Of a stretch of 64,000 nt of DNA, positions 1-64,000 are shown piece by piece (the stretch's first letter is position 1; each line of letters begins with the position of its first letter). Position numbers and translations under genes: made by a program. Under the pieces are notes generated by a model that was not told where the DNA came from, made no database searches, and saw only the letters and a program-made list of their open reading frames with translations. Source of the DNA: Squalus acanthias (taxonomy: Eukaryota); contig CM059452.1 in assembly GCA_030390025.1 (NCBI GenBank), positions 7,192,001 to 7,256,000 on the forward strand, read 5' to 3'.

Positions 1-379
1 TTTTCAAATTAATATCAGAGTAATTTCAAAAAACGTGCAGACTTGAGGTGGTCGTAAATTGACAAGAGATCAATTAGAAATCAGCTTCATTGAAATTGAC
101 AGATTGAAGAGATCTATCTGCTGAGAGCACGATTGTTGCACCGTTTGTGTCTGTTCTGTTTCTGTGCGCCTGCTCACTGTGTGAGAATCAGGAGTCCTCC
201 TGACTGGTTGTAAACCTGCTGGTTTGTTCTCTTGTGTTTCATGGAGTACAATTCGACTCATTTATTTCAGAAGCTTGTATCTGTGAGAAATGCGATAGTT
301 TGAATTTAAGTTTGAGGAGGCGTCTCAGTAACCCAGTTTGTGACATTCAGAAGCAGCATTTCAGAAACACGTCTGACAG

Positions 380-1550
380 ACTGTAGAAGGAGCTTTAATC
401 AGTTTCTAACCCGTGCCGTGCCTGCCCTGGGAGTGTTTGATGGGACAGTGTAGAGGGAGCTTTACTCTGTATCTAACCCGTGCTGTACCTGGCCTGGGAG
501 TGTTTGATGGGACAGTGTAGAGGGAGCTTTACTCTGTATCTAACCCGTGCTGTACCTGCCCTGGGAGTGTTTGATGGGACAGTGTAGAGGGAGCTTTACT
601 CTGTATCTAACCCGTGCTGTACCTGCCCTGGGAGTGTTTGATGGGACAGTGTAGAGGGAGCTTTACTCTGTATCTTACCCGTGCTGTACCTGCCCTGGGT
701 GTGTTTGATGGGACAGTGTAGAGGGAGCTTTAATCAGTTTCTAACCAGTGCCGTACCTGCCCTGGGAGTGTTTGATGGGACAGTGAAGAGGGAGCTTTAC
801 TTTGTATCTAACCCGTGCTGTACCTGTCCTGGGAGTATTTGATGGGACAGTGTAGCGGGGGCTTTACTCTGTATCTAACCCGTGCTGTACCTACCCCGGG
901 AGTGTTTGATGGGACAGTGTAGATGGAGCTTTACTCTGTATCTAACCCGTGCTGTACCTGCCCTGGGAGTGTTTGATGGGACAGTGTAGAAGGAGCTTTA
1001 CTCTGTATCTAACCCGTGCTGTACCTGCCCTGGGAGTGTTTGATGGGACAGTGTAGATGGAGCTTTACTCTGTATCTAACCCGTCCAGCACCTGCCCTGA
1101 GCGTGTTTGATGGACAACGTAGAGGGAGCTTTACTCTGTATCTAACCTGCACTGTACCTGCCCTAGGACTGTTTGATGGGACAGTGTAGAGGGAGCTTTA
1201 CTCTGTATCTAACCCGTGCTGTACCTGCCCTGGGAGTGTTTGATGGGACAGTGTAGGGGGAGCTTTATTCTGTATCTAACCCGTGCTGTTATGCCCCGTG
1301 AATCTTTGATGGTTCAATGTAGAGGGAGAATTTACTCTGCATCTAGCCCATGTTGTACCTGCCTTGCGAGTGTTTGATTGTGCAATGTAGATGGGGCTTT
1401 ACTCTGTATTTAACCAGTACGGTGCCTTACCCGGAGTGTTTGACAGTGCTGTGCAGACTTGGCGTTGCTCGGAATCAATCCCTTCCTATACCTGAGGGTA
1501 CAGCGGATGGCAGGGCAGTGCAGAGGGAGCTTTACTCTGTATCTGTACTG
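380..1550 (+). repeat. 67-bp tandem repeat (~17 copies, degenerating at 3' end)
   Basis: Unit CCGTGCTGTACCTGCCCTGGGAGTGTTTGATGGGACAGTGTAGAGGGAGCTTTACTCTGTATCTAAC; consecutive starts at 411 and 478. Confidence 0.95.
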
Positions 1551-1974
1551 TAACAGATCTGTGAGTGCTTTGTCCCGTGTTGTTCAAGGAAACTTAATGT
1601 GAATCCAACTAATAAAGTGTGAGTTCTCCAGCCAGACATATAAAAATAAAACTTTCCATTGCTCCGATGAAACAACCGCACATTAATTGAGTTTAACCTC
1701 ATTGCAAATAAAACTGCCCATTTTTTAATGAATTGATTAAACTTTACACATTTTGAGTATCAGATAATGATTGAATGAGATTGGCCTGATCCTGAGCTCA
1801 CTTTCAGAACAAACAGTTTCAGGAAGTGACTGTAACGCTCCAGAAAGCAGCGCCTGTTCTGATCTGATGGGAGGCTGGAAGTTATTTTGAGAATTTAAAT
1901 GGAGAATGTCGAGACTCCCGCTCCAAATAACCATCATGGGAACCTTATGTTTGAAAGCATTATTTCGTTCAATT

Positions 1975-2064
1975 GGTTTTAAAAAGGTAACAGGCCGGGA
2001 CAAACTCGGGTGAGGTGCAGCTATTGGACTGGGTCACAGCACAAGGCTCACAGTCACTGAGCCG
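1975..2064 (+). pseudogene. Degenerate J-like segment with degenerate 22-bp-spacer RSS
   Basis: GGTTTTAAA(1975-83)-22 bp-TCGGGTG(2006-12), then a frame GAAIGLGHSTRLTVTE resembling (W/F)GxGTxLTV; no GT donor follows. Confidence 0.3.
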
Positions 2065-2199
2065 CACCTCTGTGAAACATTTAAAGAGAAATAGTCAGCC
2101 TGCGATGAGTCGTCATTCATAATAAGCTTTAAGACACTGTGACGGTATCCGATTGAATCATTTGAGTCAAATTCCTCAGTTCCTTTATTTTAAGCATCC

Positions 2200-3462
2200 T
2201 CTTGCATTATAACCAACAATAAAAATAAATCTGATAGAGGTGTTCAACATTATCAAGCGTTTCCTTACATTAAATCGGGAAGAACTAATTCTGCTGAGCC
2301 GTGTAGAATCACAGAATCTCAAAGCACAGAAGGGGCCATTCGGCCCGTTTTGCCTATGCTGGCTCTGAACGAGCTGTCCAATCAAATCCCAGCTTTTTCC
2401 TCGTAACCCTGCAATGAGTCCTCTTCAAGAACATGTCCAGTTGCCTCGTGCATTCCAGAACTTAACAACCCTCTGTTTGAAAAAATGAGCCTCATTTCCC
2501 CTCTCGATATTTTGCCAATTAATTTAATTCTGTGACCTTTGGTTACCGACCCACTCACCAGAGGAAACCGTTCCTCCCGACTTGCTCTGACAAAACCTCT
2601 CACAATTTTGAACAGCTCTATTAGGTCTCCCCTGAACCTTCTCTGCTCCAAGGAACAATCCCAGCGTATCCAATCTCTCCGCATAACTGAAGTCTCTCAT
2701 TCCTGGAATCATCCTGATCAACCTCCTCTGAACCCTCTCCAAGTCCTTGTCATCCTTCCTAAATTGTGATGGTCAGAATTGAATACACTGCTCCATCTGA
2801 TGCCTAACCAGTGATTTGTAAAGGTTTAGCAGGAATTCCTTGTTTTTCTATTCAATGCCCCTTTTACAATGGCAAGTATCCCACACACTTCCGTAACCGC
2901 CTGATCAACTTGCCCTGCCACCTTCAAAGATTTGTGAATAAGCTCCCCAGGTCCCCCTGCTCTTGCATTCCCCACAAAATAGTGCCAGTTAGATTATACT
3001 GTCTCTTCCTGTTGTTACTCCCAAAGTGCATCATTTCACACTTATCTGCATTAAATTGCATCAGCCACATGTCTGCCCATTTCACCAGTCTGTCTATGTC
3101 CTCCTGACGTCCGCTGATATCCTCCTCCCGAGTTACTACGTTGCCAAGTTTTGCATCATCTGCGAACTTGGAAACTGTACTCCCTATAAGCAAGTCCAGG
3201 TAATTTATATATAAAACAGGAAAAGCAATGGTCCTAATACCGACCCAAGGGGGACCCCACTGCATACTTCTCTCCAGTCAGAAAAACATCCGTTCACCAC
3301 TGCTCTCTGCCTCCTCTCCCTCAGCCAATTACATACCCAAGTTACCTCCATCCTTTAATGTGTTTCTATTTTCCGAATAATTCTTTTGAGATACTTTATA
3401 AAACGCCATTTGAAAGTATATATGTACAACATCTACTGCAGCACCATCATCAACCCTCTCTG
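2200..3462 (-). mobile_element. CR1-type LINE 3' fragments (RT)
   Basis: ORFs with SKFADD, ERVQRR, RGDLIE motifs; broken frames. Confidence 0.9.
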
Positions 3463-4084
3463 TTACTTCACACTGTAGACCGAGCTTTCAGTATCTGACC
3501 AATAACCCGCAGGTGTTTGAGTTATCTGCACAAACCAGAAGCCAGAGTTGGCCACATCAGCAGTCAGCACATTAGTAATTGTTTGTCCTTCCTTGCATAG
3601 AACCCGCTGATAACCAATCGATTTATAATGTTTAAGGATTGTCAATATTAGATATTTAGAGAAGAAACCTGTCCCGATGTTTAGATTATGTTCGGTACAA
3701 ACAGCAACAAGAAGTGACTGTACCGACCCAGAAAGCAACGCCTGTTCTCACTGGTGGGAGGTTGAAAAGTAATTTGGAAAATGAAATGGACCATTTAAAG
3801 AGCATCGTTCCATATAACCGGCTTTGGGAATCGTATTTAATTCGGATTATTTAATTGAGTGAGTGGGAGGAGGAAAGTCAGGAGATATCCATTCAGTAGA
3901 ATGGGATAGAGCCCAAGTCACACTGCATCGCTCTCCCTCCAATTCTGAGAAGGAAAGAGAGAGACTCGAATCAATCCGGATTCATCTAAAGCTTGAATCT
4001 TAGAAACCAGGCTGTGCAAAAGTTCCCAATTCAAATCCGTGCGTTAAATTATTCCGCTCACATTTTAAAGGCGACTTCAACCAT

Positions 4085-4440
4085 TTATTGTAAACGTCCT
4101 TTATTGTCATGGGAACAATGAAGATTTAGATGAGGTCTGATAGAGGGGTTTGGAATTCTGAAGGGTTTTATGAAGGGATTCGGGAAACATATTTCCCCGG
4201 GTCGGTGAGTTGGTGAGTAAATGGCACTGATTGAAAATCAGCAGCAACAGAATGAACACAGGGGGCTGCTGGCCATGGGATGTCCTATCAGAAAGAGGGC
4301 TGCATGCAGAATCCATAATAGCTCGATAAAATTGTACAGTTGAGAAGATTGGGAATTGGAAGATGCACGGGATTGGTGGAGAGATCTTTCAGAGGCGTGA
4401 TTGGCCGAATAGCCTCCTTCTGTGGTGTAAAGTTGTATTA
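4085..4440 (+). mobile_element. Decayed CR1-like 3' fragment
   Basis: Resembles the RGDLIE..3'UTR portion of other CR1 copies in the window. Confidence 0.55.
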
Positions 4441-4577
4441 TTTTATAATTCTGGTCATGCTCTATAAACATGCTGGGATTTGTTTTAAAGGTAATACAAC
4501 TAGTAGATCTAGCTGTAGGAGTTGTGTGATTAGGAGAACTAATCCCACCGCTATTCAAACAAGTCTATCCCCTGAAA

Positions 4578-4790
4578 ACTACAACTTGCATTTATATAGC
4601 GCCTTTAACGTAGTAAAACGTCCCAAGACGATTCACAGGAGCGTCAGCTGATACAATCTGACACCAGGCCACATAAGGAGATATCATTTTATTCTTTAGT
4701 ATGGTTGGTAGTTACTCTGACAGTTGACCAAAAGCTTGGTGAAAGAGGTAGGTTTTAAGGCAGCATCTTACAATGGAGAGATGACGACAC
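4578..4790 (-). mobile_element. L2-like LINE 3' end fragment
   Basis: Tail ACAACTTGCATTTATATAGCGCCTTTAACGTAG also at 43681 and related to the SINE tail at ~42000. Confidence 0.6.
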
Positions 4791-5225
4791 TTTGATATCA
4801 TGGTGGCCTGATTCTGTGCTGATAATAAGAGGCTGACAGCAAAAGGATGTAGGGAGGAGCTCAGTGGACAGAATGTGAAAGAATCTAATGTGAAAGTGGT
4901 TGAGGAATGAGGGGAGTGTTCCATAACAGGGGATCAAGAGCTGGAGGAAGTCCACGATACAATATTCCGGCATTCACTCGGTATAAAGGGGCCTCATGGA
5001 CAGAATGCCCCTTTCAGACTCCTGACTTTTCTTATGTACAAGACTGGAGTCACATGAAGGCATTTCACGTCGGGTCTCACAACTCACAGAAACTCAAATG
5101 CTGATCTAGGTTTGGATCGGCAAATGATGGAATAAGTTCATCCTGTAGTCACATTTCGAGTTGTTGGTTATGATATAAGCACGGATTACAGAGTCTAACT
5201 TGTTCAATTGGCCACTCTTTCCCAG

Positions 5226-5525
5226 CGAAACCGTCTCCTCCCACCCTCTACGCCCTGCTCTCCTCCTGTGAACAACCCAACACCGGCGGCCCCGTCACCT
5301 ACGGCTGTTTGGCGATGGACTACTTCCCGGAAATCACCAGCCTTTCCTGGAGTAAAGATAAAGAGCCGATCACCACTGGATTGAAGACCTACCCGTCAGT
5401 GTTCAACAAGAAGGGAACCTACACCCTGAGCAGCCAGTTAACCATCACCGAGTCAGAGGTGGGGAGCAGCGCCATCTACTGCCAGGTTCGACAAAGTGGG
5501 TCGGACTTAAGCGTCAAAATGCCAG
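5226..5525 (+). CDS. IGHM: IgM heavy chain Cmu1 exon
   Basis: cag|...|gttag, phase 1; [59 protein letters not shown]...IYCQVR, closely matching elasmobranch mu CH1 as recalled. Confidence 0.95.
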
Positions 5526-5539
5526 GTTAGTGTTGTGGG

Positions 5540-6335
5540 ATACAGGGGGAAACTGTGAAAAGCAGAGAAGTTATGTTCAACTTCTATACAACCTTGGTTA
5601 GACCAGACTTAAGAGTACTGTGTACAGGTCTGGTCTCTATATCACACTTAGAGTACCGTGCACAGGTCTGGTCTCCATATCACACTTAGAGTACTGTGTA
5701 CAGGCCTGGTCTCCATATCACACTTAGAGTACTGTGTACAGGCCTGGTCTCCATATCACACTTAGACTGCTGAGTACAGGTCTGGTCTCCATATCACACT
5801 TAGAGTACTGCCTATAGTTTTGGTTTCCATATTATAAGAATGATACAGAGGCACTGGAGAAGTGCAAAAAAAGATTTACAAGGACGATACCAGAAAGAAA
5901 AATTGTAACTGACAAGAATGATTGAACGGACTTGGGATCTTTTTTGTAGAAAAGAAAGTCTGAGGGGTGACCGAATAGAGGTCTTTAAAATTATGAAGGG
6001 TTTGAAAGGTTAGACGCAGAGACAATATTTCTGCTTGAGGAGGAGCCCAATACTCGGGGCCATAAATATAAGATAATCACTAATAAATCAATATGGAATT
6101 CAGGAGAAACTTCTTTACCCAGAGAGTTGGTAGAATGTGGAACTCGCTACCACATAGAGTGGTTGAGGCGAACAGCATAGATGCGTTTCAGGGGAATCTG
6201 GATAAGTACAGGAGGGAGAAAGGAATAGAAGGTTATGTTGATGGGGGAGATGAAATAGGGAGAGAGGAGGCTCATGTGGAGCATAAACACCGACCTGTTG
6301 GGCCGAGTGGCCTGTTTCTGTGTTGTAGATTCTAT
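5540..6335 (+). mobile_element. CR1 LINE 3' fragment containing a 38-bp tandem amplification (5604-5831)
   Basis: RRNFFTQRV motif; ~6 copies of CACACTTAGAGTACTGTGTACAGGTCTGGTCTCCATAT. Confidence 0.9.
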
Positions 6336-6407
6336 GTAAAAAACCGCTTTACAGTTCTTATTGTTTGGATTACAACAAATAATCCCAATAAAATGTATTT
6401 CTTGCAG

Positions 6408-6719
6408 ATCGTGTGGTACATCATCCAACTGTGATCCTCACCCTGAGTTCCAGTGAAGAAATCATCAGCAGCAGGTCTGCAACCGCCGTGTGTTCAATCA
6501 TCGATTTCCGTCCAATGTCACTGACCGTGAATTGGCTGAAGAATGGACAACTCATGGATTCGGGCTTCGTCACCTCTCCCGTCTTTGAAGTGAACGGGAA
6601 CTTCTCGGCGACCAGTCGGCTGACATTCACCGCAGGGGAATGGTTCGCCGGCTTGGTCTATACCTGCCAGGTCTCTCATCAAGGGGACATCCAAAGCCGA
6701 AACATCACCAGATCTCCGG
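6408..6719 (+). CDS. IGHM: IgM Cmu2 exon
   Basis: ttgcag|..|gtaag; [19 protein letters not shown]...VCSIIDF...WLKNG...YTCQVSHQG. Confidence 0.95.
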
Positions 6720-6779
6720 GTAAGAGACACAACCCCGAGAAGTCCCAGATCATTCTGAGCGCCGCACTCAGTCAGGAGT

Positions 6780-7385
6780 CATAGAGTCATAACGGCACAG
6801 AAGGAGGCCATTCGGCCCATCGAGTCCGTGCCGGCTCTCTGTTGAGCAATCTAGTCAGTCCCATTCCCCTGCTCTATCCCCGTAGCCCTGCAAGTTTATT
6901 TCCCTCAAGTGCCGATCCAGTCTCCCCTTGAAAACATTGAGTGTCTCCGCTTCCACCACTTCCGTTCGCATTCCAGGTTATCACCACTCGCTGCGTAAAA
7001 AAGCTTTTCCACACAACCCCCCTGTATCTCTTGCCCAAAACCTTAAATCTGTGACCCTAGTTCTTATACCACCAACTAGTGGGAACAGGCTTTCCCCGTC
7101 TAGCCTATCCAAACCCGGCATAATCTTGTACACTTCTATCAAATCACCCCTCAACCTCCTTTGCTCTAATGAAAACAAATCCAGCTTCTCCAACCTGTCC
7201 TTGTAGCTAAGATCCCCCATCCCCGGAACCATCCTGGTAAATCTCCTCTGCACCCTCTCAAGGGCCTTCACATCCTTCCTAAAGTGTGGTGACCGGAACT
7301 GGACACAATACTCCAGTTGTGGCCTAACCAGCGCTTTATAAAGATTCAGCATAACTTCTCTACTTTTGTACTCAATACCTCTATT
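6780..7385 (-). mobile_element. CR1 LINE 3' fragment
   Basis: LYKALVRPQLEYCVQF..RRLRGDLIEVYK. Confidence 0.92.
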
Positions 7386-7671
7386 GTTTTATTGGACTTT
7401 TATTGGAATTAGTAAAAAGCACAGATTTATTTCTAATTTCCAATCATACAGTTTGTGTTTCCTTCCGATGTCAGTGCTGACACAGGGTTCCTCACGGTTC
7501 AGGATTCCAGCACTTCGCCAAATGGTTCCCTCAGCTGTGATGTCAGACAGTGAGCGAGGTGTCCGCGGTCTCAGGTTTATCCTGAGTTGGCTGATCATAT
7601 TCGGAGCGACAGTAGGTGTCTGGAACCCTTTACTGGTAACTGTCTCGGGACCCACTGCTAGAAAGGACATC

Positions 7672-8215
7672 TGCCCTATTTAGAGAACTGCGTTCAATTC
7701 TGGGCACCACACATCAGGATGGATATACTGGCTTTAGAGGGGATGGAACGCAAATTCACCCGAATCATACCCGGGCTGAAGGGGTTAAATTATGAGGACA
7801 GGCTACACAGAATAGGCTTGTATTCCTTTGAGTATAGAAGATTAAAAGGTGATCTAATTGAGGTGTTTAAGTTGATAAATGGAATTGATAGGGGAGATAG
7901 AGATAAACTATTTACTCTGGTGCGGGAGTCCAGAACTAGGGGCATAACCTTAAAATTAGAACCGAGCTGTTCAGGGGTGATGTCAGGAAGCACTTCTTCA
8001 CACAAAGGACAGTGGAAATCTGGAACTCTCTCCCCCAAAGGCTGGGGGTCAATTGAAAATTGCAAAACTGCGATTGATAGATGTTTGTTAGGCAAGGGTA
8101 TCAAGGGTTACAGAAACAAGGCGGGTAGATGGTGTTGAGGTGTAGATCAGCCGTGATCTCATTGAATGGCGGAACAGGCTGGATGGGCCGAATGGCCTAC
8201 TCCTGGTTCCCATGT
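7672..8215 (+). mobile_element. CR1 LINE 3' fragment
   Basis: RRLKGDLIEVFK; CR1-type 3'UTR. Confidence 0.9.
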
Positions 8216-8913
8216 TGTAATTACTGCCCTGCGGTCATATTTCCTTCTGACTCTCTCATCAGACATGTTAAGTGCTCACTAATGACAGAAATGAACAAAC
8301 TACTTCACATCGGCATTACACATTTTTCACCACCCAAAGACCCCTTGGAACTCCATTCTCCCGACCTTTCACTTCTCCTCTGACAGGACCTGCAACTGGT
8401 TCCTGGACATTTTCATCGCTCCCAAAATCGCAACAAGACATCAGAAAATTAACTTTGTTTCCTGTTGCACCTAAAATCCTGGATATCATTTGACACTCGT
8501 TTTGAACCAGTGTAATTTTCGTGTAGAGCTCTTGACCCTGGGGGCGGAGCCATTATAATGATCGGGAATGCGTTCGGGCACAAGGATCTGCAGACGAGCG
8601 TAAAGGAGCAAGGGATTTCAGGAAGAGCGCTATTCAGTGCGTAACACAATTGCGCCCGAATTTATTCATTTTTTACGCCGGGTATTTGCTTCACAGCCCA
8701 TTACAGGAGGCTCTGGGAGCAACTACACCGGAAATGTTAAAGTCTCCCGGAATCGTTTTCAATTCGTTGTCCTTCCAATAACGATGGTGTTTAAGCAGCA
8801 ACGAGAGGTTAATATCTCAAAGGTGATTTATTCTCCCTGAGAGAGTGAAGGCTGAATACTGGTGTCCTGATTCTGAAGATGAAGCTTTGCTTGACCTTCA
8901 TTTCTGTTCACAG

Positions 8914-9222
8914 ATGGTTCCTCATGCAACGATCCAGAAATCACTCTTCCGCAACCGTCACTAGAACAGATCTTACTGGAGGCGACTGTGACCTTAACCT
9001 GCGTCGTGTCTAATGCTCCTTATGGAGTCAACGTGTCCTGGACCCGAGAAAAGGAGACTTTGAAATCAGAGATTGCCGTCCAACCCGGAGAGGCTCCCAA
9101 CAGCGTGATCAGCAACTTAAACATCTCGACACAAGCCTGGCTGAGTGGGGATGAGTTCTACTGCGTGGTGAGCCATCAGGATATGCCGACTCCTATAAGA
9201 GATTCCATCCACAAGGAAAAAG
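8914..9222 (+). CDS. IGHM: IgM Cmu3 exon
   Basis: cacag|..|gtgag; [43 protein letters not shown]...FYCVVSHQD. Confidence 0.95.
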
Positions 9223-9739
9223 GTGAGCGGTGAGATTGTAGCAATAAGTGAGACTCTGTGAATATTTCCGGTGTTGTGCACGGCCCAATTCATTCTATTA
9301 AGTGTTTTAATGGACTGCTCTGATAATTCAATTGGTAATTCCACTAACTAAACCCTCAGGGACCCGAGATGGTGCATTTCAGGGGAAGCTGGATAAGTAC
9401 ATGAGGGGGAAAATGAATAGAAGGATATGTTATTAGTGTTAGATGAAGTAAGGTGGGAGGAGTCTCGTGTGGAGCATAAACAGCGGCATTGACCAGTTGG
9501 GCCGAATGGTCTGTTTCTGCGATTTAAATGCAATATAATTTCCCAGTCCAACTCTTCAAGCTCCCAGAGAGAAGGATTATATCCCGCTCTGCTCCAGGCT
9601 GGATAACTGGACAGGACACAGAGGGGGAAAAGGAATCCTTTAAATTCAGTACAAAACACATTTCTCTCACATCTAACCGCCGGTTTCATTGTCTCTGGAA
9701 TTCTCCAGTTTATTGACCTTTATTGTAATTGTTCTGCAG

Positions 9740-10131
9740 CTAAACATCCGCGGGAACCGTCCGTGTCTGTCCTCCTGCCCCCGGCAGAAGAAGTCTCCGC
9801 TCAGAGGTTCGTCAGCCTCACCTGCTTAGTGAGAGGTTTCTCCCCCCGAGAGATCTTCGTCAAGTGGACACTCAATGACAAGCCGGTGAATTCCGGCAAC
9901 TACAAGAACACCGAGGTGATGGCGGAGAACGGCAGCAGTTCCTTCTTCATGTACAGCCTGTTATCCATTGCAGCGGAGGAGTGGGATAGCGGCGCTTCTT
10001 ACTCCTGTGTGGTGGGACATGAAGCGATCCCCTTGAAGATCATCAACAGAACGGTTAATAAATCCAGCGGTAAACCCAGTTTTGTCAACATTTCCCTTGT
10101 TCTGATGGACACCGTCAATTCTTGTCAATGA
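9740..10131 (+). CDS. IGHM: IgM Cmu4 exon plus secretory tailpiece (internal donor after 10069 for membrane form)
   Basis: ctgcag|; ...[24 protein letters not shown]|[19 protein letters not shown]; tailpiece NIS sequon and penultimate Cys. Confidence 0.97.
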
Positions 10132-10159
10132 GAATCTCTCGATTGCATTTCAGTTCTTG

Positions 10160-10175
10160 AATAAAAACCAATAAA
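10160..10175 (+). terminator. Secretory-form poly(A) signals (2x AATAAA)
   Basis: AATAAA at 10160 and 10170, about 30 bp after the stop. Confidence 0.8.
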
Positions 10176-10561
10176 GGCCTTTTCTTCCAATCGTCAGTTA
10201 CACACACAGCCGCTCAATTAATTGTGTTTCCCAGTTTTGCCAAGCGGAGGGCTGTTTATCTGCATCAGGCGATTTGCCGGTCTCGGGCCCAAGGCTTGTA
10301 CAGCCAGCGCTCCCAGCTCAGATACACCACGGGTTAGAGACAGACTGAAGCTCTTTCATGACAGGATTCCTCAAAGTCACTTCAGCAACTTTCCTCCCGC
10401 TGGGGGGAATCAAAAAGTTCCCGTTTCAGACAAACAAACGCCTCACATTTAGATCTCGGTGTCCCTGTTTCTCGTGTTGTCCATCCCTTCAGAATTGGAG
10501 CTAGTTTTATTTTGCAACATCGCACCCTCTGGGATCTGAAATAAGGCCACAAACGAACACG

Positions 10562-11540
10562 AACTGTAACCCCCACTCCCCACCAGAGAGAGGGGAAGGG
10601 CAATTGTTAACCCACTGTACCCCCACTCCCCACCAGAGAGACGGGAAAGGGCAACTGTTAACCCACTGTACCCCCCACTCCCCCACAAGGGAGAGGGGAA
10701 AGGGCAATTGTTAACCCACTGTACCCCCCACTCCTCCACCAGAGAGAGGAGAAAGGGCAATTGTTAACCCTCTGTACCTCCCACTCCCCCACCAGAGAGC
10801 GGGGAAAGGGTAATTGTTAACCCACTGTACCCCCACTCCCCACCAGAGAGAGGGGAAAGGGCAATTGTTAACCCACTGTACCTCCCACTCCCCCACCAGA
10901 GAGAGGGGAAAGGGTAATTGTTAACCCACTGTACCCCCCACTCCCCACCGGAGAGAGGGGAAAGGGCAATTGTTAACCCACTGTACCTCCCACTCCCCCA
11001 CCAGAGAGAGGGGAATGGGCAATTGTTAACCCACTGTACCTCCCACTCCCCCACCAGAGAGAGGGGAAAGGGCAATTGTTAACCCACTGTACCTCCCACT
11101 CCCCCACCAGAGAGAGGGGAAAGGGCAATTGTTAACCCACTGTACCCCCCACTCCGCCACCAGAGAGAGGGGAAAGGGCAATTGTTAACCCGCTGTACCC
11201 TCACTTCTCCACCAGTGGGAGGGGAAAGGGCAATTGTTAACCCGCTGTACCCCCACTTCTCCACCAGAGAGAGGGGAAAGGGCAATTGTTAACCCGCTGT
11301 ACCCCCACTCCCCCACCAGAGAGAGGGGAAAGGGCAATTGTTAACCCTCTGTACCCCCACACCCCCACCAGAGAGAGGGGAAAGGGCAATTGTTAACCCA
11401 CTGTACCCCCACTCCCCCACCAGAGAGAGGGGAAAGGGCAATTGTTAACCCTCTGTACCCCCACACCCCCACCAGAGAGAGGGGAAAGGGCAATTGTTAA
11501 CCCACTGTACCCCCACTCCCCCACCAGAGAGAGGGGAGGT
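10562..11540 (+). repeat. ~53-bp C/G-tract minisatellite (~18 copies)
   Basis: CCCACTGTACC(C/T)CCCACTCCCCCACCAGAGAGAGGGGAAAGGGCAATTGTTAA. Confidence 0.95.
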
Positions 11541-11939
11541 GAACCAATCTCTATTATATGAACTTAGTTGACATCAGTAAAAAGTCAGCTTTAACTCACA
11601 GTCTAAAAACGTTAAAGTTGCCGGATGAGAATCATATTGTAAATTAAATATTTATTCAACAACTTATCTTTAACTAGTGTTTGGGGTAAATCAGTCCCTG
11701 TTATTCATAAACTAACAGATTTAATTCTAATAGTCCAAATCTGAACTGGTGATTGAATCCTCTGCGGGTTTCTCACGGTTCTGTCGCTGATGGTTTGAGG
11801 CCCATCGGTTGACGTCACATTGCGTCTCACACAGAACACATTTACACAGAGCGGGGAAGAATGCGTGTAAAGTTAGTGTGTCTGTGTTTATGTGTCAGTG
11901 CGTTTGCGATTTTGTGGAAGTGATTCTGTTTTGTGAAAG

Positions 11940-12600
11940 TGCACACTTACACATAAACACACACAGACTTACACATAAAGACACGAATTAACACATTGAC
12001 ATAGAATATTACACATACCCAGAATATAATACACACCGTCATTGTCAGATCCACTTATTGGTACTCTCTGAAACTTTGAACAGTACCGGAAATACACACG
12101 CGCACACCCTTAAACAAAACACACACAAACACATGCATTAACACACACACACTTACACACCCATAAACTCTCACATCAACACAAACACACACACACACAA
12201 ACACACACAATTACACAGGAACACTCACCCGCTTACACCTAAACAGACACAAACACTTACACATAACCATAAACCTACACATAAACACACACATGGACGC
12301 ACATACACAAAAACAACCACACACTTAAACATAAACACACTTACAAATAAACTTACACACAAACACACAATTACAAATAAACACACACACTTATACAAAG
12401 ACTTACACATAAACATGCACAAACTGACAAAAATGCACACAGACTTACACAAACACACACACTTACACAGCAACACACACACAATTACACAAACACACAC
12501 ACACACTTACACAGCAACACACACATTAACACTCAAACACAGACTAAAACAAAACAAGAGATTGTCAGACACACATACACAAACACGAATGCGCACAAAA
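11940..12600 (+). repeat. Degenerate (CA)-rich low-complexity tract
   Basis: Interrupted ACAC runs. Confidence 0.9.
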
Positions 12601-13231
12601 AACCTCAGGCTATAGAGGAATGTAGAATTAAAATGCACCTTTTGAACGAACAGAGTTTCCAACGATTGTTCTGAATAAATAATTCCTGAAACCATAACAT
12701 CTCACATTTCTCTATTCTGCTCCTACACATACACTGAATCAATGTTCTTGTTGGAAACTGATACAAGTTAATTATGTTCAGAGCATTGCCATAACAAATA
12801 AATATACAAGATTATAAATCACATCTGATCTCTTACCCAGCCCCCTTGACCGTCTCCAAATAAGTAGCTATCTAAACCTATCGTTAAAATAATCGATATC
12901 AATCAGTAAACTTCCCTCGATATTTCATCATATTATTTCCGAACAATGGATTGTACGAAATTGATGCAAAATCAATGAGCCTGTGTCATTGAAGAAAAAA
13001 CTGTCATTTTTTCCAACACGGACTATAGGAGGATCATAAAGGAAGAGCGACTGTGGAGTTTGGAACAGAGATAGATTGCTGAGAGTGATTAACTTAACAC
13101 AAGATATACATTGAAAATTCAATTAGAGAAAAAACTAATACCTTAAGGAAAAGAAGAGAATATATAATAATAATATGATATCTTGGATTAATAAAGGATC
13201 TGAATATATTTCCTCCTCTACATCCCCGTAG

Positions 13232-13359
13232 ATTCCTCAGACCACATCTTGATTGAAGACTATGAGGAAGAGAGCGGCAACATCTGGACAACCGCTTCCA
13301 CATTCATCATCCTGTTCTTCCTGAGCATGTCCTACAGCGCTGCCGTCACTCTAGTGAAG
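13232..13359 (+). CDS. IGHM: IgM TM1 exon
   Basis: cgtag|..|gtgag; DSSDHILIEDYEEESGNIWTTASTFIILFFLSMSYSAAVTLVK (CART-type TM). Confidence 0.95.
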
Positions 13360-13499
13360 GTGAGAAGATTCAATCCACTCACAATTCGATCAAACTGAAG
13401 CGGTTTGACAAATCTCTAAAAGTTTCATTGATAAAAACCCTGAGATAAATGCCCCAAACCACTAAATCTCTGCTTCATTCTTTTATCCCTCTTTTACAG

Positions 13500-13508
13500 G
13501 TCAAGTGA
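13500..13508 (+). CDS. IGHM: IgM TM2 exon (VK*)
   Basis: ttacag|GTC AAG TGA; AATAAA at 13572. Confidence 0.92.
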   Translation, partial: VK

Positions 13509-14354
13509 ACGGTTGAATTTCGGACGCCGTGGATTTTCCTCATCTGTTTATTAACATCTCTGTGTCCTGAAAATAAAATATATCCTCTTGGTGATTCTCA
13601 GAGTCAAATGTCTTCAGTTAATAGATCCGAATCTATAGCTGAGAAAATCATAACCGGGATTTCCGTCTCTGTGTTTGAAATGTGTGAGATAATCGTGGCT
13701 ATAATGTAAATGTATCTCAGAGTTTCACCGTTGTTTGAATATTTCATGTGTAAATAAGTCACTTTTCTCATTCCTAATTGACAATTGTTCCCTTCCCTTT
13801 ATGTTGAGCCCCTGTTTTCTCTCCCTGGTGTCTGTTACAGTTGTACAGATAACTGGCAGCTCAGACCGCCTGTGTTCAGGTCTCAATGTGACGCTCTGTT
13901 GTTATATTCACTTTGTGTTAACTTTTTAAAAACTTCACTGTAAATTGTTCTCTGTGAAATTGTTAATAAATCTGGAATGACAAATTGACTAACTTGGACT
14001 TTGCTGAATTTCTTTCTCCAAGGCTGCTCCATACCGCTCCATTTTCCCTATCACACTTTGTTTTATTTCCCTGACAGGTATTTTTCACCCGTCCTGTCTG
14101 GGTTGTGTTTAAACCCAAGTCCCTTCGGTTAAGGAGCCACTGCGCCACATAGTGCCCCATCAGAGTAAAGACACCTTTACCCCTGCCTTTTTATGTCAAG
14201 ACCCAGAGGCGGAATGACTGCATAGCGACCAACAGCGACCAGGCGCACCTCGCAGTCTTCTCTAATATTATGGTCTGTAACAGTGACATGCCAGGTTCTA
14301 ATAAAGAGCAGGGCTCTGCTCCATCACAGTTTGATACATTACCGTACATGGCAG

Positions 14355-14550
14355 AGTAAATCTCCCTCTACACTGTCCCATCAAACACTTCCAGAGCAGG
14401 TACACACTTGTTAGATACAGAGTAAAGCTCCCTCTACACTGTCCCATCAAACACTCCCAGGGCAGGTACAGCATGGGTTAGATACAGAGTAAAGCTCCCT
14501 CTACACTGTCCCATCAAACACTCCCACGGCAGCTGCACACTTGTTAGATA
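14355..14550 (-). repeat. 67-bp repeat, ~3 copies, inverted relative to 380-1550
   Basis: Reverse complement of the same unit. Confidence 0.92.
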
Positions 14551-15649
14551 TCTGACACAGACACACTGGGGAGCACAAATCCTGGAAATGATTCTCAGAG
14601 TCTGGGGCCTATCCGGCACACAGGCTCTCTCTCCAGCTTTTCTGTTATACACACTCAGGCACTCTTCACTTTACTGTTATAAACACAGAGATTCTGTTTC
14701 CAACTTCTCTGTTATAAACACAGACTCTCGAACTTCCCTGTTACACATTCACTCTTTCTCTCCACCTATTCTGGTGTATACGCACACAGACACCCAGGGC
14801 AGAGAGGAAAGAAGGAGAGATTGTATTTGAGGGAGAGGGGATTAGGATCACGCGGTGTCCTCAGGTATATTTGGTCACTGCTGGACACAGGTTGTGTGAC
14901 AGTCGGACAAAATCAAATTCTGATGGAATATCGTTCTAGTTTTGTTCAGGCCAAGTGAGCGAGTGTAGCCCTCCTCTCGGGGAGGGCGCTATAGAATGTA
15001 TTTTTTGTTTTGGATTAGACCCTTTAATGGAGTCCCGAGTCCAAATGGTCCACACAGACCAATGAAAGAGTAGGCCCAGCACTGGGGTAACCACTTCCAA
15101 CCCTTCTCCAATCTGAGCCACACCCATTTACCCTGACCATCTGTCTCCTGTATCCCTGACGACCTTTCTCCCTGCTCTGCTCCATTCCCTCTTGTACCAT
15201 CTCCATGAACTCAGTGAACATCACTGCTGTGTACCGCCAGTGACCTTCAGATCTCTGATCCCTGTTTCCCTGTAGTTTTGCTCCACGTCCTTAACCGGAT
15301 GCCTCCCCGCCCCGGGAACATCTCCAGAGGTTTCTGGCCAGACCCGAGTATCTTCTGGCATTCTCCTTTTGATGCAGTGCTGCTTTCCCTCTGAGCTCCT
15401 GGAGTCCAGGCGCGAGGTCTCCTGTGGTTGAGTATATGATAGGGTTGAGGAACGGATGAATTAGGCGGCCCTTCTGAAGGGCTGAGAAGGAACATTACAA
15501 ATGGATGGAGTTGCTGTTTAAACTATGTCTCTGCCCCAATTTCTCTCCCTCCCCTCAAAGCGACAAATACCTTCAGCCACCATTGCTGTCTCTCCCGGCT
15601 CTGTATCCTGTCCCCAGGCTCCGAGAATATCGGGTGGTGCAGGGCCCAT

Positions 15650-16060
15650 TGAAGACTTTCCGAGCTGACCCCCCAGGGTCACAGCCCTGGGTCAGGGGTC
15701 ATAGGCTGCACACACGCGGAATCTTTAGCGCTGACCGGAGCCTGGAGACTGCCCGTGACCTCTGACCCTCAATGAATGTGAAAAACAGCCAATCGCGGTG
15801 CTGTGACATGCGAAAAGCATTGTGGCGTCATCCAGTGCAGGGCAAAGCGGTGACGGCCATGTTTGTGTGACGTGCGGTGTGACGTGTGACTTCAATTCCC
15901 ACAAAAGAAACGGTCTCCCTTTCTTAATAAAAAGGAGAAAATATGAGACAGAAATAAAGATACAGACAACAATAATTGAAGCGGTTGGCGAGTTGCGCAT
16001 GTGCGAACAGTGCTCCCAGGGAGCAGCACGGCCCGTGGTCTACATTGGGCCTATTCTGGC
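15650..16060 (+). promoter_or_regulatory. Dispersed promoter-like cassette (CCAAT, TGACG half-CREs, NRF1-like), copy 1
   Basis: AGCCAATC, multiple GTGACGT, TGCGCATGTGCG; homologous to 42750-43210 (-) and 61830-62330 (+). Confidence 0.55.
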
Positions 16061-17184
16061 CCGCTGTGCATTGTGGGAATCACTGTCCTTCATGGCTGCT
16101 TAAATCACTGACAGGGTGTGAGCCAACTGAACCACTGAATAGCAATTTATTACAGCCTCCCTCGGGGAAACTGCCACACAGTCAGAGTTCTCCTTACAGG
16201 CCAATAGCACTTGGTCAGATTTATTGCAGGTTAACTGACGCACGGAAGTTCAATGAGGCAACCAGTGACCGGAACAGCAAGAATAGCGAAAGAGATCAGA
16301 AATCTCTCTATTTTCTCCACAGATCTCCCGAAACATTCAACTAATTTTCTCTTTCATGTCCTCGCCCATTCGGTTGTGGGTTTCCAACACCTCTGTTTTC
16401 AAGCTTGGAAAGTGTCATCTAAATATAGTGAAACTAAAATAGAGTAATGGGTCGGAGGATTTCCCGAGCACCCCAATACATTAAATACTTGGTTTTGAAG
16501 GAATACACGAGATGAAATAACACACACAGGCAGAATATGGGAACCAGATCCTGTCCCATTAACGGAGCGACCAGCAGGAGGTTCCTGGCCCTGTCAGCAA
16601 CCTCTTTCTCGGAGCTGATCTTAACATTATTCACTGACCTGTCTGCAGTTCCTGTTTATGGGAAGCTGGGTTAGAGCGGTTCTGAATTAATATGCCGTGC
16701 AGCAGTAAAGGTTTTACATCGTTAAACTAAAGACTGGAAGAAGAAAGTCCATACGATTAGTAAAGAGTGGAGACAAGGGATGAGAAGAGACAGGCAGGCC
16801 CGGAAATTACATCAAAAGACAAAAGGTGAGTTGTGGAACCACAGACATGATTGCTGAAGTTCATTTTTAGTATAAATGCGAGTTGAAATCACAAACTAAT
16901 ATAATTCGGCCAGGGGACCTCACCTGTTCTTGTTGAGTGCTGTGTTTTTTTGTACTTTTAAGGAGGTCCGTGTGACTCTCACTGTGGAGGCTGAATTATT
17001 GCTTCTGGTTATCGGTGTGAGAGCGCCCTCTCAGTGTGCGTTTTGGTACACTAGGGACGTTGAAAAGTTACAATTTATGCTCATTGAGGTTCCTTCCAGA
17101 TATTGGGCTTCTGTTGGCCACTGCTTGAAGGAGTCTCCAGAACTCAGTTCTGCAGAAAACATTCCTGGTTTCCCATGGAAACAG

Positions 17185-17745
17185 AATGAAAGTGAGAGTG
17201 AGTGCCCTTGATATCAAGGCAGCATTTGACCGAGTGTGGCATCAAGGAGCCCGAGTAAAAGGGAAGTCAATGGGAATCAGGGGGAAAACTCTCCACTGGC
17301 TAGAGTCATACCTAGCACAAAGGAAGATGGTTGTGGTGGTTGAAGGTCAATCATCAAAGCCCCAGGACATCGCTGCAGGAGTTCCTCAGGGCAGTGTCCT
17401 AGGCCCAACCATCTCCAGCTGCTTCATCAATGACCTTCCCTCCAACATAAGGTCAGAAATGGGGATGTTCGCTGATGACTGCACAGTGCTCAGTGCCATT
17501 CGCAACTCCTCAGAAAATGAAGCAGTCCAAGCCCGCATGCAACAAGACCAGGCAATGACTATCTCCAACAAGCGACAGTCTAACCACCACCCCTTGACAT
17601 TCAATGGCATTACCATCGCCGAATCCCCCACCATCAATATCCTGGGGGGGTGGTGGGGGGTCACCGTTGACCATAAACTGGACCAGCCACATAAATACTG
17701 TGGCAACAAGAGCAGATCAGAGGCTGGGTATTCTGTGGCGAGTTA
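17185..17745 (+). mobile_element. Non-LTR retrotransposon RT fragment (same family as 58620-59850)
   Basis: ALDIKAAFDRVWH, GVPQGSVLGP, FADD. Confidence 0.9.
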
Positions 17746-17769
17746 TCATGAGTGATTTTAATCTACATA

Positions 17770-20523
17770 TAAGAACATAAGAACATAAGAAATAGGAGCA
17801 GGAGTAGACCAATCGGCCCCTCGAGCCTGCTCCGCCATTCAATAAGATCATGGCTGATCTGATCCAACCTCAACTCTAAAGAACACAAGAAGCAGGAGCA
17901 GGACCCGGCCACTCAGCCCCTGGGCCCGCTACGCCACCCACAGGGCCTTGACCGATCCGAACTCAAACTCATGTCCAATTTCCAGCCCGCTCCCCGTAAA
18001 CCCTGATTCCCTTTACTTCTAGGAAACGGTCTATTTCTGTTTTAAATTTATTTAATGAAGTAGCTTCCACAGCTTCCTGGGGCAGCAAATTCCACAGACC
18101 CACTACCCTCTGAGTGAAAAAGTTTCTCCTCATCTCAGTTTTGAAAGAGCAGCCCCTTATTCTAAGATTATGTCCCCTAGTTCTAGTTTCACCCATCATT
18201 GGGAACATCCTCACCGCGTCCACCCGATCAAGCCCCTTCATAATCTTATATGTTTCAATAAGATCGCCTCTCATTCTTCTGAACTCCAATGAGTAGAGTC
18301 CCAATCTACTCAACCTCTCCTCGTATGTCCACCCCCTCATCCCCGGAATTAACCGAGTGAACCTTCTTTGTACTGCCTCGAGAGCAAGTATGTCTTTTCT
18401 TAAGTATGGACACCAAAACTGTATGCAGTACTCCAGGTGCGGTCTCACCAATACCCTATACAACTGCAGCAATACCTCCCTGTTTTTATATTCTATCCCC
18501 CTAGCAATAAAAGCCAACATTCCATTGGCTTTCTTGATCACCTGCTGCACCTGCATACTAACTTTTTGATTTTCTTGCACCAAGACCCCCAGATCCCTTT
18601 GTACTGCAGTACTTTCCAGTTTCTCGCCATTAAGATAATAACTTGCTCTCTGATTTTTCCTGCCAAAGTGCATAACCTCACATTTTCCAATATTGTATTG
18701 CATCTGCCAAGTCTCTGCCCACTCACCCAGCCTGTCGATATCCCCTTGTAGGTTTTTTATGTCCTCCTCACTCTCTTCTTTCCCTCCCATCTTTGTATCA
18801 TCTGCAAACTTTGATATGTTACACTCGGTCCCCTCCTCCAAATCGTTAATATAGATTGTAAAGAGTTGGGGACCCAGCACCGACCCCTGCGGAACACCAC
18901 TGGCTACTGGTTGCCAGTCCGAGAATGAACCATTTATCCCAACTCTCTGCTTCCTGTTAGATAACCAAACCTCCACCCATGCCAGAATATTACCCCCAAT
19001 CCAGTGATTTTTTATCTTGAGTAATAATCTTTTATGTGGCACCTTGTCGAATGCCTTCTGGAAGTCTAAATACACTACATCCACTGGTTCCCTTTATCCA
19101 CCCTGTACGTTATGTCCTCAAAGAACTCGAGCAAATTTGTCAGACATGACTTCCCCTTCATAAAGCCATGCTGACTTTGTCCTATTAAATTATGTTTATC
19201 TAAATGTTCCGTTACTGTCTCCTTAATAATAGACTCCAAAATTTTACCCACCACAGATGTTAGGCTAACTGGTCTATAATTTCCAGCCTTCTGCCTACAA
19301 CCCTTTTTAAATAAGGGTGTTACATTAGCAGTTTTCCAATCTGCCGGGACCTTTGCTGAGTTCAGGGAGTTTTGGAAAATTATTACCAAAGCATCCACAA
19401 TTCCTACTGCCACTTCCCTCAAGACCCTAGGATGTAAGCCATCAGGTCCAGGGGATTTATCCGCCTTGAGTCCCATTATTTTACTGAGTACCAATTCCTT
19501 AGTGATTTTAATCGTATTTAGCTCCTCCCCCACTAGAGCCCCCTGTTTGTCCAGTGTTGGGATATTCTTAGTGTCCTCTACCGTAAAGACTGAAACAAAA
19601 TATTTGTTCAGCATTTTTGCCATCTCCATGTTTCCCACCATTAATTTCCCGGTCTCATCCTCTAAGGGACCTACGTTTGCCTTAACCACCCTTTTTCTTT
19701 TTATATAACTATAGAAACTCTTGCTATCTGTTTTTATATTTTTTGCTAATTTATTTTCATAGTCTATTTTCCCTTTCTTAATCAATCCTTTAGTTACTTT
19801 TTGTTGTCTTTTGAAGACTTCCCAATCTTCTATCCTCCCACTAACTTTGGCTACCTTATATGTCCTTGTTTTTAGTTGGATACTTTCTTTAATTTCTTTA
19901 CTTAGCCATGGATGGCTGTCATTTCTTTTACACCCTTTTTTCCTCAGTGGAATATATTTATTTTGAAAGTTGTAAAATAACTCCTTGAATGAACACCACT
20001 GCTCATGTACCGTCTTACCCTTTAATCTATTTTCCCAGTCCACTTTAATCAATTCTGCTCTCATGCCATCATAGTCTCCTTTATTCAAGCTCAGTATGCT
20101 TGTTTGAGAACCAACCTTCTCACCCTCTAATTGGATATGGAATTCAACCATGTTATGGTCACTCATTCCAAGGGGATCCTTAACTAGGACATTATTAATT
20201 AATCCAGACTCATTACACAGTACCAGGTCCAAGGTTGCTTGCCCCCTTGTAGGATCAGTTACATACTGCTCAAGAAATCCATCCCTAAGACACTCAATAA
20301 ACTCTTCCTCAAGGCTGCTCTGCCCAATTTGATTTGTCCAGTTAATATGATAGTTAAAACCCCCCATAATTATAGCTGTTCCCTTATTACATGCCCAACT
20401 ATTTCCTGATTAATACTTCTTCCAACAGAGTTGCAACTATTAGGAGGCGTATATACTACGCCCACCAGTGTTTTTTTCCCCTTATTATTCCTAATCTCTA
20501 CCCAAACTGTTTCATTATCCTGA
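17770..20523 (-). mobile_element. Young CR1 LINE: partial APE domain + RT + 3'UTR with (TTCTTATG)n tail
   Basis: 430-aa and 371-aa ORFs separated by one frameshift at ~19084. Confidence 0.95.
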
Positions 20524-22552
20524 TATAGATTGGGCTAACCAAATTAGTAACAATACCGTGGAGGAGGAATTCCTAGAGTGTATACGGGATGGTTTCCTGG
20601 ACCAATATGTCGAGGAACCAACTAGAGACCAGGCCATCTTAGACTGGGTATTATGTAATGAGAAAGGATTTATTTGCAATCTTGTTGTGCGAGGCCCCTT
20701 GGGGAGGAGCGATCATAATATGACAGAATTCTTCATTAAGATGGAGAGTGAATTAGTTGACTCAGAGACTAGGGACCTGAATTTAAATAAAGGAAACTAC
20801 GATGGTATGAGGCGCGGGTTGGCTAGGATGGATTGGGGGACGTTACTTAAAGGGTTGACGGTGGATAGGCAATGGCAAACATTTAAAGATCGCATGGATG
20901 AACTACAGAATTTGTTCATCCCTGTTTGGCATAAAAATAAAACAAAAAAGTTGACTCAACCGTGGCTAACAAGGGAAATTAGGGATAGCATAAAATCCAA
21001 AGAGATGACATATAAATTGGCCAGAAAAAGCAGCAAACCTCAGGTTTGGGAGCAGTTTAGGATTCAGCAAAGGAGGACAAAGGGATTAATTAAGAGGGGG
21101 GAAACAGAGTATGAGAGTAAGCTTGCAGGGAACATAAAAACTGACTGTAAAAGCTTCTATATATATGTAAAGAGAAAAAGATTGGTGAAGTCAAGCGTAG
21201 GTCCCTTGCAGTCAGAATCAGGGGAATTTATAATGGGGAACAAAGAAATGGCAGACCAATTAAATACATACTTTGGCTCTGTCTTCACAAAGGAGGACAC
21301 AAATAACCTCCCAGAGATGTCGGGGAACATAGGGTCCAATGAGAGGGAGGAACTGAATGAAATCAGTATTTGTAGGGAAATGGTGTTAGGGAAATTGACG
21401 GGATTGAAGGCCGATAAATCCCCAGGGCCTGATAATCTACATCCTAGGGTACTTGGATAGAGAACTGGTTGGCAGACAGGAAGCAAAGAGTTGGAATAAA
21501 CGGGTCTTTTTTCCGAGTGGCAGGCAGTGACTAGTGGGGTACCGCTGGGATCGGTGCTGGGACCCCAGCTATTCACAATATATATTAATGATCTAGGCGA
21601 GGGAACTAGATGTAATATCTCCAAGTTTGCAGACGACACAAAGCTGGGTGGGCGTGTGTGCTGTGAAGAGGATGCAGAGAAACTCCAGTATGATTTGGAC
21701 AGGTTGGGTGATTGGGCAGATGCATGGCAGATGCAGTATAATGTGGATAAATGCGAGGTTATCCACTTTGTTGGCAAAAACAGGAAGGCAGATTATTATC
21801 TGAACGGCAATAGATTGGGAAAAGGGGAAGTGCAACGAGACCTGGGTGCCCTTGTGCACCAGTCGCTGAAGGTAAGCATACAGGTGCAGCAGGCGGTTAA
21901 GAAGGCAAATGGTATGTTGGCCTTCATAGCGAGAGGATTCGAGTACAGGAGCAATGATGTCTTGCTGCAGTTGTACACGGCCTTTGTGAGACCACACCTT
22001 GAGTATTGTGTGCAGTGTTGGTAGTCTTATCTGAGGAAGGATGTTCTTGCCATGGAGGGAGTTTAGCGAAGATTCACCAGACTGATACCTGGGATGGCAT
22101 GAATGACGTATGAAGAGAGATTGGGTCGATTAGGCTTATATTCGCTAGAGTTTAGAAGAATGAGAGGGGATCTCATTGAAACTTATAAAATTCTAACAGG
22201 ACTAGACAGACTAGAGGCAGGAAGGATGTTCCCGATGGCGGGGGAGTCCAGAACCAGAGGTCACAGTCTAAGGATAAGGGCTAAGCCATTTAGGACTGAG
22301 ATGAGGAGGAATTTCTTCACCCAGAGAGTGGTGAACCTGTGGAATTCTCTACCACAGAAGGCAGTTGAGGCCAATTCATTAAATATATTCAAGAAGGAGA
22401 TAGATATATTTCTTAAGACTAAAGGGATCAAGGGATATGGGGAGAAAGCAGGGACAGGGTACTGAATTTGGATGATCAGCCATGATCTCATTAAATGGCG
22501 GAGCAGGCTCGAGGGGCCGAATGGCCTACTCCTGCTCCTATCTTCTATGCTT
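20524..22552 (+). mobile_element. CR1 LINE (different subfamily), internal RT deletion at ~21452
   Basis: SDHN, KSPGPD, GVPLGSVLGP, KFADD, RRNFFTQRV; stops in 3' part. Confidence 0.93.
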
Positions 22553-22596
22553 CTAAAATGATCTGCTGTTTTCTGTCTAATTCTAAACCAGACACC

Positions 22597-23067
22597 ATGT
22601 GCTCCCCGTGTTCCATACTGATAATAATGGTCGTGCTGTCCAGTGAGTACATGTGTAAATGGTCATTGTGTGTTTCGCGGATTATCCTTACTCCCAGACT
22701 TTTGACACATTCTGTGTTTTGTTACAGGAACGAGTGGCAAAGATTCAGTGTCCCAGGATCCGTCTGAATTAATGGTTCAGCAAGGAAAAAACATTATATT
22801 GAACTGCAGTTACTCGGCAGCTGCTCCAACTCTGTTCTGGTACATCCAGTATCCCGGGAAGCTCCGAGATATTTACTGAGGATATATAGCTCGGGGACGG
22901 TAGACCGGTCTCCAGATTTCCCAGGCCGGTTCTCTGCTGTTTTGCACAGAGACAGCAAAACGGTTCCTTTAAATATCACCGCGGTTCTTGTCTCCGACAG
23001 CGCCGTGTATTTCTGTGCCATGAGCCCCACACTGCTGCAGAGATATAGCGGATCCCGTACAAAAACC
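22597..23067 (+). pseudogene. TCR alpha/delta-type V, frameshifted (leader 22597-22642, V exon 22728-23027, RSS 23028-23067)
   Basis: DSVSQDP..LNCSY..FWYIQYPG, 1-nt loss at GGG ~22856, then DSAVYFCAMS; CACACTG-24-ACAAAAACC. Confidence 0.88.
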
Positions 23068-23324
23068 CACACTGAGAGTTCCAGTTAGTGATCACCAGAG
23101 GGCGCTCTCACATCGATAACCAGCAGCGATAATTCAGCCTCCACAGTGAGAGTCACAGGGAGATTCTTAACAGAGCGACATGTCACAACACTCAACAAGA
23201 ACAGGTCAGGTCCACTTGGGGATCTTTTAGGTGATTTCAACTCGTATTTATAATAAAAATGAACTTCACAAATCATGTCTGTGGCGCCTTAACTCCCCTT
23301 TTGTCCTTTCTCTATTGTGTACAT

Positions 23325-23830
23325 TTCTGGGCACCACACGTTAGGAAGGATGCCAAGGCCCTGGAGAGGGAACAGAGGAGGTTTACCAGGATGATACCAG
23401 GGATGAGGGACTTCAGTTATGTGGAGAGATTGTAGAAGCTGGGATTGTTCTCCTAAGAGCAGAGAAGGTTAAGGGGAGACCTATTAGAATTATTCAAAAT
23501 TATGAGGGGTTTTGACAGAGCAAATAGGGAGAAACTATTTCCTCTGGCAAGTGGGTTGATAACCAGAGGGAATAGATTTAAAATAATTGGAAAAAGAACT
23601 AGAGGGGAAATGAGGAGACATTTCTTCACAAAGAGGGTTGTTAAGATCTGAAAGGCAATGCCTGAAAGGGTGGTGGAATCAGATTTCATGGGAACTTTCA
23701 AAAGGCAATTGGACATGTACTTGAAGAGGACTAATTTGCAGGGTTATGGAGAAAAAGCTGGGATATGGGACTAAACAGGCACGACAGGCCGAATACCCCT
23801 TCTGTGCTGTAAGATTCTATGAATCTATGA
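23325..23830 (+). mobile_element. CR1 LINE 3' fragment
   Basis: Decayed RRLRGDL..FFTKRVV coding plus 3'UTR. Confidence 0.85.
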
Positions 23831-24379
23831 TGCCCATTCCGTGCCTGCCTGCAATATTGTGCAGCCCTTTACTCATCTCCCCTGTCAGTGTCCCGGACCC
23901 ATTGATCGCGGCCTGTACACAGGGTTTATTTGATCAGAGTATGTTGCTGGGTCAGAGACAGTTTATACACAATGAACAGATTTCACAAGGTAGTGATTGT
24001 GCTCTTTAAAACAGGCCCCAAGCACAGAGTTCCCCCAATGTCCATTGTCCTTCAGAATGTCTCTTTAATGCTGGAATATTTTCCGTCACCATTAACAATC
24101 CCTGAGCTTCCGGTTACAATAACCAGACAAGAGTTTCATTCCCACCCCCGGTCTCTAAAAGCGGAACCATTCCCCCAAAAGGACACTGACTGTAGCCCAG
24201 CTCGGGGTGTTTCCATTCACTGGCAGCCAGCTCACCACCTACCGGTCTCACAGCACCACTGGGGACACCAGGAAGTGAGGTGAGAGCATCCTGAGACACG
24301 ACAGCAGATTATTGAGGGCGGGGATTAGAACGGGTGTCTTCAAATATCCAACCCCCCTTTTACAGAGCGGACAGCGACA

Positions 24380-24893
24380 ATGCGGCTACTCAGCATCTGG
24401 GCTGTGTGGGGGGCATTTCTGACAGGTAATTGTGGACCAAACACATTTCATCTTTTCTCTCATTTCTAACATGGTTTGAATCTGAATTTTAAACACCCGC
24501 CGGTCTGATCTTTTCCTGTTTGAACATGTTTTTCAGATCTGAGTCTTGGAGATTCTGTCACTCAGCCGCTGTCCTCAGGAGTTAAGACAGAAGGAGAAGC
24601 GGTGACTGTAAACTGTACCTATGACACTAAATGGAGCACCTTTAATTATTTATATTGGTACCGGAACCACCCAGACACACAGCCCGAGTTTATACTGTGG
24701 AAGGATCATGATGGTGTTGATGGTGTTGAGCATAAAGCAGATTTTGGTAAAACCCGTTTCTCTGCAGAAATCCAGACCTGGACTAAATTCACCAGTTTAA
24801 CCATCTCGGGGCTGCAGCTGACCGACACTGCAGTTTATTACTGCGCCCTGAGACCACACTGATGGAAACCAGTTAAACCCTGGTACAGAAACT
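24380..24893 (+). CDS. TCR alpha/delta-type V, intact (leader 24380-24425, V exon 24537-24854, 23-RSS 24855-24893)
   Basis: MRLLSIWAVWGAFLT|DLSLGDSVTQ..NCTY..YWYR..DTAVYYCALR; CACACTG-23-ACAGAAACT. Confidence 0.92.
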
Positions 24894-25605
24894 CCCGCCG
24901 CTTTGTAGATCAGAGGCTCCGCCTGCTGAAGCCGGATATAAGGCTCACTTTGTGCTGTTTGCGGTTCCGGCCATCCTGAGAACTGTTCCCAAAGTCTCTC
25001 ATTTGTCGGTTGGGTTCAGTCTGTGCAGTTTCCGCGTTGTTTTCCCTGTTACTCACTGGGAACTGTCTCTCCTGAATCACTGCCACCTTCATCTTCAGAC
25101 TATTGACTGTTGCTCTTTTGCCTGTTTTCTGGACAGTTTTCTCTGAGTTTGCGCACCAGCTGGGGAATGGGAGTCTCGCGGGGTCAGAGTTCAGCCGAGA
25201 CTTCTTTGTTCTGAAGGGTTTTTGACTCCTCAATGGTTTATTACATCGTCACTGAATGTGTTCCCTCCGTTCAGTTCATTTCCTGCCGACTGGAGCGCCA
25301 GGTCTGAGTGCGATTCTGACACGGAACGAGAACTGGTTTATATTTGTTTCACTAAGTTTGAAAGTTGAGGTGCCCATTACATGAACAGGGATTGGAAGCA
25401 CCGTCCCATCGAATACCTTATTATCAAATTAGCAACACGATTATTTTTATTAATAATAAACATGATGTTTCCTGTTCTGTACTGTTAGTTGGATAGCGAT
25501 TGATTTGTCAGTTTTTACACAGACACTCTCCTGTGAGAAGTACTGACAGTCCCCGTTTCTCCCCACACTGCCCGCTATCCAGTTGTCCTTGTCACATTCC
25601 GGCAG

Positions 25606-26169
25606 TGTGTTTGTACGAGGCTCCCTCTGGTTCCTGTCACTGTGTCTCTCAGCCCGCAGTGATACACCGCGCTGTCAGACAGCCGTAGGCCGCGGATGGT
25701 GAAATTCCCCTCACTTTCTGAAATGTCGTGAAATGCGGAAATTCGAGCCCCCGTGCCCTCTGCTTTGAAAACATCTCCGTAAGAAGGACTGTAGATCAGC
25801 AATGTTGGCCCATTGTCGCGGTCCTGACGGTACAGTTGTAAGGAATGTGAAGGAGCAGTGGTCGAATAGCTGTAATTAATGGTCACCGAGTCTCCTTCAA
25901 ACTGCATCGCTGCAAGCGGCCCCTGTGAGACCGAGTCCGCACAACTAACACCTGCAGAAATATAGAAATACACAACTTTAAACTTTTATTATCATTTTAT
26001 TATAACTGATAGCATCAAGGTGACGGAACATACAGGAAATAGAGAGAAAATACAGTTAAAAGGAAGATTCTCTATGACACTCACAAGAGGGAAGATTGTG
26101 TAACTTGTAAACTTTACCAGTTAAGAGAGCCGCAGCTGTGACGAATGAATAAAAAGTAACTCCTAACAT
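25606..26169 (-). pseudogene. TCR V ORF lacking first Cys and conserved Trp (leader 26118-26169, V exon 25645-25951, 23-RSS 25606-25644)
   Basis: INYSY (C->Y), LQLYRQ (W->L), VYHCGLR; CACAGTG-23-ACAAACACA. Confidence 0.85.
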
Positions 26170-26811
26170 GTTTGCAGAGAGTTGATGACAGATTTGAACA
26201 GACCGGGTTAAACCTGAAATATTTTAGTCAAGACTTGGGAAGCTGGTGGATGATATCCGGCGTCTCTGCCGATTGGTTCATTCCTGACAGAGTCAACAGG
26301 TGAGATCCAAGCAGCTCACAGCTTCTTTTTACTCCAATTCTTCCAATCAACTCACAGCTACTTTGTTCTCCAATTCATCCAATCAGCTCATAGCTCCTTT
26401 GTTCGTCACTTCATGACGTCTGTGGTCAAAATGCTCTTGCTGACTGAACAAGCGACTGGGAAGAAATAGAGTGAGTGCGTAATTAAGGGATTATACCGCA
26501 TCAGAAATAATGAGCGGCTTTAATCAGCTATAATCTTGATCTTTGAGAGCCAATAGCTGGCAATCGTGTTTTTATACATGAGCAAAACCTTAAATCTCCT
26601 CAATGACCTCATTCTAAGGCTTAGGTAATACAATGCGCCAGCAGAGGGCGCCAAACTCAGGAATGATAATTAGAAAGTCATGTGATGCAAACGCCAAGGC
26701 CAACAGCAATCGAAGCCTGAATGAGGTCACAATGGGGACGCCCCCTGCAGTGTGTGGGTGGAACAATGAGCTGAACAGCCCGGGTTACCGCTCTCCTTCT
26801 CAATCTCTGCC

Positions 26812-27197
26812 TCATTGAAGCATACAAAATTATTACAGGGCTTGATAGGGTGGATGCTGGGAGAATGTTTCCCTTGGCTGGGGAGTCTAGAACCACGGGC
26901 CACAGCCTCAGGATAAAGGTTAGGCCATTCAGGACTGAGATGAGAAGAAATTTCTTCACACAGAGGGTGGTGAATCTTTGGAATTCTCTACCCCAGAGGG
27001 CTGTGGAGGCTCAGTCATTGGGTATATTCAAAACAGAAGTCGATAGATTTCTGACTAGTAAGGGCATCAAAGAATATGGCGATAAGGCCGGTGAATGGAA
27101 TTGAGGCAGAAGATCAGTCATGATCTCATTGAATGGCGGAGCAGGCTCGAAGGGCCGAATGGCCTACTCCAGCTGCTATTGCTTATGTTCTTATGTT
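26812..27197 (+). mobile_element. CR1 3' end inserted immediately upstream of a V leader
   Basis: RRNFFTQRVVNLWNSLP, CTTATGTT tail. Confidence 0.9.
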
Positions 27198-27217
27198 CAT
27201 TCAATTCCAAGTCACTG

Positions 27218-27788
27218 TGAGAGATTCAGTCAATTTCTAATAATACTGGCGGCTGTGTTGAACAGTAAGTATTGGATTATATTTAAAACACAGGTTAGCT
27301 GGTTGATGCAAAGAGCGTGTGCAGGGATTTAGTGCAATTACCGATCAGAAATATCCACATGATGGACAGCTGTGTAGATGGAGGGTTACCCACTCTCATA
27401 CAGATAGACACAAGTTTCGATTTAATCTTCTGCTCTTCTGTTCCCCTATCTTCACAGGCGGGCTGTGTGCAGATCCAGTAACTCAGTCTCCGGTGACAAT
27501 TGCCGTGTCAACAGGGGGTTCGGTGCAGTTAGATTGTGAAAATAAAAGCCCGGATATTGACTACATGCAATGGTATCGGCAGAAATCGGCACAGCCACCA
27601 AGCTGGATAATTAGCAAAGTGGTAGCACTGAAGGGAGACGAAATCTCAGGACAATATCTGGCAGCTGCTAACACGTCTAGAAAGTACGGTTACCTCAATA
27701 TAAGCAGCCTGAGTGTGGAGGACGGAGCGGTCTATTACTGTGCAGTGAGGCACAGCGTCAGAAAAAGCAAAGGCCCCGTACAAAAACC
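27218..27788 (+). pseudogene. TCR V with open V exon (27458-27750) but leader lacking ATG; RSS 27751-27788
   Basis: ..ERFSQFLIILAAVLN|gtaagt; DPVTQSP..LDC..QWYRQ..DGAVYYCAVR; CACAGCG-22-ACAAAAACC. Confidence 0.8.
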
Positions 27789-27899
27789 TCAGCGAGAATT
27801 TACAGCTCCATTAAGTGTTCTTTTGTGCTGCTTTCTGTGGGGTTAATTTGATGCCAAACCCACGGAGACTAAAGACAGCCAGGTTTCTATTTCAACGAG

Positions 27900-28272
27900 T
27901 TGTATTTGTGTCTGTGTCTTTGCCCAAATCAGCGGAGAACCGGTCTGGGAAATCTGGAGACTTCACTCCCTGCCCCGAGCTGTATCTCCTCATTAAATAT
28001 CTCGGATCTTCCCCGGGGATACTGGTTGTACCAGAAGAGGTAGGGAAATCTATCGGCTGTGGAGTAACTAGAGTTCAGTATTAAGATCTGTCCTTCCTGA
28101 ACCGTTAATTCAGGTGGATCCTGGGAAAATGAGGCTTCGCCATTGTAACAAAATACTGAATCTGTCAGAAGTCTGGGAGTAAATATAACCCATGAAATAC
28201 ATACGATATTTTAAACATAGACTCACCGGGCAGCACGACCATTATTATCAGTAAGAAACATGGGGAGCGCAT
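27900..28272 (-). pseudogene. 3'-truncated TCR V pseudogene, paralog of the 22.6-kb V
   Basis: Leader 28227-28272 near-identical; acceptor deleted, first Cys lost, no YYC or RSS. Confidence 0.8.
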
Positions 28273-28688
28273 GGTGTCTGGTTTAGATGGGAGTCTCCGG
28301 CTCTGATACCAGAACAACATTAACTATTGGTCACTGGCCCCATCTCACAGACTGACGCTGCTAAAGGGCGAACATTGGCTTTAATCCTCGTCCAGTTCTG
28401 AGGAGAACAATTTCACTCCGTTCTCTGATCCCCGCTCTGACGTCATGAATTGGCGAACAAAGTAGCTGTGAGCTGATTGGTTGAATTGGAAAACAAAGGA
28501 GCTGCAAACTGATTGGATAAATTGGAGAACAAAGGACCGAGAGCTGATTGGATGTGATCTGCTGACTCTGTCGGGAACGGACCAAACGGCAGAGAGACCG
28601 GATATTACTCAACATCTTCCCAATTCTTGACAAGACAATTTCAGCTTCAAACCGTTCTGTTCAAATCCACCACCAACTCTCTGCAAAC

Positions 28689-28740
28689 ATGTTGGGTGTT
28701 ACTTTTTATTTATTCGTCGCAGCTGCAGCTCTCTTAACTG
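28689..28740 (+). pseudogene. Orphan V leader exon, donor mutated (GT->AT)
   Basis: MLGVTFYLFVAAAALLT, homologous to 26118-26169; no cognate V exon. Confidence 0.75.
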
Positions 28741-29164
28741 ATAAGTTCACAAGTTACACAGCATTGTGTTTCACATCTGTATCATACATTATATTTAATC
28801 GGTCAGTTCCCTGAACACATGAATATCAATAGGTTGATCCGAAGTGAAGAAAACCATCTAGATCCCCCTTGACTCAACACTGAACACTGTTTGGGGAAAC
28901 TCGACAAACTCCCTCAGTGAATGAAAGCGGATGAGTTGAGGTGAGATTACAGGCGAATGGCAGACAGACAAGCCCGTCGGCGTCAATGACGGACATTGAC
29001 AGACACACGAGTCTTAAACCCACAGACAGTTTGGAGTTTTCCCTTCACATCACAAGAGGTGAAGGTGAGGAACTGATCCCGTTGGAAGGTGCTGAAGGTT
29101 AATTAAAGGGTGTTTATTCAGTCGATCCCAGCGCCATCCCGTGAGCAGCCCCTGAGCTGTGGGG

Positions 29165-29379
29165 ATATATATTTATGTTCAACTGCCCTGATTTGCTTCA
29201 CAGGTAAGTGTTGGGGGTGACGGGCTGATTCTGGGCGGTAAACACAGTGAAGTGACATTGTTTAATTTAATATCGCTCTGGGCTCTTGCAGGACATGGGC
29301 GAGGAGACTCCGGTTCACAGACACCGGCTGCAACCACAGTAAATGAAGGAGACGATGTTCAGTTGTATTGTAATTATAC
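29165..29379 (+). pseudogene. 5' part of TCR V (paralog of the 40.4-kb V) running into the assembly gap
   Basis: V exon from 29292 GHGRGDSGSQTP..LYCNY; leader has ATA where the paralog has ATG; no RSS after the gap. Confidence 0.75.
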
Positions 29380-29594
29380 NNNNNNNNNNNNNNNNNNNNN
29401 NNNNNNNNNNNNNNNNNNNNNNNNNNNNNNNNNNNNNNNNNNNNNNNNNNNNNNNNNNNNNNNNNNNNNNNNNNNNNNNNNNNNNNNNNNNNNNNNNNNN
29501 NNNNNNNNNNNNNNNNNNNNNNNNNNNNNNNNNNNNNNNNNNNNNNNNNNNNNNNNNNNNNNNNNNNNNNNNNNNNNNNNNNNNNNNNNNNNNN
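29380..29594. other. Assembly gap (215 N)
   Basis: N run. Confidence 1.
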
Positions 29595-30413
29595 TGAAAG
29601 TCTTTCATAGAGGTAACCAGGCTGCTGACTGAGAGACAGATGGACAGCGGCCTGTCTGGGCCTCGGTCGCTTGTTCTCCCTGAGCAGGGGGACCAGTTTG
29701 TATTCGGGTTCCCACAGTGCGGAGACACAGAGAAAGGAATCACTGGACACCGGGAAATGCAGGAGGAAAAATATACTGACTGTCTGGAGCCTGTGCACAA
29801 AGGTCACGAGCATCTGGCGCCAGTAGAACTGAAAGGAAATGAAAGTCAGTTGTTGTGAATGTGGGTTGTGAGTTGGTTTTTTTTTCAGATCAGAAGGGTT
29901 AAATCTGCGAGCGCAAGCTGTCAATTTCCGAGCTCGAATTCATCTGATTAATGTTTCTGTCGCTGTAAGTGTTGATGTAAAAGGCTCTACATTCGCCGTC
30001 AGCATCACCGCAACACATCTCGCTATAAATGAGCACTGGAAACTGCCCATAGATACACTGACTGTCTGTTTTCACCCAGGATCTCAAAAGTGTAAAAGTT
30101 CCCATTATATCCGCCAGAGGGCGCCGTGCTCATATGTTTCTCGCTGCTTCCTCCGCACTCAGTCCCATGTTATTCATGATATGTCGAAAACCATCAACAT
30201 TTCAAACCTGTTTATATTTGTGTTGTGTTCCTGGTGTTCAGTAAAATACCTCCCCTCCCGCTTGTTCTGTCTTGTTTTCACCGTCACAATCTCTCTCCAC
30301 CACGCTTATGAATGATTTCCTTATACTGCAAATCTTAAAGCAACTGCAAAGTGACATTTTTGGTAGTTTTGTAAAGCTGCAGTTTGAAAAAAAATCTCTT
30401 ATATATTAAAATA

Positions 30414-31150
30414 TGTAATGGACGACACACTCAGAGAGACAGGATTGTAACCCGAGTGAGGAGTTTCTCCCGTGTCACTAACCACTGTTGGACAGCCTGG
30501 AGAGATGTATGTTGGACATCTTGGGGAGTGACGGGTTAACAGTCGAACTTCTTTGTATCTTGGATTAACAAGCTTCCAGGCTTTCAATATATAAACAGGA
30601 TGACTTTGAAGTGTCGTAAAAAGAATGCACTGCTTTGTTTCTGAGATGTAAAGTGCTTGTGTAAGGGAATAAGTGATAGTAATGACGTCACCCATGAGTG
30701 GTTTAGTTTTAGGGTAATAAACATGGTTAGATGGATCCATTAGCTACAGAGAGCAGTTGGTACAGTATTTACTTCAAAGATGCTAGCAAATGTTCTGTCA
30801 GGAAGTCTTGTTTAAGGGACGTAGTTATGAATTAAACAAACAACAAACTGTTTAGATGAATATTCCGTTTTCAAAGGGTCTGGGAATAGATACGTCATAC
30901 AGGCTTATCTATGACATTCTCCTTTGATGTAGTCAAATATGGTGTATAAATGATCATGGTTTTCAACAGTATCTCAGCGTGTACTCGAAAGATACTGAAA
31001 CCGAAACAGTCACTCTCTGTATACAGTTAAAGACTGGTCACCTTTACTGTGCATCAATAAGGTCTGTTCCGTGTACTCCACTACGGAGTCTCGTGCTTAC
31101 TCGAAACGTGTTGTTGTGAACCAGAGGAGAAAGGAGGTTGACTGCTAACA
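30414..31150 (+). mobile_element. Possible solo LTR
   Basis: TGTAA...TAACA ends, TATA-like GTATAAA ~30944, AATAAG ~31056; no TSD seen. Confidence 0.3.
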
Positions 31151-31960
31151 GCCACCATTTCCCTCCCCGTGTGATTAATTTCCGCGCCTCCTGTTAGTTT
31201 CAGGCAGACTTTAATCTAACGGGTTCAGCAGATATTTAGGGAAGGGGCTCCTATTCCCCTCCGAGCTATTGCCAACACAGTCGGATGATGGCGGTAAGAT
31301 ATTATCTCGAAATGACAATATATCGGTTTGAATGTAGATGAAGATGTTCAGTTTATTTCACTCACTGTCAGTAATCAGACTGAGGTGGTTGACGGGGGTC
31401 GGGTTTGATTAACCTTCTGATGGGGACACACAAGGGGAAGATTTCCTCTGCTCTCTCTGTGGAATTCTCCTCTGAAAGTTGTTTTAACGAAATCGCAATC
31501 TCATTCTTTTAGAATGCGTTCATTATTTCGTTAGAAATAGCGACCAGAGGAAATCTCAACCACAGTGTGGACACCTCGGTGTAAACACGAATGTTACAGG
31601 AGAATGAAGTTAATGCTCTCGATGAGTCGTCACACACCAGCATAAAATAAACACTCAGTGTGACCGATTCGGCTCCGGTGAATATAATCCCACAATTAAG
31701 CAATGCTGAAGTTTTCCTCACACCAAGGAATGCCCTCACTGAGTGACGGCTCCATAGGCCGATACTTTATGCTGTGACTGTCAGTATCTCTGATCAAACC
31801 CGCTATCAACTGGAAATTATAGAGACAAACCTTGCGGTAACACTGCCTGCGGCAGCCCCGCCCACAGCTTCCGTTCGCTGCTCTCGCTCTGACGCGCCTT
31901 GCCCGCCCTGTGTTTTTGGAGAGATTGCTGCAGCTGTTACGGGACTGTAAACAGGAGGGA

Positions 31961-32428
31961 GGTTTTTGTACAGTGACTGCCGCGTTTCCTCTCAGTGTGC
32001 GGGTCTATCGCACAGTAATACACCGCGGTATCCGCGCTCTCCGTGCTCTCAATGACCAATTGGCCGCGTTTGTCCGCAGTGGAAAGATCCAAATTAATTC
32101 GGCCGCTTCTCTCTTTGCCAGCTGATGCCCGCTTTATTACCCACTCCAGTCCCTGACTGGATTTCTGTTTGTACCAGTGCATGGCGTCAATGCTGGACAT
32201 GTCATAGCTGCAGTTTATCTGCACCGAATCCCCGCTCCGGACTGTTATCGCAGCGGGAGACTGCAGCACTCGGTCCGAGAGACATCTACCTGTAAAAACA
32301 TTCAGATAATAAAAAACTGGAGGAACGTGAATAAAACAAACACTGGGTTATTGAGCTCAGCTCCTGTACCTACATGGTAGCAGCACCAGAATAACGAGTG
32401 ATACATTCACTTGTACCGAGTAATACAT
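31961..32428 (-). CDS. TCR alpha/delta-type V, intact (leader 32374-32428, V exon 32000-32289, 23-RSS 31961-31999)
   Basis: MYYSVQVNVSLVILVLLP|CRCLSDRVLQSP..INCSY..HWYKQ..DTAVYYCAIDP; CACACTG-23-ACAAAAACC. Confidence 0.92.
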
Positions 32429-33100
32429 CCTTGTAATTAAAATGTCAAGAGGAAAGCGGCAGATAGCTAGCATCAGAAGACTCCGAACCAAGTGACGACA
32501 TTGAACTGGCGGCTGATTAAAGTCAGCGCCGCCCAGTTAAACTTTCAGTCACGTGGGTTTGCTGCTCTTGGATTGGCTGGAAATAGACATTGTTCACCCG
32601 CGGTTCACATCCGGACATGTCAGTGGTCTAATGACCAGCAAGTTCCTCTCCTCCTTGTGGAGGGAAGTGAGGTGAACCCCATCCCTTTGTGATAGTGGCT
32701 CTCTAAAGGGACATACTTGGCGCTGTGTGTTTGTAACCAAGTCAAACTCTATATAACCCTTTCCTTACAGAATGGATGGAGCCCCTGGATCTGTTCCCCA
32801 CAAAGGAGTCAACACATCCAGGACAGTCTGATAAACCCTTTCCTTACAGAATGTATGGAGGCTCTGGAAATGTGCCCCACAGCAGCAACATCTGATATCC
32901 AGCCTTTCTCTTACAGAGCGGACAGCAGCAATGCAGCTACTCAGCATCTGGATTGTGTGTGAGGCATTTCTGACAGCCGAGCTGGGCTGCTGTCTGTGTC
33001 CTTATAGGAGAATGGTCCCACATTTAGAGTCCAGGCTGGGAATGAAACCCATGTCTAGGTCTTGTAACCGGGAAGCGCAGGATTATTAATGGGTTTGGTT

Positions 33101-33523
33101 AACATAAGAACATAAGAATTAGGAGCAGGAGTCGGCCATACGGCCCCTCGAGCCTGCTCCACCATTCAATAAGATCATGGCTGATCTTCGACCTCAACTC
33201 CACTTTCCCGCCCGATCCCCATATACCGTGATTCCCCTAGAGTCCAAAAATCTATCTATCTCAACCTTGAATATACTCAAAGACTCAGCATCCACAGCCC
33301 TCTGGGGCAGAGAATTCCAAAGATTCACAACCCTCTGAGTGAAGAAATTCCTCCTCATCTCAGTCTTAAATGGCCGACCCCTTATCCTGAGACTATACCC
33401 CCTAGTTCTAGACACTCCAGCCGAGGGAAACAACCTCTCAGCATCTACCCGGTCAATCCCCTTCACAATCTTATATGTTTCAATCAGATCACCTCTCGTT
33501 CTTCTAAACTTCAGAGAGTATAG
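33101..33523 (-). mobile_element. CR1 3' fragment, absent from the paralogous site at ~53760
   Basis: RRNFFTQRVVNLWNSLP; flanks join seamlessly in the paralog. Confidence 0.9.
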
Positions 33524-34946
33524 ATTTATTCCAGGGTCAATTCATTCTCTATAATTCCGTTAGTTTTACCGTCAGGACACTGTTAACCGTGACTCCAGTG
33601 ACCTTTCCCCTCCCGGGTCAGTTCACTGGTGAAATAACAATGTTGTCGGAATGATTTATAGAGCCCTGATATTAGAATGATGACGTCTGCTGTTACTGAA
33701 CAAACAACTGAACAGATTAAAGAATAAACTCTCCCTAAATTTAAACAGAGTTTCAAGAACTGTCCCCTTCTGTGGTTTGTATTAAAATGCTGTTTAAATT
33801 CTATCTGTTAAGTTCTGACCTTCTTTCTGTCTGTAATGATTTATTTAAAGATCCATAATCTTCAGATGCTTGATTACCAATGAGAGAGAATGGAGGGAAC
33901 AGCCTAGCGGTGCTTTTCAGGAATTTACCGCTCATCTGTATAAAGTGCCCGGGAGCAGAGCGCGGGGAGCGGGTTCTAAGCCCCCAGGGTGAGGTGCATG
34001 CTCTCGTTACCAAGAGCTCAACATCAGCAGGGCATGAAAAACTGTCCTGACAACTATCTCGCATATTAACAAATGATGAGGAGCAGAAAAAGAAACACAA
34101 TACAGGCAGTTTCGATTTGTTTTTCGCCCCTTTAACATCGATTTCCAGCATCAGTACAGTTAATGGCTTCAGAAATCAGATCTCAGGGTGTGTCTTTCAT
34201 TCACATTTTACTATTGCTTTCCCCATCTTCCACATCCTTCCACTCTCTTGTCCTGCCCACTGGTTAGTATCAAAATTCAATCCTTCGATGTGAAGGATGT
34301 CTTTTTGTGATGATTATTGCCCGATGTACCGACCCAGCCCATTGTGGATTTCAAACATTAATCTTCAGTTCATTCCAAAATATACACAACTGTTGGAGAA
34401 ACAGCATTTAACTCACTGCCCGGGGTCTGAGCCAAACAAAGGATATTGTGAGCTGACGCCCTCTGGTGGATATTCTGAGAAATGTTCAGATGTCGGTGGA
34501 CAGGGTGTGAGGAATCCTGTGTGTATTCACTGAACTGTCTGCAATTCCTGTTTATGGGAAGCTGGGTTGGAGCGGTTCTGAATTAATATCCCGAGCAGCA
34601 GCAAACGTTTTACATCGTTCAACCACAGATTGGAAGAAGAAAGTTCATACGATTATGGGTAAAGAGTGGAGACAGGGGATGAGAAAGGACAGGCAGGCAC
34701 GGAAAGGGCATCGAAAGACAAAAGGTGTGTTCAGGCACTACAGATGGATTTGTGAATTTTATTTTTAGCATTTTGAAATCACCAACTAATGTAATTCCGC
34801 CAGTGGACTTCACCTTTTCATGTGGACTGTTGTGTTTTGTCGACATTTAGAAGGTCCCTGTGACTCTCACTGTGGAGGCTGAATTATCGCGTGTTTATCG
34901 GTGTGAGAGCGCCCTCTGGTGAGCACTAACTGGAACTCTCAGTGTG

Positions 34947-35461
34947 GGTTTTTGTACGGGCTCCGCTATATCTCTGCAGCAGTGTGGGGCTCATGGCACA
35001 GAAATACACGGCGGTGTCCGAGATCAGGGCATTACTGATCGTTAGCTCGGTAATCTTGCTGCTTTTATTAAACGTAGAAGAGAATCGGTCAGTGAATTCA
35101 GGGTTCCTGTTTACTATCGCTCCATAGAGATAAAACACGTACTGTGGAGGCTGCCCGGGGTGCTGACTGTACCAGTACACATGAGGGTTAGGAGCGGTTG
35201 TTTTCAAGGCGCAGTTTAGTGTGACATTACTTTCCTCTTCAACCGTTATTTCAGGAACCGGCTGTTCCACTGCGTCTTGCTGGCTCCATTCTAATATAAA
35301 ATAATAGTAATAGTCATCTCCATCACAATCATCATCAGGATCATTTAACCAATTATCATGCTGGGTTACAGCCGTCAGGGGGAGAATGGATTTTAACTGG
35401 GGAGGAAATACTTACTGAGAAGTGATATAATGATGAGGAGCGGTGCGAGGCGGTTCCACAT
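34947..35461 (-). CDS. TCR alpha/delta-type V, intact (leader 35416-35461, V exon 34987-35290, RSS 34947-34986)
   Basis: MWNRLAPLLIIISLL|KWSQQDAVEQP..LNC..YWYSQ..DTAVYFCAMS; CACACTG-24-ACAAAAACC. Confidence 0.9.
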
Positions 35462-36196
35462 GACGCTCCCTGAGTCTGTTAATCTACAGTCCTGGAAATC
35501 CTCTGTCAGGAGCAGAAATACAGATCCCCGCCGCACTGCACTGCTGATCCAACCAATGCCAAAGAAGTAACAGAGGCAGTAATCTCTCCGATAACAGAAG
35601 GCGGGTCAGAGCGAGAGCAGCAAACGGAAGCTGTGGGCGGGGCTGCCGCGGGCGGTGTTACTGCAAGCTTTGTCTCCATCATTTCCAGTTGGTAACGGCG
35701 AGAAACATGTGACCACGGCGCCCTCTGGCGGTCAGTCTGAGAACTTTACACTGTCAGGATAATAGTTTGAGTAAAGTGTGAGTTTATCTATGGCGAACTT
35801 TCCAGCGTCCGTGTTTTGGGAGAGGCGTTTCAGACAATTTAACAATTTTTGAATCTCTTTCTTTATGGCTTTCTCTTACCTTTAAGATTTATGTTTCTCA
35901 CTCGTTATTTCTCACTTTCTTTAATTTCTCTTTCCCTCCTTTCCTAATTTGCTGTCCACTACACGTATTATTACATTGATTTTTCTCTTTCTCTCATTCT
36001 TTCGTTAGTGCCTTCACTTTGTTTTCGTCTGTCTGTGTTTCAAAATTTCTTCATTTCAGAATTTCTTTAACTCTCTCTCTTCTATATTTCCTATTATTTT
36101 TCTGTGCTCATTCCCTCTGCCCTCCGATTATTATAACCGGGCCCTTCCCAATCCCGTTACTCCAAACACAGCAGAGCGGCGCTCCCCCTCGGTGCA

Positions 36197-36568
36197 GGTT
36201 TCTGTGCGGACTCTCCGCCTGTTTGTTACACTGTGGGCTCACGGCGCAGAGATAGGTGGCGCTGTCTGTCACTCGCGCGTCTCTCACAGTCAGGGCACTG
36301 AGTTTATTGCCTCCCCCGATTGAAGCAGTGATCCTCCCGTGTTGATCGGCCCGCTTGTGGCCATCACCAGGTGCTGGGGTGTCTGATCCGGTTTCTGTCT
36401 GTACCAGTGCAGGACGTTAAACGCAGCGGTAGCAGAGCAATTGATGGATACAATTCCCTCTTCACTAACAACCACCCGCCGAGGGAGCTGCTTCACCTCA
36501 TCTTCACCGCTCACATCCGTGTAGATCAGAGTGTAAATCAGCAGGGAAACTCTGTAAATCCGCTGCAT
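36197..36568 (-). pseudogene. Intronless leader+V TCR segment, 1-nt frameshift near 36348; 23-RSS 36197-36235
   Basis: MQRIYRVSLLIYTLIYTDVSG-EDEVKQLP..INCS..HWYRQ; CACAGTG-23-ACAGAAACC. Confidence 0.85.
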
Positions 36569-36744
36569 TATCGGATCAGATGAAGAAGGGGCTGAAAGAA
36601 TTGTACACAGAGCTCGGGTTAGAACCAGGACACAGATGTTATATTCAGGATAATTAACAAAGAGACAGACTCTCGCTTCTTGTCCAACTCAGAGGTTTTT
36701 TTCCTGTCGAACTAACGAAACAAGCTGTATCTCTGCGTTACCCA

Positions 36745-37085
36745 CCCCGGGCCGCCCACACTCAGTGTTTCTCACTGACACCAACTCACACTGTGTCTGA
36801 GCTCACACCGGCCCCCCACACTCAGTGTTTCTCACTGACACCAGCTCACACTGTCTCTGAGCTCACACCGGGCCGCTCACACTCAGGTGTTCTCACTGAC
36901 ACCAGCTCACACTGTCTCTGATCTCACACCGGGCCGCACACACTAAGTGTCTCACTGACACCAGCTCACACTGTCTCTGAGCTCACACCGGGCCGCTCAC
37001 ACTCAGTGTTTCTCACTGACACCAGCTCACACTGACTCTGAGCTCACACCGGACCGCTCACACTTAGTGTTTCTCACTGTTTCAC
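36745..37085 (+). repeat. ~61-bp tandem repeat upstream of the intronless V (~5 copies)
   Basis: CACACTCAGTGTTTCTCACTGACACCAGCTCACACTGTCTCTGAGCTCACACCGGGCCGCT; also 57105-57400. Confidence 0.92.
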
Positions 37086-38359
37086 TCTGTCCTCTGGTGG
37101 CGAGTACTGTTAATTGCGAGGTGCAATTATTGACGCCAATTCCCGATATTTTTGCAGTACACAAGATAGTTATAAGAGCGAGCGGCTACTCGCTCCTGCA
37201 AGGGATGACTCCGTCATTCAGAGAGATCCTAGCTCTCGACTTCCATTGTAGCATCCAACGATTCCAGTGCATTTTCCTCCTCCACTCTAACTGAAAGTTT
37301 ATTCCACACATTGATCACTCTCTGTGTGTGAAGCGGGATTTCCTGATACCAGTCCTAGAATTTTAACGCGTGTTCTTTCCCAGAAGGATGGAGTGGGAAT
37401 TTTAAATGCTAATATTTAGAACATAACAATAGTAATTATAACATTGATAAATCACAATGAAAATTGATAATAAGCCATATAAACACTGATATTAATTTCA
37501 AAATAATGCCTCTACTTCCGAATCTGCTTCTTTAATCCCTTCATTAAAGTTACTGAACAATGTTCTCAGGCTGTAACTCGCATCGATACTGAAACCAGCA
37601 CAGTGAACACATCCGCGCACTGCCCTCTGGTGGCGACTGCCTGTAACTACAAGTACAAGTCCTGTCCTGTCCCAGTTCACAAGATCATTCTGAATGAGGG
37701 AATCCATTCGGCCCGTATTGTCCCATCCATCCTAGCCCCATTGTGGCCTCAAACTTTCCCTCAAAAGTTTCCAGGATCTGTTCCTCCACCACTGTATTCA
37801 GAAACTTATTCCATACATTCACCACTTCCTGAGTGTGAAGAAGATATTGTCCTATATTTGCATTTTATACTTTGAACCCGTGCTTCCCTCTTCTACTTCA
37901 AACAGTTCAATTTAAAGTAATATTGCGGAATATGTTTTTAATACATCAACTCTGTGATACTTCTCTAGATGTCATTGCAGTCAGGCACTGGGATACGGTG
38001 CTGATTAAAACTCTCGCACATCCGCGAGCAGCAGGTCACAATCGCTGGGTTTGTCTCCTTGGAATTGATTATTTCAAAGAAAGAAGGAAGGGATCATTGT
38101 GAGAGAAAGTGAGGACAGCGCGACAATTCCTCACAGGTGGGTCCTAGGTGTGACAACACTTCCTGCGGCAGCCCCGCCCACAGCTTCCGTTTGCTGCTCT
38201 CACTTGAACTGCCTTGCCTGCCCTGTGTTATTGGAGAGATTGCTGCCGGGGTTCCCTGTTTGGCATTGGTTGGATCAACAGTACAGTGGGGCGGGGATCT
38301 GTATTTCTGCTCCCACAGAGGATTTTCCGGACTGCATAGTTACAGACTCAGGGAGCGTC

Positions 38360-38945
38360 ATGCGGAACCGTCTCGCACCGCTCCTCATCATTATATCACT
38401 TCTCAGTAAGTAATTCCTCCCCAGTAAACATCCATTCTCCCCTGACTGCTGTAACTCAGGTGTTATTATTGGTGAAATGATGATAATGATGATGAATTAG
38501 ACACATTTCACCTTTTCTCTCATTTCTAACATGGTTTGAATCTGAATTTTAAACACCCGCCGGTCTGATCTTTTCCTGTTTGAACATGTTTTTCAGATCT
38601 GAGTCTTGGAGATTCTGTCACTCAGCCGCTGTCCTCAGGAGTTAAGACAGAAGGAGAAGCGGTGACTTTAAACTGTACCTATGATACTACACAGGGCGGC
38701 AGCTATAATTTGTACTGGTACCGGCAACACCCAGACACACAGCCCGAGTTTATTCTAATGAAATACGCGAGCGGTTCTGAAGATAAAGCACATTTTGCCC
38801 AAACCCGTTTTTCAGCACAACTCGACAGCTCCACTAAATTCACCAGTTTAACCATCTCGGGGCTGCAGCTGACCGACACTGCAGTTTATTACTGTGCCCT
38901 GGGACTCACAGTGATGGATACCCGTTAAACCCTCGTACAGAAACT
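38360..38945 (+). CDS. Chimeric intact TCR V (leader 38360-38405, V exon 38597-38906, 23-RSS 38907-38945)
   Basis: Leader MRNRLAPLLIIISLL (35.4-kb family) on V exon DSVTQPLSSG..YYCALGL (24.5-kb family); CACAGTG-23-ACAGAAACT. Confidence 0.9.
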
Positions 38946-39898
38946 CCCTCCGCTTTGTAGATCAGAGGCTCCGCCTGCTGAAGCCGGATATAACGACGGG
39001 CAGATGTGAAGAGCGATACAAAATAATTATTTAGCAAATCTGCCATTTCTTATTTTCTATGACAGTATCACCCGAGTGTGTCTTTAAGCGGCCCGCATTA
39101 CCCTGAGCCTCCCGCTTTCTCTTCTTACTTTGAAAACGTTTCCATATAATCGCCATCAGAGGGCAGTTCGTTGTTGGGTTGAGTGTCGGGGCGAGTTACA
39201 GACTAAGAACATTGTTCATCTTATTTAACTAAAGAATTAGAGAAACACATTTTTAAATGCAGGCATTAAGTTCAAAAGGAAGTCTGTGTTCCAAATGGTT
39301 AACTATTAAGTTATTGTGAATGGTGTTTATTATTAACGTGAATACGTTGTAAATATTTGTAATGAGCAGCTCACCCCAGAATCAGTAAAACTATCTGTTG
39401 TCTGCACCCTCCCATTCTGCTCAAACCTGTCAGTCACTCCCCATTTCATTCATATAAAAGGTCGCGTTTGTCTAATTTACCGCATCGTTGTTTTCAAATC
39501 CTCAGGATCTACTGGCCGTCTCTACCTCCCTTTATATCGGCTGTGGGTAGTTCTAATGGTCAGTGAGCAGCTCTTTTAATGGGAGCCTCCGGCACTGCTG
39601 CCAGAACAATATTAACAAATTCCTTTCACTGGCCCCACCTCACAGACTGAAACTGTTAAAGGGCCAACATTGGGTTTAATCCCCGTCCAGTTCTCTGTTG
39701 TGAGGAGAACACGTGAGCTGTGAGCTGATTGGATAAATTGGAGAACAAAGGACCCGTGAGCTGATTGGATATCTCCTGCTGACTCTGTCAGGAATGAACC
39801 AATCGGCAGAGAGGCCGGATATTAGTCAACATCTTCCCAGCTCTTGACTAAAACAAATTCAGGTTCAACCCGTCATCCGCCATCAACTCCCTGCAAAC

Positions 39899-39950
39899 AT
39901 GTTGGCTGTTACATTTTATTTATTCGTCACAGCTGCAGCTCTCCTAATTG
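39899..39950 (+). other. Orphan V leader exon with intact ATG and GTAAGT donor
   Basis: MLAVTFYLFVTAAALLI, phase 1; no cognate V exon. Confidence 0.78.
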
Positions 39951-40379
39951 GTAAGTTCAAAAGTTACACAACACTGTATTTCACATCTGCATCATACATT
40001 ATATTTAATCCATCAGTTCCCGGAACACAAGATTATCAATAGATTGACCGAAGTGAAGAAAACCATCCGGATCCACCTTATTCAACACTGAACACTGTTT
40101 GGGAAAATCGACAAAATCCTCCAGTGAATGAAAGCGGAAGAGTTGAGGTGAGATTACAGGCGAATGGCAGACAGACCCGCTCGCCCCGCCGGGGTCAATG
40201 ACGGACTTTGACAGATAGACGAGTCTTAAACCCACAGACCGTTTGGAGTTTTCCCTTCACATCACAAGAGGTGAAGGTGAGGAACTGATCCCGTTGGAAG
40301 GTGCTGAAGGTTCATTAAAGGAAGTTTTATTCAGTCGATCTCAGCACCATCCCGTGAGCAGCCCCTGAGCTGTGGGGAA

Positions 40380-40851
40380 ATGTATTTCTGTTTAACTGCC
40401 CTGATTTACTTCTCAGGTAAGTGTTGGGGGTGACGGGCTGATTCTGGGGGATAGACACAGTGAAGTGACATTGTTTAATTTAATATCGCTCTGGGCTCTT
40501 GCAGGACATTGTCGAGGAGACTCCGTTTCACAGACACCGGCTGCAACCACAGTCAGTGAAGGAGACGATGTTCAGTTGCACTGTAATTATACAGCTACAA
40601 GCACCAGCAATCCTTAACCTATTCTGGTACCGTCAGTATCCCAGCGGATCCATGGAGTATCTGCTGCAGAGAACAAGATACAGCGAGAACGAAGGGAGAT
40701 TTCCAGGGGACCGTTTTTCAGCGAAGCTCAATGATTCGAGCCGAACCGTCCCGCTGAAAGTGTCTGAAACACAACTGACAGACTCCGCGGTGTATTACTG
40801 CGCACTGAGCCCCACAGAGACACGGAGCTGGGCTGGACCTGTACAAAAACT
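40380..40851 (+). pseudogene. TCR V with +1 frameshift at ~40616 (leader 40380-40416, V exon 40505-40812, 23-RSS 40813-40851)
   Basis: CCT TAA instead of CCT TAC; FWYRQYP..DSAVYYCALS; CACAGAG-23-ACAAAAACT. Confidence 0.87.
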
Positions 40852-41372
40852 GTCAGAGCGTCGCTCAACATATCAGCGCGTCAGGGGAACATTGTGATCA
40901 GGGGCGAGTCTCAGCTGGTCCCTGTATTTGTGATTAGACATTGTGCTGTTAATTCTAATATATAGGTATCTTTATTCCTGCAATTTGTCTCTTTTTAAGT
41001 ATTTATCCAATTCCCCTTTGAATGTTATTATTGAATCTGCTTCCACCGCCCTTTCAGGCAGTGAATTCCAGATCACAACAACTCACTGAGTAAAAAATCA
41101 AATCTCCTCATCTCCTCTCTGGTTCTTTTGCCCAGTATCTTCAATGTGTTTGTCCTTTGGGTACCGACCCTCCTGCCAGTGGAAACAGTTTCTCCTTATT
41201 TACTTCATCAAAACTCTTCATATATTTCTGTTTGGATACAGTCACTCTGAGAACTCCTATTCCGAAATGCTATCCCGCTTTTGTTGTGTGAGCGACAATC
41301 TCACCGCCTGTTGGGATTTATTACTCACAGTTATTGGAACTTTATCTAAACGTTTCCCTCTCTGTCCTTTAG

Positions 41373-41718
41373 ACAGCGTCATTGGATGGATCGCTCATTG
41401 GCCAATGGAAGAGGTGACCGCTCAGGAGGGAGAGATCGCGAGAATAACCTGCTCCTATACAGAGGTGACGAGAGTTTGCCTGTCCTGGTACCGGGAGGGT
41501 CGGTCCGTGGGCCCGGAGAATATCCTCATCCGCTGCACCGACCGGTTCAGTGACGATGCGAACTTTGCAAGACGGCGCTTCACCTCATCTTTGGCCAAAA
41601 CTAACAGAACCGTCAGTTTAAGGGTTTCACAGCTGACAGCTGCGGATTCCAGGAAATACTTCTGGGTCATAACACCGCACACGGTGCTGTATTTAGAGCA
41701 AGAGCCGACAGATAAACT
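41373..41718 (+). pseudogene. Divergent TCR V ORF lacking the second canonical Cys; 23-RSS 41680-41718
   Basis: ITCSY..VCLSWYRE..IRCTD..DSRKYFW; CACGGTG-23-AGATAAACT; CR1 fragment at 40970-41225 upstream. Confidence 0.75.
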
Positions 41719-41989
41719 ACAGGTGCTCCGGCGCGGCAGACTGTGACAGTGAACTCTCTGGTTTATTGTATCTCATGGTCAATGTCACTGTGTAGTCCGA
41801 CGGAGAAGGACAACAATTCTTCCATCCAAAAAGTTTCGTCAACGTGTCATAAACAGACAGACCACAGATTGAAAATATCTGGAAAGTCCCTGGAATCCCA
41901 AATCCCTTTGATCCTCCACAGGAATCTGAGTCAACAACACTATCCACAGAAAATTCCACATTCTCACCTCCCTTTGAACGAAAGAAAGA

Positions 41990-42446
41990 TTTGTATTTCT
42001 ATAGCGTCTTTCACGACCACCGGACGTCCCAAACCGCTTTACAGCCAATGAAGTTCTTTTTGAAGTGTAGTCACTGTTGTAATGTAGGAAACGCGCAGCC
42101 AATTTGAGCACAGCAAGCTCCCACAAACAGCAATGTGAGAATGACCAGATAATCTGTTTTAGTGATGTGGATTGAGGGCTAAATATTAGGCAAGACACCG
42201 AGGAGAACTCCCCTGCTCTTCTTCAAAATAATGCCTGGGATCTTTTACGTCCACCTGAGGGAGCTGACGACGCCTGAGTTTAATGTCTCATCCGAAAGAC
42301 GGCACCTCCGACAGTGCAGCACTCCTTCGGTACTGCACTGGAGTGTTAGCTTAGATGTTTGTGCTCGAGTCTCTGGAGTGGGACTTGAATCCACAACCTT
42401 CATGAGTCAGAGGCGAGGGTGCTATCAACTGAGCCACGGCTGACAC
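41990..42446 (-). mobile_element. tRNA-derived SINE with L2-like tail (DeuSINE/SacSINE1-like)
   Basis: Head GCCGTGGCTCAGTTG..GATTCAAGTCCCAC (A/B boxes); tail shared with L2 fragments; second head at 61625-61745. Confidence 0.75.
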
Positions 42447-42749
42447 TATCTGTCCAAATAACGTTTTCTAACCATAAAAATGTATCTTTTGCCTCGTCAT
42501 ATTTCACCCTGGAGGTTAAATTTATTTTCCGCCTGTCTTCCACAGTTCCAGTAGTTTATTCTCTCCTTTTCTTTGGTTCAATTCCTCTTTCACCGATTGG
42601 GTTGATGAGCGGTCACCACCTCCTGGATTTCCCGGATTCGATGTCCAATCTGCTCAGAGATTCTCTTCGCTCAACAGGACACCGCAGTCTGTCCGGACCA
42701 ATAACCGGGCTGGAATGAGGTTGGGTGTAGATTCACTCAGTTAAGGACT

Positions 42750-43270
42750 CGGCCATGGAGGGCTGCGACTCCCACAATTCACAGCGGCAGAGAAAACCCC
42801 CATCTGTGACAGGAGCCACTCTGCACTCTGGGAGAGCTATTCACACATGCGCACCTCACAAACCGCTTCAACGACAACGTTTTTATTCTCACGGGCGCCA
42901 AACTTGCAGATTTATTGATTAAGATCGAGCGCTTATTTTTGTGGAAACGGAAGTCACCTTTCCTTAAATAAACGGTAGACATGCGCAGCGTGTTACGTCA
43001 CACAAACATAGCCCATTGTACGTCACACAAACTCACGTTTGCGCTGCCGTGGATGACGCTACAATCCATCCCGCGCGTCACAACGCCGTGATTGGCTGTT
43101 TCTCCCATTGATTCAGGATCGGAGAGTCACGGTCGTCTCCAGCCTCCGATCGGCATTGAAGAAGCCCAATTTGTGCAGCCTGTGACCCCTGACTCAGGGC
43201 TGTGGCCAGGGCGGGGCGGGGGGTGGGGTGGGCTCAGACCGGGCCTCTTAAATGCGCTTTGCACCGCCCG
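42750..43270 (-). promoter_or_regulatory. Promoter-like cassette, copy 2
   Basis: Reverse complement of 15620-16060. Confidence 0.55.
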
Positions 43271-43984
43271 AGTTGTTTCTGAGTTTTAATACTTAGGTGG
43301 AGTCAGTAGGATTTTGAATAAGGATTGGAAGAAAATTAAATTAATGTATTCAGCAATGTTTTTAAACAGCAAGTGTTTATATTGACTAATAACTAAAGAT
43401 AATTTCCTTCAAGCAATATTGTAAAATAGGATCAGTAACTTTAAAAGAGTACATATTATTTAATTAATTTTATTTGCTAATACAGACAATCTCGATCTCG
43501 TTTATTTCTGGATCCTAATTTAGTAAAGAAGTAGGAATATAGGAGTCGGCCATGCAACACTTGAAGCTTGTTCGGCCATTCAATTAGATCATGGCTGATC
43601 TGTATCTTAACTCCATCTACCAGCCTTGGTTCCGTATTCCTTCTTATCCTTTCCTAATCGGAAAACTATCAATCAATCCCAACAACAACTTGCATTTATT
43701 CAGCGCCTTTAACGTAGAAAAACGTCCCAAGGTGCTTCATAGGAGCGTTATCAAACAAAATGTGTCACCGAGCTACACAAGGAGATATTAGGACAGATGT
43801 ATAGGGAGGGAATTCGAGAGCGTGGGGCCTAGGCAGCTGAAGGCACGGCCGCCAATGGTGGGGCGATTAAAATAGTGAATGCACAAGAGGCCGAATTGGA
43901 GGAGCAGAGAGATCTCGGCGGCCTGTCGGGACAACAATCTGAAGTTAATGCAACTGCATCTTAAACCTTTCCCTTTGTTATTAA

Positions 43985-44380
43985 TTCTCGGGATGTGGAC
44001 TTCACTGGCAAAGCCGGCATTTATTGCCCGTCCCTTGGTTGCCCCTTGAGAGCTTGGTCTTCTTCCCGAACCACTGCAGTTCTGCTGCTTTCAAGGGTTT
44101 GATAAAACAGAGGGATTGCAAGGCCACATCAAAAGTCAGTTAAACCACGTTGAGTATGGGACTGGAATCACATATAGGCCTGACGGGCTAAGGACGGCAC
44201 GTTTCCTTCCCTGAAGAGACATTAGTGAACCAGTTGATATTTTTAACCACAATCCCATAGTTTCATGGTCACTTTTACTGATACCAGCTTCTTATTTATT
44301 TAAAAAAAATCTGAATTCAAATTCCAAAACTACACTGGTGTCATTTGAACTCGTGCAATCAAATTATTAGCCCAGGCCTC
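43985..44380 (-). mobile_element. SINE-like element sharing its 3' tail with the 58.6-kb LINE
   Basis: GGGCAATAAATGC(C/T)GGC tail on the minus strand; B-box-like GAGTTCAAAT. Confidence 0.55.
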
Positions 44381-44860
44381 TAGTGTAATATAAGCAGAGA
44401 CATGGTCTAGTGCAGTATTACTGAGACATGGTCTGATGTAATATAAACAGAGGCATGGTCTAGTCCATTAGTACCGGAGTCAGGGCCCAGTGTAATATAG
44501 ACAGAGACATGATCTAGAGTAGTAATAACTGAGACAGGGCCTTGTGTAATATAAATAGAGACATATCTAGCGTAGTAATAACTGAGACAGGGCCTTGAGT
44601 AATATAAACATAGACAGGGCCGAGTGCAGTAATAACTGAGACAGGGCCGAGTGTAATATTAACACAGACATAGTTCAGCACTGTGTAACTGAGGCATGGT
44701 CTAGAGTAATATAAACAGGGGCATGGTCTAGTGCAGTAATAAATAATATAGAGCCCAATGTAATATAAAAAGAGGCATTTTCTATTTCAGTAATAAATGA
44801 GATGGGGCCTAGTGTAATATAAACAGAGACACGGTCTAGTGCAATGATAATTGAGACATT
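44380..44860 (+). repeat. Degenerate 27-bp repeat array
   Basis: ACAGAGACAGGGTCTAGTGTAATATAA variants; also 50690-51180, 51480-51920, 62930-64000. Confidence 0.88.
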
Positions 44861-45859
44861 GCTCAGATCTTTAACCATTGAGTACAGACAGGCATTGAGC
44901 TGATTCATCGAGGGAAGCTTCACTCACCTGCACAGATACATTGCTCGGATCTTTAACATTTGAGACCAGACAGGCCTTGAGCTTCTTTACCGTATCGATC
45001 CTCACTCACCTGCGCAGATACATTGCTCAGATATTTAAGCATCCAGAGCAGAAAGGGATAGGTTGATACACCGTGGGGGGCCTCACTCAGCTGCACAGGT
45101 ACATTGCTGAGATTTTCCTTTCCTTTAATCACTTCCATTGTTCTATTTCTAATTGTAAACTGCTATTTGTTTTTCTGTTCCTTGTCTGTTTTATACCTCT
45201 ATTTATACCTTAATGCTCGGTTCTCCCCATCGCCCCCATTCCCTTCAAAACAACCAGATTCCCCCTTTCCCATGTACTCTGGTGACATCGTGCAGTATGC
45301 AGTCTGTGTAACGTGAGTCCACAGTCTGTGTGGCGTCACTCTGCAGTCTGTGTGCTGTCAGTCTGCATTCTGTGTGACGTACGTCAGCCATACTTGTGCG
45401 ACGTGCTGTCGGCCATGTTTGGTTGAGGTGCCATGGGACATGTTGGAGTGACCTGTCGTTGTCCAGATTTGAGTGACGTGCCGTCGGCCATATTTGAGAG
45501 ACGTACAGTCGGCCATGTTTGAGTGATGTGATGTCGCGATTTTTGGGTGACGTTTGAATGTCAGCAACCTCCTTCTCTGAGCTGACCTGCATGTGGATAC
45601 ATGACTTTAAGGGAAAACAGCTGATCAGAAACAGAAAAGACGGTTCATTCTGTGATCGATCCTTCGGGCCGATTGGATTCTGCAGTTTGTTTCTCGGCCT
45701 CTCCTGGAAACAGTTGGGTGACAGTTTGATCCGAGGTTAATTTGGTTTCCTCTCGGTGTGTGTTTGAGCGCCTGACAGCGCGCTGCACATTGTGGCTGCA
45801 TCTGCCCGCGATTCCACACAACCCCAACAGACAGGAGCTCCGCCCTGCAGTCCAATGGC

Positions 45860-46362
45860 AGTTTTTGTACGGGGGTGAGACTGCTTTCCATCACTGTGAG
45901 TCTCAGGGCGCAGTAATACACGGCAGCGTCAGTCAGCTGCAGCCCGGAGATGGTTAAACTGGTGAATTTAGTCGAGGTCTTGAGCTCAGCAGAGAAACGG
46001 GTTTTAGCAAAATCTGCTTTTTCCTCACCACTGCTCGAGCCTTTCCACAGTATAAACTCGAGCTCTGTGTCTGGGTGCTGCCGGTACCAGTATATATAAT
46101 AGCCGCTCTGTGTAGTATCATAGGTACAGTTTAAGGTCACCGCTTCTCCTTCTGCCTTAACTCCTGAGGACAGCGGCTGAGTGACAGAATCTCCAAGACT
46201 CAGATCTGAAAAACATGTTTAAAGAGGAAAAGATTAGACCGGCGGGTGTTTAAAATTCAGATTCAAACCATGTTAGAAATGAGAGAAAAGATGAAATGTG
46301 ATGGGTCCACAATTACCTGTCAGAAATGCCCCCCACACAGCCCAGATACTGAGTAGCCGCAT
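45860..46362 (-). CDS. TCR alpha/delta-type V, intact (leader 46317-46362, V exon 45899-46205, 23-RSS 45860-45898)
   Basis: DSVTQPLSSG..NCTY..YWYRQ..DAAVYYCALRL; CACAGTG-23-ACAAAAACT. Confidence 0.92.
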
Positions 46363-46945
46363 TGTCGCTGTCCGCTCTGTAAAAGTGGGGTTGGATATTT
46401 GAAGACACCCATTCTAATCCCCGCCCTCAATAATCTGCTGTCGTGTCTCAGGATGCTCTGACCTCACTTCCTGGTGTCCCCAGTGGTGCTGTGAGACCGG
46501 TAGGTGGTGAGCTGGCTGTCAGTGAATGGAAACACCCCGAGCTGGGCCACAGTCAGTGTCCTTCTAGGGGAATGGTTCCACTTTTACAGACTGGGGGTGG
46601 GAATGGAGCTCTTTTCTGGTGATTGTGACCGGGAAGCTCAGGATTGTTAATGGTTTTGGTTTATTCCGGGGTCAATTCTATCTCCAGAATTCCGTTAGTT
46701 TTACCGTCAGGCCACCGGTGACTCCAGTGAGCTTTCCCTTACACATTTCATCTATTCTCTGATTTTCCAAACATGGTTTGAATCGAATAATTCCTTATTT
46801 TTACGGAGTGATTTATAGATCCGTGATATTAGAACGATGACATCTGCTGTTACTGAACAAACAATTGAACAGATATAAAGAATAAACTCTCCCTGTAATT
46901 TGAACAACGTAACCAGCACCGTCCTCCTCTGTGGTTTGCATTTAA

Positions 46946-49900
46946 GTACTGGGCACCACACCTCAGGAAGATCCCATTTAGAGCACTGCTTTTAGTACTG
47001 GGCACCACACCTCAGGAAGAGCCCATTTAGAGGACTGCTTTTAGTACTGGGCACCACACCTCAGGAAGATCCCATTTAGAGGACTGCTTTTAGTACTGGG
47101 CACATCACCTCAGGAAGACCACATTTAGAGAACTGCTTTTAGTACTGGGCACCACACCTCAGGAAGATCCCATTTAGAGGACTGCTTTTAGTACTGGGCA
47201 CAGCACCTCAGGAAGATCCCATTTAAAGGACTGCTTTTAGTACTGGGCACCACAGCTCAGGAAGATCCCATTTAAAGGACTGCTTTTAGTACTGGGCACC
47301 ACACCTCAGGAAGATCCCATTTAAAGGACTGCTTTTAGTACTGGGCACCACTCCTCAGGAAGATCCCAATTAAAGGACTGTTTTTAGTACTGGACACCAC
47401 ACCACAGGGAGATCCCAATTAAAGGACTGCTTTTAGTACTGGGCACCACTCCTCAGGAAGATCCCATTTAGAGCACTGCTTTTAGTACTGGGCACCACTC
47501 CTCAGGAAGATCCCAATTAAAGGACTGCTTTTAGTACTGGGCACCACACCTCAGGAAGATCCCAATTAAAGGACTGCTTTTAGTACTGGGCACCACACCT
47601 CAGGAAGATCCCAATTAAAGGACTGCTTTTAGTACTGGGCACCATACTCAGGAAGATCCCATTTAGAGGACTGCTTTTAGTACTGGGCACCACACCTCAG
47701 GAAGAGCCCATTTAGATACTGCTTTTAGTACTGGGCACCACACCTCAGGAAGATCCCATTTAGAGGACTGCTTTTAGTACTGGGCACCACACCTCAGGAA
47801 GATCCCATTTAGAGGACTGCTTTTAGTACTGGGCACCACACCTCAGGAAGATCCCATTTAGAGGACTGCTTTTAGTACTGGGCACCACACCTCAGGAAGA
47901 TCCCATTTAGAGGACTGCTTTTAGTACTGGGCACCACACCTCAGGAAGATCCCATTTAGAGGACTGCTTTTAGTACTGGGCACCACACCTCAGGAAGATC
48001 CCATTTAGAGGACTGCTTTTAGTACTGGGCACCACACCTCAGGAAGATCCCATTTAGAGGACTGCTTTTAGTACTGGGCACCACAGCTCAGGAAGATCCC
48101 ATTTAGAGGACTGCTTTTAGTACTGGGCACCACACCTCAGGAAGATCCCATTTAAAGGACTGCTTTTAGTACTGGGCACCACACCTCAGGAAGATCCCAT
48201 TTAGAGGACTGCTTTTAGTACTGGGCACCACACCTCAGGAAGATCCCATTTAGAGGACTGCTTTTAGTACTGGGCACCACACCTCAGGAAGATCCCATTT
48301 AGAGGACTGCTTTTAGTACTGGGCACCACACCTCAGGAAGATCCCATTTAAAGGACTGCTTTTAGTACTGGGCACCACACCTCAGGAAGATCCCATTTAG
48401 AGGACTGCTTTTAGTACTGGGCACCACACCTCAGGAAGATCCCATTTAGAGGACTGCTTTTAGTACTGGGCACCACACCTCAGGAAGATCCATTTAGAGG
48501 ACTGCTTTTAGTACTGGGCACCACACCTCAGGAAGATCCCATTTAGAGGACTGCTTTTAGTACTGGGCACCACACCTCAGGAAGATCCCATTTAGAGGAC
48601 TGCTTTTAGTACTGGGCACCACACCTCAGGAAGATCCCATTTAGAGGACTGCTTTTAGTACTGGGCACCACACCTCAGGAAGATCCCATTTAGAGGACTG
48701 CTTTTAGTACTGGGCACCACACCTCAGGAAGATCCCATTTAGAGGACTGCTTTTAGTACTGGGCACATCACCTCAGGAAGACCACATTAAGAGGACTGCT
48801 TTTAGTACTGGGCACCACACCTCAGGAAGATTCCATTTAGAGGACTGCTTTTAGTACTGGGCACCACACCTCAGGAAGATCCCATTTAGAGGACTGCTTT
48901 TAGTACTGGGCACCACACCTCAGGAAGATCCCATTTAGAGGACTGCTTTTAGTACTGGGCACCACACCTCAGGAAGATCCCATTTAGAGGACTGCTTTTA
49001 GTACTGGGCACCACACCTCAGGAAGATCCCATTTAGAGGACTGCTTTTAGTACTGGGCACCACACCTCAGGAAGATCCCATTTAGAGGACTGCTTTTAGT
49101 ACTGGGCACCACACCTCAGGAAGATCCCATTTAGAGGACTGCTTTTAGTACTTGGGCACCACACCTCAGGAAGATCCCATTTAGAGGACTGCTTTTAGTA
49201 CTGGGCACCACACCTCAGGAAGATCCCATTTAGAGGACTGCTTTTAGTACTGGGCACCACACCTCAGGAAGATCCCATTTAGAGGACTGCTTTTAGTACT
49301 GGGCACCACACCTCAGGAAGATCCCATTTAGAGGACTGCTTTTAGTACTGGGCACCACAGCTCAGGAAGATCCCAATTAAAGGACTGCTTTTAGTACTGG
49401 GCACCACACCTCAGGAAGATCCCATTTAGAGGACTGCTTTTAGTACTTGGCACCACACCTCAGGAAGATCCCATTTAGAGGACTGCTTTTAGTACTGGGC
49501 ACCACACCTCAGGAAGATCCCATTTAGAGGACTGCTTTTAGTACTGGGCACCACACCTCAGGAAGATCCCATTTAGAGGACTGCTTTTAGTACTGGGCAC
49601 CACACCTCAGGAAGATCCCATTTAGAGGACTGCTTTTAGTACTGGGCACCACAGCTCAGGAAGATCCCATTTAGAGGACTGCTTTTAGTACTGGGCACCA
49701 CAGCTCAGGAAGATCCCATTTAGAGGACTGCTTTTAGTACTGGGCACCACACCTCAGGAAGATCCCATTTAGAGGACAGCTTTTAGTACTGGGCACCACA
49801 CCTCAGGAAGATCCCATTTAGAGGACTGCTTTTAGTACTGGGCACCACACCTCAGGAAGATCCCATTTAGAGGACTGCTTTTAGTACTGGGCACCACACC

Positions 49901-50495
49901 TCAGGAAGATCCCATTTAGAGGACTGCTTTTAGTACTGGGCACCACACCTCAGGAAGATCCATTTAGAGGACTGCTTTTAGTACTGGGCACCACACCTCA
50001 GGAAGATCCCATTTAGAGGACTGCTTTTAGTACTGGGCACCACACCTCAGGAAGATCCCATTTAGAGGACTGCTTTTAGTACTGGGCACCACACCTCAGG
50101 AAGATCCCATTTAGAGGACTGCTTTTAGTACTGGGCACCACACCTCAGGAAGATCCCATTTAGAGGACTGCTTTTAGTACTGGGCACCACACCTCAGGAA
50201 GATCCCATTTAGAGGACTGCTTTTAGTACTGGGCACCACACCTCAGGAAGATCCCATTTAGAGGACTGCTTTTAGTACTGGGCACCTCACCTCAGGAAGA
50301 TCCCATTTAGATACTGCTTTTAGTACTGGGCACCACACCTCAGGAACATCCCATTTTTGAGGACTGCTTTTAGTACTGGGCACCACACCTCAAGAAGATC
50401 CCATTTAGATACTGCTTTTAGTACTGGGCACCACACCTCAGGAAGTTCCCATTTAGAGAACTGCTTTTATTACTGGGTTCAGCACCTCAGGAAGA
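46946..50495 (+). repeat. 49-bp minisatellite (~72 copies) derived from CR1 RT
   Basis: TAGTACTGGGCACCACACCTCAGGAAGATCCCATTTAGAGGACTGCTTT; runs into CR1 sequence at 50495-50665. Confidence 0.95.
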
Positions 50496-51259
50496 TACAT
50501 TGACCTCATAGGGGGTGCAGCGCTCATTCACCAGGGTTAAATTATGAGGAATGTGGGCATAGACTGGGTTTGTATTCCCTTGAATATAGAAGATTACCGG
50601 GTGATACCATTGAGATGTTGAAAATGATGAAAGGAATTGACAGGGTGAATAGAGTGATAAACAGGTGATAAGGTGTAGTGCTGTTATCACTCAGACATTG
50701 TGTCCTGTAACATAAACAGAGGCAGGAATTAATTTAATATAAACAGTGTCATTATCTAGTGCAGTATTAACTGAGAAGGGGCCTAGAGTAATAAAACAGA
50801 GACACTGTCTAATGCAGTAACAACTGAGACAGGGCCTTGTGCAAAATAAAAAGTGACAAGGTATAGTGCATTGATAGCTGATACGGGGCCTGGTCTTATA
50901 TAAACAGAGAAAATGTCTATTGCTGTAATAACTAAGACAGGGCAGTGCATAATATAAATAGAGACATGGTCTAGTGCAGTACTAACTGAGACAGGGCCTT
51001 GTGTAGTATAATAGAGACATGGTCTAGTGCAGTAATAACTGAGATAGGGCCAAGTGTAATATAAACAGAGATAGGGTCTCGTGCAGTAAGAAGTGAGACA
51101 GGGCCCAGTGTAATATAAACAGAGCCAGTGTATGGTGATGTAATAACAAAGACATGGTCCAGCGTTAATTAAACTGCGACAGGGCCTGGTGTTATCTTTG
51201 TGGAATTCACCTGTTAACATTAAGAATGAATTGCTTTGCAAACACACGCACACACACAT

Positions 51260-51294
<35 letters not shown>

Positions 51295-52957
51295 TATATC
51301 TTTATATACAACGCTTTGTATGTGCTCTTTTCAGTGTTCTTGTTAACCAGATGATAGTTGTGCACTTGGTATCATTAGGAACCTGTGGCAGCCCATCAGA
51401 CGGTGCTGACAGATCACCGTTCCAGGCTCTGTCTAGCACAATCAGTGAGTGATGCGAAAGCTTTAAAGAAAATACTATGTAATATAAAGAGAGACAGGGC
51501 CCAGTGCAATATAAACAGAGAAATGTTCTAGTTCAGTAATAACTGAGACAGGTTCTAGTGTAATATAAACAGAGACATGATCTTGAGTAGTAATAACTGA
51601 GACATGGCCCAGTGTAATATAAACAGAGACATGGCCTAGAGTAGTAATAATTGTGACAGGGCCTTGTGTAAGATAAACAGAGACATATTTGCGTAGTAAT
51701 AACTGAGACAGGGTCTTGTGGAATATAAAATGAAACATAGGCTAGTGCAGTAATAACTGAGACAGGGCCGTGTGTAATATTAACACAGACATGGTACAGT
51801 ATTGTGTAACTGAGACATGGTCCCGTGTAATATAAGAGTGGCATTTTCTACTGTAATAATAAATGAGACGGGGCCTAGTGTAATATAAACAGAGACAGGG
51901 TCTAGTGCAATGATAACTGAGACATTGCTCAGCTCTTTAACCATTGAGTACAGACAGGCACTGAGCTGATTCATCGAGAGAAGCCTCACTCACCTGCACA
52001 GATACATTGCTCAGATCTGTAACGTTTGAGACCAGACAAGCCTTGAACTGCTCTACTGTGTCGGTCCTCACTCACCTGCACAGATACATTGCTCAGATAT
52101 TTAAGCATCGAGAGCAGACAGGGATATGCTGATACCCCATGGGGGGCCTCACTCAGCTGCACAGGTACATTGCTGTGATTTTCCTTTCCTTTAATCGTTT
52201 CCATTGTTCTATTTCTTAATTGTAACCTGCTGTTTGTTTTTCTGTTCCTTCTCTGTTTTATACCTTAATGCTCGGTTCTCCCCATCTCCCCCATTCCCTT
52301 CAAAACAACCAGATTCCCCCTTTCCCATGTATTCTGGTGACACCTTGCAGTAAGCAGTCTGTGTGACGTGAGTCCGCAGTCTGTGTGACGTCAGTCTGCA
52401 GTCTGTATGACGTCAGTCTGCATTGTATGTGTGTGACGTCAGTCCGTGAATTGTCAGTCTGTGTGGCGTCACTCTGCAGTCTGTGTGAAGTCAGTCTGCA
52501 TTCTGTGCGACGTGCTGTCGGCCATGTTTGGTTGAGGTGCCATGGGCCATTTGGAGTGACCTGTCGTGGGCCACATTTGAGTGACGTGCCATCGGCCATA
52601 TTTGAGTGACGTAAAGTCGGCCATGTTTGAGTGATGTGATATCGGCGATATTTGGGTGACGTTTGAATGTCAGCAACCTCCTTCTCGGAGCTGACCTGAA
52701 TATGGATCCATGATTTAAGGGAAAAGAACTGATCAGAAACAGAAAAGACGGTTCATTCTGTGATCGATCTTTCGGGCCGATTGGATTCTGCAGTTTGTTT
52801 TCTCGGCCGCTCCTGGAACAAGTTGGGTGAGAGTTTGATCCGAGGTTAATTTGGTTTCCTCTCGGTGTGTGTTTGAGCGCCTGCACATTGTGGCTGCATC
52901 TGCCCGCGATTCCACACAACCCCAACAGACAGGAGCTCCGCCCTACAGTCCAATGGC

Positions 52958-53463
52958 AGTTTTTGTACGGGGGTGAGACTGCTTTCCATCACTGTGAGTC
53001 CCAGAGAAAGCGCAGTAATACACGGCAGCGTCAGTCAGCTGCAGCCCGGAGATGGTTAAACTGGTGAATTTAGTCGAGGTCTGGAGCTCAGCAGAGAAAC
53101 GGGTTTTAGCAAAATCAGCTTTATCTTCACCACTGATCGAGCCTTTCCACAGTATAAACTCGGGCTGTGTGTCTGGGTGCTGCCGGTACCAGTATATATG
53201 ATAGCCGCTCTGTGTAGTATCATAGGTACAGCTTAAAGTCACCGCTTCTCCTTCTGTCTTAACTCCTGGGGACAGCGGCTGAGTGACAGAATCTCCAAGA
53301 CTCAGATCTGAAAAACATGTCCAAACAGGAAAATATCAGAGCGGCAGGTGTTTAAAATTCAGATTCAAAACATATAGAATTGAGAGAAAAGATGAAATGA
53401 GTTTTTACCACAATTACCTGTCAGAAATGCCCCCCACACAGCCCAGATGCTGAGTAGCCGCAT
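52958..53463 (-). CDS. TCR alpha/delta-type V, intact (leader 53418-53463, V exon 52997-53307, 23-RSS 52958-52996)
   Basis: Paralog of the 45.9-kb V; DAAVYYCAFSGT; CACAGTG-23-ACAAAAACT. Confidence 0.9.
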
Positions 53464-55218
53464 TGTCGCTGACCGCTCTGTAAAAGTGGGGTTGGATATT
53501 TGAAGACACCCGTTCTAATCCCCGCCCTCAATAATCTGCTGTCGTGTCTCAGGATGCTCTCACCTCACTTCCTGGTGTCCCCAGTGCTGCTGTGAGACCG
53601 GTAGGTGGTGAGCTGGCTGCCAGTGAATGGAAACACCCCGAGCTGGGCTACAGTCAGTGTCCTTATAGGGGAAGGGTTCCGCTTTTAGAGACTGGGGGTG
53701 GAATGGAGCTCTTTTCTGGTTATTGTGACCGGGAAGCTCAGGATTGTTAATGGATTTGGTTTATTCCGGGGTCAATTCTATCTCCAGAATTCCGTTAGTT
53801 TTACCGTCAGGCCACCGGTAACCGTGACTCCAGTGAGCTTTCCCTTACACATTTCATCTATTCTCTAATTTTCCAAACATGGTTTGAATCGAGTGAACTA
53901 ACAATGATTCCTTATTTTATCGGAGTGATTTATAGATCCGTGATATTAGAACGATGACATCTGCTGTTACTGAACAAGCAATTGAACAGATATAAAGAAT
54001 AAACTCTCCCTGTAATTTGAACAACGTTTCCAGCACCGTCCTCCTCTGTGGTTTGCGTTTAAAATGTTTTTAATTATATTATGCAAGATGTGACCTCTTT
54101 GTGCCTGTAATGATTAATTTAAGGATCCATCATTATCAGATTTCGGATTTGCAATCAGAGAGAATGGAGGGAGCGGCGCCTTTCAGCAATTTACCGCTAA
54201 TCTGCTTTAAAGTGCCCGGGAGCAGAGCGCGGGGAGCGGATTGAAACCCCCCAGGGTGAGGTGTCGGGCGGAATCTCGTTAACAAGAGCTCAACACCAGC
54301 AGGACATGAAAAACTGTCCTTTCAACTTTCACTCATATTAGAAAAGGATGTGGCGCCGGAAAAGAAACAATACAGGCGGTTTCGGTTTGTCTTTCGCTCC
54401 TTTAACATCGATCTCCACCATCGGTACAGTTAATGGCTTCAGAAATCAGATCTCAGGCTGTGTTTTTCACTCGCATTTTAATATTCCTTTCCCCATCTTC
54501 CACACCCTTCCACTCTCTTGCCCTGCCCACTGGTTAATATCAGAATTCAATCTTTCGATATGAAGGATGTCTTTTTGTGATGCTTATTGCCCGATGTACC
54601 GACCCAGCCCATTGTGGATTTCAAATATTAATCGTCAAATCATTCCAAAATTGACACAACTGTTGGAGAAACAGCTTTTAACTCACTGCCCGTGACTGAA
54701 CCAAAAAAAGGAATATTGTGACCTGATGCCCTCTGGTGGACATTCTGAAATGTGTTCAGATGTCGGTGGACAGGGTGTGAGGAATCCTGTGTGTATTCAC
54801 TGACCTGATGCAGTTCCTGGTTATGGGAATCTGGGTTGGAGCAGTTCTGAAAAATATGCCGAGCAGCAGCAAACGTTTAACATCGTTAAACGAGAGACTG
54901 GAAGAAGAGAGTTCATAGGATTATGGGTAAAGAGTGGAGACAGGGGATGAGAAAGGACAGGCAGGCACGGAAAGGGCATCCAAAGACAGCAAGGTGTGTT
55001 CGGGCACTAGAGATGGATTCGTAAAGTTCATTTTTATTATTTTGAAATCACCAACTAATATAATTCTGCCAGTGGACCTCACCTTTTCATGTGGAGGGTT
55101 GTGCTTCTTGCCCTTTTAAGAATCTCCCTGTGACTCTCACTGTGGAGGCTGAATTATCGCTTCTGTTTATCGGTGTGAGAGCGCCCTCTGGTGAGCACTA
55201 ACTGGAACTCTCAGTGTG

Positions 55219-55732
55219 GGTTTTTGTACGGGATCCGCTATATCTCTGCAGCAGTGTGGGGCTCATGGCACAGAAATACACGGCGGTGTCGGAGATCAGG
55301 GCGTTGCTGAGCGTTAGCTCGTTAATCTTGCTGGTTTTATTAAACGTAGAAGAGAATCGGTCAGTGAAATCGGGGTTCCTGTTTACCATCCCTGCATAGA
55401 GATAAAACACGTACTGTGGAGGCTGCCCGGGGTGCTGACTGTACCAGAACACAGAAGGTTAGTAGTGCTTGTTTTCAAGGTGCAGTTTAGTGTGACATTA
55501 CTTTCCTGTTCAACGTCATTTCAGGGACCGGCTGTTCCACTGTGTCTTGGTGACTCCATTCTAAAATAAAATAAGAGTAATAGTCACCATCATCATCATC
55601 ACCATCAGGATCATTTAGCTAATTATCACAGCTGGGTTATAGCAGTCAGGCGCTGAATGGATTTTAACTGGGGAGGAAATACTTACTGAGAAGTGATATA
55701 ATGATGAGGAGCGGTGCGAGACGGTTCCACAT
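55219..55732 (-). pseudogene. TCR V with two 1-nt deletions (paralog of the 35-kb V)
   Basis: Leader 55687-55732; frameshifts in FR1 and CDR1; RSS CACACTG-24-ACAAAAACC. Confidence 0.85.
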
Positions 55733-56522
55733 GACGCTCCCTGAGTCTGTAATTCTGCAGTCCGGGAAATCCTCTGTGGGAGCAGAAATACAGATCCCCG
55801 CCCCACTGCACTGCAGATCCAACCAATGCCAAAGAAGGAACAGAGGCTGTAATCTCTCCAATAACAGAAGGCGGGTCAGATCGAGAGCAGCAAACGGAAG
55901 CTGTGGGCGGGGCTGCCGCAGGCAGTGTGACCGCAAGATTTGTCTCTATAATTTCCAGTTGATAACGGCCGGAAACATGTGACCACGGCGCCATCTGGCG
56001 GTCACTTTGAGAGCATTACACTGTCAGGATAATAGATTGAGTCAAGTGTGAGTTTATCTATGGCGCAGTTTCCAGCGTCCGGGTTTTGGGAGAGGCGGTT
56101 CAGACAAGTTAACTGTGAAATAGGTGAAAGGGTAATATGAGTGAGCTTAAAGGAAAGGGCATTTTACGTTATTTCTGAATCTCTTACTTTATGGATTTCT
56201 CTTACTTTTTAGATTTGTGTTTCTCACTTGTTATTTCTCACCTTCTTTCATTTCTCTTTCCCTCCTTTCCTAATTTGCTGTCGGCTGCACATATTATTAC
56301 ATTGATTTGTCTCTTTCTCTCATTCTTTCTTTGGTGCTTTCGCTTTGTTTTCCTCTGACTGTGTTTCAAAATCACTTCATTTCAGAATTTCTTTACATTT
56401 CTCTCTTCTATATTTCCTATTATTTTTCTGTGCTCATTCCCTCTGCCCTCCGATTATTATAACCGGGCCCCTCCCAATCCCGTTACTCCAAACACAGCAG
56501 AGCGGCGCTCCCCCTCGGGGCA

Positions 56523-56895
56523 GGTTTCTGTGCGGACTCTCCGCCTGTTTGTTACACTGTGGGCTCACGGCGCAGCGATAGGTGGCGCTGTCTGTCACTC
56601 GCGCGTCTCTCACAGTCAGGGCACTGAGTTTATTGCCTCCCCCGATTGAAGCAGTGATCCTCCCGTGTTGATCGGTCCCGCTTGTGGCCATCACCAGATG
56701 CTGGAGGGTCTGATCCGGGTTCTGTCTGTACCAGTGCAGGACGGTAAACGCAGCGGTAGCGGAGCAGTTGATGGACACGATTCACTCTTCACTTACAACC
56801 ACCCGCCGAGGGAGCTGCTCCACCTCATCTTCACCGCTCACATCCGTGCAGATCAGAGTGTAAATCAGCAGGGAAACTCTGTAAATCCGGAGCAT
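56523..56895 (-). pseudogene. Intronless leader+V TCR segment with in-frame TGA (56782-56784); 23-RSS 56523-56561
   Basis: MLRIYRVSLLIYTLICTDVSGEDEVEQLP..SEE*IVSINCS..DSATYRCAVS. Confidence 0.85.
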
Positions 56896-57986
56896 TATCC
56901 GATCAGATGAAGAGGAGGCTGAAAGAATTGTTCACAGAGGTCGGGTTAGAACTAGGACACGGATATTATATTCAGGGTAATTAACAAAGAGACAAACTCT
57001 CGCTTCTTGTCCAACGCAGAGGTTTCTTCCCGTCGAACTAACGAAACAAGCTGTATCTCTGGGTTTATCCACACCGGGCCGCCCACTCAGTCCTGGGTTT
57101 ACCCAGCCCGGGCCGCTCACAATCAGTGTTTCTCACTGACACCAGCTCACACTGTCTCTGAGCTCACACCGGGCCGCTCACACTCAGTGTTTCTCACTGA
57201 CACCAGCTCACACTATCCCTGAGCTCACACCGGGCCGTCCACACTCAGTGTTTCTCACTGACACCAGCTCACACTTTATCTGAGCTCTCAGCGGGTCGCC
57301 CACACTCAGTGTTTCTCACTGACACCAGCTCACGCTGTCTCTGAGCTCACACCGGGCCGCCCACACTCAGTGTTTCTCACTGACAGCAGCTCACATTGTT
57401 AATGGTGAGCCCTATTTTAGACATATTATTCGGTATCTTTTAAACACAATCTGAGAAACTATTAAACAGCAAAGTTGGTTCACACCGCCCCCTTGTGGCT
57501 GTTGGCTGATTCACATTTCAACTTTCCGTGCAATGAATGTAACGTGAATTGGTCTGTCTGGACACCGCGAGGTTTATTTTGGGCCGTTTTTACGTGTCGT
57601 GTGAAATACAGAATGGAGACACTCTTCAGGAATTCATTCTCAAAGAATCTTCATATATTAAAACACAAAAAAGGTGATTAAGCCCATCAAGCCTTCACTT
57701 CCATTCTCGCTCCATGCTCTTTAATAATTCTCTCAGTACCTAATATGCATCTTTATAAAAGAATAATTGATGGAATCTGCGTCACTAACAGTGTCTGGCA
57801 GAGAATTCCACCTTCTCACCTCCCTTAAATAAGAACCTTTTTGAAGAATGAACTTCAGTCCGAAGGTTTTTTCCCACTGTTCCCTGTTTGGCATTGGTTG
57901 GATCAGCAGTGCAGTGGGGCGGGATCTGTATTTCTGCTCCGACAGAGGATTTCCCGGACTGCAGAGTTACAGACTCAGAGAGCATC

Positions 57987-58483
57987 ATGCGGATCCCTCT
58001 CGAAACGCTCCTCGTCATTATATCACTTCTCAGTAAGTATTTCCTTCCCAGTGAAATGCCATTCTCCACCTGACTGCTGTAAACCAGATGTTAACGTGGT
58101 AAAATGCTGTTGATGATGATGAATATTACTATTATTTTATGTTAGAATGGAGCCACCAAGACACAATAGAACAGCCTGTCCCTGACGGTTGAAGAGGAAA
58201 GTAACGTCACACTAACCTGCACCTTGAAAACAGTCTATGCTAACCCTTTTGTGTTCTGGTGCAGTCACCACCCCGGACAAACTCCACTGTACGTAGTTTA
58301 TCACTATGTAGGGATAGTTAACCGGGGCCCGGCTTCACTGACAGATTCTCTTCTACATTCAATCAAACAACCAAGATTACCGAGCTAACGATCAGCAATG
58401 CCTTGATCTCAGACACTGCCGTGTATTCCTGTGCCATGAGCCACAGACTGCTGCAGAGATACAGCGGATCCCGTACAAAATAC
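57987..58483 (+). pseudogene. TCR V pseudogene of the 35-kb family
   Basis: Leader 57987-58032, exon from 58146, 5-nt deletion gives an early TGA; degenerate RSS. Confidence 0.82.
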
Positions 58484-58619
58484 CACATTGAGAGTTCCAG
58501 TTAGTGCTCACCAGAGGGCGCTCTCACACCGATAAACAGAAGCGACAATTCCGCCTCCAAAGTTGGAGAGACAGAGATCTTCTTAAAAGCCCGACAAAAC
58601 ACAGCACGCAACAAGATTG

Positions 58620-59852
58620 CAGCCTCATTACAGCTTTGGTCCAAACATGGACAAAATAGCTGAATTCCAGAGATGAGGTGAGAGTGACTGCCCTTGACAT
58701 CAAGGCAGCATTTGACCGAATGTGGCATGAAGGAACCCTAGTAAATTTGGAGTCAATGGGAATCGGAGGGAATTTTCTCCACTGGCTGGAGTCATACCTA
58801 GCACAAAGGAAGATGGTTGTGGTTGTTGGAGGTCAATCATCTCAGCCCCAGGACATCGCTGCAGGAATTCCTCGGGGCAGCGTCCTAGGCCCAACCTTCT
58901 TCAGCTGCTTCATCAATGACCTTCCCTCCATCATAAGGTCAGAATTGGGGATATTCGCTGATGATTGTACAGTGATCAGTACCATTTGCAACTCCTCAGA
59001 TAATGAAACAGTCCATACCTGCATGCGGCAAGACCTGGACGACATTTAGGCTTTGGCTGATAAATGGCAAGTAATATTCGCACCACACAAGTACCGGGAA
59101 ATGATTATCTCCAACAAGCGAGAGTCTAACCCCCTCCGCTTGACATTTAACGGCATTGCCATCGCCGCATCCCCCACCATGAACATCTTGGGGGGTTCAC
59201 CAATGGCCAGAAACTTAACTGGACCAGCAACATAAATACAACAAGAGCGGGTCAGCGGGTCGGTATTCAGCGGGCAGGTATTCTCCTGTCTCCCCAAAGC
59301 TTTTCCACCACCTACAAGGCACAAGTCAGGAGTGTGATGGGATACTCTCCACTTGCCTGGATGAGTGCAACTCCAACAACACTCAAGAAGCTCGACACCA
59401 TCCAGGAAAAAGCAGCTCGCTTGATTGGCACCCCATCCACCACCTTAAACATTCACTCCCTCCACCACCGGCGTACCGTAGCTGCAGTGTGTACCATCTA
59501 CAAGATGCACTGCACCAACTCACCAAGGCTTCTTCGGCAGCACTTCTCAAATCCGCGACCTCTACTACCTAGAAGGACAAGGGCAGCAAGCTTATGGGAA
59601 TACCATCACCTGCAAGTTCCCCTGCAAGTTAGACACCATCCTGACTTGGAAGTATATTGCCGTTTCTTCATCGTCGCTGGGTCAAAATCCTGGAACTCCC
59701 TCCCTAACAGCACTGTGGGAGTACCTTCACCACACGGACTGCAGCGGTTCAAGAAGGCGGCTCACCACCACCTTCTCAAGGGCAATTAGGGATGGGCAAT
59801 AAATGCTGGCCTTGTCAGCGAAGCTCACATCCCGGAACGAATAATAAAAAAG
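58620..59852 (+). mobile_element. Non-LTR retrotransposon 3' part (RT) with A-rich tail
   Basis: ALDIKAAFDRMWH, GSVLGP, FADD, WNSLP; GGGCAATAAATGCTGGCC tail. Confidence 0.9.
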
Positions 59853-60471
59853 ATCCAATTCAGGAATTATATTAGCTTGTGCTTTCATCTCGCATTTATA
59901 ACAAAACTTAACTCCCCTTTACTCTTTCGACCCCTTTCCGTGCCTGCATGCAATATTGTGCAGCCCTTTACACATCTCCACTGTCAGTTTCCCGGAGCCT
60001 TTCTTCGCGGCCTGTACACAGGCTTTATTTGATCAGAGTATGTTGCGAGATCACAGACAGTTTATACACAATGAACACATTTCACAAGGTAGTGATTTTA
60101 CTCTTTTAAAACAGGCCCCAAGCACAGAGTTCCCCCAATGCCCATTGTCCTTCAGAATGTCTCTTTAATGCTGGAATGTTTTCTGTCACCATTAATAATC
60201 GCTGAGCTTCCGGTTACAATAACCAGACAAGAGTTTCATTTCCACCCCAGTCTCTAAAAGCGGAAGCATTCCTCTATAAGGACACTAACTGTAGCCCAGC
60301 TCCGGGTGTTTCCATTCACTGGCAGCCAGCTCACCACCTACCGGTCTCACAGCACCACTGGGGATACCAGCAAGTGAGGTGAGAGCAACCTGAGACACGA
60401 CAGCAGATTATTGAGGGCGGGGATTAGAAGGGGTTTCTTCAAATATCAAATTTACAGAGTGGACAACGACA

Positions 60472-60518
60472 ATGCGGCTACTCAGCATCTGAATTGTTTT
60501 GGGGGCATTTCTGACAGG
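60472..60518 (+). pseudogene. Orphan defective leader (24.4-kb family); V exon replaced by an L2-like fragment (60565-60905)
   Basis: ATGCGGCTACTCAGCATCTGA..ACAG|GTAATC; promoter 59930-60470 parallels 23835-24380. Confidence 0.7.
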
Positions 60519-61087
60519 TAATCGAGGAACAAACACATTTCATCTTTTCTTTAATCTCCAAAAACTGAATTGGAGGCGCACAGAGATCTCGGAGGGTTGT
60601 GGGGCTGGAGGCAGTTACAGAAATAGGGAGGGGCGAGGCCATGGAGTGGGATTTGTATACACGGAAGAGAATATTGAAATCGATGCATTGCCTTACTGGG
60701 AGCCAAAGAAGGTCAGCGAGCACAGGGGTGATGGGCGAACGGGACTCGGAGCGAGTTACGATACGGGCAGGAGAGTTTTGAATGAGCTCAAGTTTACGGG
60801 TGGTGTAAGGTGGCAGGCCGGCCAGTCGAGCATTGGAATAGTCGAGTCTAGAGGTAACAAGGACGAGGGTTTCAGCGGAAGGTGAGCTGTGGTAGGGGCG
60901 GAGTTAAAATGCTACCCAGTTAAAGCATTCGGTTCATTTTACCAGGAATAGATTTGCACGAGATACTCCCACACCTTCTGTTATACCTTCCAGTCGAACA
61001 GTTTCTTACTTTACTCAGTATAACAGATTGCAACAGGAAATAGAACTGCTGTTCCAAGGGGTTATTTGTGAAGATATAATTGAGCCC

Positions 61088-61567
61088 ATGTCGTACCGTC
61101 ACCTCGTTATATTGTGCCTGCTGTTCGGTAAGTATGACCATGCATTGTGTCTGTGCACCAATGTGATGTTAATAGACTTTCTATCTCAGTATTGTATTCA
61201 ACCCTCAGTTAACTTTTATTTCAGGGGAGATTCAGGCAGATTCGGTGTCACAACCTCAGACCGCGCTCTATGTCACTAAAGGAGATGTTGTGAAAATAAA
61301 CTGTAGCTATACAATAAGCCACGATAACCCCGATTTGTACTGGTACCAGCAGTACACGAACCAGGCTCCGCGATTTATTTTGTACCGGGATAACAGCCAG
61401 GAAGACGAGGCGGATTTTGCCAAGGGAAGATTCAAGGCCGATCAGACCAACGCAGAAAAGAAGTTTCCTTTGACGATCACTCGAGCGGAAATCCAGGACA
61501 CCGCCGTATATTACTGCGGGCTGAGAATCACAGTGTTTTAAAACTCATCTGTCGCTGTACAAAAACC
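61088..61567 (+). CDS. TCR alpha/delta-type V, intact, consensus 23-RSS (leader 61088-61127, V exon 61225-61528)
   Basis: MSYRHLVILCLLF|GEIQADSVSQPQ..INCSY..YWYQQ..DTAVYYCGLR; CACAGTG-23-ACAAAAACC. Confidence 0.93.
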
Positions 61568-61829
61568 TCAGTGAAATAAAACTGCCGCAGACGGTGCCTC
61601 CAGTTCAAGGGAACATATCAGGCAGTGTCAGCCGTGTCTCAGCGAGTAAGATTTTTTGCCTCTGAGTCAGAAGGTTGTTGGGTTCAATTCCCACTCCAGA
61701 CAATTGAGCCCATAATCCAGGCTAACAATCGCAGTGGCCGTACTGATCTTACTTCACAACTTTGCTTGTAGGAATTTATATTGAGTGATTAGCCGATATA
61801 AACATTTTACTCGGTTGGTGGAGGACCCA

Positions 61830-62330
61830 CTTCAGAGACGCTGCCTGACACCCCGGGGTCACAGCCCTGAGTCAGAGGTCACAGGCTGCACCAACTGGGG
61901 CTCTTTAGCGCTCAGCGGAGGCGCGTGACGCCCTGACCCTGAATCAATGGGAGAAACAGCCAATCACGGTGATGTGACGTGCGGAAAAGATTGTGGCGTC
62001 ATCCACTGCGGGGCAAACCGTCGGCCACCTGTGTGTGACGTACAGTTGGCCATGTTTGTGTGACGTAATACTTTGCCCAAGTCTGCCGTTTATTTACACA
62101 AAACACCTCGATTAAAAGGAAAAGTGACTTCAGTTTGCACCAAATAACCGCCCCATCTTAATCCATAAAAGTGAAAGTTTGGCGCGCGAGAGACTTATAA
62201 AGTTGTCGTTAAAACGTTTGGTGACGTGCGCATGTGCGAAAAGTTCTCTCAGTGTGACAGATGGGGGCTTTTCTCTGCCTTTGTGAATTGTGGGAGCCGC
62301 AGCCCTCCATGGCCCAGTCATTAACCGAGT
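61830..62330 (+). promoter_or_regulatory. Promoter-like cassette, copy 3
   Basis: TGAGTCA, AGCCAATC, GTGACGT x3-4, TGCGCATGTGCG. Confidence 0.55.
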
Positions 62331-62929
62331 GAATTCGGCAAAAGATACATTTCTATGGTGAGAAAAACAATTCTTTACACAGAAGGCGGTGAAAATGTGG
62401 AATAACTGCATGAATTATTTTAATAGAGAAATTGGATCGGAGTCTCAAAAGAGGAACATTAAATGGTGTGAGGAGCGAGAGGAAAGTGCAGACATGATGG
62501 GCGTAATCACTTCCAGAAACTCACCGAGCCCGGAGTCAGCGGGAGACAGGGAACAGGACAGAGAGACGGGTATGTGATTAGAGCGGATCGCGGCCCCCGG
62601 TTAGAGTGGTGGGGTGGTGGGGGTGTTGGGGGAGATGGATTGAGGCAGACACAGAGTTTAAACACCATCTCCACCCATTCCCAAACTTCCTTCCACACCC
62701 TTCAGAAGGGTCGTAATTACTTCCCCCGTTTAACCAGATGTGCTATTCCACCACATGCCTGAACTCCAGAAGTTTAGATGAAAAGCAGCGCAGCACCTGA
62801 AGGAAAATGCCGGAAGAAACTCGGGTCTGATCAGAAACATCTGGATATGTTCCCAGGGCCGGGAGGCTCCGAAATAATCCGATGAGGCAGCGAATAACGT
62901 CTGAGAGACAGGGAGGTTAAGTGAGTTAT

Positions 62930-64000
62930 GGCCTGGTGTAAATTAAACAGAAACATTATCCAGTGCAGCAATAACTGAGACAGTGTCGAGTGTAATATAA
63001 ACAGAGACATGGCTTAGTGTAATATATACAGAGTCAGAGCCTAGTGTAATATAAACAGAGACACGGTCTAGTGTAAATAAAACAGAGACAGGGCCTAGTG
63101 TAATATAAACAGAGACAGGATCTGGTGTAATATAGACAGAGACAGGGTCTAGTGTTATATAAACAGGGACGAGCTCTAGTGTAATATAAACAGAGACAGG
63201 GTCTAGTGTAATATAAACAGAGACATGGGGTAGTGTAATATAAAAAGAGACAGGGTCTAGTGTAATATAAACAGAGACAGGGTCTAGTGTAATATAAACA
63301 GAGACAGGGCCTAGTGTAATATGAACAGAGACAGGGTCTAGTGTAAGATAAACAGAGACAGGGTCTAGTGTAATATAAACAGAGACAGGGACTAGTGTAA
63401 TATAAACAGAGACAGGGTCTAGTGTAATACAAACAGAGACAGGGTCTAGTGTAATATAAACGAGACAGGGTCTAGTGTAATATAAACAGAGAGAGGGTCT
63501 AGTGTGATATAAACTGAGACAGTGTCTAGTGTAATAATAACTGAGACAGGGTTTATTGAAATATAAACAGATACTGAGTCTAGTATTTTATAATAAGGAC
63601 AGGGTCTCGTGCAGTAATGACAGTGACAGGGCCTAGTGTAATATAAACAGAGACACGGTCTAGTGCAGTAATAACAGAGACAGAGTCTAGTATAATATAA
63701 ACAGAGACAGTGTCTAGTGTAATATACACAGAGACAGGGTCTAGTGTAATATTAACAGAGACAGGGTCTAGTGTAATATAAACAGAGACAGGGTCGAGTG
63801 TAATATAAACAGAGAGAGGGCCTAGTGTAATTTGAACAGAGATAGGGCGTAGTGTAATATAAATAGAGACATGGTCTAGTGTAATATTAACAGAGACAGG
63901 GTCTAGTGTGATATAAACTGAGACAGTGTCTAATGTAATAATAACTGAGACAGGGTTTATTGAAATATAAACAGATACTGAGTCTAGTATTTTATAATAA
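62930..64000 (+). repeat. 27-bp minisatellite running off the window end
   Basis: Gives a spurious YYTRPCLCL ORF repeat. Confidence 0.93.

Follow-up and report, generated by a model that had tools for sequence, protein, structure and literature searches.

What kind of locus places the constant region of an antibody next to T cell receptor (TCR) V segments? This question is raised by a stretch of 64,000 nucleotides from Squalus acanthias (the window), in which a preliminary description saw an intact IgM constant region abutting a TCR alpha/delta V array. Very probably, the window represents a repeat unit from the antigen-receptor complex of elasmobranchs (AgRC; Flajnik et al., Sci Adv 2025, PMC12227049), i.e. 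from an array in which L-VH-D-D-JH-Cmu clusters alternate with TCR alpha/delta V blocks and which likely grew by segmental duplication of IgM together with its downstream V block, followed by scrambling. The IgM part of the window comprises six exons:

5226..5525, plus strand: Cmu1 exon; AG acceptor, GT donor, open frame
6408..6719, plus strand: Cmu2 exon; open frame, carries a Cys-to-Phe variant
8914..9222, plus strand: Cmu3 exon; AG acceptor, GT donor, open frame
9740..10131, plus strand: Cmu4 with secretory tailpiece; the membrane form uses an internal donor after 10069
13232..13359, plus strand: TM1 exon; splice sites and open frame
13500..13508, plus strand: TM2 exon; encodes VK-stop

All six exons have AG acceptors, GT stands at each of the five internal donors, and the secreted and the transmembrane form both translate free of stops. 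The secretory tail retains its penultimate Cys and is followed by AATAAA/ATTAAA hexamers at 10160 and 10170; further hexamers of this kind follow TM2 at 13572, 13965 and 14300. This check bears out the six mu exons with canonical splice sites, open frames and both poly(A) regions that had been reported. Cmu4 with the tailpiece matches named nurse shark and Triakis IgM at 84–89%, the best named matches being IgM chains, and a genome search scored 40 copies of Cmu1 genome-wide. The epithet "intact" holds for splicing and reading frames, but with the caveat that Cmu2 harbors Phe where seven of eight compared chondrichthyan IgM chains have Cys. The variant is common to 21 Cmu copies (the window and 20 others), and no published description of it was found in the literature searched.

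The upstream VH-D-D-JH segments that the preliminary description had envisaged were found at C29:7187137-7188914, 3–5 kb upstream of the window (C29 being its scaffold). Leader and VH are open, two D and a JH with GT donor follow, and the recombination signal sequences (RSS) are laid out as 23/12-23/12-12/23. Because this leader-VH-D-D-JH set is complete, the window Cmu is not an orphan, a reading that is thereby ruled out. The window IgM cluster is a complete shark IgM minicluster: like those of horn shark (P0033), nurse shark (P0031/P0032) and Triakis (P0029), to which its Cmu matches at 65–76% over 421–439 aa, it has one V, two D, one J, four C domains, a secretory tail and two TM exons, and it differs from them in the Cmu2 replacement. 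A rearranged secreted IgM, P0028, matches the window Cmu at 95% and the upstream VH at 91%; it is not the product of the window copy, since it matches the Cys-type Cmu2. In a neighbouring cluster, V and D are joined in the germline, as described in PMC6795676. A J-like stretch near 2010-2060 of the window was dismissed, as it has neither a W/F-G-x-G frame nor an RSS.

Downstream of TM2, the window holds 19 V or V-relic positions, nine on the plus and ten on the minus strand, as well as an insertion:

17034..17135, minus strand: TCR V relic, 5' third; marker common to the most frequent cassette type
17772..20522, minus strand: LINE-like insertion, 2.75 kb, with RT-like ORFs; in 8 cassette copies, absent from 6
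22742..23025, plus strand: TCR alpha/delta V with a frameshift and an intact RSS; several paralogues are open
24551..24853, plus strand: TCR alpha/delta V, intact; leader, 23-RSS, tree placement
25647..25937, minus strand: TCR V, open frame, first Cys and Trp lost
27472..27750, plus strand: TCR alpha/delta-type V, open, 22-spacer RSS; no leader found by script
27907..28135, minus strand: V pseudogene
32003..32275, minus strand: TCR alpha/delta V, open, 23-RSS; tree placement
34989..35276, minus strand: TCR alpha/delta V, intact; leader, 24-spacer RSS, tree placement
36237..36502, minus strand: V pseudogene, frameshift
38611..38904, plus strand: TCR alpha/delta V, open, 23-RSS; tree placement
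40519..40810, plus strand: V pseudogene, frameshift
41390..41674, plus strand: TCR V, open, second Cys lost, poor RSS
45901..46191, minus strand: TCR alpha/delta V, intact; leader, 23-RSS, tree placement
53003..53293, minus strand: TCR alpha/delta V, intact; leader, 23-RSS, tree placement
55261..55560, minus strand: V pseudogene
56563..56830, minus strand: V pseudogene
58170..58441, plus strand: V pseudogene
61239..61567, plus strand: TCR alpha/delta V, intact; leader, consensus 23-RSS, tree placement

Eight of the 19 combine an open frame, both Cys, the Trp and an RSS with a 22–24 spacer, and for five of these eight a script located a plausible leader exon; in two more the frame is open but a core Cys is missing, and nine are broken or partial. 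The window V carry a 3' RSS with a 23 (+/-1) spacer and have no adjacent J-C. A V does stand about 9 kb 3' of TM2, as had been stated (at 22742, 9.2 kb away), but it is frameshifted and not the nearest: the relic at 17034-17135 lies 3.5 kb from TM2 and the first intact V, at 24551, 11.0 kb. The claim that no gap separates TM2 from the first V stands, the sole N run of the window (215 letters) falling outside 13.5–22.7 kb.

All 11 near-full-length window V fall on the TCR alpha/delta side of a phylogeny (split support 99/97) that was built from 94 columns without TRGV, with an inferred TRB label and with the eight broken window V left out. The assignment of these segments to the TRAV/TRDV type, and not to IGHV, IGLV or TRBV, is thus borne out. 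The V families that the window shares with segments upstream of TRDD on the unplaced contig C911 argue against a TRG class. At the family level, the V at 38611 occurs in other sharks, on chains of TRDC and of TRAC type, while a search of longer proteins returned two unrearranged models only for the family of 27472, which is weak evidence. Sequence searches of the PDB were dominated by multi-domain scFv; the near-top single-V chains were TCR alpha or delta for three of five queries (32003, 34989 and 61239), but not for 38611 and 27472. Four contig sets presumed to be RNA covered almost only repeats when compared with 22600-41000, and no V-J loose ends were among the matches listed; no interleaved V copy was linked to a rearranged transcript.

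The preliminary description placed a single IgM cluster within or at the border of TCRAD. A complete cluster among TCR V is indeed present, but interleaved units of this kind number at least 31. Cmu4 has 31 matches of 88–100% over 4.3 Mb (C29:5.97-10.27 Mb; 18 plus, 13 minus) at a median spacing of 103 kb, in alternation with blocks of TCR V. All 150 scored matches of a window V, out of 1462 candidates, lie at C29:5.99-10.28 Mb or on five unplaced contigs that also bear Cmu, and 30 of 33 Cmu 3' flanks have a V match within 20 kb. In these 33 flanks, 48 V retain both Cys, the Trp, an open frame and a good RSS; defective V segments recur between copies as well. Two V of the NARTCR type, paired at C29:7.35 Mb, cluster with domains from elephant shark. 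Scaffold N runs are present in the array.

The TM-to-V junction of the window occurs in 16 of the 33 flanks (window counted), collinear and at 93.6–100%, which makes a misjoin between TM2 and V unlikely. The 15 copies beyond the window lie on both strands and two contigs and diverge by 1–6%, and in four of them unbroken alignments of 10.9–16.2 kb (98.3–99.0%) run from TM1 into the V block. The contiguity of TM2 and V that had been proposed is accordingly supported by comparison with paralogous copies, on which it rests. A second cassette type, with a 4-kb TM1-TM2 intron and a different V order, was found in seven flanks, including that of C911. Since the 2.75-kb insertion is present in eight copies and absent from six, the cassettes have a nested history. 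On a finer scale, a co-phylogeny of the Cmu 3' end and the V block was not supported: the trees are incongruent, and the copies are therefore mosaics. Likewise, pairwise distances of the TM segment and of the first V segment across the 16 copies are uncorrelated (Mantel r 0.15, p 0.21), so that simple whole-unit duplication is insufficient. No V was found within 95 kb 5' of the VH of the window cluster or within 100 kb 5' of the VH at C29:5.80 Mb, and the V blocks therefore belong 3' of Cmu. A comparison of these V-free 5' spacers was dominated by tandem repeats.

TRDC and TRAC have one match each, both on C911, which displays the order IgM, TCR V, 29 VH-type V, TRDD/J/C, TRAJ, TRAC, with a D, 11 TRDJ and TRAJ detected. 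The two constant genes expected further along were hence located, but not within the C29 array, which ends at 10.32 Mb without TRD/TRA. The TCR V of the cassette at the start of C911 are in cis with TRDD-J-C and TRAJ-C; in the assembly, C911 is separate from C29. Several C29 V are 98–100% like C911 V. The 29 VH-type V stand in tandem about 4 kb apart, and the RSS threshold used revealed no D, J or C belonging to them. With their place in the VH clade, their 23-RSS and their position directly upstream of TRDD, they resemble the TCRdelta-associated IgH-like V named TAILV/VHdelta in PMC12227049; these candidates sit on C911 and not in the window, whose VH belongs to a full IgM cluster. Placement of C911 at a 500-N gap at C29:5802929 would fit, as a VH-D-D is cut there and C911 starts at Cmu1. 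No overlap was found between the gap edge and C911, and synteny with PMC12227049 (Table S1) could favor C911 lying the other way round.

A composite B/T receptor locus, as the preliminary description put it, is thus seen in the interleaving but is no novelty: the arrangement is already known, as the AgRC, in other sharks and rays, PMC12227049 reporting interleaved IgM and TCR V in four elasmobranchs (text and Table S1). Shared with the AgRC as given there are the TCR alpha/delta and NARTCR V that separate IgM miniclusters, in both orientations, the presence of VH-type and NARTCR V in the TCRdelta V region, and the order of VH-type V, TRDC and TRAC stated for stingray and catshark and, in Table S1, also for great white. 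Also in common is a further IgH isotype lying beyond these clusters on their scaffold, seen here as Cmu4-like matches of 42% at C29:16.7-17.7 Mb. Among the linkage features named there (PSMB5, IgW, IgNAR, UrIg2), the proteasome gave 28 matches, none on C29 or C911 and several on other unplaced contigs. The Squalus array is denser, with 31 Cmu on C29 versus about nine IgM models in great white, and has 29 VH-type V before TRDD versus seven "Ig-TCRd V" for stingray. As far as its text and Table S1 go, PMC12227049 lists gene models without a duplicated unit of IgM plus V block, cassette types or RSS state; no published description of such a unit was found in the literature searched.

Expansion of the array likely proceeded by copying an IgM gene and its downstream V block together in segmental duplications, with unequal crossing-over or gene conversion scrambling the copies later. 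In B cells, each cluster would rearrange internally, its VH 23-RSS joining to a D 12-RSS, with JH lying some 1.3 kb off. In T cells, a 23-RSS V could be joined to a distant 12-RSS TRDD or TRAJ, by deletion or inversion depending on its strand. The 23-RSS of a cluster VH would be equally compatible with TRDD, and the known VH-TCRdelta chains would then be ordinary cis joins. Access is probably lineage-specific and not that of one open domain, although the preliminary description suggested a shared RAG-accessible one.

More tentatively, though quite conceivably, the IgM cluster and its TCR V block form an amplification unit, in which selection for antibody number also multiplies working TCR alpha/delta V. 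Hundreds of V in both orientations would then lie between at least 31 live IgM genes and be brought together with a single distant TRD/TRA through inversion or deletion across IgM clusters, and the Cys-less Cmu2 subclass of 21 copies would have spread in the same course. It is rather unlikely that the interleaved V are instead passengers copied with IgM, mostly too far away or wrongly oriented, with the working TCR V set being the IgM-free stretch at 23–347 kb of C911. Passive copying would fit the defects at 11 of the 19 window positions, the defective V common to several copies and, weakly, the scarcity of the 27472 family among longer proteins, but it accords poorly with the 48 well-kept V in the flanks, the near-identity of several C29 and C911 V and the 38611 family on TRDC- and TRAC-type chains.

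Improbable is also a single RAG-accessible domain shared by both lineages, in which TCR V would join IgM D-J-Cmu as well and yield chimeric antibodies. The 23-RSS of the TCR V is formally compatible with the 12-RSS 5' of D1, and VH-to-TCRdelta joins have been described (PMC12227049, PMC6795676). However, the V blocks lie 3' of Cmu, with V-free flanks 5' of both VH, the sole rearranged IgM of near-identical sequence that was seen, P0028, carries a normal VH, and section 15 of PMC12227049 argues that regulation at the chromatin level likely protects TCR alpha from joining to VH. An assembly artefact, i.e. a misjoin of IgM and V array or inflation of copies by haplotypes or duplicates, is highly improbable: copies 94–99% alike, a LINE and tandem repeats at the junction and unplaced parts of the locus could foster one, but the recurrence of the junction with its nested insertion states, the seven occurrences of a different junction type and the equivalent interleaving in the four species of PMC12227049 leave the misjoin reading largely refuted.

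Taken together, the window is best read as one AgRC repeat unit. The AgRC layout accounts for VH-TCRdelta chains as cis joins and has implications for how the IgH translocon and TCR hypermutation came about, a case already made in PMC12227049. What the Squalus acanthias genome adds is resolution, in the form of recurring cassette types, datable insertions, the inversion of about half of the V and copy-diagnostic differences. At this level, it becomes testable whether the V lying among IgM clusters are put to use and by what means RAG separates B and T cell joins where 23-RSS VH and 23-RSS TCR V are mixed.

The IgM gene in the window (C29:7192001-7256000 of the Squalus acanthias genome G000) is complete. 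Its six Cmu exons lie where the preliminary description placed them; acceptors are AG and donors GT, both the secreted and the membrane chain translate as open frames, and poly(A) hexamers follow both ends. The VDJ segments were found upstream, 3-5 kb outside the window (C29:7187137-7188914): an open leader and VH with a 23-RSS, followed by two D segments and one JH. The closest named relatives of Cmu4 and its tail are shark IgM chains (84-89%). A 52-bp tandem array occupies window 10563-11537. A caveat to its intactness is that the Cmu2 exon (6408-6719) encodes Phe in place of a conserved non-canonical Cys, which seven of eight compared chondrichthyan chains have. By exact-pattern count, 21 copies are of the Phe type (the window and 20 paralogues), all confined to the TCR-interleaved array or to unplaced contigs sharing it, while 14 are of the Cys type, eight of these on C3, C130 and C988. 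The Phe copies might represent an IgM subclass whose interchain bonding is altered. The database chain P0028, a rearranged secreted IgM 95% like the window Cmu, has a Cys-type Cmu2 and hence indicates expression at the family level only.

The interval from TM2 to the V block is indeed without any N. Of the TCR V proposed about 9 kb 3' of TM2, the presence was borne out (at 9.2 kb), but it is frameshifted and a V relic lies nearer, at 3.5 kb; the first intact V follows 11.0 kb after TM2. There are 19 positions with a V or V relic in the window (9 plus, 10 minus), eight of which are open with both Cys, Trp and an RSS of 22-24 spacer, two open without a core Cys, and nine broken or partial. In a tree of 71 rows and 94 columns that omitted broken V, 24 of 29 tandem VH-type V and TRGV, all 11 tested window V fell on the TCR alpha/delta side. 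That side also held shark TCR chains, mammalian multi-V models and the V that precede TRD/TRA, and it was split at 99/97 from IGHV, IGLV and a pair of TRB-like V. The family of exon 38611..38904 (+) resembles, at 55-66%, V carried by chains of TRDC and TRAC type in other cartilaginous fish. The window V exons are classed as TCR alpha/delta type. Most copies of two V families, including those on C911, have a 24-base RSS spacer (window 23028, 34986, 55258). The window also contains V-block duplications (33640-37079 vs 53914-57382; 45344-46945 vs 52455-54062; 89-93%) on either side of a 49-bp tandem array (46937-50496).

A misjoin between IgM gene and V block is very unlikely, since the same collinear junction recurs across copies and a second type recurs as well. 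Contiguity was assessed by comparing, among paralogues, the 20 kb that follow each of 33 Cmu copies (27 on C29, four on the unplaced contig C449, one each on C911 and C988; four later-found C29 copies are outside this set). A V match is present in 30 flanks, the V-free ones being a stretch ending at TM1, one C449 copy and the C988 copy. In 16 of the 33, the window among them, TM segment and first-V segment are shared collinearly at >90%, and the V series is then the same in order and strand to each stretch's limit. For four other copies a single alignment covers the stretch from TM1 into the V block (10.9-16.2 kb, 98.3-99.0%), and for a further two it begins about 1 kb past TM2; a 2.75-kb insertion (window 17772-20522) is present in eight copies and absent in six. 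In the second cassette type (seven copies, including that of C911), the intron between TM1 and TM2 is 4 kb long and a V on the minus strand follows TM2 at 4.2-4.4 kb; a few remaining flanks lead to NARTCR-type V.

The array spans C29:5.97-10.27 Mb with 31 Cmu4 copies (18 plus, 13 minus; median spacing 103 kb), most with VH matches beside them. With one window V as query, all 150 scored matches (of 1462 candidates) fell in this interval or on five unplaced contigs also bearing a Cmu. At C29:7348642-7354269 (minus strand), 100 kb beyond the window, lies a V of presumed NARTCR type that groups with elephant shark domains, together with a Cys-bearing supporting V (Vdelta); similar V come after three other Cmu copies. 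In the next IgM cluster, the VH (C29:7284725-7285015) is of a second family; it is already fused to D in the germline and ends in a 12-RSS. A lone minus-strand TM1 exon within a V block (C29:7337804-7337920), near which no C exon turned up in the 264 kb scanned, is a partial cassette. C29:10.32-10.40 Mb, at the array end, carries three tandem LINE copies with long ORFs, then C2H2 zinc-finger ORFs; four further IgM-like Cmu4 (83-86%) and three matches of another isotype (42%) occur at C29:16.6-18.2 Mb.

TRDC and TRAC gave one match each, both on the IgM-bearing, unplaced 864-kb contig C911, but this contig is unjoined to the window's scaffold C29. Its gene order, drawn from the ~64% of the contig examined by sequence retrieval or search, is as follows.

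C911:120, Cmu1
C911:23-347 kb, TCR V
C911:376998-519384 (377-519 kb), 29 VH-type V on the same strand, ~4 kb apart, 28 with 23-RSS
C911, between the VH-type V and TRDC, one D and 11 TRDJ
C911:583 kb, TRDC
C911:680-777 kb, TRAJ
C911:782 kb, TRAC

Hence, IgM and TRD/TRA share one contig there. No D, J or C of their own was detected, at the RSS threshold used, for the 29 tandem VH-clade V, which, directly upstream of TRDD, form a large VHdelta/TAILV-like array. At the left end of the C29 array, VH-D-D (C29:5801887-5802929) is interrupted by a 500-N gap, where C911, which starts at a Cmu1, may belong.

Such interleaving has precedent: in great white, catshark, epaulette shark and stingray, according to PMC12227049, the IgH clusters have TCR alpha/delta-type V exons between them. 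Table S1 of that paper shows, on both strands, IgM in alternation with TCR V and NARTCR V; for stingray it gives IgM/TCR V first, then Ig-TCRd V, TRDC and TRAC. As S. acanthias likewise interleaves IgM and TCR V, its locus is a further instance of this published elasmobranch complex. In the literature covered by the searches (mostly listings, with few subscription journals) and in the sections of PMC12227049 consulted, no description was found of the Cmu2 Cys-to-Phe variant, of cassette co-duplication or of an array of 29 VH-type V ahead of TRDD. Taken together, the preliminary reading of IgM beside TCR V is real and correct and of larger extent than could then be seen, and the layout is largely known already.

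The recurring junctions and cassette types point to IgM gene plus V block as the likely duplicated unit. Over 16 copies, TM-segment and first-V distances were uncorrelated (Mantel r 0.15, p 0.21), which speaks against simple whole-unit duplication; the copies thus seem to be mosaics, as would be expected from unequal exchange or gene conversion. Under the 12/23 rule, each IgM cluster would recombine internally in B cells, while in T cells TCR V would be joined to TRDD or TRAJ, by deletion or inversion depending on strand, and a cluster VH could join TRDD in cis. V blocks sit 3' of Cmu, and no V was found within the 95-100 kb 5' of two VH, so that TCR V-to-DH joins may be limited. With a chance that we place just short of even, co-amplification of IgM and V block feeds the working TCR repertoire.
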